The notes under the pieces were generated by a model that saw only the letters and a list, made by a program, of their open reading frames with translations, did no database searches and was not told where the DNA came from. Positions 1 to 64,000 of a stretch of DNA of 64,000 nucleotides are shown one piece after another. Position 1 is the first letter of the stretch; every line of letters starts with the position of its first letter. Location: NCBI GenBank assembly GCA_035695245.1, contig DASSEQ010000265.1, forward strand, positions 2,296 through 66,295, given 5' to 3'. The position numbers were made by a program, and so were the translations under genes. The DNA comes from Mycobacteriales bacterium. Its GTDB lineage: Bacteria > Actinomycetota > Actinomycetes > JAFAQI01.

Positions 1-294
1 GATGGCGACCAGCTCTACCGGCTCACCTACGACGGCAGCGTCGCGGACGAGGAAGGCTTCGTCGTGATGGGTGGCAACGCCGACACGATCAGCGCGAAGC
101 TGAAAGAGACCCATCAGCACTCGGTTGCGCTCGACGCCGGCCTGCGTCTCGCCGTACAAGCCCTCTCGAACGACAACGGCGAGGCACGCACCCTGACCGC
201 GCAGCAGCTCGAGGTGGCCGTGCTCGATCGCAACCGGCCGCGGCGCAAGTTCCGCCGCATGCACGACGCCCAAGTCGAACAACTCCTCGCGTGA
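1..294 (+). CDS. prcA: proteasome alpha subunit PrcA, 3' end (partial; 5' end outside window)
   Basis: The in-frame C-terminal peptide ...QLEVAVLDRNRPRRKFRR... is characteristic of the actinobacterial 20S alpha subunit C-terminus. It sits directly upstream of pafA, as in Pup-proteasome loci. Confidence 0.65.
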   Translation, partial: DGDQLYRLTYDGSVADEEGFVVMGGNADTISAKLKETHQHSVALDAGLRLAVQALSNDNGEARTLTAQQLEVAVLDRNRPRRKFRRMHDAQVEQLLA

Positions 295-318
295 CCCGCC
301 TCGGCCTAGGCTGATCAC

Positions 319-1677
319 GTGGACCGCCGTATCTATGGGCTCGAGAACGAGTACGGCGTCACGTGCACGTTCCGCGGCCAGCGCAGGCTCTCTCCGGACG
401 AGGTCGCGCGCTACCTCTTCCGCCGGGTCGTGTCCTGGGGCCGCAGCAGCAACGTGTTCCTCAAGAACGGTGCGCGGCTCTACCTCGACGTGGGCAGCCA
501 CCCCGAGTACGCGACTCCCGAGTGCGACAACGTCGTCGACCTCGTCACCCATGACAAGGCGGGGGAGCGCACCCTCGAGGGTCTGCTCATGGACGCCGAG
601 CGCCGCCTGCGCGAGGAAGGCATCGCCGGCGACATCTACCTGTTCAAGAACAACACCGACTCTGCGGGCAACTCCTACGGCTGCCACGAGAACTACCTCG
701 TCGGCCGGCACGGCGAGTTCTCCCGCCTCGCCGACGTGCTCATACCGTTCCTCGTCACCCGCCAGATCGTGTGCGGTGCGGGCAAGGTGTTGCAGACGCC
801 GCGCGGCGCCGTCTACTGCGTGAGTCAGCGCGCCGAACACATCTGGGAGGGCGTCTCGTCGGCGACGACCCGGTCGCGCCCGATCATCAACACGCGCGAC
901 GAGCCGCACGCCGACGCCGAGCGGTTCCGCCGGTTGCACGTCATCGTCGGCGACTCCAACATGTCGGAAACGACGACGCTGTTGAAGATCGGTACGACGG
1001 ACCTCGTGCTGCGGATGATCGAAGCCGGCGTCGTCATGCGCGATCTGACACTGGAGAACGCGATCCGCGCGATCCGCGAGGTGTCGCACGACATGACCGG
1101 CAGGCGCCGGGTCAAGCTTGCCAACGGTCGCGAGGCAAGTGCGCTGGAGATCCAGCTGGAGTACTTCGCCAAGGCGCGCGACTTCGTGCAACGGCGCGGA
1201 GCCGACGCGACTGCAGAGCGCGTGCTCGAGCTCTGGGAGCGCACGCTTCAAGCCGTCGAGACCGGTGATCTCGACAAGGTCGAGCGCGAGATCGACTGGG
1301 TCACCAAGTACAAGCTGATCGAGCGTTACCGCGCAAAGCACGACCTTCCCCTTGCGTCGGCTCGCGTGGCCCAGATCGACCTGGCCTATCACGACGTCAA
1401 CCGCCGCCGCGGCCTCTATTACCTGCTCGAGCGCAAAGGCGCCGTCGACCGCGTCACGTCAGACCTGCGCATCTTCGAAGCAAAGTCGGTCCCACCGCAG
1501 ACGACGCGCGCGCGCCTGCGTGGGGACTTCATCAAACGTGCGCAGGAGCGTCGGCGCGACTTCACCGTCGACTGGGTGCACCTCAAGCTCAACGACCAGG
1601 CACAACGCACCGTCCTCTGCAAGGACCCGTTCCGATCCGTCGACGACCGCGTAGAGAAGCTCATCGCCTCGATGTAG
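319..1677 (+). CDS. pafA: Pup--protein ligase PafA
   Basis: 452 aa with N-terminus [38 protein letters not shown], a near-exact match to the PafA signature (glutamine-synthetase-like fold). The length is canonical. Confidence 0.95.
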
Positions 1678-1752
1678 GTCGCTCGTTGTACGCGGCACGC
1701 CGATGAACTGTCCGAATTTTGGTCGCCCAACGTTCGAAGTCGGCCTTGGCCG

Positions 1753-2514
1753 TTAGCTGGCGGGGCGGCGCCGGGTTTTGCGGTCGGCGTCGGACAGCGC
1801 GGCGTCGAGGAGGGCGACGCTTTCGCGGTCCATGACCAGGGGGAAGGCGCGGTTGACCGCCAGGGCGGCGAGGGGACGCAGCCGCTTCGAGAGGTCCATC
1901 AGCCGGTCGACGTCCTGTTGCGTCAGCAGCGCGGGATCCGGACCGAGCGATGCTGACGTCGTCGTGGCGAAGTCGTGGGCGATCGCGGTCAGGTTCTCGA
2001 CAAGGGTCTCGGCGAGACGCAGGACCGCCGACAGGGGCAGGCCTGCGGAGACCAGTTCACGTGCGACGCCGAGCAGCGCCGGGCTCGGCAGCACGTAGCG
2101 CCGTCCGTGCCGTTGGAGCAGACCAATCTCGACCAAGTGGTCCGCGTGCGACACGCCGAAGTCCGAGCCGAAGGCAGTGCGCAGTTCGGTGAGGGTTACC
2201 GGCTCTGGCGACTCGTCACTCCACGGCATCGTGAGCACCTGCTCGACGCCCAGCACTGCGGAGAGGTCCTTGCCGGACTCCCAGGTGCTCAGCAGCTCGG
2301 CGATGTTGCCCAGCGAGTAGCCGCGGTCCAGCAGTCGGGTGATGAGGCGGAGGCGAGCCAGATGGGCTTCGGCGTACCAACCGACCCGGCCGACGAGGCG
2401 CGGCGGTGGGAGAAGGCCTCGCTCCTGATAGAGGCGGACGTTGCGCGCGGTCGTGCCGGCGGCGCGAGCCAGGTCATCGAGCCGGTAGTCCGTCACCTGA
2501 TGAGTCTCTCGCAC
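1753..2514 (-). CDS. MerR-family transcriptional regulator
   Basis: N-terminal HTH (YRLDDLARAAGTTARNVRLYQERGLL). It is divergent from the diiron oxygenase gene, with a dyad operator in the shared promoter. Confidence 0.85.
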   Translation of the reverse strand: MRETHQVTDYRLDDLARAAGTTARNVRLYQERGLLPPPRLVGRVGWYAEAHLARLRLITRLLDRGYSLGNIAELLSTWESGKDLSAVLGVEQVLTMPWSDESPEPVTLTELRTAFGSDFGVSHADHLVEIGLLQRHGRRYVLPSPALLGVARELVSAGLPLSAVLRLAETLVENLTAIAHDFATTTSASLGPDPALLTQQDVDRLMDLSKRLRPLAALAVNRAFPLVMDRESVALLDAALSDADRKTRRRPAS

Positions 2515-2526
2515 AGCCGGACAAAA

Positions 2527-2542
2527 TGTGACCTACGTCTCA
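2527..2542. promoter_or_regulatory. CRP/FNR-type site TGTGA-cctacg-TCTCA
   Basis: 9/10 match to the TGTGA-N6-TCACA consensus. It lies immediately upstream of the -35 box of the MerR/oxygenase divergent promoter. Confidence 0.45.
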
Positions 2543-2543
2543 G

Positions 2544-2574
2544 TTGACATTGTGCCATCGCAGATTGGCACAAT
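2544..2574 (+). promoter_or_regulatory. MerR-type promoter with operator dyad
   Basis: The -35 is TTGACA (2544-2549). A 19-nt spacer contains a perfect 9-bp inverted repeat ATTGTGCCA-N8-TGGCACAAT (2549-2557 / 2566-2574), and the -10-like hexamer is CACAAT (2569-2574). The ATG at 2581 is only 6 nt after the -10, implying a leaderless mRNA. Confidence 0.55.
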
Positions 2575-2580
2575 CCCCTT

Positions 2581-3510
2581 ATGACCGATCTGATGGCCCC
2601 CGTCTCTGTCGCCGAGGAGCTGGAGTGGCGGGACAGCCGGGAGAAGGTCGCGACAAGGCTGTTGAAGGCCACGGCGGACAAGCACTACGACCCCCGCGTG
2701 GACCTCGACTGGGACCCGCCTTTCCTGCCGGACAAGTTCTTCCTGTGCGAGGAGCACGTGTCGCTCTTCGGCACCCCGCTGTGGGACACGATGAGTCTCG
2801 AGCAGCGGATCGAGCTCTCGAAGCACGAGTCGGCCAGCTGGCTGTCGGCCGGCATCGCCTTCGAGATGCAGCTCGACGCGTTCCTGCTGCGCCACGCGTT
2901 CGTCCGCGACCCAACGAGTCAGCACGTGCGTTACGCCCTGACCGAGATCGAGGACGAGTGCCGGCACTCACTGATGTTCTCGATGATGCTCGAGAAGATG
3001 GGCACGCCGCTTTACTCGTTCCAGCCGAAGCTGCGGGCATTGATCTGGCGCAGCCAGTTCTTCGGCAGCGAGGTCATGGCGTTCATCGGCACGCTCATCG
3101 TCGAGGAGTTCCTCGACGCCGCGCAGCGTCAGATCATGCGCGACGACAACGTGCAACCCCTGGTGCGCGAGATGACGACCATCCACGTCGTCGAGGAAGC
3201 GCGGCACGTGTCCTACGCGCGCAGCGAGCTTGCACGCCAAGTCGAACGCATCGGGCCGAAGCGATTGGCTCTGATCCGGCAGCTGTCGGCATTCATGGCG
3301 TCGGGGATCTACAAGATGCTCGTCGATCCTGCCGTCTACGCCAATGTCGGAATCGATCGTGATCTCGCCCTCGAAGCGGTCAAGCAGAGCGAGCATCGCC
3401 GGCAGTTCCGTCGCGAGCTCACTGCGCGAACGTTCCGCAACTTCTCCGAGCTCGGACTCGTCGGGGGTCGCAGCGCGCAGATGTGGCGAGCCTGGGGCCA
3501 CGACTGCTGA
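2581..3510 (+). CDS. AurF-like diiron oxygenase (ferritin-like, p-aminobenzoate N-oxygenase family)
   Basis: 309 aa with paired carboxylate/His motifs (EDECRHS ... VEEARHV ... EEFLDAAQRQ) typical of diiron carboxylate N-oxygenase-like proteins. Confidence 0.7.
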   Translation: MTDLMAPVSVAEELEWRDSREKVATRLLKATADKHYDPRVDLDWDPPFLPDKFFLCEEHVSLFGTPLWDTMSLEQRIELSKHESASWLSAGIAFEMQLDAFLLRHAFVRDPTSQHVRYALTEIEDECRHSLMFSMMLEKMGTPLYSFQPKLRALIWRSQFFGSEVMAFIGTLIVEEFLDAAQRQIMRDDNVQPLVREMTTIHVVEEARHVSYARSELARQVERIGPKRLALIRQLSAFMASGIYKMLVDPAVYANVGIDRDLALEAVKQSEHRRQFRRELTARTFRNFSELGLVGGRSAQMWRAWGHDC

Positions 3511-3570
3511 ATCTGATCAATCCCTTGCGCTCGGCCGATGCGCCAATCTACAGTGGCGAATACAGGTCAA

Positions 3571-3586
3571 AGTGACCTAAGTCACA
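3571..3586. promoter_or_regulatory. CRP/FNR-type site aGTGA-cctaag-TCACA (perfect palindrome GTGACCTAAGTCAC)
   Basis: Matches TGTGA-N6-TCACA in 9/10 positions. It lies about 100 bp upstream of the secreted-protein gene and shares the core GTGACCTA-GTC with the site at 2527. Confidence 0.45.
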
Positions 3587-3688
3587 CCGAGGCAAAAGGG
3601 GGGCCGTCGGCGACCGCCTGAGTTCACGACCTGGACTCGCATCGCCGCGACATCCATCCGCACCTGCGGTTGGACCCATCGCTCGGCC

Positions 3689-5197
3689 GTGGCCGAAGCC
3701 GTAACCCGAGCCTTCGGTCGATCGTTACATCGTCAGCTGTCCGGTGGGCTCGGTCGCAGCGTCAGCGACGCTGCCAGAGGCGCAGGTGGTGGTCTGTTGC
3801 GGTTTCGATCCAAGGCACTCATGCTGCTCGCCGCAACATCGGCATCGGCCGTTGCCGCGGCAATCGCAGTGCCATCCGCGCAGGCCTCATCGAGCTTCAT
3901 CCCAGGCAGCGCCGGCGGAGTCGCACAGTCACTTCAGATCGCGCCGCGCACCGGTGGTTTCGCTTACACCATCTCGGTCGGCAACGCCATCGCGGACTTC
4001 CGGGGCACGCTGGCGCAAGCCGAGTCACAGGTGCTCGACCTCGGTCTCATCGGCACCGCACTCACAGCGCAGAGCTGTTCGGGTGGCAATCCACTGATCC
4101 AGTCCAGTCAGCTGCCGCAGCCGCTGATCGCCGAGTCTTCCGACGGCGACCACACCGAGTCGCACGACGAAGCCGGCAGCTCACAAAGCGGAGTGCTCGC
4201 CGCCGCCGGTCACGAACAAGTCACGGTCACGAAGACCCCGTCCTCCGCGGCGAGCTTCGACGGCGGCACGATCGGCTTCAACGGGCTGCTGACGGCCAGC
4301 GGCATGTCCACCGCGTCGACGTCAAAGTTGATCCCCGGCCAAGCTCGCCTTGCCACCGCTGATGCCTCGATCGGCCAGCTCAGCTTTCTCGGCGGCATCG
4401 TCGTCCTGAAGAACATGCACTGGAGCGCAAGCCTGCGCACGGGCACCAAGCCGTCGATGAGCGGCACCTTCACCATCGGCGACGCTGTCATCGCCGGGCA
4501 CGAGCAAGCCGTCGGGCCTGCGTCGGCCGGCAGCGTCCTCAATGCGGTGAACGCTCTGATCGCCGCATCCGGCCTGCACCTGACACCACCCACCATCAAG
4601 AAGAACACCACGGGTGGACTCACCATCTCGCCGTTGACGCTTGGCATCGACAACTCGCAGCTCGGTGCGACGGTCGTCAACCCGCTCAACAACGCAACCC
4701 AGCCCGAGCAGCAGCAGCTGGTGCAGATCCTGCTCGGCATCAACTGCCAGTTCGCAACGCCTCTGCTGCTCGAGGACATCGCGGTCGGAGCGGCCGACGG
4801 CACCGGCAGCGCGGACCTGCTCTTCGGCGGCGTCTCGGTCAGCTCCAACGCCGTCGCCTACAGCAACCCATTCGGCTCCGCACAGCTCGGCACGAGCTCC
4901 GGCCAGCCGCTCGGGGGAGTCAGTTCGCCCGCAACCGCCGCCGGGTCGGGCGGCGTCGGTTCGAGCCTTCCCGCGGGAGGCACCGTCGGTGCCGCCCCGG
5001 GAAACACGCCACAGCTCGCCGGGCAGGCGCAGGTCACCCAGTCCTGCGCGACCACCAGTCCGGCGCACTGGCCCGCGTGCAGCAACGGTGCCGCCCTCGC
5101 AGCCGGTCTTCTCGGCCTGGTTGCCGTCGTGGGGGTCGGCGGCGCGGACTTCTTCGTCATGCGCCGGCGGCGACACCTGCCTGAGCTGGATCTCTAA
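3689..5197 (+). CDS. secreted/membrane-anchored Ala/Ser/Gly/Thr-rich protein, unknown function
   Basis: A signal-peptide-like segment MLLAATSASAVAAAIAVPSAQA follows a possible alternative start at 3821. The protein is 502 aa of low-complexity S/A/G/T-rich sequence. A C-terminal hydrophobic helix is followed by RRRR, a membrane anchor. Confidence 0.55.
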   Translation: MAEAVTRAFGRSLHRQLSGGLGRSVSDAARGAGGGLLRFRSKALMLLAATSASAVAAAIAVPSAQASSSFIPGSAGGVAQSLQIAPRTGGFAYTISVGNAIADFRGTLAQAESQVLDLGLIGTALTAQSCSGGNPLIQSSQLPQPLIAESSDGDHTESHDEAGSSQSGVLAAAGHEQVTVTKTPSSAASFDGGTIGFNGLLTASGMSTASTSKLIPGQARLATADASIGQLSFLGGIVVLKNMHWSASLRTGTKPSMSGTFTIGDAVIAGHEQAVGPASAGSVLNAVNALIAASGLHLTPPTIKKNTTGGLTISPLTLGIDNSQLGATVVNPLNNATQPEQQQLVQILLGINCQFATPLLLEDIAVGAADGTGSADLLFGGVSVSSNAVAYSNPFGSAQLGTSSGQPLGGVSSPATAAGSGGVGSSLPAGGTVGAAPGNTPQLAGQAQVTQSCATTSPAHWPACSNGAALAAGLLGLVAVVGVGGADFFVMRRRRHLPELDL

Positions 5198-5223
5198 CCC
5201 GACTCGAGAGGAGACCGGCGCCG

Positions 5224-6855
5224 ATGGCGTTGGGCCCGACACAACGAACGTTCCTGCGTGGCTACGGCCCGCTCGCGTGCCTGTTGCTTGCCTTCGTTCT
5301 CATGGCCGCATTCGTGCCGACCAACGCGCGCGAGCGGGTCACGCTCGCGCAAGGTACGGCGGCCGCGCCCGGCACCGGCGTGACCGGCACTGTTCCTGGC
5401 AGTGGTGCGTCTGTCCCCGGTGCGGTCAAGGGTTCGACGACTGTGGCCGGCACGCAGGTGGCGAAGCCGGGGCAACTTCCGGCCCAGACCACGAAGTGCT
5501 CCGGCAAGCAGGTGCCCGGTGACCCCTACTCACCACCGTGCATCGAGTTCTCCGGCAGCAACGGTGGTTCCACGTCTCGTGGTGTCACGTCCTCCACCAT
5601 CACGGTTGCCTACCGCCAGACCAACGACCCCGGCTTCCAGCAGACCCTCGCGTCCATCGGCGGTGCGCAGTTCGCAGACACACCCGCGGACATCCGTCGC
5701 ACGATCCAAGGGTTGGCCGACTACTTCAACAAGCACTTCCAGTTCTACGGCCGCAAGCTCAACTTCGTCTTCTACAACGGGCAAGGCTCGCAGACCAACG
5801 AGCTTCTCGGCGGGGGTCAGGAACAAGCCAGCGCCGACGCACTGCATGTCTCCAGCGATATCAAAGCCTTCGCGGACATGAGCGCCGCAACCGAGCCGTA
5901 CGGCGACTCGTTGTCGCGCGACAAGGTGTTGAACTTCGGCGAGCCCTATCTCTCCGCCAAGTGGTTCAGCGACCGTTCGCCGTACGCATGGAGCCTCGCG
6001 AGCGACTGCACGTCGGTCAGCGAGGCGTCAGCCGACATCGCGGTCAAGCAGATGCTCGGGAAGAACGCCGTCTACGCCGGGGACACCAGCTTCCAGAAGA
6101 GCAAGCGCAAGCTGGCCATCCTCGCGCCGGACAACCCGTGGTACCAGGACTGCGTCAAGAACGCCGAGGCCATCTTCAAAGCCAACGGTTTCGGCAACCA
6201 GGAGTCCATTCCCTACCAGCTCGACTTGTCCACGTTGTCGAGTCAGGCCGCGAGCATCGTGTCGAAGCTGAAGGCCGACCACGTCACCACGGTGGTCTGC
6301 GGCTGCGATCCCATCTTCCCCGTTTATCTGACGCAGAAGGCAGACGAGCAGCAGTACAACCCGGAGTGGGCGGTCATCGGCGTCGCGCTGACCGACCAGG
6401 ACATCGTCGGTCAGCTGTTCGACCAGAAGGAATGGGCGCACGCCATCGGCGTCACTTACCAAGGCCCGACGATCCCTTATCAGGCAACGTTGGGATACGC
6501 CGCATACAAGAGTGTCCGCAGTGACGAACCGGCCCAGGCGGTCGACCTCATCTACGCACAGATGTACATGCTTGCCCTCGGCATCGACCTCGCCGGCCCG
6601 GACCTCACCCCCCAGACCTACCTCAAGGGCATGCAGAGCTACTCCGGCGGCACTGGCGAGTTCGGCACCTGGGGCTTCCCGCCCGGCGACTACACGCCGA
6701 CACGCGATGGTGCCGAGATCTATTGGGATCCCAACGCAACTTCCGCCTACAACGGCAAGCAAGGCGCATACGTGTTCGCCAGCGGCCGCTACCAGCCGGG
6801 CCATTGGCCGCAAGCGGCTGAGCCTCCGCACACGCCCTACCGGGCAGTGAGGTGA
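5224..6855 (+). CDS. ABC transporter substrate-binding protein (Liv/amide-type periplasmic binding fold)
   Basis: Strong RBS GAGAGGAG, an N-terminal signal/TM segment, and a linker followed by a type I periplasmic binding domain. Its stop overlaps the start of the permease gene (GTGA). Confidence 0.75.
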   Translation: MALGPTQRTFLRGYGPLACLLLAFVLMAAFVPTNARERVTLAQGTAAAPGTGVTGTVPGSGASVPGAVKGSTTVAGTQVAKPGQLPAQTTKCSGKQVPGDPYSPPCIEFSGSNGGSTSRGVTSSTITVAYRQTNDPGFQQTLASIGGAQFADTPADIRRTIQGLADYFNKHFQFYGRKLNFVFYNGQGSQTNELLGGGQEQASADALHVSSDIKAFADMSAATEPYGDSLSRDKVLNFGEPYLSAKWFSDRSPYAWSLASDCTSVSEASADIAVKQMLGKNAVYAGDTSFQKSKRKLAILAPDNPWYQDCVKNAEAIFKANGFGNQESIPYQLDLSTLSSQAASIVSKLKADHVTTVVCGCDPIFPVYLTQKADEQQYNPEWAVIGVALTDQDIVGQLFDQKEWAHAIGVTYQGPTIPYQATLGYAAYKSVRSDEPAQAVDLIYAQMYMLALGIDLAGPDLTPQTYLKGMQSYSGGTGEFGTWGFPPGDYTPTRDGAEIYWDPNATSAYNGKQGAYVFASGRYQPGHWPQAAEPPHTPYRAVR

Positions 6856-9800
6856 ACCGCGCGGTCGAGTTGCTCCGACGGTCCCGCCCGCTCACCATCG
6901 GCGGCGCGATCGTGGTGGCGCTCCTCGTCGCGATGCTCGCCTCGCCCGGCCGGGTCCCGTTCGGCATCGCCCTGCAAGGCGCGTTGTACGGCACGACGAC
7001 CGGCCTCCTCGGGATCGGTCTCGTTCTGACCTACCGTTCGGACCGGATCGTCAACTTCTCGTACGGCGCAATGGGCGGCGTCGGCGCGTCCGTGGGCGTG
7101 CTGCTCTATCTGGGCAAGCACTGGAACTACCTGATCTGCATCTTCATCGGACTCGCGGTCGGCGGTCTCGTCGGGGCCGGCACCGAGATGTTCGTCATCC
7201 GCCGCTTTGCTCGTGCGCCGCGGCTGATCCTGACCGTCGCGACAATCGGTTTGGCGCAGGTGCTGGGCGGCATCCAGTTGCTGCTGCCGAAGTGGTTGTC
7301 CGCACCCGCGCTTGTCGGTGGCTTCAAGACGCCGCTCTCCGGACCACATCTCAACGTCGGCCCGGTGCTCTTCACCGGCGACGCGCTGCTTGTCGTCGCC
7401 GTCGTGCCGGTCGCGATCCTGTTGCTGGCCTACTTCCTGCTGCGCACCGATGCCGGCGTTGCCATCCGCGCGATCGCGGACAACCGCGACCGCGCAATGC
7501 TCGTCGGCGTCCCGATCCGACGACTGGCCACTGTCGTATGGATCGTGGCCGGGGTGCTCGCGGCGCTCACCACCTTGCTGTCCGCCCCGACGGCCGGCCT
7601 CACCATCAACGCGGCCGCCGGACCGACCCTGCTGCTTCCCGCGCTTGCCGCGGCCGTCATTGCCGGCATGGAGTCGCTCCCCATCGCGTTCGTCGCCGGC
7701 ACCGGCCTCGGCGTCCTCGATGCGGTTGTCCGCTGGAACTTCACCAAGCAGTCCGTGTCGACCGTCGCCTTCCTGATCGTCATCCTGTTGGCACTGCTCG
7801 GCCAGCGCGAGTCCGGTCGCCGCGAGAATGCCGAGGACTCCTCGCTGTCAACGGCAGCGGCCGCGGTCACCCAGATCCCCAGCGCGCTGCGCCGCTTGCC
7901 CGAGGTGGTCGCCGGCCGCGTGATCGGCCTCACCCTTCTGGGGATTCTCGTCATCGCCGTTCCCGCCGCCGCCAGCGAGAGCACGGTGCGCATCTTCAGC
8001 GTCGGCGTCATCTACGCGATCGTCGCGGTCTCCCTGGTCGTGCTGTCAGGTTGGGCCGGGGAGATCAGCCTCGGGCAATACGCACTCGTCGGCATCGGCG
8101 GCGTTGTCGCCGGCAACATGATCACGCACTGGAACGTCGACTTCTTCGTCTGCCTCGTCTGCGCCGCGACGGCGGGAGCCGTCCTCGCCGTACTCGTCGG
8201 GCTTCCTGCTCTCCGGATTCGTGGGTTGTTCCTGGCCGTCACGACTCTCGCCCTCGCCGTGGCCGCAGACGCCTTCTTCTTCAACCCGACCAACTTCGCG
8301 TCCTTGATCCCGTCGTCGATCGACCGGCCGATCTTGTGGAAGCGCTTCGACCTGACCAACGAGCGGGCGCTCTACTACCTGTGCCTCGCCATGCTCGTCT
8401 TGACCATCGTCGTCGTTCGCGGACTTCGCCAGGCTCGTGCCGGTCGCGTCATGCTCGCAACCCGGGACAACCCTCGGGCTGCTGCAGCGATGGCGGTGCC
8501 GACGACGCGCATCAAACTGCTCTGTTTCGTCATCTCCGGGGCGATCGCCGGCATGGCCGGCGGCTTGCACGCACTCATTCTTCAGTCGATCGGATTCGGC
8601 ACCTACCAACCGTCCGAAAGCCTGCTGGTGTTCTCGATGGTTGTCATCGGGGGACTCGGGTCGATCGGGGGCGCCCTGCTCGGCGTGCTCGCCATCGAAT
8701 GCGCTGTGCACCTGTTCCCGCAGTACCAGCTGGTCATCACCGGCACCGGTCTGCTGTTGGTCCTGCTCCTGTTGCCGGGTGGCCTCGCATCGGCGCTCAC
8801 TGCCCTGCGCGACCGGCTACTGACGCTGGTCGCGCGGCGCCACGGCATCGACCTGACGCCGACCGCGGCAGGAGCGACCGACGTCGACGCGGCCGTCGAG
8901 CCCGTATCGGTCGAGCACCTTGCAGACAGCGACACGCTGTTCCACTGCCGAGGGGTGGAGGTGAAGTACGGCGCAATGCAGGTGCTGTTCGGTGCGGACC
9001 TGGAGGTCCGAGAGGGCGAGATCGTGGCCTTGCTGGGCACCAACGGCGCCGGCAAGTCGACTCTTCTCAAGGCTATCGCGGGCCTCGTCCCGCCGTCGGG
9101 CGGGCGCGTCGTCTTCGCCGGTCAGGACGTGACGTCGGCTTCAACCCAGAGGAAGGCGACCACGGGCCTGGCCATGATGCCGGCAAAGTCGGTCTTCCCG
9201 TCGTTGACGGTGGACGAAAACCTGCGGATCGCGGCCTGGCTGGTGCGTGGCGACGCCGCCGCGGCCGAAGCAGCACGCGACGAAGTGCGCGACTTGTTCC
9301 CGGTCCTGCGCGAGCGACGCGGCCAGGTGGCCGGGAACCTTTCCGGTGGCGAGCAGCAGATGCTCTCGCTCGCGATGGCACTCATGACCAGGCCCCGACT
9401 GCTGCTGATCGACGAGCTGTCGCTTGGGCTGGCGCCGACGATCGTCGGACGCCTGCTCGGCGTCGTGCGCCAGCTGGTCGAACGCGGCGTGACCGTCGTC
9501 ATCGTCGAGCAATCGGTCAACGTTGCCCTCGAGCTCGCCGAGCGCGCCGTCTTCCTGGAGAAGGGGCAGGTGCGGTTCAGCGGCCGCACCGCTGATCTGC
9601 TCGCCCGGCCCGACGTCCTGCGCTCAGTGTTCATCGCGGGAGCGGCGACGGTCGAGCAGCCGAAGAAGCCGGCCCGCGGCCGCGGCCGCGCTCGCACGGC
9701 GCCAGCGCAACGCACCGCGCTCGAGATCGCGCAGACCGAACCGCAGCCGATCGTCCTCGAGTGCCAGTCGGTCGTGAAGGACTTCGGCGGCGTTCGCGCC

Positions 9801-10550
9801 CTCGATCATGTCGACCTCGCTCTGCACAAGCACGAGATCCTCGGTCTCATCGGTCACAACGGCGCCGGGAAGACGACGCTGTTCGACGTCATCTGCGGGT
9901 TTCTGCCGAGCGACCGCGGACGGGTGTTGTTCGGCGGCGCACCGATGGATGCCTTCCCGCCGTCAGATCGCGCCTTCCTCGGGCTCGGCCGTTCGTTCCA
10001 GGAAGCACGGCTCTACCCCTCGTTGACGGTCGAAGAGACGATCGCCGTCGCCTTCGAGCGACACCTGTTCTCACGCGACGTCGTCGCTGCCGGTCTTCGG
10101 CTGCCTGCCTCGACGCTGTCCGAGATGGCCGTCGCACAACGAGTCGGCGAGCTCATCGAGCAGCTCGGACTCGGCCGCTACGCCGAGTCGCTCGTCGGCC
10201 AGCTCTCCACCGGCACGCGACGGATCGTCGAGCTCGGGTGTGTCCTCGCCCAGGATCCCGCGGTGCTGCTTCTCGACGAGCCGACGGGAGGCGTCGCGCA
10301 GAAGGAGACCGAAGCGCTGGGCCCGCTGCTGCGTCAGGTGCGGGAGGAGACCGGCTGCGCCATGCTCGTCATCGAGCACGACATGCCGCTGCTGACGTCA
10401 CTGTGCGACCGACTGGTCGCCCTCGAGCTCGGTCAGGTCATCGCCGAAGGGGCACCGGCGGCTGTGCTCGAACACCCGCGGGTGATCGAGTCCTACCTCG
10501 GCACCGACGCAGCGGCAACCAACAGGTCCGGGGCGCTCGCGAACACCTAG
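6852..10550 (+). CDS. fused branched-chain-amino-acid-type ABC importer: permease(LivH-like)-permease(LivM-like)-ATPase(LivF-like)-ATPase(LivG-like)
   Basis: A single 1232-aa ORF. Two polytopic permease domains are followed by two ABC ATPase domains, with Walker A GTNGAGKST and GHNGAGKTT and signatures LSGGEQQML and LSTGTRRIV. Confidence 0.85.
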   Translation: MNRAVELLRRSRPLTIGGAIVVALLVAMLASPGRVPFGIALQGALYGTTTGLLGIGLVLTYRSDRIVNFSYGAMGGVGASVGVLLYLGKHWNYLICIFIGLAVGGLVGAGTEMFVIRRFARAPRLILTVATIGLAQVLGGIQLLLPKWLSAPALVGGFKTPLSGPHLNVGPVLFTGDALLVVAVVPVAILLLAYFLLRTDAGVAIRAIADNRDRAMLVGVPIRRLATVVWIVAGVLAALTTLLSAPTAGLTINAAAGPTLLLPALAAAVIAGMESLPIAFVAGTGLGVLDAVVRWNFTKQSVSTVAFLIVILLALLGQRESGRRENAEDSSLSTAAAAVTQIPSALRRLPEVVAGRVIGLTLLGILVIAVPAAASESTVRIFSVGVIYAIVAVSLVVLSGWAGEISLGQYALVGIGGVVAGNMITHWNVDFFVCLVCAATAGAVLAVLVGLPALRIRGLFLAVTTLALAVAADAFFFNPTNFASLIPSSIDRPILWKRFDLTNERALYYLCLAMLVLTIVVVRGLRQARAGRVMLATRDNPRAAAAMAVPTTRIKLLCFVISGAIAGMAGGLHALILQSIGFGTYQPSESLLVFSMVVIGGLGSIGGALLGVLAIECAVHLFPQYQLVITGTGLLLVLLLLPGGLASALTALRDRLLTLVARRHGIDLTPTAAGATDVDAAVEPVSVEHLADSDTLFHCRGVEVKYGAMQVLFGADLEVREGEIVALLGTNGAGKSTLLKAIAGLVPPSGGRVVFAGQDVTSASTQRKATTGLAMMPAKSVFPSLTVDENLRIAAWLVRGDAAAAEAARDEVRDLFPVLRERRGQVAGNLSGGEQQMLSLAMALMTRPRLLLIDELSLGLAPTIVGRLLGVVRQLVERGVTVVIVEQSVNVALELAERAVFLEKGQVRFSGRTADLLARPDVLRSVFIAGAATVEQPKKPARGRGRARTAPAQRTALEIAQTEPQPIVLECQSVVKDFGGVRALDHVDLALHKHEILGLIGHNGAGKTTLFDVICGFLPSDRGRVLFGGAPMDAFPPSDRAFLGLGRSFQEARLYPSLTVEETIAVAFERHLFSRDVVAAGLRLPASTLSEMAVAQRVGELIEQLGLGRYAESLVGQLSTGTRRIVELGCVLAQDPAVLLLDEPTGGVAQKETEALGPLLRQVREETGCAMLVIEHDMPLLTSLCDRLVALELGQVIAEGAPAAVLEHPRVIESYLGTDAAATNRSGALANT

Positions 10551-10559
10551 GGTTACGTC

Positions 10560-11996
10560 GTGTCTCACCCGGGCTCGCAGCGCGCTCTACGACAACCGCG
10601 GGTGCGCACACCGCGACCGTTGCTCGGACACCGGCTGCCTTCGGGCCGAGGAGCGACGGAGCAACCCAACGCCGCCGGCGACGCCGAAACCCCACTAACG
10701 GCAACCTTCTGGCTTCTTGTCATCGCGACCGGGATCGCGACAGGGTTGCTCGGCGCATTCATGATGTGGCTGCTGCACGGGGTGCAACATCTTGCCTTTG
10801 GTTACTCCTCCGGCACCTTCGGTCCGGGGGTCCGTCACGCCGCACCGGGGCGCCGGCTGCTCGCGCTCGTCCTTGCCGGCGCATTTGCGGGCGTCGCGTG
10901 GTTCTGGCTGCGACGGCTGACGGCGGCGGAGAGCTCAGACCTCGACGACCAGATCTGGACGGGCGACGGCACGCTGTCGTTTCGCCGGTCGCTGGGCACG
11001 TCGGTGCTGTCGGAGGTCGTCGTGGGCGCGGGTGCCTCGCTCGGGCGCGAGGCCGCCCCGAAGTTGATGGGCGGCGCTGCTGCCAGTGCGCTCGCGCGGT
11101 GGCGCGGACTGAGCGTCTCGCAGCGGCGGCTGCTGGTGGCGTGCGGCGGTGGCGCTGGAATGGGCGCGGTCTACAACGTGCCTCTCGGCGGCGCGCTGAT
11201 CACGGCGGAGCTTCTCTACGGAAGCTTGGCCCTCCCGGTCATCCTGCCCGCGCTGGCCTGTTCGTGGATCGCCACCGCGGTGTCGTGGGTCTATCTGCCG
11301 ACGGCTGCGACGTACGCCGATCTGCCGTCGTACCCGTTACGTGCGACGGTTGTCGTCTTTGCGCTTGTCGTCGGGCCGATCATCGGTCTGCTCTCCGTCG
11401 GGTACATCCGGCTGATCGGCTGGGTGTCGCACTACCGTGCCTCGGGCCGGATCTTGCTCGTCGCGCCGCTGGCGGCATTCTTCGTGCTCGGACTGGTCGC
11501 TCTTGCCTACCCGCAGGTGCTGGGCAACGGAAAGGACCTCGCGCACACGGCATTCCTGTCGCACGGTGGCGAGACTTTTGCGCTGGTGCTCGTCTTGTTC
11601 GCGTTGAAGCCGCTCGTGACCGCTATGTGTCTCGGCAGCGGTGTCACGGGTGGTCTGTTCACCCCGACGATGAGCACCGGAGCGATCCTCGGCGTCGTGC
11701 TCGGCAAGATCTGGGTGCAGATGTGGCCCGGCAGCCCGGTCGGCGCGTTCGCCATCGTCGCCGCCGCAGCAGCAATCGGGGCGGCGATGCAAACGCCGCT
11801 CTCCGCCTTGGCGTTGATGATCGAGCTGACCCGCACGACGGACACGCTCATTGTCCCGATGATCGCGGCGACGGTGTTGGCGACGATGGTGGCGCGCTAT
11901 CTCGATGGCTACTCGATCTACTCCTCGCGCCTGCCGGCCCCGACCGCACCGGAGCGACTGCACGGCGACTCCGAGGCGGGCGGCGAGCGCCTATGA
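10560..11996 (+). CDS. ClC-family voltage-gated chloride channel / H+-Cl- antiporter
   Basis: ClC selectivity motifs GREAAP and GGLFTP, about 10 TM helices. The start codon is uncertain (GTG at 10560). Confidence 0.8.
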   Translation: MSHPGSQRALRQPRVRTPRPLLGHRLPSGRGATEQPNAAGDAETPLTATFWLLVIATGIATGLLGAFMMWLLHGVQHLAFGYSSGTFGPGVRHAAPGRRLLALVLAGAFAGVAWFWLRRLTAAESSDLDDQIWTGDGTLSFRRSLGTSVLSEVVVGAGASLGREAAPKLMGGAAASALARWRGLSVSQRRLLVACGGGAGMGAVYNVPLGGALITAELLYGSLALPVILPALACSWIATAVSWVYLPTAATYADLPSYPLRATVVVFALVVGPIIGLLSVGYIRLIGWVSHYRASGRILLVAPLAAFFVLGLVALAYPQVLGNGKDLAHTAFLSHGGETFALVLVLFALKPLVTAMCLGSGVTGGLFTPTMSTGAILGVVLGKIWVQMWPGSPVGAFAIVAAAAAIGAAMQTPLSALALMIELTRTTDTLIVPMIAATVLATMVARYLDGYSIYSSRLPAPTAPERLHGDSEAGGERL

Positions 11997-11999
11997 CGG

Positions 12000-13496
12000 C
12001 TACCTGGCGCTGACCAGTCGCGTCGGTGCCGCTCGGCCGCGCAGCACCGTCTCGCCGGCGGACTCCCAATGCGCGCACTCAGCAGGATCTGCGGTGTCGA
12101 GCACAGCGGCGCTCACGAGCACGCGTTCCGGCCGCGTCTTTGCCAGCTCGCTGAGCCGGGCTGCTTCGTTCACCGGATCGCCAATGACCGTGAACTCGAA
12201 ACGCTCGCGGGTGCCGACATTGCCGGCGACGACGTCCCCGGATGAGACGCCGATCGCTGCGGACAGGCCGTTGATGTCGGCAAGCCGGTCTCGCAGCAAC
12301 CTGGCGGCCAGCAGCGCGCACGTGTCGGCGTCCGCGCGAGGCACAGGAGCGCCGAAGACACAGAGCGCGGCATCACCCTCGAACTTGTTGACGATCCCGC
12401 CGGTGCGGTCGACGACATCGACGACGACCGCGAAGAACTCGTTGAGCGCCGAGACGACGGCGGTCGGCGGCAGCGTTGTTGCGAGCGCAGTCGAGCCGAT
12501 CACATCGACAAAGAGAACAGCGGCATGCACCTGATCGCCGCCGAGCCTGATGCCGCGTTCCAGCGCGTGCCGGGCAACATCCTCACCAACCTGACGGCCA
12601 AACAGGTCGCGCAGCCGGCGCCGCTCGCGCAGCCCTTCGACCATCGCGTTGAACCCGGCCTGCAACTGCCCGATCTGGCTGCCGTCGTATACCGGCACGG
12701 CGATGTCGAGCCGACCCGCCTCCACATCGGCGAGGGCGGCGGTCACTGACTCAACCGGATCCGCGACCGAGCGAGCGGCTACGCCCATCGCCGCAGCTCC
12801 CGAGAGCAATGCAACGACGCCGAGGAACGCAAGGGCGGCCGGAGAGATCGGCTTGTCGCCATGATCGAAGGCCATCAGGATGATGCCGATGATCGGCACC
12901 GCCGATCCAATCAGCCATGACAGCAACAGTCTCGACTTGACGCCGGGTATGTAGGGGTCGGTGGGCACACCCTCGGCGAACGCAAGGGCGTTGAGTGGAC
13001 GCAGAATGCGTTCGGCCAGCAGGTAGGTGAGACCGCTCGTGGTAATCGCGCCGAGCAGGATCGTCGACGCGACATCGGAGACGAAGCGCGAGCCGAATCT
13101 CGTGTTCAGCGGCAGGAACAACGCCTCCGAACCCATCCACATCGTGAAGTTGATGACTGTCTGCCGCAGTGGATGGCGCACCACGTAGGTGCGCAGCGAG
13201 GTGCTCAGCGGCTCGCCTTCGACAACCCAACGATGGATGGGTGAGAAGGCCCGGGCACCCCAGGTGCAGCCCATCAGCAACGAGAAGAACATGTACGCGA
13301 TCAAAGCGACGACGTTGGCGGTGTCCTGCCGCTCGTTGGCCGGTAAGAGCAAGCCGAGAAACAGGAACACAACAGCCGCGCCGACGATGTTGGCAGCACC
13401 CATCGAAGCACCGAAGCGCAACTCGATCCGTGCCATCAACGCTTTGCGCTCGGCGGACACGACCGCGCCGGCGATGCCGTGCGCTGCCGCGGTCAT
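12000..13496 (-). CDS. membrane-anchored class III adenylate cyclase with HAMP domain
   Basis: Six N-terminal TM helices, a HAMP-like linker (AVPVYDGSQIGQLQAGFNAMVEGLR) and a cyclase catalytic domain (LFVDVIGSTALA ... KFEGDAALCVFGAP). Confidence 0.85.
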   Translation of the reverse strand: MTAAAHGIAGAVVSAERKALMARIELRFGASMGAANIVGAAVVFLFLGLLLPANERQDTANVVALIAYMFFSLLMGCTWGARAFSPIHRWVVEGEPLSTSLRTYVVRHPLRQTVINFTMWMGSEALFLPLNTRFGSRFVSDVASTILLGAITTSGLTYLLAERILRPLNALAFAEGVPTDPYIPGVKSRLLLSWLIGSAVPIIGIILMAFDHGDKPISPAALAFLGVVALLSGAAAMGVAARSVADPVESVTAALADVEAGRLDIAVPVYDGSQIGQLQAGFNAMVEGLRERRRLRDLFGRQVGEDVARHALERGIRLGGDQVHAAVLFVDVIGSTALATTLPPTAVVSALNEFFAVVVDVVDRTGGIVNKFEGDAALCVFGAPVPRADADTCALLAARLLRDRLADINGLSAAIGVSSGDVVAGNVGTRERFEFTVIGDPVNEAARLSELAKTRPERVLVSAAVLDTADPAECAHWESAGETVLRGRAAPTRLVSAR

Positions 13497-13540
13497 GTTG
13501 GCAGTGTGACAGGCGTCATCTCACGGCGCTGTGGGCGAAA

Positions 13541-14605
13541 TCACAAGAGCGTCGCCGTATGGCGTCCGGCAGCTGCCGCAGCGAGGAAGTACGCCGGATC
13601 GTCACCGAGACCGCGGCCCATCGTTGTCAGCGCCACCGGCGTCTCGGACAGTCGGTCATGCAGACCGTCGACATCCACCTCGACGAGGCGGTGCCGCGCC
13701 GCCAACGGTGCGCAGGCCGCCCGCACGTCGGCGCCGAACTGTCCGTCGAGCACGGGTACGACGACATCCGCCGGCAACAACGCGACGCGTCCGAGCGCAG
13801 TGAGCGTGTGATGTGAGACGCCTCGATGACGCGGGCGGTCATCGACCGCAGAAACTCGCAACGCAGCGACCGGGCGACCACCTACCGTCGCGGTTGCGTT
13901 GATCGCTTCTCCGGTGGCAACGCCGCTGAAGCCCCAGCGCGTGCCGGTCCCGAGATTGCCGGGACCTTGCGTCACCACCACGACGTCCGCGCCTAGCACG
14001 AGCCGCGCGGCGAGCAGGCCGGAATGCAACGTGACCGCCTCGAGGTCGCCGCCGAATGATTGCCCGACGGTGACCGTCGCCGTCAACCAACCGGCTTCGC
14101 GCAGCGGTGGGACGGTGCGGGAGAACCACAGTGGCAGCGCACCACCATCACTCATCAGGTAGACGACGCGAGCTTGCGGCGCGCGCTCGCGCAACCCGGC
14201 GAGCACTGCTGGCAACGCTGAATGCAAGTCCGCGACGACGACCGGCATGCCGCCGACGTCGTCAGCATCGCGGAGCAGCGAGTGATGTGCAGAGCCTTGT
14301 TCGTCGGCGGCGAGCACGGTCGCTTGCATTGGCGAGTAGCGCGCCTTGACGACATGACCAGGCTCGTCGGCATCCACCGGTAGCCGGTCGGGCAGCGCGA
14401 CCACGAGCGCGTAACCACCGGTGCCGAGACCGAGAGTCAAAGCCGTCACGTTGAGCAGGACGCGGTCGCCGACCTGCGGTGCGCCGACCAGACGCGGATA
14501 TGCAAGCGCCGGGACATCGCCCTCGCCAGTGGTCGCAACCAGCTCGACAACGTCGGCGTTCGCCGTAACGACCGTCGCGACCCGAGCGTCGCGCCAGCGA
14601 ATCAC
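13541..14605 (-). CDS. DUF3866-like conserved actinobacterial protein
   Basis: 354 aa, no recognisable catalytic motif. The family assignment comes from memory of overall composition, so it is tentative. Confidence 0.5.
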   Translation of the reverse strand: MIRWRDARVATVVTANADVVELVATTGEGDVPALAYPRLVGAPQVGDRVLLNVTALTLGLGTGGYALVVALPDRLPVDADEPGHVVKARYSPMQATVLAADEQGSAHHSLLRDADDVGGMPVVVADLHSALPAVLAGLRERAPQARVVYLMSDGGALPLWFSRTVPPLREAGWLTATVTVGQSFGGDLEAVTLHSGLLAARLVLGADVVVVTQGPGNLGTGTRWGFSGVATGEAINATATVGGRPVAALRVSAVDDRPRHRGVSHHTLTALGRVALLPADVVVPVLDGQFGADVRAACAPLAARHRLVEVDVDGLHDRLSETPVALTTMGRGLGDDPAYFLAAAAAGRHTATLL

Positions 14606-14740
14606 GTCCGCACCCTATGCGCGGCAGCACGACTCGTGGTGGATCGCATGGCCGCGTCGAGGGGGCGCGGAAGCGACGTCCCCGCGCCATTGCTTCCGCT
14701 GACGGGTCGTTTGGCTTGGCGAGCCGGCCCGTCGGTCGGG

Positions 14741-16360
14741 TCAGTAGATGGCGCGATGCGCCGCGCGCAGTGCGGCCCGTCGTACCGGGCCGGCAATGCC
14801 CGCGTTGCGCAACGCCGACGTGGCGGCGATGGCCCCGGGGCCGCCGTGCACGCCGCCGCCGGGATGGGCGGAAGCCGAGGCGAGGTAGAGCCGCCCGACC
14901 GGGAGCTCGGGGCGGCCCAACCCGGGGACGGGCCGCCAAAACAGCTGCTGGTGGACGGCCGCGCTCCCGCCGTTGACGGCGCCGAGGTGCAGGTCGAGGT
15001 CTGCGGCCTGCAGATCGAGTGGCCCGAAGACGTGGCGCGCGATGACCTTGCTCCGAAAACCGGGCGCGTGCCGCTCGACCTCGGACTCGAGCCGCTCGAC
15101 CACCGCCTGGACCTCACGCTCATCCCAGCGGCCGGTGATGCCGTCGTTGCCGGCATCGGCCCGCACCCGCTGCGGCAGGTGCGTGTAGCCCCAAGCCGAC
15201 TCGGTGCCGGCCGGCGATCGGGTGGCATCCGCCGTGGTCATCTGGCCGAGCACGACGTACGGGCGGGAGGGCACCGCCCCCATCGCGAGCTGGTGCGCGT
15301 AGCTGCTCAGCTCGTCGATGCTGCCACCGAGGTGCACGGTGCCGGCAAGCCCGCATTCGGGGTCGCGCCACGGGATCGGCGCGGACAGTGCCCAGTCGAC
15401 CTTGAGTGTCGCGTTGTCCCACTGGAAGCGGCGAACATCGTCGACGATCCGCGCCGGCAGGTGCTCAGGTCCGACGAGGTCGCGGAGCAGCTGTGGTGCG
15501 TCGACAGCTGCGAGCACCGCCCGGGCCGCTCCCACCGCGGTGCCGTCCGCAGTGCGCACCCCTACCGCCCGGCCACCGCGCACGTCGATGCGGGCGACAC
15601 GCACACCACAGTGCAGATCACCGCCTCGGGCTCGAAGCCGGTCAACGAGAGCCTCGGTCAGCTTGCCGGCACCACCGACAGGGACGGGAAACCCGATCGT
15701 CTGGCCGAGCATGGACAACAGCCAGCCGAAGACCGCACTCCCGGCCGCATCCGGCCCGAGGTCGGTGTGAAAGGCGTTGCCGGCGACCAGCGAGGTCGCG
15801 CCGACACCGGTGAAGCACTCCTCGCCCCACCGCCGAAGCGGCTGCACGAAGAACCGGGCGAACCTCAACAGCTCGGCCAGGCCCAGCTGGCGAACCAGCC
15901 CTACTGAAGGGGCAACCGGAGGGAAGGGGCGGAAGAGTGCGTTGATGAAAGGGTCACGAATGCTGTCGAACCGATCGACAAGGTCGATCCACGCATCACC
16001 ATCGCCCGCTCCGAACTTCTCCAGGTTGGCGGCAGTGGCGGACGGGTCGCGATGCAGGAGGGCGGTCCTCTCGGCGTCGACGGGGTGAGCAACCACCGTC
16101 GGTGCTTGCGTCCAGCGGAGTCCCCAGCGCTCCAGATCCAGTGCGGAGATGACGGGGGACGCCACAGCGAGGGGATAGACCGCGCTGAAGAGGTCGTTGA
16201 CGAACCCGGGGGCGGTGACCTCAGCCGACTTGACCGCGCCGCCGGGGCTGTCCGCCGCCTCCAGGACGGTGACCGACCAGCCGGCGTCGGCGAGCATGTT
16301 TGCCGCGACGAGCCCATTGACGCCCGCGCCCACGACAACTGCGTCCGTCACCTTGTGCAC
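14741..16360 (-). CDS. phytoene-desaturase-family FAD/NAD(P)-dependent oxidoreductase (CrtI-like)
   Basis: N-terminal dinucleotide-binding motif VVVGAGVNGLVAANMLADAGWSVTVLEA, 539 aa. Confidence 0.8.
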   Translation of the reverse strand: MHKVTDAVVVGAGVNGLVAANMLADAGWSVTVLEAADSPGGAVKSAEVTAPGFVNDLFSAVYPLAVASPVISALDLERWGLRWTQAPTVVAHPVDAERTALLHRDPSATAANLEKFGAGDGDAWIDLVDRFDSIRDPFINALFRPFPPVAPSVGLVRQLGLAELLRFARFFVQPLRRWGEECFTGVGATSLVAGNAFHTDLGPDAAGSAVFGWLLSMLGQTIGFPVPVGGAGKLTEALVDRLRARGGDLHCGVRVARIDVRGGRAVGVRTADGTAVGAARAVLAAVDAPQLLRDLVGPEHLPARIVDDVRRFQWDNATLKVDWALSAPIPWRDPECGLAGTVHLGGSIDELSSYAHQLAMGAVPSRPYVVLGQMTTADATRSPAGTESAWGYTHLPQRVRADAGNDGITGRWDEREVQAVVERLESEVERHAPGFRSKVIARHVFGPLDLQAADLDLHLGAVNGGSAAVHQQLFWRPVPGLGRPELPVGRLYLASASAHPGGGVHGGPGAIAATSALRNAGIAGPVRRAALRAAHRAIY

Positions 16361-16413
16361 CTCCCCGCGTCGCCGCCACCGGAACCCGCCTTCCGCCGGT
16401 AGCGTGACGCACC

Positions 16414-17364
16414 GTGTCGTCCCGGCGGACCGAGCGGTTGCTCAACCTTGTCATCTGCCTGCTGCACACCCGGTCGTTCCTGACTGCCGAGCGCATCCGC
16501 GAGCTCGTCCCCGGCTACGACGATGCGCCGTCGGAGGATGCCTTCAAGCGCGCCTTCGAGCGCGACAAGGAAGATCTTCGCGACCTCGGCATCCCGCTGG
16601 AGACCGGCACCAACAGCGCGTTCGACGATGAGCCCGGCTACCGCATCGCCAGGCGCGACTACGCGCTGCCTGAGGTTCGCCTCGAGGCGGACGAGGCCGC
16701 CGCGGTCGGGCTGGCTGCGCGGATGTGGACGTCGGCGACCATGGGCGCGGCCGCGACCCGGGCGCTTCGCAAGCTCGAAGCGGCCGGCGTCGAGCTGGCG
16801 CCGCTGCCGGAGGGCCTGCAACCCCGGCTGGAGTCGACCGATGCCGCGTTTCCCGACCTGGCCGAGGCTGTGCACGACGGACGGGTGGTCACCTTCGACT
16901 ACCGCACCAGCGCCGGTGGCGACGAGTCGCGTCGCACCGTCGAGCCGTGGGGGCTCGCTTGGTGGCACGGGCGGTGGTACCTCGTCGGCCACGACCGCGA
17001 CCGAGACGCCACCCGCGTGTTCCGGCTCTCGCGCATCACCACAGCACCCGTTCCGAGCGGCCGCGCCGGCGCGGCGCACCGTCCTGAAGGCGTGGACCTC
17101 ACCGCGATCGTCGCCTCCTACGACTCGGCCGCTCCGGCGCAGAACGCCCGACTGCGAGTGCGGTCCGGCCGCGGGCTCGGCCTGCGCCGCCGCGCGGCGT
17201 CCGTCACAACCGGGGACGATGACTGGGACATCGTCGAGCTGCCTGCCCCGGACGTGTCCCGGCTCGTCGACCAGGTGCTTCCTTACGGGGCCGACGTCGT
17301 GGTCGAGCACCCACCCGAGGCGGTCGCGAGCGTCGTACGACGGCTGAAGGCGCTGGCCGGATGA
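16414..17364 (+). CDS. pafB: proteasome accessory factor PafB (HTH-WYL regulator)
   Basis: N-terminus MSSRRTERLLNLVICLLHTRSFLTAERIRELVPGY is the PafB HTH; a WYL domain follows. The gene overlaps pafC by 4 nt. Confidence 0.9.
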   Translation: MSSRRTERLLNLVICLLHTRSFLTAERIRELVPGYDDAPSEDAFKRAFERDKEDLRDLGIPLETGTNSAFDDEPGYRIARRDYALPEVRLEADEAAAVGLAARMWTSATMGAAATRALRKLEAAGVELAPLPEGLQPRLESTDAAFPDLAEAVHDGRVVTFDYRTSAGGDESRRTVEPWGLAWWHGRWYLVGHDRDRDATRVFRLSRITTAPVPSGRAGAAHRPEGVDLTAIVASYDSAAPAQNARLRVRSGRGLGLRRRAASVTTGDDDWDIVELPAPDVSRLVDQVLPYGADVVVEHPPEAVASVVRRLKALAG

Positions 17365-18323
17365 GCGGTGCAACCGAGCACCTGCCTCGGCTGTTGGCGC
17401 TGGTGCCGTGGCTCTTGGCGCACCCGGACACGCCCGTCGGGGAGGTCGCCGAGCAGTTCGGCGTGGATGAACGACAGGTGCGCCGGGACCTCGAGCTGAT
17501 CTGGATGTGCGGGCTGCCCGGGCACGGCCCGGGCGACCTGATCGACGTCATGTACGACGGCGACCGGGTCTCCCTTTCCAACGCGGACACGATCAGCCAG
17601 CCGCTGCGGCTGACCGTCGACGAGGCGCTCGCGCTGGTCGCCGCCCTGCGCACCCTGCTGGGTGTGCCAGGGCTGGTGGAGACCGACGCAGTCGACCGAG
17701 CCTTGGCAAAGCTGGAGGGCGCCGCCGGGGGAGTGGGCGACGACGTCGCCGTCGCGACCGGGGACGCAGCAGACCCCGACGTGGTCGCAAACATCCGCCA
17801 GGCCCTCGTCACCGGCCGGCGGTTGCATCTGACCTACTGGGTGCCGGCGCGCGACGAAGCCACAGAACGCGACGTCGACCCGATCCGGGTCTTCACCTCC
17901 GAAGGCGTGCCCTACCTCGTCGGCTGGTGTCGCCGTGTCGACGACCTGCGCACCTTCCGCGTCGACCGGGTGCTGTCCCTCACCACTCTCGACCTTCCGG
18001 CCGAGGTGCCGCCGGAAGCACGACAGCGTGCCCTGGACGCAGGGCTCTTCACGCCCGCCGCCGAGGACAGGATCGTCACGCTCCGGCTGGAGCCGGCGGC
18101 TCGCTGGGTGGCCGACTACTACCCGTGCGAGACGGTCGAGGAGCGAGGCGACGGCGGGCTCGTGGTCACGCTCCGTGCTCGTGATGACGCCTGGTTACGG
18201 CGCCTCGTGCTCGGCCTCGCCGGGATGGTCGAGGTCACCGCCCCGGCCGCCGTCGCGGCCGCCGTCGCGGGCGATGCTGCGGTTGCACTCGCGCAATATG
18301 CGCCGTTCGGCCCAGCCGACTAG
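17361..18323 (+). CDS. pafC: proteasome accessory factor PafC (HTH-WYL regulator)
   Basis: LPRLLALVPWLLAHPDTPVGEVAEQFGVDERQVRRDLELIWMCGLPG is the PafC signature. It is followed by tatA/tatC/helY, as in mycobacteria. Confidence 0.9.
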   Translation: MSGATEHLPRLLALVPWLLAHPDTPVGEVAEQFGVDERQVRRDLELIWMCGLPGHGPGDLIDVMYDGDRVSLSNADTISQPLRLTVDEALALVAALRTLLGVPGLVETDAVDRALAKLEGAAGGVGDDVAVATGDAADPDVVANIRQALVTGRRLHLTYWVPARDEATERDVDPIRVFTSEGVPYLVGWCRRVDDLRTFRVDRVLSLTTLDLPAEVPPEARQRALDAGLFTPAAEDRIVTLRLEPAARWVADYYPCETVEERGDGGLVVTLRARDDAWLRRLVLGLAGMVEVTAPAAVAAAVAGDAAVALAQYAPFGPAD

Positions 18324-18428
18324 TCCGCACGGACCATGTTCCGAACCATGTTCCGATTTGTCCCGTCAAGCAATCGGGAGCGGCTGCCGAAGCCTTCATC
18401 ACCCAAGTGATGAGAAGGGATCACGGCC
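18324..18428. promoter_or_regulatory. low-GC leader with palindromes and a tandem repeat
   Basis: Small inverted repeat GTCCGcaCGGAC right after the pafC stop. Tandem ACCATGTTCCGA x2. Perfect palindrome TCATCAC-ccaa-GTGATGA just upstream of the RBS GAGAAGGGA and the GTG start of the zinc-ribbon gene. Confidence 0.4.
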
Positions 18429-18761
18429 GTGACCACGATCAAGGCTTCGTGCCCCAGCTGCGGCGAGGTCGAGCTGACCAGCGCCGACATCACTCTCCGC
18501 GTCTGCAACCACGCGCCGCTGTCCTACTACGCCTTCATCTGCCCGTCCTGCGAGGACGAGGTGCGCAAGCCGGCTGACGACCACATCGTGTCCCTCCTCA
18601 TGTCCGGCGGCGTTCGCGCCCAGGTCTGGGAGGTCCCCGCCGAGGCGCTGGAGCCCAAGGCCGGTCCTGTGCTGTCGTATGACGACCTGCTCGACTTCGT
18701 GCTGCAGCTTGGCCGCGACGACATGCTCGCCGCCCGCGCCACCGCTCCCGCCCACCGCTGA
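18429..18761 (+). CDS. small zinc-ribbon protein (CPSC...CPSC), unknown function
   Basis: 110 aa with two CxxC pairs (CPSCGE ... CPSCED). Confidence 0.6.
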   Translation: MTTIKASCPSCGEVELTSADITLRVCNHAPLSYYAFICPSCEDEVRKPADDHIVSLLMSGGVRAQVWEVPAEALEPKAGPVLSYDDLLDFVLQLGRDDMLAARATAPAHR

Positions 18762-18814
18762 CCCGGACGGTCGACAACCGTCCACCGGCAAGCGCCCGCA
18801 ACTACGCTGGTGCG

Positions 18815-18991
18815 GTGCTCACCTGGGTGCTGGTCGGCGTGCTGCTCGGCGCCGGTGGCTTGGCGGTGCTCGGCGGTCTGACCTGGCGGCTGTGGCGACA
18901 GGTCCGGCAGCTCGGCCGCGACATCGCGGCCGCGGGAGCGCGCATCAGCGCGGCAACCGACGAGCTCGCGCGGGTCAGCCCTCGCAAGTGA
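18815..18991 (+). CDS. candidate 58-aa single-pass membrane protein
   Basis: Not in the ORF track (under 60 aa). GTG start, peptide VLTWVLVGVLLGAGGLAVLGGLTWRLWRQ..., high GC3. It ends 24 nt before tatA. Confidence 0.3.
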   Translation: MLTWVLVGVLLGAGGLAVLGGLTWRLWRQVRQLGRDIAAAGARISAATDELARVSPRK

Positions 18992-19014
18992 GCTCCGCGG
19001 CGTAGGATTTCGGT

Positions 19015-19323
19015 ATGGATATCGGCTGGCCCGAGATCTTGATCATCGCTGTGGTGATCCTCGTGCTGTTCGGGTCGAAGAAGCTGCCGGATGCCGCGCG
19101 CTCGCTCGGCCGGTCGATGCGCATCCTCAGGACCGAGGTCAAGGGGTTGCACGACGACGACGCGACCCCGGCTTCCCAGCCACCGGTAGCCCAGCCACCG
19201 GTAGCCCAGCCACCGGCAGCACTCCCGCCCACAACGCCGCCGGCGACGACCGCCGTTCCGCCTGCAGGCTCCTCAGCCGGCCAGCCGACGTCACCCGTCG
19301 GTGACAGCACCGACTCGCCGTAG
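19015..19323 (+). CDS. tatA: twin-arginine translocase subunit TatA
   Basis: [38 protein letters not shown] is the TatA TM helix plus amphipathic helix. The C-terminus is a Pro-rich repeat tail. Confidence 0.9.
19177..19221 (+). repeat. 15-bp tandem repeat x3 (CAGCCACCGGTAGCC) inside tatA
   Basis: Encodes (QPPVA)x3 in the TatA C-terminal tail; the third copy has one mismatch. Confidence 0.8.
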
Positions 19324-20158
19324 CCGCGGCGCGCGTCACCCGGACGACGTCCGGATGACGTTGGCGGAACACCTCCGCGAGCTGCGCCGTCGAGTCATCA
19401 TCGCCGCCGCCGCGATCGTTCTCGGCACGATCATCGCGTTCGTCTTCCACCATTGGCTGCTCAACGTCATCACGCATCCCTACTGCCGGCTGCCGGCGAA
19501 ATACCGCCTGGTCAGCAATCGCTGCACGCTCGTCGTCAGCGGCGTACTCGATCCCTTCACCGTCACCTTGAGGTTGTCGTTGTACGCCGGACTGCTGCTC
19601 AGCTCGCCGGTCTGGCTGTGGCAGCTGTGGGCCTTCGTCACACCCGGGCTCTATCAGCGCGAACGTCGATGGGCACTGTCGTTCGTGGGCTCGTCGCTCG
19701 TGCTGTTCGCAGCCGGGACCGTGGTCGCCTACATCACGATGGAGAACGGCCTGCGCTTCCTGTTGAGCTTCGCCACCGGCGACCTTGCATCGCTGCTGAC
19801 CTTCCCCAACTACCTGTCCTACTTCGTCGCGATGGTGCTGGTCTTCGCCGTCTCTTTCGAGTTCCCGCTCGCCATCGTGCTGCTCAACCTGGCCGGAGTG
19901 ATATCCGCGCAGCAACTCCGCCGATGGGCACGAGGCATCATCTTCGGCGTGTTCGTCTTCGCTGCTGTCGCAACCCCCAGCCAGGATCCGATCACGATGC
20001 TCGGCTTGGCGTTGCCCATGACGCTTCTCTTCGGCATTGCCTATGCCGTTGCCGCGGTACACGACCGTCGCAAAGCGGGGCGAGGCGACTCCTCGATCTA
20101 TGCCGGTCTCTCCGACGACGAGCTGTCGCCGCTCGATGACGAACCCGTCGCCCCGTGA
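19301..20158 (+). CDS. tatC: twin-arginine translocase subunit TatC
   Basis: [27 protein letters not shown] and 6 TM helices. A start at 19301 overlaps the tatA end; an alternative start is ATG 19355. Confidence 0.85.
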
Positions 20159-21066
20159 GTGACATCGGGGGCACCCGCAACGTCGCCCTGCTCGTGAACC
20201 CCACCGCCGGCAAGGGACGTGCGGCGGGGGTCGTCGCCAAGGTCACGGAGCGACTGCGCACGGGTGGGGCAAACGTCGCGATCCTCGTCGGTCATGACGC
20301 CGAAGACGCCAAAAAGCTGGCCCGTCGCGCCGTCGATGACGGTGTCGACGCGCTCGTTGCGCTCGGCGGCGACGGGATGGTCCATCTGGCGCTGAATGTC
20401 GTCGCCGGCACAACGACGCCGTTGGGAATCATTCCGGCCGGCACCGGCAACGACCTGGCCAGCACACTTCGCCTTCCGACGAAGGATCCGGTAGGTGCGG
20501 CAGCGGTCGTGGCCGCCGGCCTGGCCGAGGACAGCGCCTGGCCGATGGACGCCGTCCGTGTAGGTGACCGGTGGTTCGGCAGTGTGCTCGGCGCGGGTTT
20601 CGACTCACGCGTCAATGACCGGGCCAACCGGATGACTTGGCCGCACGGACGCATGCGCTACAACCTGGCGATCCTCGCCGAGCTCGGCGTCTTCGCACCG
20701 CTACCGTTCACGCTCGAGCTCGACGGCGAGCGGCTCGAAACGGAGGCGATGCTCGTCGCGGTCGGCAACGCCAAGTCCTACGGAGCCGGCATGAAGGTCA
20801 CCCCGGATGCCGAGGTCGACGACGGAATGCTCGATGTCTTCGTGCTCGGCGCCATCTCGAAGCCTGAGTTCCTCAAGACGTTTCCCAAGGTCTTCAAGGG
20901 CACCCACATCACGCATCCAGCAGTGACCATGCGGCGCGCGAAGGTCGTGTCAATGGCGTCCGAGGGCGTCACGGCCTACGCCGACGGGGAATATCTCGCC
21001 GACCTACCCATCACGTGCGAGGTGGTTTCGGGCGCGGTGCAGGTGTTCGCGCCCCGACCCGCATAA
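20155..21066 (+). CDS. diacylglycerol-kinase-family lipid kinase
   Basis: DAGK catalytic-domain motifs (ALGGDGMVH, GIIPAGTGNDLA). The GTG start overlaps the tatC stop. Confidence 0.8.
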   Translation: MSDIGGTRNVALLVNPTAGKGRAAGVVAKVTERLRTGGANVAILVGHDAEDAKKLARRAVDDGVDALVALGGDGMVHLALNVVAGTTTPLGIIPAGTGNDLASTLRLPTKDPVGAAAVVAAGLAEDSAWPMDAVRVGDRWFGSVLGAGFDSRVNDRANRMTWPHGRMRYNLAILAELGVFAPLPFTLELDGERLETEAMLVAVGNAKSYGAGMKVTPDAEVDDGMLDVFVLGAISKPEFLKTFPKVFKGTHITHPAVTMRRAKVVSMASEGVTAYADGEYLADLPITCEVVSGAVQVFAPRPA

Positions 21067-21070
21067 CCTC

Positions 21071-23734
21071 GTGGGCGTGACCGGCACCGCGGAGTTCGCC
21101 GCGGGCTTCGACTTCGCGCTGGACCCCTTTCAGCGCAGGGCCTGCGAGGCGCTGGAGGGCGGGCACGGAGTTCTCGTCGCGGCTCCGACCGGCTCGGGGA
21201 AGACGGTCGTGGGCGAGTTCGCCGTCTTCCTGGCGCTGCGCACTGGCGGCAAGTGCTTTTACACAACACCGATCAAGGCACTCTCCAACCAGAAGTTCCA
21301 CGACCTCGTCGAACGGCACGGTGCGGACAACGTCGGCTTGCTGACCGGCGACAACTCGGTCAACGGAGAAGCACCCATCGTCGTGATGACGACAGAAGTC
21401 CTGCGCAACATGCTCTATGCCGGATCGCCGACACTGCGCGGCCTGTCGCACGTCGTCATGGACGAGGTGCACTACCTCGCCGACCGCTTCCGCGGCGCGG
21501 TCTGGGAGGAGGTCATCCTGCATCTCCCGGACCACGTCACGCTCGTGTCGCTCTCGGCAACCGTCAGCAACGCCGAAGAGTTCGGTGAATGGCTTCAGGA
21601 AGTGCGCGGGGACACGACCGTCATCGTCGAGGAGCACCGACCCGTCCCGTTGTGGCAGTCGGTGTTGGTCGGTCGTCGCCTTTTCGACCTCTTCACCGAC
21701 GACGCGCACGACGTCAACCCGGAGCTCGTCCGACTCGCCTCGGACGAGGCCCGCTTCGCACGAATTCATGAAGACCGCCGACCGCAGCGTGGCGCCCGCC
21801 GACCGCGCAGCCGCATCGACGTGCCGACCCGGCCCGAAGTGATCGAGACGCTGGATCGCGCGGGGTTGCTCCCGGCAATCGTCTTCATCTTCAGCCGCGC
21901 CGGCTGCGACGCGGCGGTGTTGCAATGCCTCCGCCGTGGGTTGCGGCTCACCGACCCACGGGAACGTGACGTGATTCGCGCCCTTGTCGAAGAGCGCACC
22001 GCCGGGATCCCCGAGGACGACTTGCGGGTGCTCGGGTTCGGCGAGTTCCTGGACGCCGTCGAGCGCGGCGTCGCCGCGCACCATGCCGGGATGCTGCCGG
22101 TCTTCAAGGAGATCGTCGAAACGTTGTTCAGCAACGGTCTCGTGAAGATCGTGTTTGCTACCGAAACGCTGGCATTGGGCATCAACATGCCGGCCCGCAG
22201 CGTGGTGCTCGAGTCGCTGGTCAAGTGGAACGGTGAGGCCCACGTCGACCTCACCCCCGGTGAATACACGCAGTTGACCGGTCGGGCCGGACGTCGTGGC
22301 ATCGATATCGAAGGGCACGGAGTCGTGCTTTGGACACCGGGCCTCGATCCACAACATGTCGCGGGTCTCGCGTCCACCCGCACTTATCCCTTGCGCTCCT
22401 CCTTCCGGCCGTCCTACAACATGGCCGTCAACCTCGTGCAACAGATGGGTCGGGCTGCCGCGCGCGAGCTGCTCGAGTCTTCTTTCGCGCAGTTCCAGGC
22501 GGATCGCGCGGTCGTCGGTCTCGCCCGGCAGGTGAAGCGCAACCACGAGGCGATCGACGGTTATCGCGACGCCATGCACTGCGATCTCGGCAACTTCGTT
22601 GAATACGCCGGCCTCCGACGCGCGCTCAAAGACCGTGAGGCGCAGCTGGCTCGCGAACACTCGGTGCAACGTCGGGCGGCCGCGGCAGCGTCGCTGGAGC
22701 AGCTGAAGGCGGGTGACGTCATCCGCGTGCCATCCGGCCGCAGACAAGGCTTGGCAGTGGTCATCGATCCGAGTGGTGGTGGCGGCGTCGGCGATCGGCG
22801 TCCCGTCGTCATCACGTTCGACCGACAGCTCAAGCGCCTCTCGATGGTCGACTTCCATGAACCGGTCGAGCCGCTTGGAAAAGTGCGGCTGCCGAAGAGC
22901 TTCAGCCCGCGGTCTCCGCAGTCGCGGCGTGACGTCGCATCCTCCTTGCGCAACCTCAATCTCGGCGACGTCCCTCCGGCCAAGAAACGCAAACCGGCTG
23001 CGGACGACGACGAGATCGCACGGCTTCGGGAGGCGATCCGCCGGCATCCTTGTCACGGGTGCCCTGAACGCGAACAGCACGCCAGGTGGGCGGAGCGCCG
23101 CAACCGGCTGGCGCGCGACACCGAGACGCTGGAAGCGAAGGTCGCCGGCCGCACCAACACGATCGCCCGCATGTTCGACCGCGTTTGCCATCTGCTCGAG
23201 TCTCTGGGTTATCTGGACGGCGACGATGTGACCGCTGCCGGCAAGGTGCTCGCCCGCATCTACAGCGAAGCCGACCTCGTCATCGCGGAGGCGCTTCGGG
23301 ACGGTCGCTGGGACGCACTGGACAGCAAGGAGCTCGCCGCGGTTGTCTCCGCGTTGGTCTACGAGGCGCGCCGCGACGACGACCCGTCGCCGAGGCTCCC
23401 GCCTGGCGGCGTGCGCGGAGCCCTCGAGGATCTCGCTCACCTCTGCGACTCGCTCGAGGCAGCCGAACGCGACGCCCGCCTCGACTTCCTCCGAGATCCG
23501 GACATCGGGTTTGCCTGGGTCGCCTGGCGCTGGGCGAAGGGGGACCCACTCGATGCCGTGCTGTTGGACGCCTCCCAGGCGCCGGGAGACTTCGTCCGCT
23601 GGATGAAGCAGTTGATCGATCTGCTGGACCAGGTCGCAGATGCGGCCCCGGAGAGCTCGCCGGTGCGTCGCACCGCCGCCCGGGCGGTGACGGCCCTACG
23701 GCGCGGAGTGGTCGCCTACTCCGGAGTCTCCTGA
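21071..23734 (+). CDS. helY: Ski2-like DEAD/DEAH-box helicase HelY
   Basis: Walker A AAPTGSGKT and DEVH box, about 887 aa. It sits downstream of tatC, as does Rv2092c in M. tuberculosis. Confidence 0.9.
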   Translation: MGVTGTAEFAAGFDFALDPFQRRACEALEGGHGVLVAAPTGSGKTVVGEFAVFLALRTGGKCFYTTPIKALSNQKFHDLVERHGADNVGLLTGDNSVNGEAPIVVMTTEVLRNMLYAGSPTLRGLSHVVMDEVHYLADRFRGAVWEEVILHLPDHVTLVSLSATVSNAEEFGEWLQEVRGDTTVIVEEHRPVPLWQSVLVGRRLFDLFTDDAHDVNPELVRLASDEARFARIHEDRRPQRGARRPRSRIDVPTRPEVIETLDRAGLLPAIVFIFSRAGCDAAVLQCLRRGLRLTDPRERDVIRALVEERTAGIPEDDLRVLGFGEFLDAVERGVAAHHAGMLPVFKEIVETLFSNGLVKIVFATETLALGINMPARSVVLESLVKWNGEAHVDLTPGEYTQLTGRAGRRGIDIEGHGVVLWTPGLDPQHVAGLASTRTYPLRSSFRPSYNMAVNLVQQMGRAAARELLESSFAQFQADRAVVGLARQVKRNHEAIDGYRDAMHCDLGNFVEYAGLRRALKDREAQLAREHSVQRRAAAAASLEQLKAGDVIRVPSGRRQGLAVVIDPSGGGGVGDRRPVVITFDRQLKRLSMVDFHEPVEPLGKVRLPKSFSPRSPQSRRDVASSLRNLNLGDVPPAKKRKPAADDDEIARLREAIRRHPCHGCPEREQHARWAERRNRLARDTETLEAKVAGRTNTIARMFDRVCHLLESLGYLDGDDVTAAGKVLARIYSEADLVIAEALRDGRWDALDSKELAAVVSALVYEARRDDDPSPRLPPGGVRGALEDLAHLCDSLEAAERDARLDFLRDPDIGFAWVAWRWAKGDPLDAVLLDASQAPGDFVRWMKQLIDLLDQVADAAPESSPVRRTAARAVTALRRGVVAYSGVS

Positions 23735-24636
23735 GCGCGCCGCGCGTGGGTGATCGCCCCGAACAACCGGTTGAGCGACGAGTCCAACGCCCAACGGTCG
23801 GACAGCTCCACCAGTCGCTCCGGCTCGAGCGGCTGCGCCGGCAGCCGGTCGTCGTGCACCGGGATGGGCACGTCGCGCGCGACCCGGACGACGTACGGCG
23901 CATGCTGCAAGTAGTCGGCCGCCGCCAGGACTTTCGAGCGCGCACCGGCCGGGAATCCCGCGTCGTCGCCCGCCGTCGCTGCCGCGAGCAGGTCCTCGAC
24001 ACAGCCGAAGCGACCGACCAGCGCAGCAGCCGTCTTCTCGCCCACCCCAGGCACGCCGGGAAGGCCGTCGGACGGATCACCCCGCAGTGCCGCGAACTCG
24101 CCGTAGAGCCGGCCGGGGATGCCATATTTGGCTGTGACTGCCGCCTCGTCCCATGGCGACGCCGAGCCCACACCCTTGGCCGTATAGATGACCCGGATCG
24201 GCTTGTCGTCACGCACCAGCTGGAAGAGATCACGATCTCCCGTCACGACGTCGACCGCACCACTCGCCTGCTCGGCGAGTGTGCCAATGACGTCGTCGGC
24301 TTCGTAACCGTCCACGCCGACCTGGGCGATTCCGAGCGCCGCGAGCACCTCTTCGATGATGGGCACCTGCACCGCGAGGCCGTCCGGAGTCTGATCGCCG
24401 CCGTCCGGTCCGACCCGATGCGCCTTGTACGACGGAAGCGCTTGCACCCGCCACTGTGGCCGCCAGTCCGCGTCCATCGCCGCGACCAGACGCGACGGGG
24501 TGAAGTCGCGCACCAGCCGGGAGATGAAGTCGAGCAGACCGCGGATGGCGTTGACCGGCGTGCCGTCGGCTGCAGTGATCGTGTCCGGCACGCCGTAGTA
24601 GGCGCGGAAGTAGAGCGACGGCGTGTCCAGCAGCAT
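23716..24636 (-). CDS. 5'-3' exonuclease (FEN/PolI-N-terminal-like)
   Basis: N-terminus MLLDTPSLYFRAYYG. The longer ORF extends to 24684 but would overlap yciI; the start was chosen at the M of MLLD. Confidence 0.75.
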   Translation of the reverse strand: MLLDTPSLYFRAYYGVPDTITAADGTPVNAIRGLLDFISRLVRDFTPSRLVAAMDADWRPQWRVQALPSYKAHRVGPDGGDQTPDGLAVQVPIIEEVLAALGIAQVGVDGYEADDVIGTLAEQASGAVDVVTGDRDLFQLVRDDKPIRVIYTAKGVGSASPWDEAAVTAKYGIPGRLYGEFAALRGDPSDGLPGVPGVGEKTAAALVGRFGCVEDLLAAATAGDDAGFPAGARSKVLAAADYLQHAPYVVRVARDVPIPVHDDRLPAQPLEPERLVELSDRWALDSSLNRLFGAITHARRAQETPE

Positions 24637-24653
24637 CAGCCGATCGTGTTCGG

Positions 24654-24935
24654 TCACTGAGCCGCACCCACGACGACGTTCCACTGCCGGATCTCCCAGG
24701 CCGCGACCAGACCGTTGCTGACATAGGGGTCGCTGTCGACGAAGTCCCGGACGACCGCTTCGTCATCGGTCCGCCACACGAGCAGAGCGCGATCCGCAGG
24801 GGCGTCGAATGCGCCGCCGAGCAGCAGCTCGCCGCGATCCGCAGCGGCCCGGGCAAGCTCGAGATGCTTGTTGCGCAAGGGTCCGCGACGCTCCAGGTAG
24901 TCATCGACAAGTGTGTAGACGAGCGCGAGATGCAT
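24654..24935 (-). CDS. YciI-like (Dabb fold) small protein
   Basis: 93 aa, MHLALVYTLVDDYLERRGPLRNKHLELARAAADRGELLLGGAF... It is the C-terminal portion of the artefactual 497-aa ORF that is otherwise antisense to pepQ. Confidence 0.65.
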   Translation of the reverse strand: MHLALVYTLVDDYLERRGPLRNKHLELARAAADRGELLLGGAFDAPADRALLVWRTDDEAVVRDFVDSDPYVSNGLVAAWEIRQWNVVVGAAQ

Positions 24936-24974
24936 GACCGCCAGCCAACCACGTTCCGGCGCTAGATTGCTGGT

Positions 24975-26090
24975 GTGACTGATGCCCTCGGTGATCGGCT
25001 GCAACGGGCACAAACGGCAACCGCTCAGGCGGGCATCGACGCCCTTCTGATCACGCCCAGCGCCGATCTGCGCTATCTGGTCGGATATGACGCGAAGCCG
25101 CTGGAGCGGCTGACCTGTCTCGTCGTGCCGGCGCAGGGAGAGCCGGTGCTGGTCGTGCCCCGCCTCGAGCTTGCCGCCGCGGAGGCCGCTGATGCTCCGG
25201 CGGTGGTGAAGGTCGTCACCCACGAAGAAACCGACGATGCATTCGCGTTGGTCGCCGGCCTGGTGCAGGATGCGCTCGGCGCCGATCCGGCCAAGGTGGG
25301 CTTGGCCGATCGCATGTGGGCCGAGCAGGTGTTGCGCTTTCGAGGACTCTGGCCGCACGCCCACCAAGTGACCGCTGGTGGCGTGCTTCGTCCGCTGCGG
25401 TTGCGCAAGCAACCGGATGAGATCGCCGGCTTGCGGGCTGCGGGCGCGGCGATCGACGCGGTGCACTCCCGCATGGGGGAGTGGCTTCGCCTCGGTCGGA
25501 CCGAGCGCGAGGTCGGCCGCGACATCAACGACGCCATCATCGCCGCCGGGCACTCGACGGTGAACTTCATCATCGTGGGTTCGGGGCCCAACGCCGCGAG
25601 CCCGCATCACAGTGTCTCCGACCGTGTCATCACCGCCGGCGACGTTGTCGTTGTCGACATCGGCGGCACGATGCCCGATGGCTACTGTTCCGACTGCACG
25701 CGCACCTATGTCGTCGGCGCCGGCGTCGACGGCGCCTTCGTCGACTACTACGACGTTTTGCTCGCGGCGCAGAAAGCGGCCTGCGACGCCGTGCGCCCAG
25801 GCATCACCGCCGAAAGCGTCGACGCCGCCGCTCGCGACGTGATCGCGGCTGCCGGCTACGGCGACAACTTCATCCATCGCACCGGTCACGGGATCGGGCT
25901 GGAAGAACACGAAGAACCGTGGATCGTCGCGGGCAACGGCGTCGTCCTCGAACCAGGAATGTGCTTCTCGATCGAGCCCGGCATCTACTTCGGGGGCCAG
26001 CACGGCGCCCGGATCGAGGACATCGTCGCGGTCACCGATGACGGGTGCGAACGATTGGACACGATCACGCGCGATCTCGTGACGTTGTGA
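24975..26090 (+). CDS. pepQ: Xaa-Pro dipeptidase / M24-family aminopeptidase
   Basis: Creatinase N-terminus plus an M24 domain with metal ligands (DIGG ... HRTGHGIGLEEHE ... EPG). Confidence 0.85.
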   Translation: MTDALGDRLQRAQTATAQAGIDALLITPSADLRYLVGYDAKPLERLTCLVVPAQGEPVLVVPRLELAAAEAADAPAVVKVVTHEETDDAFALVAGLVQDALGADPAKVGLADRMWAEQVLRFRGLWPHAHQVTAGGVLRPLRLRKQPDEIAGLRAAGAAIDAVHSRMGEWLRLGRTEREVGRDINDAIIAAGHSTVNFIIVGSGPNAASPHHSVSDRVITAGDVVVVDIGGTMPDGYCSDCTRTYVVGAGVDGAFVDYYDVLLAAQKAACDAVRPGITAESVDAAARDVIAAAGYGDNFIHRTGHGIGLEEHEEPWIVAGNGVVLEPGMCFSIEPGIYFGGQHGARIEDIVAVTDDGCERLDTITRDLVTL

Positions 26091-27232
26091 TGCCGGTCGA
26101 CCGCGAGCTGCCGACCGATGAGGCGCGAGAGCTGCTTGCCCTTGCACGACAGCTGGCGGTCGAGGAGCTAGCTCCCCGCGCCGCCGAGTTCGAAGAACGC
26201 GAGGAGTGTCCGCGCGATCTGTTCCGCACCCTGGGACGGGCCGGACTGCTCGGACTCGCGTACGACGAGGAGCTCGGCGGCGGCGGCCAGCCCTACGAGG
26301 TCTACCTGCAGGTGCTCGAGGAACTCGCGATCGGCTGGGCCGCGGTCGCGTTGGGCGTCAGCGTGCACTCGCTGTCGTGCTTTCCGGTGGCGGCTTACGG
26401 CGACGCAGAGCAGAAGAAGCGTTGGCTCGGGGACATGCTCGGCGGCGAGCTACTCGGTGCCTACTGCCTTTCCGAAGCCGGCTCCGGGTCAGATGCCGGC
26501 TCGCTCCAGGCACGCGCGCATCTGGACGGCGACGGCTACATCCTCAACGGCACGAAAGCCTGGGTCACGCATGGCGGTGTCGCCGACTACTACAACGTGT
26601 TCTGCCGCACTTCCGACGACGATCGCCGTGGCATCTCCTTGCTGCTGCTCGATGCCGACACGCCTGGGCTCAACCCGCAGCCTCCGGAGAAGAAGATGGG
26701 TCTCCGCTCCTCGCCGACGGCGCAGGTCGTGCTCGACAGCGCCCGTGTCGGCATCGACCGGTTGATCGGCCGCGAAGGTGACGGCCTCCGCATCGCACTG
26801 TCCGCACTCGACGGCGGGCGGCTCGGCATCAGCGCAGTCGCGACCGGCGTCGCGCAGGCCGCACTCGACGCCGCCACTGCGTATGCCAAAGAGCGACGGC
26901 AGTTCGGGCAGCGCATCGTCGACTTTCAAGGCGTCGCGTTCATGCTCGCGGACATGGCCACCGGCGTGGAAGCCGCACGCGCGCTGTATCTCAGCGCCGC
27001 CCGCCGTCGAGACGCCGGGAAGCCCTACGGCCCACAGGCCTCGATGGCAAAGCTCTTTGCCACCGACAACGCCATGCGCGTCACCACCGACGGGGTGCAG
27101 GTGCTCGGGGGATACGGCTACACCACGGACTTCCCGCTGGAGAGATACATGCGCGAGGTAAAGGTGATGCAAATCTTCGAGGGGACCAACCAGATCCAAC
27201 GAATGGTCATCGGCCGCGCACTGTCGCGCTAA
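26090..27232 (+). CDS. acyl-CoA dehydrogenase
   Basis: ACAD motifs (YCLSEAGSGSDAGSL, GGYGYTTDFPLERYMR). The start ATG overlaps the pepQ stop (TGATG). Confidence 0.85.
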   Translation: MPVDRELPTDEARELLALARQLAVEELAPRAAEFEEREECPRDLFRTLGRAGLLGLAYDEELGGGGQPYEVYLQVLEELAIGWAAVALGVSVHSLSCFPVAAYGDAEQKKRWLGDMLGGELLGAYCLSEAGSGSDAGSLQARAHLDGDGYILNGTKAWVTHGGVADYYNVFCRTSDDDRRGISLLLLDADTPGLNPQPPEKKMGLRSSPTAQVVLDSARVGIDRLIGREGDGLRIALSALDGGRLGISAVATGVAQAALDAATAYAKERRQFGQRIVDFQGVAFMLADMATGVEAARALYLSAARRRDAGKPYGPQASMAKLFATDNAMRVTTDGVQVLGGYGYTTDFPLERYMREVKVMQIFEGTNQIQRMVIGRALSR

Positions 27233-27261
27233 GCCCGCAACTTCTGGGTACGACGGGAGTC

Positions 27262-29487
27262 GTGCTCGCCGCCCTCCTGCTCGCCAGCCTCACAGCGGGC
27301 CTGATCAGCACGGCCGTGCTCCTGGCGCCGGACCTGCTGCCCGCAGGGCGTGGCGCAGGCGCTTGGCCCTGGAGCCGACGACTCCTCTTCGCTCTGATCG
27401 CCACGGTCATTCTCGACGTGGTTGCCGGCGGAGTGCTCGCCGGCATCGGAACGACGCGCAACAACCTGATCTGGTCGGTGGGGATCCTCACGGTCAGCAG
27501 CGTCTTGTGGTTGCCGCTCACGCGACGGTGGAGTGCGCGGGCACACGTCTGTTGGTCGTCCACGATGCTGCTCTTCGCGGCGTACTTGGCCTTCATGTTC
27601 GACTGGACGTTTCACAGCGGTCTGCCGCCGATCTCCGAAGCGGGCGGACTGGTGCTGTGGGCGCTGGAGGTCTGGGCGGCTCTGCTGGGCGGCGCGTACT
27701 TGTGGGAGCTGTGCGATGCGCTGGGCAGCGAGCTGTGGCGTCGCCGCATCAGCCGCGGCGCGCCGGCCTTGGTGCCCGGCGGTGAACTGCCGTTCGTGAG
27801 TCTGCACGTGCCCGCCCACAACGAGCCGCCGGACATGGTCATCGAAACACTGACTGCGTTGCTGTCGCTCGACTATCCGAACTACGAGATCGTCGTCATC
27901 GACGACAACACCGACGACGAGGAGTTGTGGCGTCCGGTCGAGTCGTGGTGTCGAGAGCATGCAGTGAAGTTCCAGCATCTGCAGGACTGGCCGGGCTACA
28001 AGTCGGGCGCGCTCAACTTCGCGTTGCGTGAGATGACCGATTCACGTGCAGAGCTCATCGGCGTCGTCGACTCCGACTACCAGATGGCACCGGATTTCCT
28101 TCGTCGCTGCGCACCGCTCTTCGCGAACGACTCCGTGGGCTTCATCCAGGCACCGCAGGACTATCGCGACTGGGAGAACGCCAGCTATTACCGCCGGCTC
28201 TATTACTCCTACGCCTACTTCTTCGCCGTGTCCCAACCCTCACGCAACGAACGCAACGGTGCGATCTTCGCCGGAACGATGGGCCTGATCCGCCGGGCGG
28301 CGATCGAAGAGGTCGGCGGCTGGGACGAGTGGTGCATCACCGAGGACGCCGAGCTCTCCTTGCGACTGCTGCGGCAGGGTTGGGCCGGTCTGCACGTCGA
28401 CAAATCCTTCGGCAGGGGAGTGATGCCGCTCACCTTTGAAGCACTCAAGGGCCAGCGGTTCCGCTGGTGTTTCGGTGGCATCCAGATTCTGCGGATGCAT
28501 TGGCGCTCGATGCTCCCCGGCGGCAGCAGTCGCAACCGCATGACCCTCGGGCAACGCTGGGCCTACTTCTCGGGTGCGTTGCAGTGGTACGGCGACTTGC
28601 TCGCGTTGACGTTCTTCGCGTTCCTCATTGCCGGCGCGGCCAACATCGCACTGGGTGGTGGCTTGCTCTTCCGCAAGCTCACCGGGTTCCTGGTCGCCGC
28701 GATTCCGTTGCTCATGGTGCTGGGGCTCGTGCGCGCCATCGCATTGCTTCGGCGAGGCACTGGCGCGACCTGGCGAGATGCGCTCGGCGCGTTCATGATC
28801 TGGCAGTCAACGTCGCTCGTCACGGCGCGCGCATCGGTCAGCGCCTTGTTCGCTCGTGAAGCGGAGTTCCTTCGCACGCCGAAGACGAACGAGGAAGGCA
28901 ACGTCTGGGACGCCATCAACGGCAACCGTGGGGAGACTGCGCTTGCTCTGGTCGGCATCGCCGGCATCGTGTCGTCGCTGTTGCACCCGATCGGCTATGC
29001 CGGTCCTCTGACAGCCGCCCTGTTGCTGTGGCCGACGCTCGCCTACGCGGCTGCGCCGGTCAACTCGTTCGCCGCCCGTCGGGCCGCACTGCCGCCCCAG
29101 CTGCGCGCCTGGCGAAGCAGCGAGTTCCTCCGCAGCCGGGGCGCGCGCCGCGTCACCGTCGCAGCGAGCGGTCTGGCGGTCGTCATGGGGATGGCAGCCG
29201 GCGTGATCGCGCTACTCGCTCCGAGCCACGGGCCGATCTTGGCACCCCAGCTGGTCGGGCCAGCCCGCGGCAAGCCGGCGAAGCCGCCGGCCGCATCCAC
29301 CACCGCGCCCGGGTCTTCGCCTTCGTCGTCGCCGGCTCCGGCCGGCTCGTCCGCGCCGACGGCAACTCCATCGCAGGCGACCCAGCCGACTGCCACTTCA
29401 ACGCCGACCGCGTCACCGACCTCGAGCAGCGTCGCGACACCGACCGCCTCGGCCACCAGCAGCCCGACGGCGACCTCGACGCATTGA
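27262..29487 (+). CDS. membrane glycosyltransferase family 2 (cellulose/PNAG-synthase-like) with C-terminal Pro/Ser/Thr-rich tail
   Basis: N-terminal TM helices; a GT-A domain with DDNTDD and QxxRW-like QRFRWCFGG; further TM helices; about 100 aa of low-complexity PST-rich C-terminus. Confidence 0.8.
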   Translation: MLAALLLASLTAGLISTAVLLAPDLLPAGRGAGAWPWSRRLLFALIATVILDVVAGGVLAGIGTTRNNLIWSVGILTVSSVLWLPLTRRWSARAHVCWSSTMLLFAAYLAFMFDWTFHSGLPPISEAGGLVLWALEVWAALLGGAYLWELCDALGSELWRRRISRGAPALVPGGELPFVSLHVPAHNEPPDMVIETLTALLSLDYPNYEIVVIDDNTDDEELWRPVESWCREHAVKFQHLQDWPGYKSGALNFALREMTDSRAELIGVVDSDYQMAPDFLRRCAPLFANDSVGFIQAPQDYRDWENASYYRRLYYSYAYFFAVSQPSRNERNGAIFAGTMGLIRRAAIEEVGGWDEWCITEDAELSLRLLRQGWAGLHVDKSFGRGVMPLTFEALKGQRFRWCFGGIQILRMHWRSMLPGGSSRNRMTLGQRWAYFSGALQWYGDLLALTFFAFLIAGAANIALGGGLLFRKLTGFLVAAIPLLMVLGLVRAIALLRRGTGATWRDALGAFMIWQSTSLVTARASVSALFAREAEFLRTPKTNEEGNVWDAINGNRGETALALVGIAGIVSSLLHPIGYAGPLTAALLLWPTLAYAAAPVNSFAARRAALPPQLRAWRSSEFLRSRGARRVTVAASGLAVVMGMAAGVIALLAPSHGPILAPQLVGPARGKPAKPPAASTTAPGSSPSSSPAPAGSSAPTATPSQATQPTATSTPTASPTSSSVATPTASATSSPTATSTH

Positions 29488-29493
29488 CCGGCG

Positions 29494-29991
29494 CTAGCGG
29501 GCGGTGAGGTCGGCGAGAGCCAGCACGGTGTTCCAGTTACGGGTGGTCGCGATCAGACCGAGCTTTCGCTCCCAGAACGCGTTGTTGAGCTTCGTCCGGC
29601 CGTAGCCGTCGGGTGTGTGCACGTAGATCTCGTCGCCGCGTACGACGAAACTGTCCGATCCGTACGCAGCCGGGTCTATCGCGGCGACGGCAGCGGCCGC
29701 CGGCGGCGCCTCGAGAAACGTGACCGACAGCATCTTGCCCGCTGCGTCGAAGGGATTGGCATCGACGACCGCAGCCAGTTCCTTCGCCGTACGCCTCAGC
29801 ACGGGCACCTCGAAGCCCAGCTCGGCGGCCAGCGCCGCTGAAAGGGCCGAAGCCACCCCGGCAGCACCGGCGAAGACGACGTTGCCGCTCTGAAGGTAGG
29901 TCTCGACGTCTCGCCCGCCTGCCGCTTCGGTCAACCGGCGCAAGTCGGACATTCCGAGCTTGCGCCCGCCAACATTGACCGCTCGGAGCAT
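29494..29991 (-). CDS. DUF1697-domain protein
   Basis: MLRAVNVGGRKLGMSDLRRL... is a typical DUF1697 start. The longer ORF reaches 30030. Confidence 0.65.
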   Translation of the reverse strand: MLRAVNVGGRKLGMSDLRRLTEAAGGRDVETYLQSGNVVFAGAAGVASALSAALAAELGFEVPVLRRTAKELAAVVDANPFDAAGKMLSVTFLEAPPAAAAVAAIDPAAYGSDSFVVRGDEIYVHTPDGYGRTKLNNAFWERKLGLIATTRNWNTVLALADLTAR

Positions 29992-30245
29992 CGCGGCTGA
30001 CCTCGGCACTGAATCACCCCTTCCGCCCACTCAAGCCGGTCGCGAAGCCGGCCGAAGCCAACAGTGTCTCCGGCACCCGCTGGGGACGCAGGGCACGGTG
30101 ATCCGAGCGACCCTCACCGACCCGACGCGGTAGCGCCCGCGGCGGGCACGGAGACAACACGGTCGCCTAGGTTGCTCGGGGAGTGAGTGGCGAGACCGGC
30201 CTGGCCTTTCAGGGGTGAAAGCCCCGAGGGACGGGAGAGCACTCC

Positions 30246-30482
30246 ATGCGCACGGTCCTGGGCAGGACGGCGGGGCGCGCCTCGCTCATTCTCGTCGCTA
30301 CGGGGATGGTGGGCAGCGCGGCGCTCCTCGCCGTACCCGCTGCTGCGGGGGCGGCGACACATGTTGCCAAGACGCACAGCACGGTTGGCCCGGCCGGGTC
30401 CTCCCACAAGGGGACCCAGATCGGGACGGCAGTGAAGTTTGTTCGCGAGCCGGACGGCACGGTGCGTCAAGTCCGTGGATGA
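30246..30482 (+). CDS. small secreted protein (78 aa), unknown function
   Basis: RBS GGGAGAG; a signal peptide with AAGAATHVA cleavage-like site. Confidence 0.45.
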   Translation: MRTVLGRTAGRASLILVATGMVGSAALLAVPAAAGAATHVAKTHSTVGPAGSSHKGTQIGTAVKFVREPDGTVRQVRG

Positions 30483-30524
30483 TCAGCGAGTGGGCGTCGA
30501 GCCATTGGGCCGGCGCCCACTGCC

Positions 30525-30989
30525 ATGTCGCTGGATAGGGTCGCGGCCGTGGAGGACCTCGACCGGCAGATCCTGCGACTGCTGACGCAAGACGGGCGGC
30601 GCAGTTTCACCGATCTCGCGAAGGAGACCGGCCTGTCCGTCTCAGCCGTCCACCAGCGGGTCAGGCGACTCGAGAAGCGCGGCACTCTCCGCGGCTACTA
30701 CGCCGTGATCGACCCCGACACGGTCGACCTGCCGCTCACCGCATTCGTCTCGATAAAGCCGATCGACCCGGCCGCTCCGGACGACGCCCCGGACCGGCTG
30801 TCACATCTGAGCGCCATCGAGGCCTGCCACAGCGTCGCCGGCGACGAGAGCTACATCCTCAAGGTCCGAGTGGCGTCTCCAGCCGCGTTGGAGGCACTGC
30901 TGCAGGAGATCCGGGCCGCCGCCAACGTGTCGACACGGACCACCGTCGTGCTGTCCACACCGTTCGAGGGTCGACCGCCGGCGATCTGA
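30525..30989 (+). CDS. Lrp/AsnC-family transcriptional regulator
   Basis: HTH (LDRQILRLLTQDGRRSFTDLAKETGLSVSAVHQRVRRLE) plus a RAM/AsnC_trans domain. Confidence 0.9.
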   Translation: MSLDRVAAVEDLDRQILRLLTQDGRRSFTDLAKETGLSVSAVHQRVRRLEKRGTLRGYYAVIDPDTVDLPLTAFVSIKPIDPAAPDDAPDRLSHLSAIEACHSVAGDESYILKVRVASPAALEALLQEIRAAANVSTRTTVVLSTPFEGRPPAI

Positions 30990-31112
30990 GCCCGCCCCGC
31001 CGTCACTCTCCGTGCCAACACGGTGTGTCAGATTGCCGTCACACCGACATTTCGGGCATCGTGTGCGCCGCCAGGGGGGCCAGACCACGAACGCCACAGA
31101 GGAATCCTTTAC

Positions 31113-31853
31113 GTGCGCCTGCCATCACGCCCGCCTGCCCGTTTCGCCCTCCCCGCCACTATCAGCCTCGTCGTAGCCCTCCTCGCCGCTCTGCTGCCGT
31201 CGACCGCATCCGCGGACACGACGACCGAAGGCCAGTTCGTCAGCGACACCAACCAGGCGCGCGCCCAAGACGGGCTCCACGCCTATGCCGTGCGGAGCGA
31301 CCTCACCACGGTCGCGCGCCGCTGGGCGGCGTACATGGCACAACACCAGACGCTGGCCCACAACCCCAACTACCAGAACCAGGTCTGCTGCTGGACCGAG
31401 ATCGGAGAGAACGTCGGCGAGGGCTCGTCGGTGGGACAGATCCAGCGCGCCTTCATGGCGTCAGCACCGCATCGCGACAACATCCTGTCCCGCGACTTCA
31501 CCCAGGTCGGCATCGGCACCGCCCACGACTCGGCCGGTCGTCTGTACGTCGATGAGCTCTTCCGCCGCCCGTCTGGCAGCCAGGCTGCCCAGGCTCCGGT
31601 TGCCCCAGTGAGTGCGCCCGCACCGTCGGTTCCGGTGCAGGTTGCGGTTCATCGCGCCAGCCGGAGCGCACACCGCGCCGGGCTGGCGCCGCGTCGGCAT
31701 CCGGCGGCGCCGCCGAGCGCGACAACACTGCTCAGCGAGCGCCTCGCTACCGCGACCCAGGAGTCGGCGCGTCAACCGAGAGCGGACCCTGTCATGGGCG
31801 CCTGGACGTTCGTGCAGGTGATGGCGGAGCTTTCCGGATCACCCGGCCACTGA
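31113..31853 (+). CDS. secreted CAP-domain (SCP/PR-1-like) protein
   Basis: GTG start after RBS AGAGGA; a signal peptide; CAP motifs (HYTQVVW-like FTQVGIG, NPNYQN). Confidence 0.7.
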   Translation: MRLPSRPPARFALPATISLVVALLAALLPSTASADTTTEGQFVSDTNQARAQDGLHAYAVRSDLTTVARRWAAYMAQHQTLAHNPNYQNQVCCWTEIGENVGEGSSVGQIQRAFMASAPHRDNILSRDFTQVGIGTAHDSAGRLYVDELFRRPSGSQAAQAPVAPVSAPAPSVPVQVAVHRASRSAHRAGLAPRRHPAAPPSATTLLSERLATATQESARQPRADPVMGAWTFVQVMAELSGSPGH

Positions 31854-33197
31854 CTTCAGGCGCGCAGCCTGGCGGCGCCACCAGTTCTGGCCCTCCGCCG
31901 GCAACGTGTCGATCGGGTCGTAGTAGTCGTAGCGCCGTGCGAGCGCGGCCGGATCGTCCCGTTCGACGCTGGTTCGGTAGTTCTTCGTCCACGACGAGAT
32001 CCCGCGCACCCGGTCATAGGCATCGACCTGGTGCACCCAGCGCTTCCCGACGTAGGGAACGTCACAGACGATCCGCGGCGTGGCGAAGCCGGGAAGGTAG
32101 CCCATGATCGCGTGCTGAAGGTCCTGCGCCTGCGCGATCGAGGTCCGCCAGTGCTCGCTGCCCGGGATCATGTCGCACGTGTAGAAGTAGTAGGGGAGGA
32201 TCTTCGCCTCGTCCTGGAGCGCGAAGCACAGGTCGAGCAGATCGCGCTGTGATGCGTTCACCCCTCGCAGCAGGACGCCCTGGTTGCGCACATCACGGAT
32301 GCCGGTGTCGAGCATCGCCCGCACCGCCCGCGCGACCGTCGGGGTGAGTGACTGCGCGGCGTTGACGTGGGTGTGGATGGCCAGGTCGACGCCGCGGCGG
32401 CGCGCCTCGGTGGCCAGGCGTTCCATGCCGGCCCGCACCTCGTCAGCGTGCCAGTGCTGCGGAAGGCCCATGAGCGCCTTGGTGGCGAGCCGGATGTCGC
32501 GAATGTTGTCGATCTCCAGCAGGCGGGCCACGAACGCCTCGAGCCGCGGCCAGGGCATGTTCGCAACGTCTCCGCCGGACACGACGACATCACGCACCGC
32601 TGGCGTGGCCCGCAGATAGGCGATCATGGCGTCGAGCCGGTCGACCGGCTTCAGCTCGAACCGGTGCTTGCCGACCTGCGGCGTCGAGTTGCCCACCAGG
32701 TCCATCCGGGTGCAGTGGCCGCAGTACTGCGGACAGGTTGCGAGCAGCTCGGCCAGGACCTTCGTCGGATAGCGGTGGGTGAGGCCCTCGACAGCCCACA
32801 TCTCTGCTTCGTGCAACGAGTCGCGGCTGGCGCGCGGGTGGCTCGGCCACGTCGGGTGCCGGTCGGACAGCGCCGGAAGCATGTAGCGGCGGACCGGATC
32901 GGCGTACATCGCCTCGGTGCTGGGAACGGCGGTCGGCACCATCGTGTTGAGCATCTGAGGAGGCAGCAGCAGCGACATCGTGGCGCGCTCGGCTTGGTCA
33001 CGCGCGACGTCGTCGTAAAACGCTGCATCGAGAAGGTCTCCGAAGACAGCGAAGAGCTGCGCGACGGTCTTGACGCAGTGCGCACGTTGCCACTGCGCCG
33101 ACTGCCAGTCGGCCTCGCCGACATCGCGCCACCCCGGCAGCCGCCGCCAGTCGGGCTCGACCAGCTCGCGGCGCCGGTAGACGTAAGGCTGGTCCAT
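31839..33197 (-). CDS. kamA: lysine 2,3-aminomutase (radical SAM, KamA family)
   Basis: CPQYCGHCTR cluster (CxxxCxxC) and the overall KamA architecture. Start chosen at MDQPYVYRR. Confidence 0.85.
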   Translation of the reverse strand: MDQPYVYRRRELVEPDWRRLPGWRDVGEADWQSAQWQRAHCVKTVAQLFAVFGDLLDAAFYDDVARDQAERATMSLLLPPQMLNTMVPTAVPSTEAMYADPVRRYMLPALSDRHPTWPSHPRASRDSLHEAEMWAVEGLTHRYPTKVLAELLATCPQYCGHCTRMDLVGNSTPQVGKHRFELKPVDRLDAMIAYLRATPAVRDVVVSGGDVANMPWPRLEAFVARLLEIDNIRDIRLATKALMGLPQHWHADEVRAGMERLATEARRRGVDLAIHTHVNAAQSLTPTVARAVRAMLDTGIRDVRNQGVLLRGVNASQRDLLDLCFALQDEAKILPYYFYTCDMIPGSEHWRTSIAQAQDLQHAIMGYLPGFATPRIVCDVPYVGKRWVHQVDAYDRVRGISSWTKNYRTSVERDDPAALARRYDYYDPIDTLPAEGQNWWRRQAARLKSVAG

Positions 33198-33264
33198 GTC
33201 GGCTCCGTGCGTCAGACTTGTCTCGAGGGACACGATACGGAGAAGATTCGGCAGGGACAATGAT

Positions 33265-33285
33265 TGACAGGAGGATTTCCTGTCA
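33265..33285. promoter_or_regulatory. perfect inverted repeat TGACAGGA-N5-TCCTGTCA in the kamA/kdd divergent promoter
   Basis: Overlaps a TTGACA -35-like hexamer (33264-33269); candidate operator. Confidence 0.5.
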
Positions 33286-33341
33286 CAATGTCATGTGCCG
33301 GTGAGAATTCGATTGGCTGGACGTCAAACAGGGAGTCGCTG

Positions 33342-34388
33342 ATGAGCCGGGGCCCGGGGTCGCCCGTCGGGTTGCATCGGGTGCTCGAGCCGCGGGGCGT
33401 GCTACCGCAGGCGGCCTGGCGGCTGGACGCGTCCCCCGAGATCTACGACGACGAGGTCCGCCTCTCGGTCGAACGCCTCAACCTCGATGCCGCGTCCTTC
33501 CGCCAGCTGCACGAGTCACTCGACGGTGACGGACAGCGCGTTCGGGCCGAAGTCCTCCAGATCGTCCGGGACCGGGGCAAGATGCACAACCCGGTGACCA
33601 ACTCCGGCGGCATGCTCGTGGGCACAGTGGCCGAGGTCGGCGCCGGCTCACCGCTCGGCCTGCACGTCGGCCAGCGGGTGGCCACGCTCGTATCACTCAC
33701 GTTGACCCCCTTGGTGATCACCGACGGCCTGGCCGACTGGACCGGGGGGAGCGAACAGGTGCCCGCGGCCGGCCACGCCATCCTGTTCGGCCGGTCGGTG
33801 GCGGCGGCCATTCCCGACGACATGCCGGTGTCGCTCGCGTTGGCGGTCCTCGACGTCTGTGGGTCGCCGGCGCTCACCCAGCGCGTCGTCCGGGGCTACC
33901 GCGCACCGCGGGTGCTCGTCCTCGGTGCCGGTGGCAAGAGCGGGGCGTTGGCGCTCGCGGCGGCCCGACGGTCCGGCGCAGGCGAGCTGGTCGGGCTCGT
34001 GCCGGACGAGAGTGAGGCCGCCGCGGTCGCTGCGGCCGGCCTCGCGGACGAGGTCGTCGTTGCCGACGCCCGAGATCCGGTGGCGTGCGCCGCAGCCGTG
34101 GGCGCGCCGGCGGATGTGACGGTGGTCTGTGTCGACGTCCCCGGCTGCGAGGGAGCGGCGATCCTCGCCACCGCGTCCGGCGGCACGATCGTGTTCTTCT
34201 CGATGGCGACCTCGTTTGCCGCGGCCGCACTCGGCGCCGAAGGTGTCGCCGCCGACGTCACGATGCTCGTCGGCAACGGCTACAGCCCCGGCCACAGCCA
34301 GCTGGCGCTCCAACTGGTCCGTGAAGAGCCAGGAGTGCGCGCGCTGCTCGATCGACGTCTCGATCTCGACGTGACGGTTGTGCCATGA
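33342..34388 (+). CDS. kdd: L-erythro-3,5-diaminohexanoate dehydrogenase-like (Kdd)
   Basis: RBS AGGGAG; a 349-aa Rossmann-type dehydrogenase; operon position between kamA and kamDE, as in lysine-fermentation clusters. Confidence 0.6.
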   Translation: MSRGPGSPVGLHRVLEPRGVLPQAAWRLDASPEIYDDEVRLSVERLNLDAASFRQLHESLDGDGQRVRAEVLQIVRDRGKMHNPVTNSGGMLVGTVAEVGAGSPLGLHVGQRVATLVSLTLTPLVITDGLADWTGGSEQVPAAGHAILFGRSVAAAIPDDMPVSLALAVLDVCGSPALTQRVVRGYRAPRVLVLGAGGKSGALALAAARRSGAGELVGLVPDESEAAAVAAAGLADEVVVADARDPVACAAAVGAPADVTVVCVDVPGCEGAAILATASGGTIVFFSMATSFAAAALGAEGVAADVTMLVGNGYSPGHSQLALQLVREEPGVRALLDRRLDLDVTVVP

Positions 34389-35953
34389 GTCCGCCCACGC
34401 GGCGACTCGAGCTCGATCCCCGCACCGTCGCCAGGGCTCGGCGCCTGGCCGCACGGGCGGCGGCACCGGTGATCGCGCTGGCGCGCACGTCGACGACCAC
34501 ATCGGTCGAGCGTGCTGTGTTGCGACTTGCCGGGCTGGCCGGGGCCGACGCCGAGGGCATCCCGTGGGTCAACCGCCTCGTCGACGCCGTCCGGGCCGAT
34601 GTCGGACTGGAGCACGGCGTGGCGTTGCCGGTGTGGCACGCACTGGCCGTGTCCGAGCATGACGACCTCAGCACGCTCGCCCAGAAAGCGGCAGCGGGTG
34701 GAGTGCGGTTCACCCTGCCGAGCGGCACGTACGAGCGAAGCGCCAAGACCGCGGCACGGCGCGACGTCGCGCGGGGGATCGCGACGATCGACCGCAACCG
34801 TCGCAGCCGGCAACGCCTGCTCGCCCGGCTCGGGGATCCACCCAAACCGTGGATCTACCTCATCGTTGCGACCGGCGACATCTACGAAGACATCCCCCAG
34901 GCACAGGCCGCTGCGCGCGGCGGCGCCGACATCATCGCGGTGATCCGCTCGACCGGGCAGTCCCTCCTCGACTACGTGCCTGAGGGAGCGACCCGCGACG
35001 GGTTCGCCGGCACCTATGCCACGCAGGAGAACTTCCGGCTGATGCGCACCGCCCTGGACGAGGTGTCCCGGGAGGTGGGCCGCTACGTCCGGCTGACCAA
35101 CTACGCGTCCGGGCTGTGCATGCCCGAGATCGCGACGCTCGCCGGGCTGGAACGCCTGGACATGATGCTCAACGACTGCATGTACGGGATCATCTTCCGC
35201 GACATCAACCCGCAACGGACTTTTATCGATCAGCGGTTTAGTCGACAAATCCATTCTCGTGCGGGCATCATCATCAACACCGGCGAGGACAACTACCTGA
35301 CCACGGCCGACGCGGTGGATGCCGCCCACACCGTGATCGTGAGCCAGCTCCTCAACGAGCGGTTCGGTCTCGAGGCCGGGCTGGAGGACTGGCAGCTCGG
35401 GCTCGGGCACGCCTTCGAGATCAACCCGGAGGTGCCGGAGCAATTCCGGCTGGAGCTCGCGCACGCGCAGCTCGTCCGCGAGCTGTTCCCGAACGCACCA
35501 CTGAAGTACATGCCGCCCACCAAGCACATGACCGGCGATGTCTTCTTCGGCTACCTGCTGGACGCGTTCTTCAACCTCGCTGGGGTGATGACCGAGCAAT
35601 CGATCCTCCTCGTCGGGATGATGACCGAAGGGATCGTCACGCCGTTCCTCTCCGACCGCGACTTGGCCCTCGAGAACGTTCGCTACGTCCGCAGCGCATG
35701 CGCCGGGCTCGCCGAAGACTTCCGCCCGGCCCCGGACGGCTTCATCGCCCGGCGAGCAGAACAGGTCCTGGCCGAGGCGGTCGACCTCCTCGAGCGCATC
35801 TGCGACGAGTCGCTCTTCGCGGCGATCGCCAAGGGCACCTTCGGAGTGACCAAGCGCCCACCGGATACAGGCAAGGGTCTGGACGGCGTCGTCACTCAGG
35901 CGCCGGGCTACTACAACCCCGCGTCGGTGTTGCTGGAAGGGCGGGACGCATGA
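34385..35953 (+). CDS. kamD: lysine 5,6-aminomutase alpha subunit (KamD)
   Basis: About 520-aa TIM-barrel subunit, translationally coupled (ATGA) to kamE. Confidence 0.8.
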   Translation: MSPPTRRLELDPRTVARARRLAARAAAPVIALARTSTTTSVERAVLRLAGLAGADAEGIPWVNRLVDAVRADVGLEHGVALPVWHALAVSEHDDLSTLAQKAAAGGVRFTLPSGTYERSAKTAARRDVARGIATIDRNRRSRQRLLARLGDPPKPWIYLIVATGDIYEDIPQAQAAARGGADIIAVIRSTGQSLLDYVPEGATRDGFAGTYATQENFRLMRTALDEVSREVGRYVRLTNYASGLCMPEIATLAGLERLDMMLNDCMYGIIFRDINPQRTFIDQRFSRQIHSRAGIIINTGEDNYLTTADAVDAAHTVIVSQLLNERFGLEAGLEDWQLGLGHAFEINPEVPEQFRLELAHAQLVRELFPNAPLKYMPPTKHMTGDVFFGYLLDAFFNLAGVMTEQSILLVGMMTEGIVTPFLSDRDLALENVRYVRSACAGLAEDFRPAPDGFIARRAEQVLAEAVDLLERICDESLFAAIAKGTFGVTKRPPDTGKGLDGVVTQAPGYYNPASVLLEGRDA

Positions 35954-36711
35954 GCACGATCAACGTGGTCCGGGCATACGGCGACACGACCGGCGACGGC
36001 ATGGTGCAGATCTCCTTCACCCTGCCGATGCCGGCCGGGCCGAAGGCCGAGGCGGCCGCCGCTGCCTTCGCGGCCAAGATGGGTCTGGACCCCGCGCTCG
36101 TCGTCCACGCGAAGGGGATCGGCCCGGACTTCACGTTCTTCGTCGTCTACGGCCGGTCAAGCGTGGTCGTCGACTTGGACGAGATCGTCGTCGCCGAGCG
36201 CGAATACCCCCTTCTCACCACGAAAGAGATCAACCTCGAGGTGAAGTCGAGGCTGAAGCGCCGGCTAGTCGTGGTTGGCGGCACCGTGGGGACAGACGCG
36301 CACACCGTCGGCCTGGACGCGATCTTGAACGTCAAGGGCTTCGCGGGGGAGAAGGGGCTCGAGCACTACCGCGAGCTCCGGGTGGTCAACCTGGGCGCGC
36401 AGCTCGACGCCGTCGAACTCGTCGACCGGGCGCTCCGCGAGCGGGCCGATGCGATCCTGGTGAGCCAGGTGGTCACTCAGCGCGATGCGCATGTCCAGCA
36501 CGTGCAGGAGGTGGTCACGGCGCTGCGGGACCGGTGGCCCTCGGACAGTGGCCGCCATCCGATGCGGCCGTTGCTCGTCGTCGGCGGGCCGAGGTTCGAC
36601 CCCGGTGCAGCCGCTGACCTCGGCGTCGACCGGGTCTTCACCCGCGGGACCACCCCGCGCGAGGTCGCGTCCTACCTGGTGCACGCCCTCAGCCGTCGGC
36701 GGGCAGCATGA
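35950..36711 (+). CDS. kamE: lysine 5,6-aminomutase beta subunit (KamE, B12/PLP-binding)
   Basis: MSTINVVRAYGDTTGDGMVQISFTLP..., Rossmann-like cobalamin-binding domain (VVVGGTVGTDAHTVGLDAI). Confidence 0.8.
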   Translation: MSTINVVRAYGDTTGDGMVQISFTLPMPAGPKAEAAAAAFAAKMGLDPALVVHAKGIGPDFTFFVVYGRSSVVVDLDEIVVAEREYPLLTTKEINLEVKSRLKRRLVVVGGTVGTDAHTVGLDAILNVKGFAGEKGLEHYRELRVVNLGAQLDAVELVDRALRERADAILVSQVVTQRDAHVQHVQEVVTALRDRWPSDSGRHPMRPLLVVGGPRFDPGAAADLGVDRVFTRGTTPREVASYLVHALSRRRAA

Positions 36712-37103
36712 CGGCAACCGTGGGGGAGCAGGTGGTGCACCGCCGCTACGTGCCCTTCAGCCACGCGCACTACGGCGGCAGCCTCGTCGACGGCGCCTAC
36801 GTCCTCGGGCTGTTCGGCGACGCCGCGACCGAGCTCTGCATCCGCACCGATGGCGACGAGGGCTTGTTTGCCTCGTACGATGACGTGCAGTTCCGGGCAC
36901 CGGTGCGAGCCGGCGACGTGCTCGAGGTCAGTGCCACCATCGACCGGGTCGGCACCCGCAGCCGGGGAGTGCGCTTCGAGGCCCGGGTGGTCGCACGGGC
37001 CGAGCCGGATCGGGGCCCATCTGCGGCCAAAGTGTGCGATCCGCCGCTGGTCGTCGTCAGCGCCCACGGCACCGTCGTCGTACCGACTAGTACGTTCGGA
37101 TGA
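36708..37103 (+). CDS. kal: 3-aminobutyryl-CoA ammonia-lyase-like hotdog-fold protein (Kal)
   Basis: 131-aa hotdog fold, HAHYGGSLVDGAYVLGLFGD. Last gene of the kdd-kamDE operon. Confidence 0.6.
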   Translation: MTATVGEQVVHRRYVPFSHAHYGGSLVDGAYVLGLFGDAATELCIRTDGDEGLFASYDDVQFRAPVRAGDVLEVSATIDRVGTRSRGVRFEARVVARAEPDRGPSAAKVCDPPLVVVSAHGTVVVPTSTFG

Positions 37104-37119
37104 TTGTTCAAACTTGCCA

Positions 37120-37132
37120 TGATCGATGATCA
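37120..37132. promoter_or_regulatory. palindrome TGATCGATGATCA in a low-GC island downstream of kal
   Basis: Perfect 5-bp arms; a TTGACA (37180) ... TAGTTT promoter-like pair follows. Confidence 0.3.
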
Positions 37133-37546
37133 GTGGCGCGACCTGCACTTTTGCGCGTTTCCGCAGGTCAGGCGGGTGTTGACAGCACACACGGCTTAAC
37201 CGTTAGTTTGCCGAACGTCCACCGCAGGGACGCTCGACGTACGAAGGCGCCACACCGTGTCCCGGCTGGCCAGGATCGGCGAGACGAGCACCCGTCGCGC
37301 CGAGCGGGTGCCAGGTCCAGCCGGAGCGGGAGTCGGCGAGCCGCTCGTATGACAGCGGGGTGCGACCACCTGGGAGGGGCCCGGGTGCCCAGTAGACAAC
37401 GGCGGTGCGTCGGCAGCCGGTCGACGTAGTGTCGGTCCGAAGGTGCGCCCGGGCCCGAATCCAGTTCTTCCGCGCGGTGATCCCGCGCGCCGCCGGCGGC
37501 GGTTTCTGAACTATCGCCTTACCGGCGCCGTTGCTAGCCTCGCCAG

Positions 37547-39184
37547 GTGATGCGCCTCGCGGGGCGGCCGCACGCCCGGCCGGTGACGCGAGCCGCGCTC
37601 GCCGCCGCGACCGGGGTCACAGTCTGGGCCTCGTTCCCGCCACTGTCGTGGTGGTGGACGGCCCCGCTCGGAGTCGCCGGACTGGCGCTCCTGACCTGCT
37701 CGTCGCCGCGCCTACGCGGCGGTGTGGGCCTCGGCTACTTGCACGGGCTCGGCTACCTGGTCCCGATGATGAGCTTCCTGCGCGGCATCGGCGTCGACGC
37801 CTGGCTCGTGGTCGCGCTGATCGAGGCCGTGTGGTTCGCGGTGCTCGGAGCGGCTTTGGCCCTGGCCGGCCGCCGGCGGTGGTGGCCGCTGGCGCTTCCG
37901 GTGATCTGGCTTGCCGTCGAGTGGGCCCGCGACCGGTGGCCCTTCGGCGGGTTCCCCTGGGCCCGGCTCGCATTCGGCCAGGACAGCGGCCCGTTGCTGC
38001 CGCTCGCGGCCTGGGGAGGCGCGCCATTGGTGGCGTTTGCGGTGCTTGCCCTGGCGGCGGTGCTCGCCTGGGCAGCGCTGCGAACAGCCGCGGCCACCCC
38101 CTCGGCTCGGCGCCTGGTGCTGGCCGGTAGCGCCGGGTCGGTCGCGGTGGTCTGCGCGGCCACCCTCGGGCTGGCGGCGGCCGTGCCGGTGCCGACCGGC
38201 GGCACCTCGGCCCACGGCGCGCCGTCGCACACGGTCGTGGCCGCGGTGCAGGGCGACGTGCCCCGGCTCGGGCTCGACGCGTTCACCCAGAAGCGGGTCG
38301 TCACGCAGAACCACGTCACGGAGACCGAGAAGCTGGCCGCAGCCGTCCAAGCCGGCCAGGTGCCGCGACCGGCCTTCGTCGTCTGGCCGGAGAACGCGTC
38401 CGACCAGGACCCGTTCTCCGACCCGGTCGCCCGCACGATGATCGACACCGCCGTCGCCACGATCGGGGTGCCCGTGCTCGTCGGAGCGGTCATCAACGGC
38501 CCCGACTCGCGGCACGTGCAGAACACCGCGATCGTCTGGTCGCCGGCAACCGGGCCGGGGGAGATCTACGTCAAGCGGCATCTGGTGCCGTTCGGGGAGT
38601 ACTTGCCGTTCCGTGGCCTGCTCACCTCGATCGCCGGGCGGTTCTCCATGATCGCCAAGGACTTCTCACCCGGCCACCGCCCCGGGGTGCTGACCCTGGC
38701 CGGTGTTCGGATCGGCGACGTCATCTGCTTCGAGGTGGCCGACGACCAGGTGGTCCGCGACACCATCACCGGCGGCGGCCGGCTCCTCGTCGTACAGACC
38801 AACAACGCCACCTACGAGCGGCCCGGCGACAACGGCTACGGCGGCGAGACGGCCCAGCAGCTGGCCATGTCGCGGCTGCGCGCCGTCGAGCACGGCCGGG
38901 CCGTCGTCGTCGCCGCCACCAGCGGGGTGAGCGCCGTGATCAGTCCGGATGGGCGCGTGCTGCAGCGATCCGGCGTGTTCAAGCCGGCGCTGCTCGTGGC
39001 GGACGTGCCGCTACGGGATCCGATGACGGTCGCCGACCGCCTGGGTGCCTGGCCGGAACGGATCGCGGCACTTCTCGGCGCACTCGCGGTGGTTGCCGGT
39101 GCCGCCGGACTCTGGCGGCGACCCGACCCTGCGCCGCCGACACAGCCGGTCCCGGAGCGGGACCTGTTGGCGGGTCGCGCATGA
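37547..39184 (+). CDS. lnt: apolipoprotein N-acyltransferase
   Basis: N-terminal polytopic membrane domain plus a C-terminal nitrilase/CN-hydrolase domain (VWPENASD ... ICFEV). Followed by ppm1, as in mycobacteria. Confidence 0.9.
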
Positions 39185-39963
39185 GCGACGCCGCGGACGT
39201 CCTCGTCGTCGTCCCGACCTACAACGAGCGGGACAACCTGCCGCGGATCCTGCAACGCCTGGCTGACGCCGTCCCGACGGCACACGCGTTGGTCGTCGAT
39301 GACGCGAGCCCCGACGGCACCGGCGACCTCGCCGACTCGCTCGCCGAGGCGGACCCGCGCGTGCACGTGTTGCACCGATCCGGAAAGGCCGGGTTGGGAG
39401 CGGCGTACGTCGCCGGCTTCGGCTGGGGACTGGAACGCGGCTACCAAGTGCTCGTGGAGATGGACGCGGACGGCTCGCACGCTCCGGAACAGCTCCCGAC
39501 ACTGCTTGCGGCGCTGGAGAACGCCGATGTGGTGCTCGGATCCCGCTGGGTTCGCGGGGGATCGGTCGTCGACTGGCCCCGCCGGCGGGAGGTGCTCTCG
39601 CGCGGCGGCAACGCCTACGTGCGGCTCATGCTGGGCGTGCCGGTACGGGACGCCACCGGCGGCTATCGCGCCTACCGCCGGTCGGTCCTCGAGCGCATGG
39701 ATCTGGAAGGCATCGCCTCGCAGGGCTACTGCTTCCAGGTCGATCTGGTCTGGCGGGCCTGGCAGAACGGCCTGCGCGTCACGGAGGTGCCGATCCGCTT
39801 TGTCGAGCGCGTGGCCGGGGTGTCCAAGATGGACCGCTCGATCGTCAGCGAGGCACTGTGGCGGGTGACCGTCTGGGGTGTGCGCTCTCGCTTGCGGCCC
39901 GGCCGGCGAGCGCGCGGCCGCTACCAGACAACCGAAACACCCTCGATCTCGCCTCGAGGGTAA
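39181..39963 (+). CDS. ppm1: polyprenol-phosphate mannosyltransferase (GT2)
   Basis: [12 protein letters not shown] ... DADGSH; overlaps the lnt stop. Confidence 0.9.
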
Positions 39964-39966
39964 GAG

Positions 39967-40323
39967 CTAGGCGCTCCGCTTGGTCTTTCGCGGCTGGGAA
40001 GCGTGCAACTCCGCCAACCGTTCGGCGAGCACTTCCTCCAGGTCAGCCAGAGACCGGCGCTCGAGGAGCATGTCCCAGTGGGTGCGCGGCGTCTTGCCCG
40101 CCTTGGTCTCCGGCAAGGTGCCGTCGCGCAGGAGCGCAGTGGCTCCACAGGTGCGGCACTCCCAGGTCGCGGGCGCCTCGGCATCGCTCGCCAGCGGCAC
40201 GGCGAAGTGGTGATCGTGGGGACAGTCGTAACGGGCCGCCCGCCGCGGCGCGAGGTCCGTGTTGCGATCGGTCTCGTAACTGGTCGTGCCGAGGCGGCTG
40301 CCCTTGAGGACGCGCTCAGCCAT
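39967..40323 (-). CDS. rbpA: RNA polymerase-binding protein RbpA
   Basis: MAERVLKGSRLGTTSYETDRN...PRTHWDMLLERRS closely matches RbpA. Confidence 0.92.
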   Translation of the reverse strand: MAERVLKGSRLGTTSYETDRNTDLAPRRAARYDCPHDHHFAVPLASDAEAPATWECRTCGATALLRDGTLPETKAGKTPRTHWDMLLERRSLADLEEVLAERLAELHASQPRKTKRSA

Positions 40324-40580
40324 AATCCGCCTCCAGGCGTCGGAGTCTTCCTCCGTACGAACATCTGCTCGACAACTGGCATTCCCGACTGCTCGTGCGG
40401 CAACCCGCAGCGAGGGTGCCGGCTGGCCTCTTCTCTTATGGGACGCGCGGCCCGCGGCCCGGGTTCACCCGGCGAGGACCCCATGGCTGAGCATAGTGCC
40501 GATAATCGACGTTACGTTAAGTTGGGAATTCGTTCCAGAAAACGCCGCGAGGCTGTGCCCTCCCCGTCCGTTAGTCGGCC

Positions 40581-41669
40581 GTGACGCTTCCCGACGATGC
40601 GGTGCTGCTGCACGTCGGGCCGCACAAGACCGGGACGACTGCGCTGCAGAACGCGTTGCACGCATCGCGCGCTGAGCTGCGGCGGAATGGCGTGACCTAT
40701 CCCGGCCGTGACCCGCAGCACCGCCGGGCCGCTCGCGCCGTCACCGGCGGGAAGGCCTTGCTCGGTGAGCGCCCGATCCGGATGCGCGAATGGGATCAAG
40801 TGGTCCGCGAGACCGGACGCCGGGGCCGCTCCAGGGTCGTCATCAGCAGCGAGTGCTTCGACCTCGCGACCGACGAGGTCGCCCAGCGGATTGCCAGCGA
40901 CCTCGGGCGTTCCCGGTTGCACGTGCTGGTGACCGTACGGCCGCTCGCCAAGATCCTGCCCTCGACCTGGCAGGAACAGATCCGCTACCGCGACGCGACG
41001 CCGTACGACGAGTGGCTTCGGGAGACCCTGGACCGGGCACCGGATCGGCCACCGACGTCGATCTTCTGGCGCCGGCAGCACCATGACCTGCTCGTCGACC
41101 GGTGGGTGCGCACCGTGGGCGCAGACCGAGTGACGGTCCTGGTCGCCGACGAAGCCGAACCTGACCTGCTTCTTCGCAATGTCGAGCAGATGCTCGCATT
41201 GCCGTCAGGGCTGCTGGCGGCCGAGACAGGTCAGGTCAACCGCTCCCTGTCGGCGGTCGAGGCCGAGCTCGTGCGCGCGCTCAATGTGCGCTCCTCCGGG
41301 CAGGGCTGGCCGGATGCTGTCTACCGCCGCTATGTCCTTACCGGCCTGCTCAACTACCTGCAACGGGAGCGAATCCCGGGACCGGACGAGCCGCGGCTGA
41401 CGCTTCCCGACTGGGCCGGCGAGCAGGCCGCCGCGCTGGGGCAAGCGGCCGCGGCCGAGATCGCAGCGTCTGGGGCACGGGTGATCGGAGACTTGCAGTC
41501 GCTTGGGCGGCCGGGCACGCTGTCCGCCGTGGACGGTCCCCCGCCGGTGCCCGCTGCTGCCGCCGCCGATCTCCTGGTCGGCCTGATCGAGCTGGCTCAT
41601 CGCCCGCCGTGGAGCCTGCACCGTCGCGCGCGGAGGGCACTGCGCCGCACATTGGCCGCCACGATCTGA
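40581..41669 (+). CDS. sulfotransferase-family protein
   Basis: PAPS 5'-phosphosulfate-binding-like motif HVGPHKTGTTALQ. Confidence 0.55.
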   Translation: MTLPDDAVLLHVGPHKTGTTALQNALHASRAELRRNGVTYPGRDPQHRRAARAVTGGKALLGERPIRMREWDQVVRETGRRGRSRVVISSECFDLATDEVAQRIASDLGRSRLHVLVTVRPLAKILPSTWQEQIRYRDATPYDEWLRETLDRAPDRPPTSIFWRRQHHDLLVDRWVRTVGADRVTVLVADEAEPDLLLRNVEQMLALPSGLLAAETGQVNRSLSAVEAELVRALNVRSSGQGWPDAVYRRYVLTGLLNYLQRERIPGPDEPRLTLPDWAGEQAAALGQAAAAEIAASGARVIGDLQSLGRPGTLSAVDGPPPVPAAAAADLLVGLIELAHRPPWSLHRRARRALRRTLAATI

Positions 41670-41674
41670 GCCCG

Positions 41675-42172
41675 GTGAGCGGCGAGGAGTCCGGCGCGCT
41701 GCCGATAGCGGTCATCGACCTCGACGGCGTGGTCGCCGACGTGCGCCCCCGTCTGGTTCACATCCGCGGTGCCTCCCGTGACTGGGACCGCTTCTTCGCC
41801 GGCATTCCCGACGACGCTGTGCTCGCCGAGGGCCGTGCCGTCGTCGAACGGCTCGCCGCCGACCACGAGATCGTCTATCTCACCGGGCGCCCGGAACGCA
41901 CCCGCCGCGACACCGAGGGCTGGCTCGAGCGGCACGGGCTCCCCCGGGGCCGGCTCTTCATGCGAACCGAGCGCGACCGCCGGCCCGCTCGCATGGTCAA
42001 GTCGCGCCTGCTCAACGAGCTCTCCCGCGGCCGGCGGATCGCCGTGGTCGTCGACGACGACGCAGACGTGTGTGCTGCGCTCGAGCAGGCAGGTTGGCCG
42101 GTGCTGCTCGCTGACTGGATGCCGGACGATGACGTTCTGCGCCAAGCCCAGGAGCATCAGGGTCGGACCTGA
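41675..42172 (+). CDS. HAD-superfamily phosphatase (PNK 3'-phosphatase-like)
   Basis: DLDGVVAD motif I and a VVDDD motif. The GTG start is 6 nt after the sulfotransferase stop. Confidence 0.6.
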   Translation: MSGEESGALPIAVIDLDGVVADVRPRLVHIRGASRDWDRFFAGIPDDAVLAEGRAVVERLAADHEIVYLTGRPERTRRDTEGWLERHGLPRGRLFMRTERDRRPARMVKSRLLNELSRGRRIAVVVDDDADVCAALEQAGWPVLLADWMPDDDVLRQAQEHQGRT

Positions 42173-42391
42173 TTTGCCAGTGAATGTTGCGGTTGACTAG
42201 CCCGTCTTAGTGGGGCAAATCCGGATATCTCGGTCCAGCCGGTGATCTTCATCCACAGTTCGCTCACCCGGACGTGCGGTGCACATATCGCTACCACGCG
42301 CTATTCGGTTTCTCCGTTCGTGTGCCGAGACTTCTCATCAAGCCGGCGCCGACCGACGCCGACATCGAAGCTCCAGCAACGGAGGCACCCG

Positions 42392-42592
42392 ATGTGCCGG
42401 CACTTCCCTCCGTGTCCCAGCGCCGACGCGCCCGACCGCGATGCGGCTCATGTCGTTGCCAGCCACCCCGAGCAAGGCTGGAGCTTGCTCTGCAACGGCG
42501 TGCTGCTCTTCGACGACACCGGAGAACTGTTGCCGAACGGCAACATCATCGAGCCGCGCCGCGCCGCCTGCCGGCGCCGGGCCGCTGCTTGA
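42392..42592 (+). CDS. small conserved actinobacterial protein (DUF5999-like)
   Basis: RBS GGAGG; 66 aa, MCRHFPPCPSADAPDRDAAHVVASHPEQGWSLLCNGVLLFDDTGELLPNG. Confidence 0.55.
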   Translation: MCRHFPPCPSADAPDRDAAHVVASHPEQGWSLLCNGVLLFDDTGELLPNGNIIEPRRAACRRRAAA

Positions 42593-42598
42593 AAAGGG

Positions 42599-45454
42599 TC
42601 AGGAGTACGCCGACAGCGGCGGGCAGCTGCACAGGAGGTTGCGGTCGCCGTAGCCCTGATCGATCCGGCGCACGGGCGGCCAGTACTTGTCGGCCCGATT
42701 TCCTCGTGCCGGGAACACCGCGATCTCCCGGGAGTAAGGGTGGTCCCATTCCCCGACGAGCATCGACGCGGTGTGCGGCGCGTTGCGAAGCGGGTTGTCC
42801 TCGGCAGGCCACTCCCCTGACGCGACCCGGTCGATCTCGGCACGGATCGCGATCATCGCTTCGCAGAAGCGGTCAAGCTCGGCGAGATCCTCGGATTCGG
42901 TCGGCTCGATCATGAGAGTGCCGGCGACCGGAAACGACATTGTCGGCGCGTGGAAGCCGAAGTCGATCAGCCGCTTGGCGATGTCCTCGACCGTCACACC
43001 GGTTTCCTTGGTGATCGGTCGCACGTCGACGATGCACTCGTGCGCGACCAACCCGCCGCGGCCGGTATAGAGCACCGGGTAGTGCGGCGCGAGGCGGCGC
43101 GCGACGTAGTTGGCCGAGAGCACGGCCACCTCGGTGGCCGCGGTGAGGCCATCTGCGCCCATCATCCGCACATAAGCCCAGGAGATCGGCAGGATTCCGG
43201 CCGAGCCGTACGCCGCGCCGGAGATCGGCCCTACGCCGCTCGCAGGTCCCGCGTCCGGCACCAGCGGATGGTTCGGCAGATACGGCGCAAGATGTTCGCG
43301 GACGGCCACCGGCCCGACACCCGGACCCCCGCCGCCGTGCGGGATGCAGAACGTCTTGTGCAGGTTGAGATGTGAGACATCGGCGCCGAAACGCCCCGGC
43401 CGCGCGAGTCCGACCAAGGCGTTGAGGTTCGCGCCATCGACGTAGACCTGGCCGCCCGCGTCGTGGACGGCCGCGCAGATCTCGGCAATGTCCGGCTCGA
43501 AAACACCGTGGGTCGACGGGTAGGTCACCATCAGCGCTGCGACTCGACCCGAGTGAGCGGCCAGTTTTGCGCGAAGGTCGTCGAGCGAGACATTGCCCGC
43601 GTCGTCGCAGGCAACGACCACTACCTTCATGCCGGCCATGGCCGCGCTTGCCGCATTGGTGCCGTGGGCAGACGACGGAATCAAGCAAACGGTGCGGTCT
43701 AGGTCGCCGGCCGCCCGGTGATAAGCACGGATGGCCAGCAGGCCGGCGAACTCGCCCTGCGACCCCGCGTTGGGTTGCAGCGACACCTCGTCGTAGCCGG
43801 TGAGGTCAGCGAGCCAGCGAGACAGATCTGCGATGACAGCGAGGTGGCCGGCCGCCTGGTCTTGCGGCGCGAACGGGTGGATGCCGGCGAACTCCGGCCA
43901 GGTGATCGGCTCCATCTCGGCGGCGGCGTTGAGCTTCATCGTGCACGAGCCGAGCGGGATCATCGTGCGGTCGAGGGCGAGGTCACGGTCGGAGAGCGTG
44001 CGCAGATAGCGCATCATCGCTGTCTCCGACCGGTGCACGTGAAACACCGGGTGGGTGAGGAAGAGCGTCGTACGGCGAAGGTGCGCGGGCAGCGCCGTCC
44101 CGGCCTCGTTGTCAGCGCCGATCTCGACGCCGAAAGCCGCGGCAACCGCGACAGTGTGCTCTTCGGTCGTGCGTTCGTCGCAGCTGACGGCGACTGTGTC
44201 GTCGTCGAGGCGACGCAGGTTGATGTTGCTGGCGAGCGCCGCGGCGATCACCGCGTCGGCCCGCCCCGGCACGCGCGCCGCCAACGTGTCGAAGAACGTA
44301 TCGCTGACGAGTTCGACTCCGCCGGCGCGCAAGGCGGCGGCCAAACCGTTGGCGTGCGAACGCACGCGCTCGGCGATGTCGGTCAGGCCCTCCGGCCCGT
44401 GGTAGACGGCGTACATCGACGCGACGACGGCGAGCAGCACCTGTGCCGTGCAGATGTTGCTGGTCGCCTTCTCCCGCCGGATGTGCTGCTCCCGCGTCTG
44501 CAACGCCAGCCGGTATGCCGGCGCACCGTCGGCGTCGACGCTGACCCCCACCAGTCGACCGGGAAGGTTTCGCTCGAGCCCGTCACGGACGGCCATGAAG
44601 CCGGCGTGCGGACCACCGAACCCCATGGGCACGCCGAAACGCTGGGCTGATCCGACGGCGACATCGACACCCCACTCCCCCGGCGGCGTCAGAAGCGTCA
44701 AGGCGAGGAGATCAGTGGCGGCGGCGACAAGGGCTCCCCGCTCGTGGGCCTGCTCGACCAGAGGTCGAAGGTCTCGCACCGCGCCGGAGCTTCCCGGGAA
44801 GGACAGGAGCAGCCCGAACATCTCGCCCGCGGGCAGCCCGCCGGAAAGATCGGCAACGACGACCTCGATGTCGAGCGGCTCGGCCCGGGTTCGCACGACC
44901 GCGATCGTCTGCGGGTGGGTGTCGGCGTCGATGATGAACCGGCTGGATGTCGACTTAGAGACTCGACGACACAGCGACATTGCTTCGGCAGCCGCCGTCG
45001 GCTCGTCGAGCAGCGACGCGCCAGCGGTCGGCAACCCGGTGAGGTCCGCGACGAGCGTCTGGAAGTTGAGCAACGCCTCCAGCCGACCCTGCGAGATCTC
45101 CGGCTGATAGGGCGTATACGCGGTGTACCAGCCCGGATCCTCCAGGACACCGCGCAGAATGACCGGCGGCGTGATGGTGTCGGCGTAGCCGAGGCCGATC
45201 ATCGAGGTGAGCAGCCGGTTCCTCCCGGCGAGCTCCCGGAGCTCGGCGAGCGCCTCGTCCTCCGCGGCGGGTGCAGGCAGCTCGAGCCGGTGGTCGCTGT
45301 GTATGCCGGACGGAACGGCCGCGGCGGCGAGCTCGGCGCGAGACCCGAAGCCCACGACGGCGAGCATCTTGGCCTGTTCGTCGGCGGACGGACCGATGTG
45401 CCGCACAGCGAATGCCGATGCAGCGAATGCCGGTGAAGTGTCGGTACGGGCCAT
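42599..45454 (-). CDS. gcvP: glycine dehydrogenase (decarboxylating), P-protein
   Basis: 951 aa. N-terminus [17 protein letters not shown]; two PLP-dependent domains. Confidence 0.95.
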
Positions 45455-45469
45455 GGGCGGAGCCTCCTG

Positions 45470-45675
45470 GTCGCGTTGCTGCGTCAGCCGCAGCCGCTTA
45501 CGGGCTCCCCTTCTGTTGTCGGCCGGGCGGTGGCATCGCGAGGAATCGCGCCGGACATGCTTGCCCCGACTTCAGAGTGCCCTGCCCGAGCGGTCCGTTG
45601 GCCTGAGAGGTTCCGGGGACGTTGCTCCTTCGGCGCCCCGGACTGGCGGTCCGGGAGCTCTCCCGCACGGGATCA
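45470..45675 (-). ncRNA. glycine riboswitch (one clear aptamer, possible degenerate second) in the gcvP leader
   Basis: On the minus strand, about 45672-45585 reads GGGAGAG...CGCCGAAGGAGCAA...CCTCTCAGGCCAACGGACCG. These match the conserved glycine-aptamer blocks GGAGAG / CGCCGAAGGAGCAA / CUCUCAGGCAAAAGGACAG. Confidence 0.6.
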
Positions 45676-45742
45676 GCAGGCGTCTCTCACGCTACCAGCG
45701 CGGGGCACCTCGAGCACTGAACCGCGCTTGCTGGCGCGTCTT

Positions 45743-46309
45743 TCAGGCTGTCGTGCGCCGCTTGCGTCGTGCAGCCAGCTCGTCGGCGGCTGTTGCCGTC
45801 CCGGCGGCGGCCTCTGGCTGCGCACGCTCAGCCGGCAGCTCGGCGAGGGAACCTTCCACCTCGCGGACGACGCGGCCCACTGCGATGCCGAACACCCCCT
45901 GCCCGCCTTGGACGAGGTCGACGACCTCGTCCGGCGACGTGCACGCGTAGATCGTCGTGCCGTCGCTCATGAGCGTGATCTCGGTGAGGTCGGCTATACC
46001 GCGCTCGCGCAGATGGCTCACGGCGGTGCGGATGTTCTGTAGGGAGACACCGGTGTCCAGCAGGCGCTTGACCACCTTGAGCAGCAGGATGTCGCGGAAG
46101 GAGTACAGGCGCTGGGAGCCCGAACCGTGCGCCGGGCGCACCGAGGGCTCGACCAGACCGGTGCGGGCCCAATAGTCCAGCTGCCGGTAGCTGATCCCGG
46201 CCGCCGAACAGGCCGTCGGCCCTCGGTAACCGACTCCCTCGGCGGGCGCGGCCTGGTCCAACCCGAACAGCGCTGGTTGATGACCGCTCGGCTGCGAGGT
46301 GTCGTCCAT
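45743..46309 (-). CDS. MerR-family transcriptional regulator
   Basis: HTH (AAGISYRQLDYWARTGLVEP); same position as Rv1830-like genes next to gcvP. Confidence 0.8.
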   Translation of the reverse strand: MDDTSQPSGHQPALFGLDQAAPAEGVGYRGPTACSAAGISYRQLDYWARTGLVEPSVRPAHGSGSQRLYSFRDILLLKVVKRLLDTGVSLQNIRTAVSHLRERGIADLTEITLMSDGTTIYACTSPDEVVDLVQGGQGVFGIAVGRVVREVEGSLAELPAERAQPEAAAGTATAADELAARRKRRTTA

Positions 46310-46389
46310 CGGCCCCGTCTCCTAAAACTCATCCGTGCAATTCCGCGGCTGACGGTAAGCGCGTCAAGCGTCGTGGTCAACGGTTGAGC

Positions 46390-46444
46390 CGCGACACGCC
46401 GGTCGTGTCGTAACCCTCACCTAGAGATCGAGGTTGAGGGTTAG
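46390..46444 (-). terminator. two inverted repeats at the 3' end of the DUF151 gene
   Basis: TAACCCTCA-N15-TGAGGGTTA (46411-46444) overlaps the stop codon. CGACACG-N6-CGTGTCG lies at 46390-46409. No T-tract follows. Confidence 0.3.
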
Positions 46445-46929
46445 CTGCTGCCCGTCTCGAAGTCCTCCGGCGAGACCTGGTCGAGGAACTCGCGGAACCG
46501 CTCGACCACCTCGACCTCGTTCTCCGACTCCGCCTCGTCCGGAATCGAGACGCCGGCCTCGGCCAGGACTGCTTCCTCGGCATAGATCGTGGTGCCGACG
46601 CGGATGGCAAGGGCGATGGCGTCCGATGGCCGAGCCGAGACGGTCACGCCGCTTCGAAACTGGAGGTCGGCGAAGTAGATCCCGTCGCGCAGGTCGGTGA
46701 TGGTGACCGCGGTCAGCTCCGCGCCCAGCCCTTCCAGCACGTCCTTGAGCAGGTCATGCGTCAGTGGGCGGGCCGGCACGACTCCCTGCTGGGCGAGGGC
46801 GATGGCGGTGGCTTCCACGGCGCCGATCCAGATCGGCAGATAACGGTCGCCGGCTACTTCCTTGAGCAACACGATCGGCTGGTTGGACGGGAGCTCGACC
46901 CGAACCCCGACCACTGTCAGCTCGAGCAC
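46441..46929 (-). CDS. bifunctional nuclease family protein (DUF151)
   Basis: MLELTVVGVRVELPSNQPIVLLKEV...RPLTHDL is typical of DUF151 (Rv1829-like). Confidence 0.8.
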   Translation of the reverse strand: MLELTVVGVRVELPSNQPIVLLKEVAGDRYLPIWIGAVEATAIALAQQGVVPARPLTHDLLKDVLEGLGAELTAVTITDLRDGIYFADLQFRSGVTVSARPSDAIALAIRVGTTIYAEEAVLAEAGVSIPDEAESENEVEVVERFREFLDQVSPEDFETGSS

Positions 46930-47015
46930 CGGACACCTCGGAAGTGGAGGTTTGGCGTGCGGATGACGATGTCGGCCACGCTACACCGGCTTTTGCGCCG
47001 GGTGACGGGTTGTCA

Positions 47016-47750
47016 TCAGCGGCCGAGCTGCGGCCGCAATCCGGCCCGGACGAGGGTCGCGTGCAGCTTCACGGACAAGGCCGCCAGCTCCCGCGCCACC
47101 TCCTCGGCGCGACCTCGGGCCTCCGGGTTGCGCTGGCGGACCAGCGGCGACACCACCTGCTCGACCAGCCCGACCTCTCGGTCAGCAGAGGCACGGAATG
47201 CCCGCAGATGGCGGGGTTCGAGACCGAATCGGCTCATCTCCGCGACCGTTTTGGCGATGACGAGCGCGTCACCGTCGTAGTAGCCGCCCGGGCGTGGACC
47301 GACGAGGCCGAACTGTTCGATCTGCGCGAACTGACCCGCGTCGAGACCGGCCGCATCGAGCAGCTCGTCGCGGGAAAGCCGCAGCTCACTGGGCTCTCGA
47401 GCGAACGACTCGGGACCGGGAAGGCCTTCGGCCGCGACCAGTGCGCGGGGCACCTGCGGGCCGGCCCCGGCGGTGCTCGGCGGCTCGAGCCCCCGGTCGA
47501 TCGCCTCGAGGTGCTGCTTGATCACGCGCAACGGGAGGTAGTTGTCGCGCTGCGCCGAGAGCACGTATCGCAAGCGCGCCACGTCGTCACGGGAGAACTT
47601 GCGGTAGCCGGATGCGGTGCGCTCCGGTTCGATCAGCCCCTCGGCTTCGAGAAACCGGATCTTGGAGATGGTGACGTCGGGAAACTCGGCTCGCAGTTGG
47701 CTCAGTACCTCGCCGATGCTCATGAACGCGCGAGGAGCCGGAGCGTTCAC
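47016..47750 (-). CDS. MerR-family transcriptional regulator
   Basis: MSIGEVLSQLRAEFPDVTISKIRFLEAEGLIEP matches the Rv1828-like family. Confidence 0.85.
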   Translation of the reverse strand: MNAPAPRAFMSIGEVLSQLRAEFPDVTISKIRFLEAEGLIEPERTASGYRKFSRDDVARLRYVLSAQRDNYLPLRVIKQHLEAIDRGLEPPSTAGAGPQVPRALVAAEGLPGPESFAREPSELRLSRDELLDAAGLDAGQFAQIEQFGLVGPRPGGYYDGDALVIAKTVAEMSRFGLEPRHLRAFRASADREVGLVEQVVSPLVRQRNPEARGRAEEVARELAALSVKLHATLVRAGLRPQLGR

Positions 47751-48262
47751 CGGGCCACCTCGCCGCCGGTCAGGTAGACGAGCCGGAACTTGCCGATCTG
47801 CACCTCGTCGCCGTTGGAAAGCGGCGCCTCGTCGATGCGCTCCCGGTTGAGATAGGTGCCGTTGAGGCTCCCCACGTCGCGGACGCTGAACCGGTCACCC
47901 TCACGGTTGAACTCGGCGTGCCGCCGCGAGACGGTGACGTCATCGAGGAAGATGTCGCTTTCGGGGTGCCGGCCCACCGTCGTCGCGTCCTTGTCGAGCA
48001 GGAACCGGCTCCCGGCGTTGGGGCCACGCTTAACAACGAGCAGAGCGGTTCCGCTCGGCAGTGACTCGGCAGCGACGTCGGCGTCGTCAGGGCTGACATG
48101 TTCCTCGCCCGATTCCAAGCCGGACATCGACAGGGTGGTCGTCTGGTCCGACCCCACCGCTGCCCGATCCCCCGGGACGGTGAGTGGTGCGCCACACCGT
48201 GCGCAGAACCGACTGTCCTCCGGGTTTTGCTGGCCGCACTGCGTGCAGAACACGCTCGCCAT
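47747..48262 (-). CDS. garA: FHA-domain protein GarA/OdhI homolog with N-terminal zinc ribbon
   Basis: C-terminal FHA domain (LLVVKRGPNAGSRFLL ... FLDDVTVSRRHAEF ... GSLNGTYLNRE ... GKFRLVYL), a Thr cluster (DQTTTL), and an N-terminal CTQCG ... CARCG motif. The start is at internal M30 of the ORF. Confidence 0.8.
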   Translation of the reverse strand: MASVFCTQCGQQNPEDSRFCARCGAPLTVPGDRAAVGSDQTTTLSMSGLESGEEHVSPDDADVAAESLPSGTALLVVKRGPNAGSRFLLDKDATTVGRHPESDIFLDDVTVSRRHAEFNREGDRFSVRDVGSLNGTYLNRERIDEAPLSNGDEVQIGKFRLVYLTGGEVAR

Positions 48263-48415
48263 CGCGGGCTGCCCCTTTCCGTGCGGCGCGCGGAGGCGAC
48301 CGACCGTCAAGTGGAGGTTCAGGTTGGGGGCCGACGCTAATGACCACATCCGAACCGGTCAACCGGAACGGCCAGACCGGGCAGATCCGCCTGAGGGTCA
48401 AGTGCAGGTTGGGAC

Positions 48416-48802
48416 CTACCCAGCAGCTTTCGTCAACTGCTCGTACGCCGCGGCGTCGAGCAGGCCGTCCAGCTCGCCGGCATTCGCGATCGCGAGCTCG
48501 ATGATCCATCCGTCGCCGTACGGGTCGGCATTGACCAGCTCGGGGCGGGACTCCAGCGCCTCGTTCCGCGCGACCACCTCACCGGCCAGCGGCGCGTACA
48601 CCTCGGAGACGCTCTTCGTCGACTCGACCTCGCCGAGCGACTGCCCGGCGCTCACTGCCGCTCCGGGTTCGGGCAGGCTCACGAACACCACGTCGCCGAG
48701 GGCGTCTTGGGCGTAATGCGTGATCCCGATCCGCACGCGGCCCTCGTCGAGTTGCTGCACCCACTCGTGTTCGGCGGTGTATCGCAGGTGCTCGGGGATC
48801 AA
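48416..48802 (-). CDS. gcvH: glycine cleavage system H protein
   Basis: Lipoyl-lysine motif GEVESTKSVSEVY; 128 aa. Confidence 0.95.
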   Translation of the reverse strand: MIPEHLRYTAEHEWVQQLDEGRVRIGITHYAQDALGDVVFVSLPEPGAAVSAGQSLGEVESTKSVSEVYAPLAGEVVARNEALESRPELVNADPYGDGWIIELAIANAGELDGLLDAAAYEQLTKAAG

Positions 48803-48823
48803 GTCGGTCCTCCAAGGGAGCGC

Positions 48824-49585
48824 TCAGGGCGAGTTCGTCGGGGCCGGGCGAGCGTAACGAGGCGCCGTCAGGGCTCGCAAGGCGGACACCGTCACCGATG
48901 GCGAGGTGGTGACGATGGCGCCGGCACCGGGAAGCCCGCTGATGGTGTCGACGACGCCGCCAGGGATCGCCAGAGCGCTCGCGAGGGTCTTCGGATCACC
49001 GATCACGACCAGGCGGTAGGGCGCCCGGACGAGGGTGCCGTCGACCCGTACGCCGCCCCCGGGCGCGTCGACGACGGCCGTGGACGCCACCACGCGCACA
49101 CCCGAGAGCTGCATTGCCTCGGCGCCGGCATCGCGCAGCTCTTCGATCGCGTCAACGAGCTCGTCGGCCCGCACCGAGCCACGCGGATCGGTGACCGTGA
49201 GGACAACACCCGGGCCCCGCGCAGCGACGGTGCCGGTGAGGATCGCCAGGGTCTGGGCTCGCGCGCGGGCCTCGGCCAGGGCGGCCGAAGTCCCCGCACT
49301 GCCTCCCTGCAACCGACTCTCGGTGTCCTGTAGCGCGCCGACCTGGCTCCGCAGCCGGTCAGCGCGACCGGAAAGGTCGGCGAGGATCGTCAGGAGGTCG
49401 TCCGAGCGCGCCGATGTCAGCCCGCCCGTGCCGGCATTGCTGTGCGCCTGCGTCACCAGGGCAAATGCGAGCAGGCCGCAGAGCGCCGCGACCGCCACCT
49501 GCGCGCGCCCCGGACGAGACCACAGCGCGCCGGCGATGCGGCGCCAGGCATCGCCCGGTCGCGGTTGCTGCGGATCGGCGCTCAC
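48824..49585 (-). CDS. DUF881-domain membrane protein
   Basis: N-terminal TM helix plus DUF881-like composition. Same position as Rv1825. Confidence 0.7.
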   Translation of the reverse strand: MSADPQQPRPGDAWRRIAGALWSRPGRAQVAVAALCGLLAFALVTQAHSNAGTGGLTSARSDDLLTILADLSGRADRLRSQVGALQDTESRLQGGSAGTSAALAEARARAQTLAILTGTVAARGPGVVLTVTDPRGSVRADELVDAIEELRDAGAEAMQLSGVRVVASTAVVDAPGGGVRVDGTLVRAPYRLVVIGDPKTLASALAIPGGVVDTISGLPGAGAIVTTSPSVTVSALRALTAPRYARPAPTNSP

Positions 49586-49914
49586 GCGCGGAACAGGTGC
49601 CGCCGGATAGCCGCGGCGTTGGAGAAGATCCGGATCCCGAGAACGACCACGATGCCGGTGGAGAGCTCACCACCGACTCCGAGCTTGTCGCCCAGGTAGA
49701 CGATCAGGGACGCGACCAGGACGTTGCCGATGAACGACACCACGAAGACCTTGTCGTTGAAGATCTGCTCCAGCCAGGCGCGGACCCCTCCGAAGAGTGC
49801 GTCCAGGGCCGCGACGACCGCGATCGGCAGATAAGGCTGCAGGTCCAGCGGCACGGTCGGCTGCAAGACGAGCCCGGCCGTGACCCCACCCACGATCGCC
49901 AGCAGGACGATCAT
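49582..49914 (-). CDS. sbp: small basic membrane protein (Sbp family)
   Basis: 110 aa, MIVLLAIVGGVTAGLVLQ... It lies between two DUF881 genes with overlapping stop/start codons. It is the C-terminal part of a longer artefactual ORF. Confidence 0.7.
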   Translation of the reverse strand: MIVLLAIVGGVTAGLVLQPTVPLDLQPYLPIAVVAALDALFGGVRAWLEQIFNDKVFVVSFIGNVLVASLIVYLGDKLGVGGELSTGIVVVLGIRIFSNAAAIRRHLFRA

Positions 49915-50804
49915 CCGCTTCCCTTCTCGTTCGGCGTCGACTGCTTCGTTGCCGGCGGATGCACCGGCCTGGCGTCGTGCAACTGCTCCTCCACCCCGGC
50001 CGGCAGCTCGAGGCCGCTCGCCCGTGCATACCCGAAGCGCAACCCGTAGAGCTGGACATAGCTCCGCATTCGCGCCACGGCGGCGCTCTGCGCGAACGTC
50101 GTTTCCATCCCGACCGGGTCGCCGATCGCTTCGACAACGTACGGCGGCCGCAACGGCTGGAAGTCGACGAGGATGGCATCGCCGGCCGACCGGATCGACG
50201 ACTGGCCGGTCAGTCGCTGGCCGTTGACCGCGATCGCTTCGGCACCCGAGGCCCATAGCGCGTTGACGACACCCTGCAAGTCGCGGTCCTCGACCCGGTT
50301 GCCCTGGCCCTGGTTGCCCTGGCCGGCACCAGTAGCCGGGGCGTCGTCGAGCGTGACGCGCAGGCCAGGACCGGTGACCGCCACGGTGCCGGCCGCGAGC
50401 TCGGCCCTGGCCAGCTGCGTCGACAGGGCGGCACCTGCCGCGCTCCCCTGCAGTGAGCTGTCCCGCAGCGCCCCTGTCACTGCCCGCAGCCGGTCGACCT
50501 CGGATGACAGGTCAGCGACTGCCTTGGACTCCTGCTGCACCTGGGCCACCAGCCGCTCGTGCGCGCGGGCTGCCGCAGGCGCTCGCGCGTGCGCCTGCAC
50601 TGCCGCGATCACGACGAGAAAGGACGCCGCCACCAAGCCGACCGCCAGCGGCACCACGCGGCGCGTCCACGATCCCGGCCGTCCGCCACTTCTGGCCGTC
50701 GCCGCGTAACCGGGATCCAGCGCATTAGTCCATAAGTCGACAAGGAGAGACATCGACGCGTCGGCTCGTCGCATGTCGGCAGAAGCGGACGAGTCGGGAC
50801 GCAT
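49911..50804 (-). CDS. DUF881-domain membrane protein
   Basis: Same family as the 48824 gene. The start is uncertain (candidates at 50804, 50774 and 50753); the R-rich N-terminus of the 398-aa ORF is probably not translated. Confidence 0.6.
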   Translation of the reverse strand: MRPDSSASADMRRADASMSLLVDLWTNALDPGYAATARSGGRPGSWTRRVVPLAVGLVAASFLVVIAAVQAHARAPAAARAHERLVAQVQQESKAVADLSSEVDRLRAVTGALRDSSLQGSAAGAALSTQLARAELAAGTVAVTGPGLRVTLDDAPATGAGQGNQGQGNRVEDRDLQGVVNALWASGAEAIAVNGQRLTGQSSIRSAGDAILVDFQPLRPPYVVEAIGDPVGMETTFAQSAAVARMRSYVQLYGLRFGYARASGLELPAGVEEQLHDARPVHPPATKQSTPNEKGSG

Positions 50805-50844
50805 CCGACGATTGTCACCCGATCGAGGGTCGGCGCGCCGCACC

Positions 50845-53343
50845 TCAGCCGTGTGCCGCTTCGATGACCTCGACCCACTCATCGAGCAAGCTCGCGGCGC
50901 CGGACGCCGTCGCCGCCTCGGCCCAGATGTGCGTGACCGCCTCAGCCGGATCCGGGAGAACGAGCGCCCAGCGACCGTCGGGTTCCACCACGCGCACGCC
51001 GTCGGTCGTGTCGACGTACCGGCCACCGGCCGCCTCGAGCACCGCTCGCATCGCCGTCCCCTTGGCCGCCCACGGTGTGGCCACCGACCGGCGCAGCACG
51101 CTCGCATGCGGGATGCGTGCGTCGATCTCGCTCATCGTCAGCTTGGTCCGGGCCACGAGGCCCAGCAGTCGCGTGAAGGCGGCGATCCCGTCGACCGCCG
51201 TGGCGAACTCCGGTACGACGAACCCGCCCTGCCCGTCGCCGGCGAAGACCACGTCGCTCTGGGACGCGGCTGTGCTGAGCAGCTGGGGCGCCGTGCCCGT
51301 CCACAGGATCGATACGCCGTGGAAGGCGGCGACCTGCTCGGCGACGCGCGTAGTGGTCACCGGCAGGGCGACCCGGCCGGCGCGCCGCTCCGCGGCGACG
51401 AGGTCCATCACGACGAGGACCGCGCGGTCGTCCTGGATGAGCGCCCCGCGCTCGTCCACCAGCGCCAGGCGCTCGGCCACGGGATCGAAGCGAGCTCCGA
51501 ACGACGCCCGGGACGACGCGACGAGCTCGCCGAGCCGCTCCAGCCCCGCCATGTGCTGACCCGCGGATTCGGTCGGGGTCGACTCGTCGAGCCGGCCGTT
51601 GACGATGAGCGCATCGACGCCGAGCCGGCCGAGGAGGGCCGGCAGCACGACGGCCGCGGCGCCGCCCGCGGTGTCGATGACGACGCGCAGGTCGGCCTCG
51701 GGGACGCCCGAGGTGTCCACAGCAGCCAGCACCTCTTGGGTGTAGGTGTCGACGATGCGGGCCGGGTAGGACAACTCGGCGATCTCCCCGGGAAAGGCGC
51801 GCCGGAACTCCTGCCGGCTGAAGACCCGCTCGAGCTTGCGCTGCCCGGCCTGGGACAGATCCGCGCCCGCTTCGTCGAGGAACACGACGTCGACGCTCTG
51901 GGCGTCGCCGGGGGTCGTGTGGATCATGATGCCGCCGGCTGCATCACTATGCGCCGTCGCGAACCGGGTGACCGGCGCCGGCGCCACCTCGAGGTCGCGC
52001 ACGTCGATCGCACTCGCCGTCAGCGCGCTCACGACTGCCCGCTTCAGCGCGGTGGCGGCTCGGGAGACGTCTCGGCTGGCGATGACGACGCTGCCTTTCG
52101 ACAAGGTCGTCGCCCAGGCACTCGCGAGGCGGACCGCCAGGTCGGGCGTGATCTCGACGTTGACCAGCCCGGACACACCACGAGGGCCGAACAGGCTCCG
52201 ATGCCCGCGCGACTCCCAGATGACGCTCGTCGTGACGACCGCACCTGCCTCGACGGTCTTGAACGGGTAGACCTTCACGCCGGCGGAGAGGAATGCCTCC
52301 TGCTCAACGACGCAGTCGTCACCGACGACCGCGCCCTCCTCGACCCGGGCTGCGCGCATGACGTCGCTGTTGCGCCCGATCACGCAGCCGCGCAAGTCGG
52401 CGCGCTGGCCGACGAAGACGTTGTCGTGGACGATCGCGCGCTCGAGCACCGCACCGGCCTTGACCACGACGTTGTCCCCGATGACGGTGTAAGGCCGAAG
52501 GGCCGACCCTGCCTCGACCCGCGAGTAGTCGCCGACGAGGAGCGGACCACTGATCTCGACGTCCGGGTCGACCTCGGCACCCTCCGCGATCCAGACACCT
52601 GGGGACACCTCAAAGGCATCGATCTCAACCTCGACTTCACGGTTGAGCACAGCCATGTGGGCTTGTCGATAGCTCTCCAACGTTCCGACGTCTTCCCAGT
52701 AGCCGTCGAACCGATATCCGAACAACGGCGCCCCCGCGGCGAGGAGCCGCGGAAACACCTCCGCCGACCAGTCCACCTCGGCATCCGCTGGCACTTCGTC
52801 CAGGACGGAGGGGTCCATCACGTAAATGCCCGTATTGACGGTGTCCGAGAACACCTGACCCCAGCTCGGTTTTTCCAGGAACCGGTTGACCCGGCCATCC
52901 GGATCACAGATGACGATGCCGTACTCCAGCGGATCGGGCACTGCCTTGAGCCCCACTGTCACGAGGGCACCCCGCTCGCGATGGAATCGGATCATCGCGG
53001 AGAGGTCGACATCGGTCAGCGCGTCGCCGGAGATGACCAGAAAGGTCTCGTCGCGCAGCGCGCTCTCGGCGTTCTTCACGCTGCCGGCGGTGCCCAGCGG
53101 GCGCTCCTCGGTGGCGTACTGCAAGCTCATCCCGAGCTCGTCGCCGTCGCCGAAGTAGTTGCGAACCAACGAGGCGAGGAACTGCACCGTCACAACGGTG
53201 TCGATCACGCCGTGGCGGCGGAGGAGTCGCAGCACGTGCTCCATCACCGGCCGGTTGGCGACAGGAAGGAGCGGCTTCGGCAGGTTGGCGGTCAGCGGGC
53301 GTAGGCGGCTTCCCTCGCCGCCTGCCATCACGACCGCTCGCAC
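50845..53343 (-). CDS. mannose-1-phosphate guanylyltransferase fused to a C-terminal phosphomannomutase/phosphoglucomutase-like domain
   Basis: N-terminus MRAVVMAGGEGSRLRPLT (nucleotidyltransferase) plus a left-handed beta-helix. The C-terminal half has the PMM/PGM alpha-beta-alpha domains, but with degenerate TASHNP (IHTTPGD) and DGDGDR (GARFDPVAER) motifs. Confidence 0.8.
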   Translation of the reverse strand: MRAVVMAGGEGSRLRPLTANLPKPLLPVANRPVMEHVLRLLRRHGVIDTVVTVQFLASLVRNYFGDGDELGMSLQYATEERPLGTAGSVKNAESALRDETFLVISGDALTDVDLSAMIRFHRERGALVTVGLKAVPDPLEYGIVICDPDGRVNRFLEKPSWGQVFSDTVNTGIYVMDPSVLDEVPADAEVDWSAEVFPRLLAAGAPLFGYRFDGYWEDVGTLESYRQAHMAVLNREVEVEIDAFEVSPGVWIAEGAEVDPDVEISGPLLVGDYSRVEAGSALRPYTVIGDNVVVKAGAVLERAIVHDNVFVGQRADLRGCVIGRNSDVMRAARVEEGAVVGDDCVVEQEAFLSAGVKVYPFKTVEAGAVVTTSVIWESRGHRSLFGPRGVSGLVNVEITPDLAVRLASAWATTLSKGSVVIASRDVSRAATALKRAVVSALTASAIDVRDLEVAPAPVTRFATAHSDAAGGIMIHTTPGDAQSVDVVFLDEAGADLSQAGQRKLERVFSRQEFRRAFPGEIAELSYPARIVDTYTQEVLAAVDTSGVPEADLRVVIDTAGGAAAVVLPALLGRLGVDALIVNGRLDESTPTESAGQHMAGLERLGELVASSRASFGARFDPVAERLALVDERGALIQDDRAVLVVMDLVAAERRAGRVALPVTTTRVAEQVAAFHGVSILWTGTAPQLLSTAASQSDVVFAGDGQGGFVVPEFATAVDGIAAFTRLLGLVARTKLTMSEIDARIPHASVLRRSVATPWAAKGTAMRAVLEAAGGRYVDTTDGVRVVEPDGRWALVLPDPAEAVTHIWAEAATASGAASLLDEWVEVIEAAHG

Positions 53344-53352
53344 GGGTCGCCC

Positions 53353-53955
53353 CTATGCCGGTCTGCCGGCGGCGAGCAACCGGCGCACCTGCACGCCGTA
53401 CAGGGTCCCGGCCCAGAAATAGAGTGCGGCGCCCCAGGCGGCAAAAGCCCATCCGATCGCGCGTGCCGCCGGGCCCAGCCCGCCGCCCTCGTTGGCGAGC
53501 AGCAAGATCGGAAACGCGTAGAGCAGGCACATGGTGGCGGCCTTGCCGATGAAGTTGACCGGCAGAGCAAGTCCGTAGCCGAGCCGGCGCAGGATCGGCA
53601 GAACGGTCACCCCGAGGATCAGGTCGCGCCCCGGCAGTGCGATCGCGAGCCACACCGGGATGACGCCGCGGATGGTGAGCGCGATGAGCGTCGCCAGGAT
53701 GTACAGCCGGTCCGCCGCGGGGTCGAGCATCGCGCCGAGCCGGCTCGATTGGTTGAACCGGCGCGCGATCTTGCCGTCGGCGTAGTCGCTGAGGCCGGCG
53801 AAGGCAAGGACGACAACCGCCCACGCGTCGGCATGCGGGCCCAGCACCAACCACAAGAACAGAGGCACACCCAGCAGCCGCAGCACGCTCAGCAGGTTGG
53901 GCACCGTCCAGACGCGGTCTGCGGCGGTGTCGCTGCGTTCGCTGGGTGCCGTCAT
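53353..53955 (-). CDS. pgsA: CDP-alcohol phosphatidyltransferase (PgsA-like)
   Basis: Motif DYADGKIARR...G...D...D. The start is set at internal Met27, because the ORF N-terminus overlaps the tRNA. Confidence 0.8.
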   Translation of the reverse strand: MTAPSERSDTAADRVWTVPNLLSVLRLLGVPLFLWLVLGPHADAWAVVVLAFAGLSDYADGKIARRFNQSSRLGAMLDPAADRLYILATLIALTIRGVIPVWLAIALPGRDLILGVTVLPILRRLGYGLALPVNFIGKAATMCLLYAFPILLLANEGGGLGPAARAIGWAFAAWGAALYFWAGTLYGVQVRRLLAAGRPA

Positions 53956-53975
53956 GGTCCTCCGGTGCGAAGACG

Positions 53976-54049
53976 TCGGGCTGACAGGATTTGAACCTGC
54001 GACCCCCACACCCCCAGTGTGGTGCGCTACCAAGCTGCGCCACAGCCCG
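53976..54049 (-). tRNA. tRNA-Pro (anticodon GGG)
   Basis: The minus strand reads CGGGCTGTGGCGCAGCTTGGTAGCGCACCACACTGGGGGTGTGGGGGTCGCAGGTTCAAATCCTGTCAGCCCGA. The cloverleaf has the anticodon loop CTGGGGG, a T-loop GGTTCAAATCC, and no encoded CCA. Confidence 0.85.
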
Positions 54050-54069
54050 TTCGAGCAGAGGCTACCGGG

Positions 54070-55431
54070 TCAGCGTCGCTTCTTCTCACGCGCGCGAATG
54101 CTGATCTCGACCGGTGAGCCGTGGAACCCGAACTGCTCTCGGAGGCGCCGCTCGAGAAAACGCCGGTACGACGGCTCCAGCGGTCCGGTCGTGAACAGGA
54201 CGAACCGCGGCGGCGCGACGCCTGGCTGGGTCGCGAACAGCACCTTCGGCTGCTTACCCCCGCGCACCGGCGGCGGAGTCGCTGCGATCACATCGCCGAG
54301 AAAGGCGTTGAGCTCCGCGGTCGGCACCCGGGTTTCCCAGCCGGCGAGGGCTTCGGTCAGCGCTGGAGCGATGCGTTGCACGCCTCGACCGGTTTTCGCG
54401 GAGATGTTGATGCGCGCCGCCCACGGCACGCGCGACAGCTCGCGGTCCGTTTCGCGGTCGATCTCGGCGCGACGATCGGCGTCGACGAGGTCGGCCTTGT
54501 TGAACGCGAGGACGAGGGCCCGACCCGCCTCGACGACAGCGCCGATGACCCGCTGGTCCTGTTCGGTGATCGGCGCGTCGGAGTCGAGCAAGACCAAGGC
54601 CACCTCGGCCGCCTCGATCGCGGCGTTGGTTCGAAGCGTCGCGTAGTAGTCAGCGCCCTGTGCCTCCCGGGCGCGCCGGCGCAGGCCGGCCGTGTCGACG
54701 AACTTCCAGACGGCACCGTCGATCTCGACCAGAGAGTCAACCGGGTCGCGGGTCGTCCCTGCTTCGGGGTCGACCAGGGCGCGCTCGGTGCCGGTCAGTC
54801 GGTTGAGCAGGCTCGACTTGCCGACGTTGGGCTTGCCGACGAGTGCGACCCGGCGAGGACCGGCCGGTTGGCCCTCGGTCTCCGCGGGTGCTGCGGGCAA
54901 GGCCGCGAGCACGGCGTCGAGCAGATCGCCACTCCCGCGGCCGTGCAGTGCGCTCACCGGCATCGGCTCACCGACGCCGAGCTGCCACAGCTCGGCAGTC
55001 GCGGCCTCGCCCCGAGCGTCGTCGACTTTGTTGGCCGCGAGCACCACCGGTTTGCCCGCCCGCTGCAGGACGCGCGCGACGGCCGCGTCCTCGTCGGTGA
55101 CGCCGACCGTCGCATCGACGACCAGCACCACGGCGTCCGCCGCGCCGACCGCGAGTTCGGCTTGCTCGGCAATGCGGCCGGCCATGCCTCGCGCCGCGCG
55201 CTGCCACCCTCCGGTGTCGAGGACAGTGAACCTGCGCCCGTTCCACAGTGCGTCGTACGCCACCCGATCGCGGGTCACGCCGGGCACGTCTTCGACGACG
55301 GCCTCGCGGCGCCCGATGATCCGGTTGACCATCGTCGACTTTCCGACGTTGGGTCGGCCCACGATCGCCACTACCGGGACGGGAGCGTTCGGGTCGACCT
55401 GCTCCGGACTGGCTGTCTCCGGCCCGCTCAT
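54070..55431 (-). CDS. der: ribosome-biogenesis GTPase Der (EngA)
   Basis: Two tandem GTPase domains (GRPNVGKST ... GKPNVGKSS) plus a KH-like C-terminus. The start is at internal MSGPETA; the artefactual upstream ORF extension is R-rich. Confidence 0.9.
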
Positions 55432-56087
55432 GCGGCGTCTGCCGTGACCGCCTCGAGGTGCGCGAGCAGGTGCACGCGCACCTGCTCTGCCGCGTCGGCA
55501 ACGCTGCTGCGTGCTCTCGGGTCGCCATCGACCCTCACCTCGAACGCAGGGCCGAAGACGACGTCGACCGGCACCCGGAACCGCGGCAGGAGCTTGCCCT
55601 TCGGCAGCGCATCCGCCGTGCCGGTGCAGACGACGGGTACGACGGGGCAACCAGCCCGAAGCGCGAGGTAGCCGATGCCGTGCTGCACCGACTCCAGCCG
55701 CCCCTCACCCCGCGTGCCCTCGGGAAAGACACCGAGCACGCCGCCGCTTGCCAGCACATCGAGGGCTTGACGCAGCGCGGTGCGGTCCGGGGTCCCCCGC
55801 CGAATCGGGATCTGCCGGGCGAACTCGAGCACTTTCGCCCAGGGACCGGAGTAGAGCTCGGACTTGACCAGGAAGAACGAAGGGCGTGGCAAGACCATGA
55901 AGACGATCGGGCCATCGAGGAAGCCCGTGTGGTTACCGGCCAAGAGGACCGGACCCGAAGTGGGCAGATTCTCCGCGCCCACGACCCGCAAGCGGAACAG
56001 CATGCGCAACAAACCGGCGACGAGCCGACGAACGACACCGAGCGGAATCGTCTCGCGGTTGGGGTCCAGTCGACGGGCGCTCGTCAT
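55428..56087 (-). CDS. plsC: 1-acyl-sn-glycerol-3-phosphate acyltransferase
   Basis: NHTGFLDG (HxxxxD) and FPEGTR motifs. ATGA overlap with der. Confidence 0.85.
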
Positions 56088-56821
56088 GCCCGTACTCCCT
56101 CGACCTGCCGAATGATTCGCTCGATGACATCGTCGGCGCTGAGATCGGTCGAGTCGATCACCATGGCGTCAGGTGCCTGTGCCAGCGGCGAGGCGGCGCG
56201 CCCCGAGTCGAGCGCATCACGACGCTCGATCGCGACCTTGGTCGCGTCCAACCTGCCGTTCGTCTCATCCGCCCGGCGGCGCGCCCGCGCTTCCGGATCG
56301 GCGGTGAGGAACACCTTGACCGTCGCCTCAGGAGCGACCGTCGTCCCGATGTCACGACCCTCGACCACGATGCCGCCGGAGCCGATCGCCTCGCGCTGTC
56401 GGCGCACCATCGCTGCCCGCACACCTGGTACGGCGCTGACGGTGCTGACGGCGGCGGTCACGTCGAGAGCTCGGATTGCGGTTGTCACATCTGCGCCGTC
56501 GGCGAGGACTTGGTTGGCGTCCGGATCTTGGGAAAGCCCGATCTCGACGGTGTCGGCCAACGTGGCGAGCGCGGTTGCGTCGGTAAGCGGGATCTCGCGA
56601 GCGAGAGCGAGCCAGGTCACGGCGCGGTACATCGCCCCGGTGTCGAGGTAGCGAAGCCCGAGCCGGTGGGCAACACCGCGGGCGACGGTCGACTTCCCGG
56701 AGCCGGATGGGCCGTCGATCGCGACGACGATTCCCGCCTGGATCGGCGCGCCCGGGGCGGCCTGCACGTTTCCTCCTGCATCGTCGACCTGCGGCGAGAC
56801 TACCGACCCGACGGCCGACAC
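56084..56821 (-). CDS. cmk: cytidylate kinase
   Basis: IVVAIDGPSGSGKSTV P-loop. The N-terminal 30 aa may be an extension; the true start is possibly an internal GTG. Confidence 0.85.
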   Translation of the reverse strand: MSAVGSVVSPQVDDAGGNVQAAPGAPIQAGIVVAIDGPSGSGKSTVARGVAHRLGLRYLDTGAMYRAVTWLALAREIPLTDATALATLADTVEIGLSQDPDANQVLADGADVTTAIRALDVTAAVSTVSAVPGVRAAMVRRQREAIGSGGIVVEGRDIGTTVAPEATVKVFLTADPEARARRRADETNGRLDATKVAIERRDALDSGRAASPLAQAPDAMVIDSTDLSADDVIERIIRQVEGVRA

Positions 56822-56827
56822 CGCGGT

Positions 56828-57940
56828 TCACAGCGCCTCGTCGGCGCCTTCGGTGACGGTCCAGTCCCGCTCGCGAAGGCCCCGCACCAACCGCTCCCGG
56901 TCCGCCGGAGCGACGAACAGCTCGGCGAAACCGATCGGTTGACCCGGGGCGTGGTCGACCCGAACGTCCTCGACGTTCACCGAAAAGGCCGCCGCGTCCG
57001 CGAACAGGCGCGCCAGGCTGCCCGGTGTGTCCGGCACGATGCAGCGCACGACGGCGAGCTGCACGGCTCGGCGACCGTGTTTACCCGGCAGCATCGCGCG
57101 CCCGGCCCGGCCCCGGGTGACGAGTGCCCGCACTGCCTCGTCCGCCGCCGAAGGGTCGCCGGTTTCCAGCGTCTCGGCCAAGGCAAGCATCGGCTCGGCG
57201 ACCGCTCGGACCGCGGCTGCCAGCTCGATCGCGTTCGCCGCAGCGATCTGGCCCCACATCGCCGGGTCGGAGTCGGCCAGCCGCGTCGTGTCGCGAAGCC
57301 CGGTGCCGGCGAGCCGGGTTTCGTCCTCGGTCATCGTGGCGAGCGTCGAGGCGAGCGCCGAGGCGACCATCTGCGGCGCATGCGACAGCCGGGCGAGGAG
57401 CTCGTCGTGTTCGCGGGCGGGCAACACGATCGGCTCGGCCCGGCAGAGGCGGGCGAGCTCGACCACCGCGTCCGTCACCGCCGACGAGCTGCCGGGCAGC
57501 GGGCAGACCGCCCAGGGCCGGTCGGCAAACAGGTCAGCCGACGCGGCCGCCGGCCCCGACAATTCGCGACCTGCGATGGGATGTCCGCCAGCAAACCGTT
57601 GAACGAATTTGCGCGCGAGAGCCTCGACCTCTACTGCAGGTCCGTGCTGAACGCTGCAGACATGGGTAACAAGCGTGTCGGGCAACGCGTGCAGCAGCTC
57701 TGCGCAGGTCGCGCCGACAAGCGCCGGTGGCACCGCCGCGACCGCGAGTCGGGCCCGGACCAACCCCGGCACGACTTCGCCGGCACCCATCCGGGCAGCA
57801 AGCGAGGCGCGTGCCGGGTCGGAATCGAGCAAGGCGACCCGCCCACCGGCCGCCCGCACGGCCAGGCCGATCGACGTGCCGATCAGGCCGGCGCCGACGA
57901 TGAGGAGATCGGGCCCACTTGCTGCGGACTCAGCGATCAC
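56828..57940 (-). CDS. tyrA: prephenate dehydrogenase
   Basis: N-terminal Rossmann LLIVGAGLIGTSIG plus a C-terminal ACT-like region. Confidence 0.85.
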   Translation of the reverse strand: MIAESAASGPDLLIVGAGLIGTSIGLAVRAAGGRVALLDSDPARASLAARMGAGEVVPGLVRARLAVAAVPPALVGATCAELLHALPDTLVTHVCSVQHGPAVEVEALARKFVQRFAGGHPIAGRELSGPAAASADLFADRPWAVCPLPGSSSAVTDAVVELARLCRAEPIVLPAREHDELLARLSHAPQMVASALASTLATMTEDETRLAGTGLRDTTRLADSDPAMWGQIAAANAIELAAAVRAVAEPMLALAETLETGDPSAADEAVRALVTRGRAGRAMLPGKHGRRAVQLAVVRCIVPDTPGSLARLFADAAAFSVNVEDVRVDHAPGQPIGFAELFVAPADRERLVRGLRERDWTVTEGADEAL

Positions 57941-57946
57941 GGCGGC

Positions 57947-58309
57947 TCAACGCGGCAGATCCGTGCGCAGGGCCGCTGCACCACGCAAGTACACGTGCCG
58001 TACGTCCTCGCGACTTCGATCGATCTCGGCATGCGCCAGAAGCCGAACCACCCGCGGCATCGCCCCCGGAACGTCGATCTCGGTGGCACACAGAAACGGG
58101 ACGTCGGTGATGCCGATCGCACGCGCGGCGTAGGCCGGGAACTCAGCCGTCAGGTCCGGCGTCGCGGTGAAGATCACGGAGATGAGCTGGTCGGGCTCGA
58201 CCTCATTGCGGGCCAGCACCTCCCGCACCAGTTCCGCGGTCGCCTCGATGACGTCGTCGCGATCGTTGCGATCCACCTGGATCGCTCCCCTGAGGGCGCG
58301 TACCGGCAC
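57947..58309 (-). CDS. aroH: chorismate mutase, AroH class
   Basis: VRALRGAIQV ... VIFTATPDLTAEFPA ... RHVYLRGAAALR matches the AroH family (about 120 aa). A GTG start with RBS AAGGAGG is preferred over the longer ORF beginning at 58432. Confidence 0.65.
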   Translation of the reverse strand: MPVRALRGAIQVDRNDRDDVIEATAELVREVLARNEVEPDQLISVIFTATPDLTAEFPAYAARAIGITDVPFLCATEIDVPGAMPRVVRLLAHAEIDRSREDVRHVYLRGAAALRTDLPR

Positions 58310-58444
58310 CGGTCCTCCTTCCGCCTGCGGCACCTTACCGAGCGGCCTGCGCACGCGCGATGCAGCGACAGCACGACGCAGCGACAGATGGCCATGTCGA
58401 TCTGCCGCCTGACGATCTGCCGAGTTATGCATCTGCGGAGATAG

Positions 58445-59194
58445 TTATAAGTCAGTGAGTCGATAAAGCGACTGCACTTCCGGCACGCTCAGCCGACGCA
58501 CCTTCCCCGGCGGGAGGTCGCCGAGTCGGATCGGCCCTATCGACGTCCTGACCAGCCGGCGAACCGGGTGGCCGGCCGCCCCGAACATCCTCCTGACCAC
58601 GTGCTTGCGACCTTCGTGCAACACGACCTCGACGCTGCTTCGTCGCGGCGTGGTGTCGACGATGGCAAACGAGTCGACGCGCGCCGGCCCATCGTCGAGC
58701 TCCACGCCTTGACGCAGCAGGCGCCCGAGCGCCCGCGGCGGCACGCCCTCGATCTCGACGAGGTAGCGCTTCGGCACCTCGTATGAGGGGTGCATCAGGC
58801 GATGACTGAGCGCGCCGTCGTTGGTGACCAGAAGCAAGCCCTCGCTGTCGACGTCGAGGCGCCCGACGTGATGCATCCCGCTCCCCCGGTCCCGGACGAG
58901 GTCCCCGACGCAGGAGCGGCCGGAAGCGTCCGACATCGCCGAGAGCATTCCGCGCGGCTTGTGCACTGCGAGATGAACGAGTCCGCCGGCGGTCGGCAGC
59001 CGGTCCCCGTCGACGCGAATGACGTCGCGAGCGGGATCGGCCCGCGTGCCCAGGCTGGCGGTGATGCCATTGACCTGGACACGCCCGGCCGCGATGAGCT
59101 CCTCGCAGGCGCGCCGACTGCCAAGGCCCGCTGACGCAAGGATCTTTTGCAGTCTGACTTCGCCCGCATCACCGTCAAGCCGACGTTGAGACAT
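58445..59194 (-). CDS. rluB: pseudouridine synthase (RluB/RsuA family)
   Basis: S4 domain (RLQKILASAGLGSRRACEELI) plus catalytic HVGRLDVDSEGLLLVTNDG. The start is at internal MSQRRLDG. Confidence 0.85.
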   Translation of the reverse strand: MSQRRLDGDAGEVRLQKILASAGLGSRRACEELIAAGRVQVNGITASLGTRADPARDVIRVDGDRLPTAGGLVHLAVHKPRGMLSAMSDASGRSCVGDLVRDRGSGMHHVGRLDVDSEGLLLVTNDGALSHRLMHPSYEVPKRYLVEIEGVPPRALGRLLRQGVELDDGPARVDSFAIVDTTPRRSSVEVVLHEGRKHVVRRMFGAAGHPVRRLVRTSIGPIRLGDLPPGKVRRLSVPEVQSLYRLTDL

Positions 59195-59771
59195 CTTCCT
59201 CGTCGAGTGAATAGGGGTCGGGCAGGTAGTCAGAAAGCGGCGGCAAATCGTCCAGGCTGGCGAGGCCCAGGCGCTCGAGAAAGTGCGACGTGGTGCCGTA
59301 GAGGATGGCCCCGGAGTCCGACTCACTGCCGACCTCCGTGACCAGACCACGGTTGACCAGCGTGCGCATCACCGCGTCGACGTTGACCCCCCGGATCGCA
59401 GCCACCCGGGATCGTGACACCGGCTGGCGGTAAGCGACGACGGCAAGCGTCTCGAGCGCGGCCTGGGTGAGCCGCGCCTGCTGGCCGTCACGCACGAACC
59501 GCTCGACGAAACCGGCGCAGCTGGCCCGGGTGTAGAAGCGCCAGCCGCCGGCCACGTTGCGCAGCTCGAACCCTCGCCCGCCGGCGTCGTAGTCCGCGGC
59601 CAGCTCGCGGAGCACTTGGGCGACCTCGTCGGTCGGACGCTCCACGACTTGGGCAAGCACGACCTCGGCGATGGGCTCGTCGACGACCAGCAGGACCGCC
59701 TCGAGCGCAGCCCGCAGCGGCGGGAGCTGCCCGTCATCCACTGGCGTCTGGGTCTCGTCCGGTTCGCTCAC
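59175..59771 (-). CDS. scpB: segregation and condensation protein B
   Basis: ScpB winged-helix repeats; overlaps scpA. Confidence 0.85.
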   Translation of the reverse strand: MSEPDETQTPVDDGQLPPLRAALEAVLLVVDEPIAEVVLAQVVERPTDEVAQVLRELAADYDAGGRGFELRNVAGGWRFYTRASCAGFVERFVRDGQQARLTQAALETLAVVAYRQPVSRSRVAAIRGVNVDAVMRTLVNRGLVTEVGSESDSGAILYGTTSHFLERLGLASLDDLPPLSDYLPDPYSLDEEDVSTSA

Positions 59772-60640
59772 TCGGCGTTCTCCTCCACCGCGTCATACTC
59801 GTCCGGCTCCCCCGTCTCGGCTGCCCACCGGGCCAGTTCGGCGTCGGCCGTGTCTGTCCCGACCCACCGCACGTGCAGCTCACCCAGCGCCACCACCTGT
59901 TCGAACGAGACCGCTCCCTCACGGTAGAGCTCGAGCAAGGCAAGGAAGCGGGCGACGACGACGAGGGTGGCGTCCGCGTCGGCGGTCAGCGTCCGGAAGG
60001 TGGCGGCGCCGAGATTCCGCAGCCGCCCGGCGAGCAGCACCGCCTGCTCGCGCACGCTGACCTTGGGCGCGTGCAGGTGACCCAGTTCGACGACGGGCGC
60101 CGGCTTGGGCACCATCGCCCGGGCCGCGATCGCCGCGAACTGCCGCGGGTCCACACCGAGAAGCACCTCGGGCAGGAGCTCGGCGAAGGCGGGTTCCATC
60201 GGCACCTGCCGGGGATGGCGCCCGGCCTCCGCGGCGAACCGTCCAGCGAGGATCGCGGCCAGCTGCTTGTAGGCGCGGTACTGCAGCAGTCGTGCGAAAA
60301 GCAGATCGCGCGCCTCGAGCAGGGCGAGATCGTCCTCGTCCTCGATCTCCGCGCTTGGCAAGAGCCGCGCCACCTTGAGGTCGAGCAATGTTGCTGCCAC
60401 AACGAGGAAACCGCTTGCCTGGTCGAGGTCCCAGTCATCCCCGTTGGCGCGGATGTGCGCCAGGAACTCATCCGTCACCTGGGCCAGCGCCACGAGGGTC
60501 ACGTCGAGTTGCTTGCGCGCGATCAGCGACAGCAACAGGTCGAAGGGACCTTCGAAGACCTCGAGATGAACGTGAAAGCCGTTACTGGCGGCCTCGTCCA
60601 CGGCGTCCGCGACGTTGCTGCCGGAGGCGGACGTGACCAC
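59768..60640 (-). CDS. scpA: segregation and condensation protein A
   Basis: FHVHLEVFEGPFDLLLSLI is the ScpA N-terminal signature. Confidence 0.85.
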   Translation of the reverse strand: MVTSASGSNVADAVDEAASNGFHVHLEVFEGPFDLLLSLIARKQLDVTLVALAQVTDEFLAHIRANGDDWDLDQASGFLVVAATLLDLKVARLLPSAEIEDEDDLALLEARDLLFARLLQYRAYKQLAAILAGRFAAEAGRHPRQVPMEPAFAELLPEVLLGVDPRQFAAIAARAMVPKPAPVVELGHLHAPKVSVREQAVLLAGRLRNLGAATFRTLTADADATLVVVARFLALLELYREGAVSFEQVVALGELHVRWVGTDTADAELARWAAETGEPDEYDAVEENAE

Positions 60641-60690
60641 GGGTCGACGCTAGCCGAGTCGGCACCTTGATCGCCGCCGGACGCGCCGCT

Positions 60691-61374
60691 CTAGGTGAGC
60701 CGCAGGAGCGGATCGCCCACGATGTCCAACAGAGCGAGCAACGCCGGCGACTGGCCCGCCAGCGGCAGGAGCAAGCCGACCAGGATCACCGCCACCCCCC
60801 ACGCCTGCTCGAGGAGGTGGTAGGCCACTCGGCGGGCGCCGGGCGTGCGCGGAAGCCTCGACCAGAGGAGCACGCCGAGCTCCAGCGGCGGGATCGGCAC
60901 CAGCGCGAGCAGCCCGCAGGCGAGGTTCTCCATCCCGAAGCCGACGGCGATCTGCGCTCCACTGCTCCCGAGCGAGAGCGAGCCATGCAGCACGTCCGAC
61001 ACATGGACGATGTGGCCGAGGACGGGCGGTCCGGAAAGCGCCTTGTACGCCGCGAACCCCACCACCGCGAGCGCCCCGTGAACGGCGAGAGCGACCGCCA
61101 AGAGGCCAAGCGCGCCGCGACCGGCCCGCGCGGGCGGGCGGGCCCCCCACCCGACACCGGCGATGACGGCGGCGACGGCGCCGTACGGGTCCAGGTAGGC
61201 ACCCCATCTGGCCGCCGGTCGAGCCCGCCCCACCGAACGCAGGCGTCGGCGACCGAGGGAGAGCCGGGCGCCGCTCGCGAGCTGCTGCTGCAGCGCCGCC
61301 CGGACGATGACGCCGATGAGGAAGCCAAGCAGCAGGCCGAGCAGGATCGCCGGGTGGCGGAGCGCGAAGAGCAC
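60691..61374 (-). CDS. integral membrane protein, site-2-protease (M50)-like with degenerate catalytic motifs
   Basis: Multiple TM helices; NLACGLLALVPIPPLELG resembles the M50 NxxPxxxLDG motif (LDG changed to LELG). No HExxH is found. Confidence 0.45.
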   Translation of the reverse strand: MLFALRHPAILLGLLLGFLIGVIVRAALQQQLASGARLSLGRRRLRSVGRARPAARWGAYLDPYGAVAAVIAGVGWGARPPARAGRGALGLLAVALAVHGALAVVGFAAYKALSGPPVLGHIVHVSDVLHGSLSLGSSGAQIAVGFGMENLACGLLALVPIPPLELGVLLWSRLPRTPGARRVAYHLLEQAWGVAVILVGLLLPLAGQSPALLALLDIVGDPLLRLT

Positions 61375-61389
61375 GTCTGGGCAGCCGGG

Positions 61390-61791
61390 TCAGAGTTCGC
61401 GCAGCCGACGCACGAGGATGCTGTCGGCACCTTTGGCCTCGAGGTCAGCGAGGACGACGGCGACTGCCTCGCGCACGATGCGACCGCGATCGACTGCCAT
61501 TCCGTGCGCCGCGCGCAGCTCCAGCCGCGCGTGTTCCAGCCCGAGGAGCTCTTCCGGCGACACGTAGACGGTGATCTTCTCGTCGTGCTTCTCCCGCCCG
61601 GACGGTCGGCTGGCGGCCGCCCGACTCGACACCGGGGTGGTCGAGCGCACCGAGGCCAGGCGCACCGGTCCGCCGGCTTCCGCGGCGGAGGCAACCGGGG
61701 TCGGCGCCGGCGCGGCTTCGCCGGATCGTTGCGCGCCGCCGGTGGCGCGAAACAGCTCGTCGGCGCCGGGCAGGGTCACCCGGCGAGACAA
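61390..61791 (-). CDS. hypothetical protein (133 aa)
   Basis: An ORF in the gap between parA and the membrane protein, overlapping the parA 3' end by 16 nt. The N-terminal half is low-complexity; the C-terminal 60 aa look structured. Confidence 0.35.
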   Translation of the reverse strand: MSRRVTLPGADELFRATGGAQRSGEAAPAPTPVASAAEAGGPVRLASVRSTTPVSSRAAASRPSGREKHDEKITVYVSPEELLGLEHARLELRAAHGMAVDRGRIVREAVAVVLADLEAKGADSILVRRLREL

Positions 61792-62666
61792 CGCGCCACC
61801 ACCTCTCGGGCGAGGTCCCGATAGGCGTTTGCCCCGGCTGATGACGGGGCGAACGACGTGATCGGCTCGCCCGCAACCGTCGTCTCGGGGAAGCGAACGG
61901 TGCGGTTGATCACCGTGTGGAAGACCTTGTCACCGAACGCCTCGACCACCCGAGCGAGAACCTCGCGCCCGTGCAGCGTCCGGCCGTCGTACATTGTGGC
62001 CAGGATCCCCTCGAGTTCGAGTTGAGGGTTAAGCCTTTCCCGCACCTTGTCTATTGTTTGGATCAACAGTGCGACGCCCCGCAGCGAAAAGAACTCGCAC
62101 TCCAGCGGAATGATCACCCCGTGCGCGGCGGTCAGGGCATTGATCGTGAGCAGGCCGAGAGAGGGCTGGCAGTCCACCAGCACCACGTCGTAGTCGGAGA
62201 GCACCGGTGCGAGCACCCGCTTCAGGGTCTGCTCGCGCGCGACCTCCCCGACGAGCTGCACCTCAGCGGCAGACAGATCGATGTTGCTCGGGAGCAGGTC
62301 CATCCCGGTGACGTTGGTCTTGAGCAGGATGTCATCGGCGGTGACGTCGCGTTCCATCAGGGAGTTGTAGATCGTCCGATCGAGCTCCATCGGGTTGACG
62401 CCGAGGCCGACGGACAAGGCACCCTGCGGGTCAAAGTCGACCAGGAGCACCCGCCGGCCGAAGTCGGCGAGCGCCGCTCCGAGGTTGATCGTCGTCGTCG
62501 TCTTGCCTACTCCGCCCTTCTGGTTGCACAGCGCGAGCACGCGGGCCGGGCCGTGCCGATCGACCGGCCGGGGATCGCGCAGCCGGGGCAACGGCCGGCC
62601 GGTGGCTCCGAGAACTCGCTCGGTCGAAGAACCCTTAGATGTCGACATATCGCTGAGTCGCTCCAT
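61776..62666 (-). CDS. parA: ParA-family ATPase
   Basis: Deviant Walker A KGGVGKTTT. The start is at internal MERLSDM (alternative 62648). Confidence 0.85.
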   Translation of the reverse strand: MERLSDMSTSKGSSTERVLGATGRPLPRLRDPRPVDRHGPARVLALCNQKGGVGKTTTTINLGAALADFGRRVLLVDFDPQGALSVGLGVNPMELDRTIYNSLMERDVTADDILLKTNVTGMDLLPSNIDLSAAEVQLVGEVAREQTLKRVLAPVLSDYDVVLVDCQPSLGLLTINALTAAHGVIIPLECEFFSLRGVALLIQTIDKVRERLNPQLELEGILATMYDGRTLHGREVLARVVEAFGDKVFHTVINRTVRFPETTVAGEPITSFAPSSAGANAYRDLAREVVARCLAG

Positions 62667-62770
62667 CGTTGTAGCGCCGGCACGACATCTCGATCTGCGT
62701 ACAGGTCGAGGAGTCGGCGACTCTAGTGCGCTGCGCGCAACCGCCGCAACCGGTTCGCCGTGGTTGACCG

Positions 62771-63697
<927 letters not shown>

Positions 63698-63731
63698 CGG
63701 CTCGGCCGTCTCGGCGCCGGGGTCAGCCGCA

Positions 63732-64000
63732 TCAAGCGCCAAGTAGCTGGTCCAGCTCGGTCCACGCGAGTCCGTGCGCTTCGGCGACCGGGCCGTAGAC
63801 GACGGTCCCATCGACGACGTTGACGCCTCGGGCCAACGCAACGTCGGCTTTGACCGCGTCGCGCCAGCCCATCGAGGCGATGCGCTCGGCGTACGGAAGG
63901 GTCACGTTGGTCAGCGCGTACGTCGACGTGTGCGGCACGGCCCCGGGCATGTTCGCGACGCAGTAGAAGATCGACCCGGCGACGGTGTAGGTCGGGTGCG
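63732..64000 (-). CDS. ald: alanine dehydrogenase, 3' end (partial; 5' end outside window)
   Basis: The C-terminal peptide ...[27 protein letters not shown]... is characteristic of L-alanine dehydrogenase (or the PntA dI domain). Confidence 0.55.

Follow-up and report, generated by a model that had tools for sequence, protein, structure and literature searches.

Genes between pafA and pafBC in a Frankia-like actinomycete: a probable composite of old residents and a portable module

Did the genes lying between pafA and pafBC in an actinomycete Pup-proteasome locus break into an operon, or do they occupy a slot whose content varies naturally? The question is raised by the stretch of DNA analysed here (the window, 64,000 nt). 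The first-pass annotation described nine genes in this interval, and all nine are found where it had placed them:

1..294, plus strand: prcA (proteasome alpha subunit), 3' end only, left flank; read in frame 1, it matches the C-terminal end of PrcA from the related locus L081
319..1677, plus strand: pafA (Pup ligase), left anchor; TIGR03686 score 759 bits (cutoff 551), PF03136 E 1e-167
1753..2514, minus strand: MerR-family regulator, 253 aa; PF13411 E 9e-20, residues 10-76
2581..3510, plus strand: AurF-family (ferritin-like diiron) oxygenase, 309 aa; PF11583 E 6e-82, full profile
3797..5197, plus strand: protein X; a beta-rich ectodomain behind a signal peptide, then a Gly/Pro-rich linker, a TM helix at the C-terminus and an RRRR tail
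5224..6855, plus strand: Peripla_BP_6 substrate-binding protein, membrane-anchored; PF13458 E 8e-13
6852..10550, plus strand: fused LivH-LivM-LivF-LivG-type ABC permease/ATPase, 1232 aa; BPD_transp_2 twice, ABC_tran twice, BCA_ABC_TP_C
10560..11996, plus strand: ClC-type chloride channel/antiporter; PF00654 E 7e-67
12000..13496, minus strand: membrane adenylate cyclase with multi-TM region, HAMP and class III cyclase domains; PF00672, PF00211
13541..14605, minus strand: DUF3866 protein; PF12982 E 9e-125
14741..16360, minus strand: CrtI/CrtO-like FAD oxidoreductase, divergent from pafB; Amino_oxidase, DAO, NAD_binding_8
16414..18323, plus strand: pafB and pafC, right anchor; WYL, WCX and HTH_PafC domains

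We consider it likely that the 14.7-kb interval is a composite, assembled at a point of the Pup-proteasome locus where gene content varies naturally, rather than the result of cargo recently inserted into an operon.

Mycobacteria have pafA, pafB and pafC contiguous in one operon, an arrangement that does not hold for all Actinobacteria, in which pafBC lies near and downstream of pafA but not always in the same operon (PMC8223512). The window is alike in this respect. It shares the order prcB-prcA-pafA ... pafB-pafC-tatA-tatC-helY; L081 has prcB-prcA-pafA on the left, and pafC is followed by a 110-aa ORF, tatA, tatC, DAGK and helY, as it is in relatives. The pafB (16414-17364) and pafC (17361-18323) genes overlap by 4 nt. 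Across the 75 comparator genomes showing both pafA and pafB, the gap between the two measures 1,428-9,094 bp in every case (75/75), and contiguous pafABC occurs in none. The host, moreover, is not a Mycobacterium: its PafA is Frankiales/Streptosporangiales-like, with the closest matches in a Frankiales MAG (95%) and in Streptosporangiales (88-90%). The binding protein, X and the cyclase show 100% identity to proteins on a 77-kb contig of an uncultured MAG labelled 'Mycobacteriales bacterium'. The contiguous operon initially taken as the starting point is thus the wrong baseline here. Gap fillers are lineage-specific (FKBP, sugar-nucleotide genes, or a penicillin amidase with an NHL-repeat protein); the gap in Streptomyces and Streptosporangiales usually holds FKBP genes, whereas that of the window holds a cyclase/DUF3866/CrtI-like trio and a transporter module. 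At 14,736 bp, the interval is the largest seen, exceeding the maximum among the 75 comparators. This size is one argument for regarding the whole 14.7 kb as a horizontally acquired, cAMP-responsive cargo island, as are the absence of the left sub-block from several relatives, its occurrence elsewhere in L083, and the co-occurrence of three CRP-like sites with a cyclase gene. We nevertheless give this reading almost no credence, given the comparators and the evidence on gene ancestry, composition and site conservation set out below.

The right 4.4 kb (12000-16360) consists of ancestral residents between pafA and pafBC. In all related loci, with or without the module, an orthologue of the cyclase adjoins DUF3866, and the DUF3866 gene is divergent from and immediately upstream of pafB, at a distance of 36-575 bp, in 26 of the 75 reference genomes, the pair being kept in all family-level relatives. 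CrtI-like orthologues occupy the equivalent position in L032, L090, L167, L169 and L170. Module-free loci run pafA-DUF202-AC-DUF3866-CrtI-pafBC in L170, pafA-...-AC-DUF3866-pafBC in L171 and L172, pafA-LuxR-type gene-AC-DUF3866 in L168, pafA-AC-DUF3866 in L001, and pafA-DUF3866-CrtI-pafBC in L032; a DUF202 gene stands beside the cyclase in L167, L170 and L172. The trio would therefore be long resident on the strand opposite to its anchors. Like the HAMP-type class III cyclases Rv3645 and Rv1318c-1320c, the cyclase carries HAMP and cyclase domains together with a multi-TM region. The CrtI-like protein matches phytoene dehydrogenase (4dgk, E 5e-14), and its CrtO and crtI_fam scores fall under the cutoff. 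Of the single inserted block that had been suggested, only the left part, from merR to the Liv gene plus ClC, is lineage-specific.

The short and conserved DUF3866-pafB spacing invites the reading that the genes were placed here to function with the Pup-proteasome or PafBC, either as PafBC-regulated DNA-damage genes or in the supply or sensing of a signal for pupylation. However, the RecA-NDp (PafBC) motif occurs nowhere in the window, slot fillers differ wholly between lineages, the conserved pairing is limited to DUF3866 and does not extend to the module, and the module is found also away from paf genes. A dedicated role of this kind is very improbable.

The left 10.2 kb (1753-11996), which we regard as a portable module plus the ClC gene, has a patchier distribution, filling the same slot in four other lineages and a different locus in one, and the pattern fits one old gain. 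The relative L087 has the complete run of genes, pafA through cyclase, with identities of 79-99%, and the module also occupies the paf slot in L081 with L090, L089, L167, L169 and L088. The slot lacks it in six relatives (L168, L170, L171, L172, L001 and L032). Elsewhere, MerR-AurF-X-SBP-Liv stands as a unit beside unrelated genes at a non-paf locus in L083, L086 has X-SBP-Liv without the rest, and L084 likewise carries the module or its X-SBP-Liv core at an unrelated locus. The absence from outgroup slots together with the non-paf copy in L083 indicates that the module was acquired or relocated, long ago. The comparison of pafA-pafB content across relatives and the test for deviant codon usage, both envisaged for an insertion, gave results against it: gene content and order recur in L087, L081 with L090, L167 and L169, and the block is host-like in codon usage (Karlin B 0.217 vs 0.213 for other genes, p = 0.94), GC3 (0.83 vs 0.84) and tetranucleotide profile. 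Among signs of mobility, no integrase, transposase, tRNA or border repeat was found. With an old module and an ancestral right third, the arrangement thus amounts to ordinary gene-order variation.

Such host-like composition would also suit a wholly ancestral interval, with separate losses of the module in L168, L170, L171, L172, L001 and L032 and its copying or translocation in L083. In a neighbour-joining tree built on the cyclase and DUF3866, module bearers and L168 form an inner group, with the module-free L170, L171, L172 and L001 outside. L168 sits within the module-bearing group at 80% bootstrap, a clear case of loss or replacement, and the deep nodes are weak (20-46%). Because the node uniting the module-bearing lineages reaches 46%, one gain and several losses are not firmly separable on this tree. 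Ancestry of the whole interval is nonetheless unlikely: it calls for clean deletions on at least four or five independent occasions, compared with one gain and one loss, only 4 nt separate pafA from the DUF202 gene of L170 and nothing of the module is left there, and the module or its core moves, as its unrelated loci in L083, L084 and L086 indicate. On the composite reading, a five-gene module (merR, aurF, X, sbp, livHMFG; 1753-10550) would have landed between pafA and the cyclase in the ancestor of a sub-clade and been inherited vertically thereafter, as the similar identity to L167 of module proteins (77-84%) and flanks (74-88%) might suggest. Recombination and small gains and losses would have followed: ClC is present here, and other lineages have a DUF202 gene or a second merR. 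The window is closer to L087 on the left and to L088 on the right, switching near 10.0-10.5 kb, and inheritance was therefore not purely vertical; all the close comparators are MAGs or metagenome contigs, some short, and L088 does not extend to pafA. The ClC gene, which the window shares with L087 and L088 only and which is missing from L089/L090, L167 and L169, is a variable passenger at the module's right edge.

The regulatory elements of the interval are as follows:

2527..2542, no strand assigned: CRP/GlxR-like palindrome 1, TGTGACCTACGTCTCA, merR-aurF intergenic; one mismatch
2544..2574, plus strand: putative MerR-type promoter, read from sequence; -35 TTGACA (2544-2549), 19-bp spacer, -10 CACAAT (2569-2574)
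3571..3586, no strand assigned: CRP/GlxR-like palindrome 2, AGTGACCTAAGTCACA, between aurF and X; one mismatch
13530..13545, no strand assigned: CRP/GlxR-like palindrome 3, reading TGTGATTTCGCCCACA on the minus strand; one mismatch
16400..16405, plus strand: pafB -10 element TAGCGT (gGTAGCGT), 8 nt before the pafB GTG

The TAGCGT motif upstream of pafB recurs in L090, L024 and ten Streptosporangiales loci, and pafBC appears to have its own promoter. In this Frankia-like family, pafA and pafBC would then be separate transcription units, pafBC being read essentially leaderless from the conserved -10. A consensus scan of positions 1-19000 found no sigma-70 promoter.

Gene identities, synteny, composition and motif conservation are observations; for the module, regulator binding, substrate and transcript structure are inferred. 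Activators of the MerR family (MerR, CueR, ZntR, SoxR) act at promoters with a 19-20 bp spacer, and the window resembles these systems in its divergent regulator gene (merR orthologues diverge from aurF in L087, L081, L083 and L167), its 19-bp -35/-10 spacing and a spacer dyad, TTGTGCCA-N8-TGGCACAA (2550-2573), with perfect 8-bp arms. The whole promoter is kept in five lineages (L087, L081, L082, L083 and L167) and would drive the module; the aurF ATG at 2581, right after the -10, implies a leaderless or near-leaderless transcript. The N-terminal HTH of the regulator matches MerR and CueR structures (E 3e-7 to 1e-5). It differs from these relatives in its 253-aa length, in a C-terminal half of about 170 aa that matches no Pfam family and in having no Cys, so that thiol-based sensing of metals or redox state is excluded; against NCBIfam equivalogs, all scores are far under the cutoff. 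The protein would probably sense an organic ligand instead, bind the dyad and activate aurF, with X-sbp-livHMFG-clc activated through read-through or from a second promoter, although the 286-nt aurF-X gap holds no recognisable one.

The diiron protein shares with the N-oxygenases AurF and CmlI the full-length PF11583 match and both ExxH iron-ligand motifs (EDECRH and EEARH), which align with a VlmB homologue and AurF; AurF itself is very distant (phmmer E 0.19). Unlike those enzymes, it is encoded outside a biosynthetic cluster, in linkage with genes for a MerR regulator and an importer, and arylamine N-oxygenation is therefore only putative. The importer, in which the first 4 nt of the fused Liv gene are also the last 4 nt of the binding-protein gene, shares Peripla_BP_6, two BPD_transp_2 domains, two NBDs (closest to UrtE/LivF and UrtD/LivG) and a BCA_ABC_TP_C tail with HAAT systems such as LivJ/LivHMGF and UrtABCDE. 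It differs from them in carrying four transporter domains in one chain, a fusion also seen in full in L083, L084, L086, L091, L093, L097-L099 and L111 and as two genes in L102, L115, L128 and L141. The binding protein, with a hydrophobic N-terminal anchor (residues 13-31) and a low-complexity linker of about 100 aa, likewise departs from the classical members in matching no NCBIfam equivalog and, by sequence, no PDB structure. The importer would probably take up a small nitrogen-containing or aromatic compound, and the diiron enzyme would oxidise either this compound or a product of it.

Three CRP-like sites (at 2527, 3571 and 13530) exist and are conserved, one more than the two first reported. 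Palindrome 1 is identical in L087, reads TGTGACGAGTGTGACA in L167 and is missing from the off-locus L083 copy; palindrome 2 is identical in L087, with TGTGATCTAGGTCACT and AGTGACACAGGTCACA in the orthologous places of L081 and L167. The centre of palindrome 3 lies about 41.5 nt upstream of the ATG of the cyclase gene. This start codon is preceded by an extended -10 (TGTCACACT, hexamer 13503-13508), and we infer the position of the palindrome relative to the cyclase transcription start from the sequence; the palindrome is kept at about -42 in L088, L087, L090, L168, L169, L172, L001 and L170. Three TGTGA-N6-TCACA sites with at most one mismatch compare with an average of 0.95 in shuffles, 4 of 100 of which reach three; at up to two mismatches, the window shows no enrichment (10 observed vs 15.5 expected). 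In each relative's locus, no further site has one mismatch or fewer, and the positions of the sites are orthologous. Two of the three share the central TA of the GlxR consensus known from mycobacterial and corynebacterial CRP/GlxR regulons; in contrast to those regulons, there is no CRP gene among the scanned window genes, and the sites are putative. A CRP-family regulator probably binds them; through the cyclase-gene site at about -41.5, it would create cAMP-dependent feedback on cAMP synthesis, and the two module sites would couple the module to the same signal. The cAMP-responsive character originally ascribed to the block thus gains moderate, indirect support, but the best-placed of the sites is that of the ancestral cyclase gene, and module-free lineages have it too.

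Protein X sets the transporter apart from classical Liv/Urt systems, which lack it. Its longest ORF spans 3689-5197, and translation probably starts at TTG 3797, giving 466 aa: a Shine-Dalgarno-like AGGTGGTGG lies upstream of this codon, and homologues of 459-472 aa start at the equivalent position. The protein is rich in Ala, Gly and Ser (41% of residues), has a hydrophobic segment at each end and matches neither Pfam nor NCBIfam; an AF2 model (pLDDT 83) finds no fold match in the PDB. In all 11 loci of this binding-protein subfamily, X immediately precedes the binding protein, as an obligatory fifth partner that may act on the extracytoplasmic side. With 655 clusters, it represents a sizeable uncharacterised family and a constant companion of the transporter.

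The first-pass annotation had read the DNA between pafA and pafBC as cargo splitting a contiguous, mycobacterial-type pafABC operon, a reading that is not borne out by the genomes compared. Among 80 reference-genome loci retrieved via PafA, 75 have both pafA and pafB visible, and the two genes lie apart in all 75, with gaps of 1,428-9,094 bp (median 1,766 bp). The gap in the window is 14,736 bp, so that pafB does not directly follow pafA on the same strand as in the mycobacterial type, and the closest relatives of the window PafA come from a Frankiales MAG (95%) and Streptosporangiales (88-90%), not from Mycobacterium. The binding protein, protein X and the cyclase of the window match proteins on a 77-kb contig of a MAG labelled 'Mycobacteriales bacterium' at 100% identity, while exact-sequence look-ups of its PafA and DUF3866 gave no match. 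In actinomycetes other than mycobacteria, what lies between pafA and pafBC varies from lineage to lineage, be it FKBP isomerases, sets of UDP-sugar dehydrogenase, epimerase and glycosyltransferase genes, or a penicillin amidase and an NHL-repeat protein. Outside mycobacteria, a large gap is to be expected and is no sign of recent horizontal transfer. The mycobacterial operon is the wrong template for other actinomycetes, and we regard this correction as the main value of the work.

The gene content of the interval, by contrast, was confirmed by ORF listing and family scans, with all nine genes found where they had been annotated:

319-1677, plus strand: pafA (TIGR03686, 759 bits)
1753-2514, minus strand: MerR regulator (MerR_1 HTH)
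2581-3510, plus strand: AurF-family protein (PF11583, E 6e-82)
3689-5197, plus strand: Ala/Gly/Ser-rich protein X, without a family match
5224-6855, plus strand: binding protein (Peripla_BP_6)
6852-10550, plus strand: fused ABC permease/ATPase of 1232 aa, with two Liv-type permease and two ABC ATPase stretches
10560-11996, plus strand: ClC channel (Voltage_CLC)
12000-13496, minus strand: adenylate cyclase (HAMP and cyclase domains)
13541-14605, minus strand: DUF3866 protein (E 9e-125)
14741-16360, minus strand: CrtI/CrtO-like flavoprotein (Amino_oxidase, DAO)
16414-18323, plus strand: pafB and pafC (WYL, WCX, HTH_PafC)

As in the mycobacterial-type operon, pafB and pafC are translationally coupled, through a 4-nt overlap (17361-17364); WYL and WCX domains are present in both proteins and HTH_PafC in PafC. 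The end of prcA (1-294) lies on the left, and pafC is followed by a 110-aa ORF, tatA, tatC, a DAGK-like kinase gene and helY. The remaining window is core actinobacterial chromosome, including a 5'-3' exonuclease, an M24 peptidase, lnt, gcvP with a glycine riboswitch, der, cmk and scpA.

Close-relative loci (L handles), retrieved by homology to the binding protein, the fused transporter and the cyclase, divide the nine-gene block in two. Locus L087 has the same slot and gene order, with PafA at 99% and MerR, AurF, X, the binding protein, the Liv fusion, ClC and the cyclase at 79-91%, and L088 reads X-binding protein-Liv-ClC-cyclase-DUF3866. In L081/L082 with L089/L090, and in the near-identical L169, the MerR-to-Liv genes occupy the slot with an extra merR and without ClC; the same holds for L167, which adds a DUF202 and an SRPBCC gene. 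The left 10.2 kb, present in L087, L088, L081/L089/L090/L169 and L167, are absent from six loci: L170 (pafA-DUF202-cyclase-DUF3866-CrtI-pafBC), L171 and L172 (pafA-...-cyclase-DUF3866-pafBC), L168 (pafA-LuxR-type regulator-cyclase-DUF3866), L001 (pafA-cyclase-DUF3866, the first two genes being just 37 nt apart) and L032 (pafA-DUF3866-CrtI-pafBC). The right 4.4 kb are present in nearly all related loci. Left-hand genes also occur away from the slot: MerR-AurF-X-binding protein-Liv with a BNR/sortilin protein and a mechanosensitive channel as neighbours in L083, X-binding protein-Liv next to unrelated genes in L086, and binding protein-Liv at a contig start, likewise next to unrelated genes, in L084. 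The occurrence of the cyclase, DUF3866 and CrtI-like genes in relatives devoid of the left-hand genes argues that this trio, one third of the block, is ancestral at the site, whereas the MerR-to-Liv unit (hereafter the module) is portable and ClC a variable passenger. Hence, the block does not hold together as one accessory unit, and of the proposed insertion only the left, MerR-to-Liv part stands as a likely acquisition; the right trio is ancestral, and near relatives share the same order. The second merR of the relatives lies between aurF and X (L081, 7812-8576; L167, 18555-19286), a place taken in the window by a 286-nt aurF-X spacer carrying the second CRP-like site.

How old the module is can be judged from composition, divergence and signs of mobility. 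The deviation in codon usage and composition that might have been expected of 1753-16360 against its flanks did not materialize: Karlin B is 0.217 for the block and 0.213 for other genes (MWU p = 0.94), the pooled Karlin B of 0.095 lies within the control range of 0.061-0.101, and GC3 is 0.83 against 0.84. In tetranucleotide profile, only the stretch 2501-7500 is slightly high (0.194 vs 0.10-0.16). Module proteins of L167 diverge in step with the flanks (77-84% vs 74-88% identity). No integrase, transposase or relaxase domain was found in the nine block proteins, the sole tRNA of the window (53975-54049) is not at the block, with no sign of insertion at a tRNA/tmRNA gene, and repeats spanning the borders are only short, 70-80% matches such as chance would give. 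Host-like composition, divergence in step and the lack of mobility signs argue that the module, two thirds of the block, is probably an old, ameliorated acquisition, mainly vertically inherited, in a variable slot. The only tyrosine recombinase of the window (62771-63841, minus strand; Phage_integrase and SAM-like N-terminal domain), beside scpA, cmk and der, is unrelated to the block, from which it lies 46 kb away, and probably represents a housekeeping enzyme of the XerD type.

A neighbour-joining tree of the cyclase and DUF3866 (717 gap-free columns) places the module bearers together with L168 in an inner group (46% bootstrap), with L168 sister to L090/L169 (80%) and L170, L171, L172 and L001 outside. 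The most parsimonious history, weakly favored by this tree, would comprise one gain of the module and one loss or replacement. Nucleotide identity to L087 is 80-87% up to ~10.5 kb and 70-77% beyond, and that to L088 is 73-82% up to ~10 kb and 84-90% beyond. This phylogenetic mosaic points to a putative recombination junction at about 10000-10500, at the 3' end of the fused Liv gene and the start of ClC, and the switch in identity suggests that inheritance of the interval has not been purely clonal. Collectively, the comparisons date the transporter module and separate it from the ancestral trio, and what emerges is ordinary genome architecture, with no operon split and no single unit.

Among the 75 reference genomes, 26 have the DUF3866 gene divergent to pafB and 36-575 bp upstream of it, as do all family-level relatives; the variable portion of those 26 loci is the stretch from pafA to DUF3866 (17-8,021 bp). 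Ahead of pafB is a gGTAGCGT element. The window (16400-16405), L090 and the comparator L024 have it 8 nt from the pafB start codon, and ten Streptosporangiales loci have it 25-60 nt away, preceding a Shine-Dalgarno sequence. Its conservation argues that pafBC has its own predicted promoter, with TAGCGT as the -10 element. Given the conserved divergent pair, DUF3866 could belong to a PafBC-controlled stress response, and this conserved, unstudied pairing is one of the leads to come from the analysis. A literature search on DUF3866 found nothing relevant; the single paper mentioning it only gives the domain name where it tabulates essential genes of C. difficile. The DUF3866 gene has the most deviant codon usage in the block (Karlin B 0.377, GC3 0.749), yet is its most syntenically conserved gene.

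A sigma-70 consensus scan of positions 1-19000 returned no promoters, and a terminator scan of the same region gave 8 matches against 7.4 expected, i.e., chance level. High-GC actinomycete promoters fit the sigma-70 consensus poorly, so promoters were inferred from conservation instead. The 66-bp merR-aurF spacer contains TTGACA (2544-2549) and CACAAT (2569-2574) separated by 19 bp, with the aurF ATG 7 nt beyond; within the 19 bp, beside the divergent merR, lies a perfect dyad, TTGTGCCA-N8-TGGCACAA. Such an arrangement typifies a MerR-activated promoter, with the dyad as its putative operator, and the entire element is kept in L087, L081, L082, L167 and the off-locus L083. The regulator contains no cysteine, which excludes thiol-based metal or redox sensing, and an organic ligand is likely; its C-terminal half has no family assignment. 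In L083 only 10 nt separate aurF from X, which places oxygenase and transporter in a single operon.

Searching for TGTGA-N6-TCACA with one mismatch yielded three sites, all intergenic, against 0.95 expected. The site ahead of the cyclase gene is kept in ten lineages, including those free of the module, and is centred ~41.5 nt before the start codon, with an extended -10, TGTCACACT, immediately in front of that codon; for a leaderless transcript, the geometry would be class-II-like. The two module sites are kept in L087, L167 and L081 and absent from L083. In each relative's locus, the conserved sites are the sole ones with at most one mismatch within the block. No cNMP-binding regulator was found among the scanned genes of the 64-kb window. 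The proposal that the block is cAMP-responsive therefore survives in part: the three conserved sites, putative CRP/GlxR targets, lend it indirect support, but the clearest of them is that of the ancestral cyclase gene, outside the module. Control of the block by PafBC was also considered and set aside, since the RecA-NDp motif (TGTCRGTG-N8-TANNNT, at most one mismatch) has no match in the window. The MerR operator, the three CRP-like sites and the pafBC -10 element represent regulatory elements that can be tested.

The transporter belongs to the HAAT (Liv/Urt) importers, with a Peripla_BP_6 protein, two BPD_transp_2 permeases and two LivG/LivF-type NBDs. Full four-domain Liv fusions recur, as do two-gene versions. 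At E ≤ 1e-20, homologues of the binding protein number 1,315 and come from Actinomycetota, Acidimicrobiales and Dormibacterota MAGs. The binding protein matches no NCBIfam model, and hence no substrate-defining equivalog such as LivJ/K or UrtA. A urea transporter, suggested by UrtD/UrtE scores, was rejected, as the binding protein does not match UrtA and the UrtE score of 298 bits is inflated by the presence of two NBDs in one chain. The AurF-like protein shares PF11583 and the diiron ExxH motifs with the AurF/CmlI N-oxygenases, its EDECRH and EEARH aligning with the ligand motifs of a VlmB homologue and AurF, but it is barely detectable against AurF itself. No nitro or azoxy biosynthetic setting was found around its gene, the neighbours being the regulator and the importer. 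In three further loci (L128, L129 and L147), a related transporter has a distant AurF-like gene (26-28% identity) a few kb away at most. Sequence searches of the PDB (E ≤ 1e-3) gave no match for the binding protein, the AurF-like protein or DUF3866, and the literature offered nothing relevant on AurF combined with MerR and an ABC transporter.

Protein X probably starts at TTG 3797 (X = 3797-5197). It is rich in A, G and S (41% of residues), combines a signal-like segment with a C-terminal TM helix, and matches no Pfam or NCBIfam model. Clustered at 50% identity, the family assembled by an exhaustive profile search comprises 655 clusters, of which 303 score E ≤ 1e-30. Where the binding protein shares at least 40% identity with that of the window, the X gene immediately precedes the binding-protein gene, as seen in 11 of 11 loci; in subfamilies further removed, 0 of 16 loci have this arrangement. 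X-bearing loci include L083, L086, L098, L102, L104, L108, L115 and L124-L126. This uncharacterised family, strictly tied to one subfamily of Liv-type importers, is a second lead. An AF2 model from 103 sequences, called confident (pLDDT 83, pTM 0.72), consists of long antiparallel strands, two long helices, a disordered linker and the TM helix. Foldseek searches of the PDB with this model returned porin-like noise only (TM ≤ 0.18 normalised to query, rmsd ~20 Å); structural matches of an earlier model (24 sequences, pLDDT 60) were meaningless and were discarded. X would represent an accessory subunit of a new kind, obligatory, extracytoplasmic, membrane-anchored and beta-rich, that would capture or process substrate for the importer. 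X, the binding protein and fused LivHMFG, often accompanied by an AurF-family oxygenase and a MerR devoid of cysteine, may form an undescribed uptake-and-oxidation system widespread in soil Actinomycetota and neighbouring phyla; jointly with this role of X and the link between DUF3866 and PafBC, the proposal is a tentative one, rather unlikely to hold in all its parts.

Several features elsewhere in the window deserve mention. An Rfam scan of the whole window gave no match within the block. A glycine riboswitch (45581-45675, minus strand; 68 bits) lies upstream of gcvP (42599-45454, minus strand) and is followed by a MerR/bifunctional-nuclease/MerR/DUF881 stretch, and a c-di-GMP-II-GAG aptamer match (30082-30210, plus strand; 46.7 bits against a gathering score of 40) is flanked by a DUF1697 gene and the gene for an AsnC-type regulator. 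The tRNA-Pro(GGG) at 53975-54049 (minus strand) overlaps the 5' end of the longest CDP-alcohol phosphatidyltransferase ORF (53353-54033, minus strand), the true start of which must therefore be further downstream. Finally, the alpha subunit of D-lysine 5,6-aminomutase is encoded at 34385-35953 (plus strand; E 3e-242), preceded by two ORFs without a family match (31839-33260 and 33264-34388).

Follow-up and report, generated by a model that had tools for sequence, protein, structure and literature searches.

Three palindromic boxes in DNA of an uncultured soil actinobacterium, here called S1, S2 and S3, are predicted operators of a CRP-family transcription factor, a reading to which we assign a probability of roughly 70%. 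This factor is most likely a cAMP-binding orthologue of CRP/GlxR/Rv3676 in a Frankiales-like actinobacterium. S1 lies in the divergent promoter region between merR1 and the gene for an AurF-family diiron oxygenase, S2 downstream of aurF and S3 ahead of a membrane adenylate cyclase gene (Table 1). The boxes appear to be an ordinary but well-supported case of predicted cAMP-dependent gene control in an uncultured soil actinobacterium, and they leave the existing picture of CRP biology unchanged. What they add is a conserved, probably class II box on a cyclase gene, which would imply positive feedback. They also provide a regulatory map for this lineage, in which cAMP-CRP would govern its own cyclase, an AurF-family oxygenase and a LIV-type ABC uptake operon, and a clear case of binding-site turnover, in which a box persists but shifts by whole helical turns beside a MerR-type promoter.

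Table 1. Positions of the boxes, promoters, genes and riboswitch matches in the window
Feature	Position	Strand	Remarks
pafA	319-1677		
merR1	1753-2496	-	MerR_1 HTH, 247 aa from GTG 2496; domain search
S1, CRP-type box	2527-2542	.	merR1-aurF divergent promoter region
aurF promoter, MerR type	2544-2574	+	TTGACA 2544-2549, 19-bp spacer, CACAAT 2569-2574
aurF, AurF-family diiron oxygenase	2581-3510	+	PF11583, E 6e-82
Candidate promoter	3525-3559	+	TTGCGC-18-TACAGT, read from sequence; with GCGCCA-N8-TGGCG palindrome, candidate MerR2-type operator
S2, CRP-type box	3571-3586	.	Regulatory region of merR2(relic)-secreted protein-ABC operon, downstream of aurF
merR2 relic	3587-3820	+	Internally deleted; alignment with L013, L004 and L016; tblastn
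Operon: signal-peptide protein, binding protein, ABC permease-ATPase	3821-10550	+	Domain searches
Signal-peptide protein	3821-5197	+	
Peripla_BP_6 binding protein	5224-6855	+	
LIV-type permease	6852-10550	+	Fused with two ATPase domains
CLC channel	10560-11996		
Membrane adenylate cyclase	12000-13496	-	HAMP, class III
Weaker box	13505-13520	-	Two mismatches; overlaps cyclase -10
S3, CRP-type box	13530-13545	-	Overlaps DUF3866 stop codon
DUF3866 gene	13541-14605	-	Stop codon inside S3
PafB-like WYL protein	from 16408		
c-di-GMP-II-GAG riboswitch	30082-30210	+	Rfam, 46.7 bits; gathering threshold 40
Glycine riboswitch aptamer	45581-45675	-	68 bits

Sequence match and chance expectation

The window, that is, the whole 64-kb stretch of DNA analysed, was scored against TGTGA-N6-TCACA at up to one mismatch, and related loci were scored at up to two. 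The preliminary description of this DNA had placed two palindromes, TGTGACCTACGTCTCA (2527-2542, S1) and AGTGACCTAAGTCACA (3571-3586, S2), and read both as matches to the actinobacterial CRP consensus. The positions hold, an earlier 17-mer having taken in the A at 2526, and so does the match: each has a single mismatch to TGTGA-N6-TCACA, which is the GlxR consensus (PMC7999487). The scan of the window added S3, likewise with one mismatch. These three sites compare with 0.95 expected in 64 kb; three or more were reached in 4 of 100 shuffles of the window, and other actinobacterial DNA (0.98 Mb) has a background of 0.015 sites per kb. All three are intergenic, and the probability of at least one site in the respective intergenic stretch, obtained by shuffling, is 0.0017, 0.0046 and 0.0007. 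The boxes also match 6-7 of the 8 defined bases of the CRP_Mt consensus NGTGNNANNNNNCACA, a mycobacterial consensus (PMC2844151). The right half of S1 reads TCTCA, not TCACA, which we count against the CRP reading.

S1 and S2 both have a central TA within N6 and share a 12-nt core, GTGACCTA(C/A)GTC, in direct orientation on either side of aurF. Their near identity, noted in the preliminary description, is real in the window, but the N6 is lineage-specific: the likeness is missing in L013, L004 and L016, so the shared core is not part of the motif. For the same reason, we dropped the core as a longer motif or target-site duplication. Motifs of the BldD type (TNAC-N5-GTNA) and FNR type (TTGAT-N4-ATCAA) were likewise set aside, since by inspection their half-sites do not fit.

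It is scarcely credible that the boxes arose by chance, or that they are remnants of some repeat or mobile cassette flanking aurF as direct repeats. A cassette would account for the direct orientation of the core and for the lack of merR-aurF in the nearest genome (L018). However, the half-sites are kept in L013, L004 and L016 while the shared N6 is not, and the third box lies elsewhere, at the cyclase promoter; chance is opposed by shuffle probabilities of 0.0007-0.0046 per region.

Conservation across related loci

The comparison set comprised 17 related loci and 80 pafA loci, with about 12 related metagenomic lineages. Three loci came from a metagenome scan and most from a search for encoding contigs. 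An AurF search of genome contigs returned no close relative, and all close AurF relatives stem from metagenomes of soil or the rhizosphere. Judged by PafA, the closest genome (95% identity) is L018, a fragmented Frankiales MAG in which pafA, the cyclase gene and the DUF3866 gene follow in this order, with no merR-aurF between pafA and the cyclase gene.

Boxes at up to two mismatches are almost confined to three places in the related loci. The distinct orthologous sites number 18, all within two mismatches, and 16 of these keep GTG-N8-CAC, with its G2/G4 and C13/C15 contacts, while N6 varies freely; in S1 and its variant in L013, C13 and C15 are retained but A14 is changed to T. CRP reads the G2/G4 positions through its RETVGR helix (PMC10187061). 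Half-sites are thus retained in orthologous loci while N6, flanks and exact position change, and the divergent flanks indicate that the related loci are not assembly duplicates of a single sequence.

A strict sigma-70 and terminator scan called nothing in the sequence, so we identified promoters visually by their conserved hexamers. Transcription start sites (TSSs) were placed using -10-like hexamers and the lack of a leader, and all box positions given below depend on them.

A box at the cyclase promoter

The preliminary description had also pointed to a membrane adenylate cyclase encoded 9 kb away, and the gene found there does encode HAMP and class III cyclase domains with at least four hydrophobic segments. 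A distance of 9 kb by itself proves nothing. In four lineages (L008, L014, L015 and L017), the cyclase gene, with its own box, stands directly beside aurF, so the ABC/CLC block is variable.

S3 reads TGTGATTTCGCCCACA on the cyclase strand (TGTGGGCGAAATCACA in the window). Along the cyclase strand it is followed by 21 nt, a -10-like CACACT (13503-13508), 6 nt and the ATG at 13496, and its centre lies at -41.5 from this ATG, given a leaderless start. Neither a Shine-Dalgarno sequence nor a -35 hexamer was seen at the cyclase promoter. The same four lineages keep the spacing, with (G/C)ACA(C/A)T and a GTG start, although the intervening 21 nt have diverged; from hexamer to start codon the interval is 6 or 7 nt. 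Across the cyclase loci the box centre is at -41.5 or -42.5, again assuming a leaderless start; the 23 nt, rather than 21 nt, between box and -10 in L018 count against this regularity. A site centred at -41.5 has class II geometry (PMC2844151). From the -35 position of a leaderless cyclase promoter, S3 is thus expected to serve the cyclase gene as a class II activator site, and cAMP would reinforce its own synthesis.

S3 is present in all six loci in which the cyclase gene comes after DUF3866 (the window, L008, L014, L015, L017 and L018) and in none of the 22 DUF3866 loci not followed by a cyclase gene. Since the left half of S3 coincides with the Leu-stop codons (CTG TGA) of DUF3866 in some lineages, its conservation is partly coding, which we count against the CRP reading. 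The cyclase boxes of L015 and L017 lie 22-23 nt beyond the DUF3866 stop codon and are fully non-coding.

These patterns bear on whether the boxes might be bound by a cAMP-unresponsive CRP/FNR-family paralogue (Cmr-like or responding to another effector), with the neighbouring cyclase a coincidence. The motif alone cannot separate family members with the same recognition helix, and DNA binding by CRP_Mt itself shows little cAMP dependence (PMC2844151). However, a box at the class II position occurs only where the cyclase is present, tying the motif to cAMP metabolism, and we consider such a paralogue unlikely. Searching the 64-kb window by tblastn with Rv3676 and E. coli CRP (approximate query sequences) gave no CRP homologue, which counts against the CRP reading.

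The weaker box over the cyclase -10 was rejected as a second site: it is not conserved in relatives and is probably due to chance. Its placement, 25 bp from S3, is reminiscent of whiB1, where an activating and a repressing site stand in tandem. A separate peculiarity is seen in L015, where GGTGTGACCTTGTCGCCGTAGG is tandemly duplicated (two copies, ~3689-3730 on the cyclase strand) just upstream of the box, with two extra TGTGACC half-sites.

A sliding box between merR1 and aurF

The merR1 gene, whose start codon was picked by N-terminal conservation across loci, is divergent from aurF, and the aurF promoter has the hallmarks of an over-long-spacer MerR-type promoter, its spacer bearing a 24-bp palindrome, TTGTGCCA-N8-TGGCACAA (2550-2573). 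The aurF ATG (2581) lies only 7 nt past the -10, suggesting a leaderless mRNA. This architecture, a MerR-type promoter driving a presumably leaderless AurF-family gene (2544-2581 in the window; L001-L017), is kept in 12 of 12 lineages. On the opposite strand, a -10-like GAGACT (2503-2508) stands 6 nt ahead of the merR1 GTG, replaced at the same place in relatives by CACAAT, GACAAT, AAGAAT or GAGAAT, and merR1 appears to be leaderless too.

S1 ends 1 nt before TTGACA (2544-2549) and so does abut the -35 of the MerR/oxygenase promoter, as originally proposed. Measured from the inferred TSSs, its centre falls at -46.5 for aurF and at -38.5 for merR1; the former matches neither the class I nor the class II positions that are canonical in E. 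coli and is counted against the CRP reading. L001, L011 and L012 carry exactly this box, and L013 has a single N6 change; within the window's own group the box is preserved while the 30 nt to its left are scrambled.

A box occurs in the merR1-aurF spacer of 10 of the 12 lineages; the related lineages L009 and L010 have no boxes, which counts against the CRP reading. Its form and its distance from the aurF -35 vary together: TGTGAC(C/G)TACGTCTCA lies 1 nt away (window, L001, L011, L012, L013), TGTGG-N6-TCAC(A/C/G) 12 nt away (L008, L014, L015, L017) and CGTG(A/G)-N6-TCAC(T/A) 21-22 nt away (L004-7, L016). Every box-bearing lineage has the box over the merR1 core promoter, with the -10 itself overlapped in the 12-nt and 21-22-nt classes, which predicts repression of merR1. 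Toward aurF, the distance shifts by about one and two helical turns, a pattern that would fit activation from a single helix face. Placed between two back-to-back leaderless promoters, S1 would thus be expected to repress merR1 and, from 1 bp upstream of the aurF -35, could co-activate the MerR-type promoter.

The displacement can be followed in a merR1-aurF spacer of constant length, the box at 2926-2941 in L004 having slid 9-10 bp relative to that at 774-789 in L008. The right half-site of L004 (TGTCAC) occupies the place of the left half-site of L008 (TGTGGG). The CCATTGT common to both loci is the merR1 -10 (ACAAT) on the opposite strand.

The box downstream of aurF and a decayed merR2

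S2 begins 61 nt past the aurF stop codon. The preliminary description had put it upstream of the secreted-protein/ABC operon, and upstream it is, but 235 nt from the start codon, with a merR2 relic in between. Only a few N-terminal and about 27 C-terminal codons of this relic are recognisable (tblastn, 27 aa, E 3e-5). L004-7 and L016 have an intact merR2 in translational coupling with the secreted-protein gene; in L013 its start is visible, and the contig ends there. S2 was thus originally a site of a second merR gene, now decayed in the window.

A box is found downstream of aurF in 6 of 6 lineages that have a same-strand next gene with an upstream intergenic region; the counterparts of S2 are AGTGACCCAGATCACA (L013), TGTGATCTAGGTCACT (L004-7) and TGTGACCTGCGTCACC (L016). 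The arrangement around it takes two forms. The box of L004-7 and L016 takes up the spacer of TTGNTA-17/18-TATNGT ahead of intact merR2 and is followed by the palindrome TGCGCCA...TGGCGCA. In the window, L001, L011 and L013, TTGC(G/C)(C/A)-17/18-TACAGT lies over a TGCGCCA...TGGCGCA-type palindrome ahead of the box, which puts S2 at about +10 to +26 from the inferred 3525-3559 promoter. The merR2 start codon of L013 is 19 nt past the box, too close for a promoter to fit downstream of it. Positions within or after the core promoter predict repression, and S2 would thus be a candidate repressor site for the merR2/secreted-protein/ABC operon.

Alternatively, the boxes could be operators of a local or other non-CRP regulator, for example a MerR paralogue recognising GTGA-N6-TCAC, since S1 and S2 always occur alongside merR1 and merR2 or its relic. 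We regard this as decidedly improbable. The palindromes of MerR type (TGTGCCA...TGGCACA and TGCGCCA...TGGCGCA) differ from the boxes in sequence and adjoin them, S2 persists unaltered where merR2 has been lost, so that MerR2 is not its ligand, and S3 is present in L018, where merR-aurF is lacking between pafA and the cyclase gene.

A second palindrome, AGGTCA-AAG-TGACCT (3565-3579), overlaps the left half of S2. Its L013 version is GGGTC-GAAGT-GACCC, with A-T changed to G-C on both sides. This hairpin (-7.5 kcal/mol, z -1.7), its two-sided change and the location of S2 shortly past the aurF stop codon would suit palindromes that act as RNA, in terminator or leader hairpins. Yet RNA folding of the boxes themselves is not significant (z-scores of +0.75, -1.68 and -0.71), a T-run is lacking and no terminator was called, half-site variants such as TGTGG/TCACA are not compensatory, and transcription from the inferred start sites would leave out S1 and S3, which lie upstream; Rfam gave no match at 2400-3900. 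An RNA role is therefore very improbable, and binding by a CRP-family protein remains our preferred reading of the boxes.

A more ambitious version of the CRP reading is a compact, conserved cAMP module made up of the three boxes. Here, the cyclase gene would be turned on by its own product through its class II CRP box (positive feedback and a possible bistable switch), CRP would act on two paralogous MerR-controlled promoters (with two-input logic at the 19-bp-spacer promoter), and the box would slide along one helix face (1, 12 and 21-22 bp from the -35). We offer this only tentatively and consider it doubtful as a whole.

Gene context and other elements of the window

The pafA and PafB-like WYL genes are ~14.7 kb apart in the window (319-17364), and a DUF3866 gene near pafA is widely syntenic in actinobacteria (L018-L049). 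Searches against NCBIfam left AurF, the secreted protein and the binding protein without specific names. Two riboswitch matches lie elsewhere in the window. The c-di-GMP-II-GAG match is ~270 nt upstream of genes for an AsnC/Lrp-type regulator (30483-30989) and a CAP/SCP-domain protein (30990-31853). The glycine aptamer immediately precedes the glycine cleavage P-protein gene (42599-45571), which is the usual arrangement.

Comparison with known systems

GlxR of Corynebacterium glutamicum has the same TGTGA-N6-TCACA consensus, including the central TA of S1 and S2 (PMC7999487, PMC10187061). It acts as both activator and repressor (PMC7999487, PMC10187061, PMC7026483), and both roles are predicted for the factor binding the boxes described here. 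Furthermore, the membrane-bound HAMP cyclase CyaB of C. glutamicum resembles the window cyclase (PMC7026483). The targets differ: here they would be a MerR-controlled AurF-family oxygenase gene and a LIV-type ABC operon. We found no report of a class II box on cyaB, whereas S3 would be such a box on the cyclase gene of the window.

In Mycobacterium tuberculosis, the closest parallel is CRP (Rv3676) at the CRP1 and CRP2 sites of whiB1, the agreement with the CRP_Mt consensus being that given above. At whiB1, CRP_Mt is an activator when bound at -58.5 and a repressor when bound at -37.5; the corresponding positions here, resting on inferred start sites, are about -57.5 from aurF in four lineages and -38.5 from merR1 in the window (PMC2844151). 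The promoter partner is unlike that at whiB1, being of MerR type with a 19-bp spacer.

In the class II CRP-dependent promoters of E. coli (galP1 type), the site is centred at -41.5. The E. coli cyaA gene is repressed, not activated, by cAMP-CRP. S3 resembles the class II promoters in lying 21 nt before a -10, with no -35 hexamer and with its centre at -41.5 from the start codon, taken as the TSS; it differs in that the window mRNA is probably leaderless and in that the -10 is of the actinobacterial nAnnnT type.

Follow-up and report, generated by a model that had tools for sequence, protein, structure and literature searches.

A five-enzyme cluster for probable lysine breakdown by the beta-lysine route in a Mycobacteriales genome

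What might enzymes of the kind used in lysine fermentation do in an actinomycete? We have studied this question for a cluster of genes in a 64-kb stretch of DNA (the window, by which we mean the whole of the DNA analyzed). Through the identity of a window protein to an NCBI entry the host was identified as a high-GC Mycobacteriales MAG, and its genome is that of a Mycobacteriales of soil type; an earlier note on this DNA had likewise proposed a high-GC actinobacterial host. Between positions 30525 and 37103 lie genes for an LrpA-type regulator, a CAP-domain protein and a KamA-family enzyme encoded on the minus strand, followed by a divergent kdd-kamD-kamE-kal operon (Table 1). All of the genes described in the earlier note are present, with some start codons refined relative to its gene calls. 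The cluster, comprising five enzymes probably serving lysine breakdown by the beta-lysine route, is real. The CAP-domain gene, which the note did not mention, is unrelated to it.

Table 1. Positions of the genes and the divergent promoter region within the window
Feature	Position	Strand	Basis and remarks
Lrp/AsnC-family regulator, LrpA type	30525..30989	+	Pfam HTH_AsnC-type, AsnC_trans_reg; candidate cluster regulator
CAP-domain gene	31023-31853		Between regulator and kamA
KamA-family radical-SAM/PLP aminomutase	31839..33197	-	2A5H match; predicted L-lysine 2,3-aminomutase, divergent subfamily without zinc site
Divergent kamA/kdd promoter region	33198..33341	.	Palindrome, putative operator; sequence read directly
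Kdd, L-erythro-3,5-diaminohexanoate dehydrogenase	33342..34388	+	NF052381, PDB 7DL3
KamD, lysine 5,6-aminomutase alpha	34385..35953	+	NF052384, PF09043, PDB 8T0V/1XRS
KamE, lysine 5,6-aminomutase beta	35950..36711	+	NF052385, PDB 9Q1A/1XRS
Kal, hotdog-fold 3-aminobutyryl-CoA ammonia-lyase	36708..37103	+	NF052388, PDB 4MTU

The divergence of kamA from the downstream genes is as the note had proposed, with kamA on the minus strand and kdd-kamD-kamE-kal on the plus strand. All three junctions of the latter set (kdd-kamD, kamD-kamE and kamE-kal) are 4-bp ATGA overlaps, and the four genes form a translationally coupled operon. The base composition of the cluster is similar to that of its flanks.

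The four products of the operon all score above the NCBIfam equivalog cut-offs for lysine-fermentation enzymes, and Kdd, KamD and KamE can each be aligned from end to end with a solved structure of the enzyme in question. Kdd, described earlier as resembling 3,5-diaminohexanoate dehydrogenase, gave 255.9 bits on NF052381 (cut-off 200) and aligned over residues 6-331 with that enzyme (PDB 7DL3, E 9e-65); its identity to Kdd from two anaerobe control loci, of Fusobacterium and Acetoanaerobium (L084 and L085), is 41-44%. Both subunits of lysine 5,6-aminomutase are also present, as had been claimed. KamD scored 710 bits on NF052384 (cut-off 600) and 805 bits on PF09043, the TIM-barrel domain of the alpha subunit, and matched the alpha subunit structures 8T0V/1XRS with E about 5e-165. 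The corresponding values for KamE were 311 bits on NF052385 (cut-off 280) and E 1e-58 with the beta subunit structures 9Q1A/1XRS. The KamE stretch GTDAHTVGLDAILNVKGFAG aligns with GTDAHTVGLDAIMNMKGYAG of 9Q1A, and the cobalamin DxHxxG motif and the PLP lysine are kept. Assignment of KamDE as a D-ornithine 4,5-aminomutase was rejected, the OraE scores being just 119 and 102 against a cut-off of 800.

The identification of the last gene as encoding a hotdog Kal-like protein was also upheld, with 188.8 bits on NF052388 (cut-off 160). The nearest structure is the beta-aminoacyl-CoA ammonia lyase 4MTU (beta-alanyl-CoA:ammonia lyase, E 1.7e-23). Kal is 52-58% identical to the Kal of the controls, the highest value among the five enzymes. 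This conservation argues that 3-aminobutyryl-CoA is still an intermediate.

The KamA-like protein is a different case. Starting at an ATG, the gene encodes a product of 452 amino acids; an NCBI entry named lysine 2,3-aminomutase [Mycobacteriales bacterium] matches it with 100% identity. The earlier note had called it a radical-SAM lysine 2,3-aminomutase, and the family and its motifs stand: the protein matches the Clostridium enzyme 2A5H (C. subterminale) with E 1.1e-41 and approximately 30% identity, and its CPQYCGHC aligns with CSMYCRHC of 2A5H at the radical-SAM CxxxCxxC motif. It is not, however, a canonical orthologue. Scores of 163 bits on TIGR03820 (cut-off 525) and 154 on TIGR00238 (cut-off 199) lie below both thresholds, whereas the KamA of the Fusobacterium control reached 613 and 399 bits respectively, and identity to the canonical KamA of the controls is approximately 29%. 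In the HMM and BLAST comparisons that the note had proposed for each reading frame, Kdd, KamDE and Kal matched the expected families, but KamA fell below the cut-offs.

Which features of the active site are retained in this clade? C125, C129 and C132, R134, SGGD, H230, Y287, Y290, D293, D330 and PYVGK were kept in 63 of 63 members. In 2A5H we take K337 to be the PLP-binding lysine and R134, D293 and D330 to be the contacts to the substrate lysine; the lysine of PYVGK lies 6 residues past D330 in the clade, as against 7 in 2A5H. The zinc site, made up of C268 and three C-terminal cysteines, was not found in the alignment of the 63 sequences. The C268 position is occupied by S, T or D, and no cysteine at all follows D330 in 62 of the 63. 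The window protein thus shares the CxxxCxxC and SGGD motifs, the PLP lysine, R134, D293 and D330 with the clostridial enzyme, but has an N-terminal insertion, a replaced C268 and no Cys-rich C-terminus. From its sequence the protein is best described as a divergent KamA subfamily lacking the zinc site. It is predicted to be an L-lysine 2,3-aminomutase making beta-lysine; since it falls below the curated thresholds and lacks the zinc site, its substrate and the stereochemistry of its product remain predictions. The one line of support for conversion of lysine to beta-lysine is the conserved divergent pairing with kdd-kamDE-kal.

The earlier note had described the pathway as one known mainly from anaerobic Firmicutes and Fusobacteria; is the cluster, then, unusual for actinomycetes? 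Evidently it is not. At least 596 relatives of KamD occur in species genomes, and the 80 closest all belong to the Actinomycetota (80/80), including Frankiales, Kribbella, Nocardioides, Actinomadura, Spirillospora, Catellatospora, Terrabacter, Lentzea and others. The arrangement of kamA with kdd-kamD-kamE-kal is intact beside lnt-ppm1-rbpA in 65 of these 80, in the same order and orientation, and 13 of the remaining 15 loci are cut by a contig end. The cluster proteins of related species are 59-81% identical to those of the window. The cluster is common in actinomycetes and its genes are already named by NCBI annotation; Vital et al. 2014 (PMC3994512) had previously noted that Actinobacteria carry lysine-pathway genes. 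Our literature search found no experimental paper on lysine degradation by the beta-lysine route in actinomycetes, and none of these bacteria is known to use it.

The genes around the cluster bear on a possible biosynthetic role. Actinomycete natural products contain beta-amino acids, and the set might supply beta-lysine, 3,5-diaminohexanoate or 3-aminobutyryl-CoA to a secondary metabolite or to the cell envelope; the envelope genes lnt and ppm1 are always beside the cluster, which adjoins lnt-ppm1-rbpA in related genomes. But the conserved order of the flanks, running from pafABC-tatAC-helY to lnt-ppm1-rbpA-gcvP, consists of housekeeping genes in constant sequence, so that the adjacency to lnt and ppm1 reflects chromosome position and not function. 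Moreover, neither the cluster nor the conserved flanks contain NRPS, PKS, ligase or transferase genes, and Kdd and Kal are deaminating enzymes. We therefore regard a biosynthetic role as very improbable.

In about half of the related species a metal hydrolase of approximately 525 amino acids (Amidohydro_3) lies between kdd and kamD. This insertion raises the question of whether the primary substrate could be beta-lysine taken up from outside, D-lysine, or a derivative of lysine or beta-lysine bearing an N-acyl group (an osmolyte or peptide fragment, for instance), with L-lysine a minor input. The non-canonical nature of the KamA-like enzyme is in keeping with such a substrate, as are the PDB entries matched by KamDE, which carry the name D-lysine 5,6-aminomutase, indicating that enzymes of this family are known to accept D-lysine. 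Yet the hydrolase is absent from the cluster of the window itself, and Kdd acts specifically on the 3,5-diamino compound that comes from beta-lysine, not from D-lysine. In addition, kamA is divergently paired with kdd in essentially all of the species and the lysine-binding residues are kept, so that L-lysine is indicated as the starting compound. Another primary substrate is thus improbable, if rather less so than the biosynthetic role.

The actinomycete cluster has one oddity: kce, kamB and kamC are never present, either in the window or in 83 related loci (taken within 10 kb of kamD). Neither the 64-kb window nor any of the 83 loci contained a match better than E 0.8 to an HMM built from the PDB sequences of BKACE, and tblastn with canonical Kce gave zero matches in the same set, confirming the absence of Kce from the window that the note had reported. 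The same HMM found Kce at E ~1e-60 in the two anaerobe loci, where control Kce scored 465 bits on NF052387 (cut-off 382). For the reactivase KamB/KamC, tblastn with the Fusobacterium queries found nothing in the window and nothing in the 83 loci. A GlmL-family gene, forming one sequence cluster, follows kal in four related loci; the member from L013 was scanned. When the well-supported genes predicted in the window, all but a few short low-scoring ones, were scanned with Pfam, none for the butyrate-forming end (Bcd-Etf or acetoacetate:butyryl-CoA CoA-transferase) was revealed. The window contains a lone acyl-CoA dehydrogenase gene (26045-27232).

In Fusobacterium and in anaerobes of the Acetoanaerobium (Clostridium) sticklandii type the lysine fermentation genes reportedly run kal-kce-kdd-kamA-kamB-kamC-kamD-kamE (Kreimeyer et al. 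2007), in contrast to the divergent kamA of the window. Both anaerobe control loci (2/2) have kce, kamB and kamC inside the cluster, with kce between kal and kdd, whereas the window cluster is without all three. A KamA-family enzyme, KamD, KamE, Kdd and Kal are shared, the last four with 39-58% identity and HMM scores at equivalog level; KamA differs in its approximately 29% identity and missing zinc site. The window also differs in having an LrpA-type regulator and in lacking genes for acetoacetate CoA-transferase or Bcd-Etf in the vicinity. Rewiring of the lower pathway is possible, as seen in 'Candidatus Cloacamonas acidaminovorans', where the 3-aminobutyryl-CoA aminotransferase Kat is used (Perret et al. 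2011, PMC3149608) and kamA, kamDE, kdd and kce are retained. There it is Kal that has been replaced while Kce is still used, whereas the window cluster keeps Kal and has no linked Kce.

Could the pathway then run without Kce? The first three steps would be the same, but 5-amino-3-oxohexanoate would not be cleaved by a BKACE enzyme. It might instead be activated with CoA and undergo thiolysis by a general thiolase to acetyl-CoA and 3-aminobutyryl-CoA, or the Kal homologue might deaminate a C6 beta-amino-keto intermediate ahead of C-C cleavage. The absence of kce near the cluster in the window and the 83 loci, when it is in-cluster in both anaerobe controls, favors this, as does the lack of any recurrent CoA-transferase or BKACE neighbor in the flanks of the related loci. 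The high-GC Kce-like proteins that we found belong to other lineages or contexts: kce adjoins kamE in L086, a contig of 75% GC, and lies between kdd and kal in L087-L089, metagenome contigs of 72% GC whose kdd-kce-kal clusters also carry an amino-acid ABC transporter and TetR. Clustering of kce would therefore seem to be the norm where the gene is used. These contigs encode homologues of the same pathway enzymes but keep kce in the cluster, and their enzymes are only approximately 45% identical to those of the window, so that they form a separate lineage. On the other hand, a gene missing from a 20-kb neighborhood need not be missing from the genome. NetSyn, moreover, lists a BKACE-like locus of Rhodococcus erythropolis, which means that Actinomycetes do have members of the family. 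Kal closely resembles canonical Kal and lies above the equivalog cut-off, whereby the same substrate is expected, and the cluster likewise has no conserved thiolase or CoA ligase. On balance we consider a Kce-independent pathway unlikely, though the most plausible of the three alternatives. The C-C cleavage step is most likely encoded elsewhere or performed differently.

How might the cluster be controlled? The upstream gene was correctly described as an Lrp/AsnC regulator, with an N-terminal HTH_AsnC-type domain (PF13404, 60.5 bits) and a C-terminal ligand-binding RAM domain (AsnC_trans_reg, PF01037, 49.1 bits). The closest solved structures, 2VBW/2IVM/2QZ8, match over the full length with E 1e-46 and are those of Mycobacterium tuberculosis LrpA, Rv3291c (PMC2175373). 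LrpA adjoins lat, the lysine-catabolic gene for lysine epsilon-aminotransferase, and binds its upstream region. The two are alike as feast/famine regulators beside a lysine-catabolic gene, but the neighboring genes in M. tuberculosis belong to a different lysine pathway, and the effector and operator in the window are putative. Among the 53 species loci that could be assessed, 33 (approximately 60%) have a homologue of the regulator upstream of kamA at a distance of up to 6 kb. Alternatively, the regulator may be part of a transcription unit that is led by a riboswitch and includes two genes for secreted proteins.

The kamA/kdd intergenic region is 144 bp in length, with 54% GC compared with approximately 69% in its flanks, and contains a perfect palindrome, TGACAGGA-GGATT-TCCTGTCA, at 33265-33285. 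A search of the window allowing up to 3 mismatches found the core motif at this one place. Of 67 kamA-kdd intergenic regions from other species, 53 exceeded the 95th percentile of shuffles when scored with a weight matrix derived from 11 seed sites (iteration 0); a palindrome is thus a recurring feature of this promoter in most species. The palindrome is thus a putative operator, with which we infer the regulator to be paired; both divergent units are probably controlled through it by the LrpA-like neighbor, with an amino acid as the signal.

The reading that we favor, and hold to be reasonably probable, is that these genes form an LrpA-type-regulated catabolic set converting L-lysine to crotonyl-CoA via beta-lysine and 3,5-diaminohexanoate, by clostridial chemistry using vertically inherited genes of the core chromosome. 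In the substrates and direction of flux that we infer, the KamA-family radical-SAM/PLP enzyme would convert L-lysine to beta-lysine, and KamDE, with B12 and PLP, would form 3,5-diaminohexanoate by migration of the 6-amino group. Kdd would then carry out an oxidative deamination at C3, generating 5-amino-3-oxohexanoate. Cleavage of the latter, not encoded in the cluster, would yield 3-aminobutyryl-CoA and acetoacetate, the agent most likely being an unlinked Kce of the BKACE family using acetyl-CoA. Lastly, Kal would remove ammonia to form crotonyl-CoA. The host group consists mostly of aerobic actinomycetes, so butyrate is unlikely as an end product, and the crotonyl-CoA would pass into ordinary metabolism of the beta-oxidation type.

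The lysine-catabolic cluster was delineated using third-position GC content and family scans to call genes. A KamA-family gene is indeed divergent from kdd-kamD-kamE-kal, and an Lrp/AsnC regulator lies upstream, as the earlier note had described, with a CAP-domain gene between the regulator and kamA. Within the kdd operon all three gene junctions are ATGA overlaps, and the GC content and skew of the cluster are the same as those of its flanks. An NCBI protein with the name 'lysine 2,3-aminomutase [Mycobacteriales bacterium]' matches the KamA product at 100% identity and lies on a 77-kb MAG contig; the source is therefore a Mycobacteriales MAG, and the cluster genes already bear these names. 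The spacer between kal and lnt (37104-37546, 440 bp) contains a 98-codon ORF, and three close relatives (loci L002, L003 and L005) show 47-60% conservation of its translation. The ORF matches no family, and in L002 no gene is called at that place; it could be a conserved leader or a small gene.

Coordinates of the cluster and of other features in the window, in related loci (L001 to L050) and in other high-GC metagenome contigs (L086, L087)
Feature	Sequence	Coordinates	Strand	Remarks
Periplasmic binding protein gene	window	5224-6855
Fused transporter ORF	window	6852-10550	+	1232 aa
c-di-GMP-II-GAG element	window	30082-30210	+	46.7 bits
Signal-peptide ORF	window	30246-30482		78 aa
Lrp/AsnC regulator	window	30525-30989	+
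CAP-domain protein	window	31023-31853	+	probably secreted
KamA-family radical-SAM protein	window	31839-33197	-	ATG start, 452 aa
Intergenic region	window	33198-33341		144 bp
Palindrome	window	33265-33285
kdd	window	33342-34388	+
kamD	window	34385-35953	+
kamE	window	35950-36711	+
kal	window	36708-37103	+
Spacer ORF	window	37133-37429		98 codons
Glycine riboswitch aptamer	window	45581-45675	-	68 bits
CDP-alcohol phosphatidyltransferase, longest ORF	window	53353-54033
tRNA gene	window	53976-54049	-
c-di-GMP-II-GAG element	L001	3506-3630
c-di-GMP-II-GAG element	L002	3437-3564
c-di-GMP-II-GAG element	L004	3923-4040
c-di-GMP-II-GAG element	L050	6596-6721
Amidohydro_3 hydrolase	L023	8430-10013
Amidohydro_3 hydrolase	L006	8421-9974
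GlmL-family gene	L013	12713-14068
GlmL-family gene	L043	12796-14130
kdd-kce-kal cluster	L087	9240-11277		72% GC
kamE-kce	L086	2-1469		75% GC

The products of the kdd operon were scored with the NCBIfam equivalog models for lysine-fermentation enzymes. Kdd (255.9 bits, cut-off 200), KamD (710, cut-off 600), KamE (311, cut-off 280) and Kal (188.8, cut-off 160) all exceed their thresholds. The solved 3,5-diaminohexanoate dehydrogenase 7DL3 aligns with Kdd over its full length (E 9e-65), and KamD and KamE match the alpha and beta structures of lysine 5,6-aminomutase (E 5e-165 and 1e-58, respectively), KamE keeping the cobalamin DxHxxG motif and the PLP lysine. The closest structure to Kal is a beta-alanyl-CoA:ammonia lyase (E 1.7e-23). 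Assignment of the mutase as a D-ornithine 4,5-aminomutase is ruled out, the score falling far under the threshold of that model. The identities previously proposed for Kdd, KamDE and Kal are thus borne out by both scores and structures, and HMM comparison with the characterised enzymes placed none of them in an unrelated family.

The KamA-like protein is a more divergent case. It scores 163 bits against a cut-off of 525 in the model of lysine 2,3-aminomutase and 154 bits against 199 in that of the family, where the Fusobacterium control KamA gives 613 and 399; it lies under every KamA-family cut-off. Its identity to canonical KamA is about 29%, whereas the other four enzymes are 39-58% identical to their counterparts in anaerobes. 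It nevertheless aligns with the Clostridium lysine 2,3-aminomutase 2A5H (E 1e-41), and in an alignment of the 63 members of its clade the three cluster cysteines, R134, the SGGD stretch, H230, Y287, Y290, D293, D330 and the PYVGK lysine are all invariant. D293 and D330 are the two aspartates that hold the epsilon-amino group of lysine. Their conservation, with the HMM scores, rules out a glutamate or arginine 2,3-aminomutase. The zinc ligand C268 and the cysteine-rich C-terminus are absent from the clade. The earlier view of this protein as a radical-SAM lysine 2,3-aminomutase is therefore supported by the structural match and the conserved residues but not by the model cut-offs or the zinc site, and from its sequence we assign it, as a predicted lysine 2,3-aminomutase, to a separate subfamily that is zinc-free.

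How might the cluster be controlled? The closest relative of the regulator is LrpA (Rv3291c) of M. tuberculosis (E 1e-46; the PDB codes of the matched structures are confirmed as Rv3291c, PMC2175373), which adjoins the lysine-catabolic gene lat and binds upstream of it (PMC4726150). At 54% GC, the region between kamA and kdd is richer in AT than the surrounding sequence and contains a perfect palindrome, TGACAGGA-GGATT-TCCTGTCA, whose core occurs nowhere else in the window; in other species, similar sites with the form ACCGgAAGATTTCCgGT occupy the same place. With a weight matrix made from 11 seed sites, 53 of 67 regions scored higher than the 95th percentile obtained with shuffled sequence; among the 56 non-seed regions 42 did so, where about 3 would be expected. 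These values are those of iteration 0 only, as later iterative refinement was circular after the first round. From these data we infer that the regulator and the palindrome form a regulator-operator pair.

The regulator gene may instead belong to another unit. An element resembling the Rfam c-di-GMP-II-GAG riboswitch (gathering score 40) precedes a conserved signal-peptide ORF, which is followed on one strand by the Lrp and CAP-domain genes with gaps of 43 and 34 bp; this may be an operon led by the riboswitch, with the regulator as a member. The element is found in the same place in four relatives; in one of them, L050, only 147 bp separate it from the Lrp gene that follows. No lysine or B12 riboswitch was found in the window, where the only other Rfam matches are a glycine riboswitch and a tRNA, and between 30000 and 38000 a search for promoters and terminators yielded nothing that exceeded chance.

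The glycine riboswitch lies upstream of gcvP, with one aptamer above threshold compared with a tandem pair in the related loci L002 and L050. At its 5′ end, the longest ORF of the CDP-alcohol phosphatidyltransferase gene runs into the tRNA gene, so the true start of the phosphatidyltransferase gene must be further downstream. Elsewhere in the window, one long ORF combines two permease domains for branched-chain amino acids and two ABC ATPase domains in a single product and adjoins a periplasmic binding protein gene; this is an unusually fused LIV-type transporter.

A scan with KamD over one genome per species gave at least 596 relatives, of which the best 80 were used. All 80 are Actinomycetota, including Frankiales, Kribbella, Nocardioides, Actinomadura, Spirillospora, Catellatospora, Terrabacter, Phycicoccus, Lentzea and Trebonia, with KamD identity to that of the window reaching a maximum of 81%. 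The five genes have the same order and orientation in 65 of these 80; in 13 of the other 15 the locus is cut by a contig end. Of 74 assessable loci, 69 have lnt or ppm1 within 5 kb after kal, and 63 have rbpA there as well. The wider window (pafA-pafBC-tatC-helY ... lnt-ppm1-rbpA-gcvP) is typical of that part of the actinomycete chromosome. This shared synteny indicates that the cluster is old, vertically inherited and part of the core chromosome; horizontal transfer is ruled out by the flank-like composition and by a position conserved across several actinomycete orders. The flanking M24 peptidase and acyl-CoA dehydrogenase genes are probably not pathway members, as they look like part of the conserved housekeeping neighbourhood. 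The literature found was confined to gut and anaerobe work, with no actinomycete study, apart from one sentence stating that several Actinobacteria contain the lysine pathway, made without experimental support (Vital et al., 2014; PMC3994512). The cluster is thus widespread, already annotated automatically and previously noted.

It is, however, a variant architecture relative to the characterised system of anaerobes. The cleavage enzyme Kce had been noted as missing from the window, and this is confirmed. A BKACE profile made from three PDB sequences, searched against all six-frame ORFs of the window and of 83 related loci with 10-kb flanks, found nothing below E 0.8, and tblastn with canonical Kce and with the reactivase subunits KamB and KamC gave zero matches in the same sequences. 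In the chromosomes of Fusobacterium vincentii and Acetoanaerobium noterae, our positive controls, the same profile found kce at E ~1e-60 between kal and kdd, and NCBIfam gives the Fusobacterium cluster as kal-kce-kdd-kamA-kamB-kamC-kamD-kamE. Evidently the actinomycete cluster is a trimmed, five-gene version. (The control sequences, NZ_CP084075.1 of 2.1 Mb and NZ_CP154629.1 of 2.6 Mb, respectively, are filed as plasmids in PLSDB; they carry the chromosomal lysine-fermentation cluster and are probably mislabelled chromosomes.)

Could another gene replace kce? No CoA-transferase, thiolase or crotonase is present in the window or recurrent in the flanks of related loci. The recurrent neighbours (5′-3′ exonuclease, HelY, P450, FxsA and Lgt) include no obvious beta-keto-acid cleavage enzyme, and the same is true of two lineage-specific additions. 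One, present in about half of the related species (the two tabulated loci and about 35 others), is a metal-dependent Amidohydro_3 hydrolase of about 525 aa whose gene lies between kdd and kamD. Its function is not assigned by any specific NCBIfam model, and the structures nearest to it, 3ICJ and 3IGH, are uncharacterised hydrolases; it may broaden the range of substrates to include, for instance, an N-acylated precursor. The other is a GlmL-family (MutL-type) gene directly after kal in four loci, two of them tabulated. GlmL is an accessory protein of B12 mutases, and this gene is thus a possible substitute for the missing KamB/KamC reactivase. The window has neither addition.

Searching canonical Kce against 1.84 billion representative proteins revealed high-GC Kce-like proteins with scores just under the KCE cut-off. 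In the metagenome contig L087, and likewise in L088 and L089, kdd-kce-kal occurs with a TetR gene and a polar amino-acid ABC transporter, without kamA or kamDE; in L086 kamE is followed directly by kce, together with a cupin gene. The pathway enzymes of these contigs are only about 45% identical to those of the window. The remaining matches lie in unrelated BKACE contexts, with a hydantoinase or a thiolase, and none of the high-GC matches from this search is tied to the actinomycete clade of the window. Since kce stays within the cluster in other high-GC lineages, its absence here is the more striking, although the bearing of this is limited to those lineages. The main rival explanation, a route truly independent of Kce, draws on that absence; we consider it unlikely. 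We favor, with some confidence, LrpA-controlled catabolism of L-lysine via beta-lysine, 3,5-diaminohexanoate and 5-amino-3-oxohexanoate to 3-aminobutyryl-CoA and crotonyl-CoA, the cleavage step being supplied from outside the cluster.

A more ambitious reading would combine the absence of BKACE and KamBC, a zinc-free KamA start, another reaction of 5-amino-3-oxohexanoate and an LrpA-type lysine sensor acting via the conserved palindrome into a distinct, probably oxygen-tolerant beta-lysine pathway of actinomycetes. There, 5-amino-3-oxohexanoate would, for example, be activated with CoA and thiolysed, or the Kal homologue would deaminate it ahead of cleavage. We regard this combination as rather improbable. 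Should Kce prove to be encoded elsewhere, what remains is no more than a catabolic operon whose annotation is correct.

The breakdown of lysine via beta-lysine is regarded as a trait of fermenting anaerobes from the gut and mouth, and is taken to mark butyrate producers. Its core genes are widespread and vertically inherited in soil actinomycetes, and metagenome surveys using kamA, kamD, kdd and kal as butyrate-pathway markers will wrongly count these organisms. The cluster raises the questions of how radical-SAM and B12 aminomutases function without the known reactivase, and how C-C cleavage proceeds without a linked kce. Kribbella, Nocardioides and Actinomadura provide cultured, mostly aerobic hosts in which to study it, and for biocatalysis with beta-amino acids its enzymes offer high-GC variants of Kdd and of the aminomutases.
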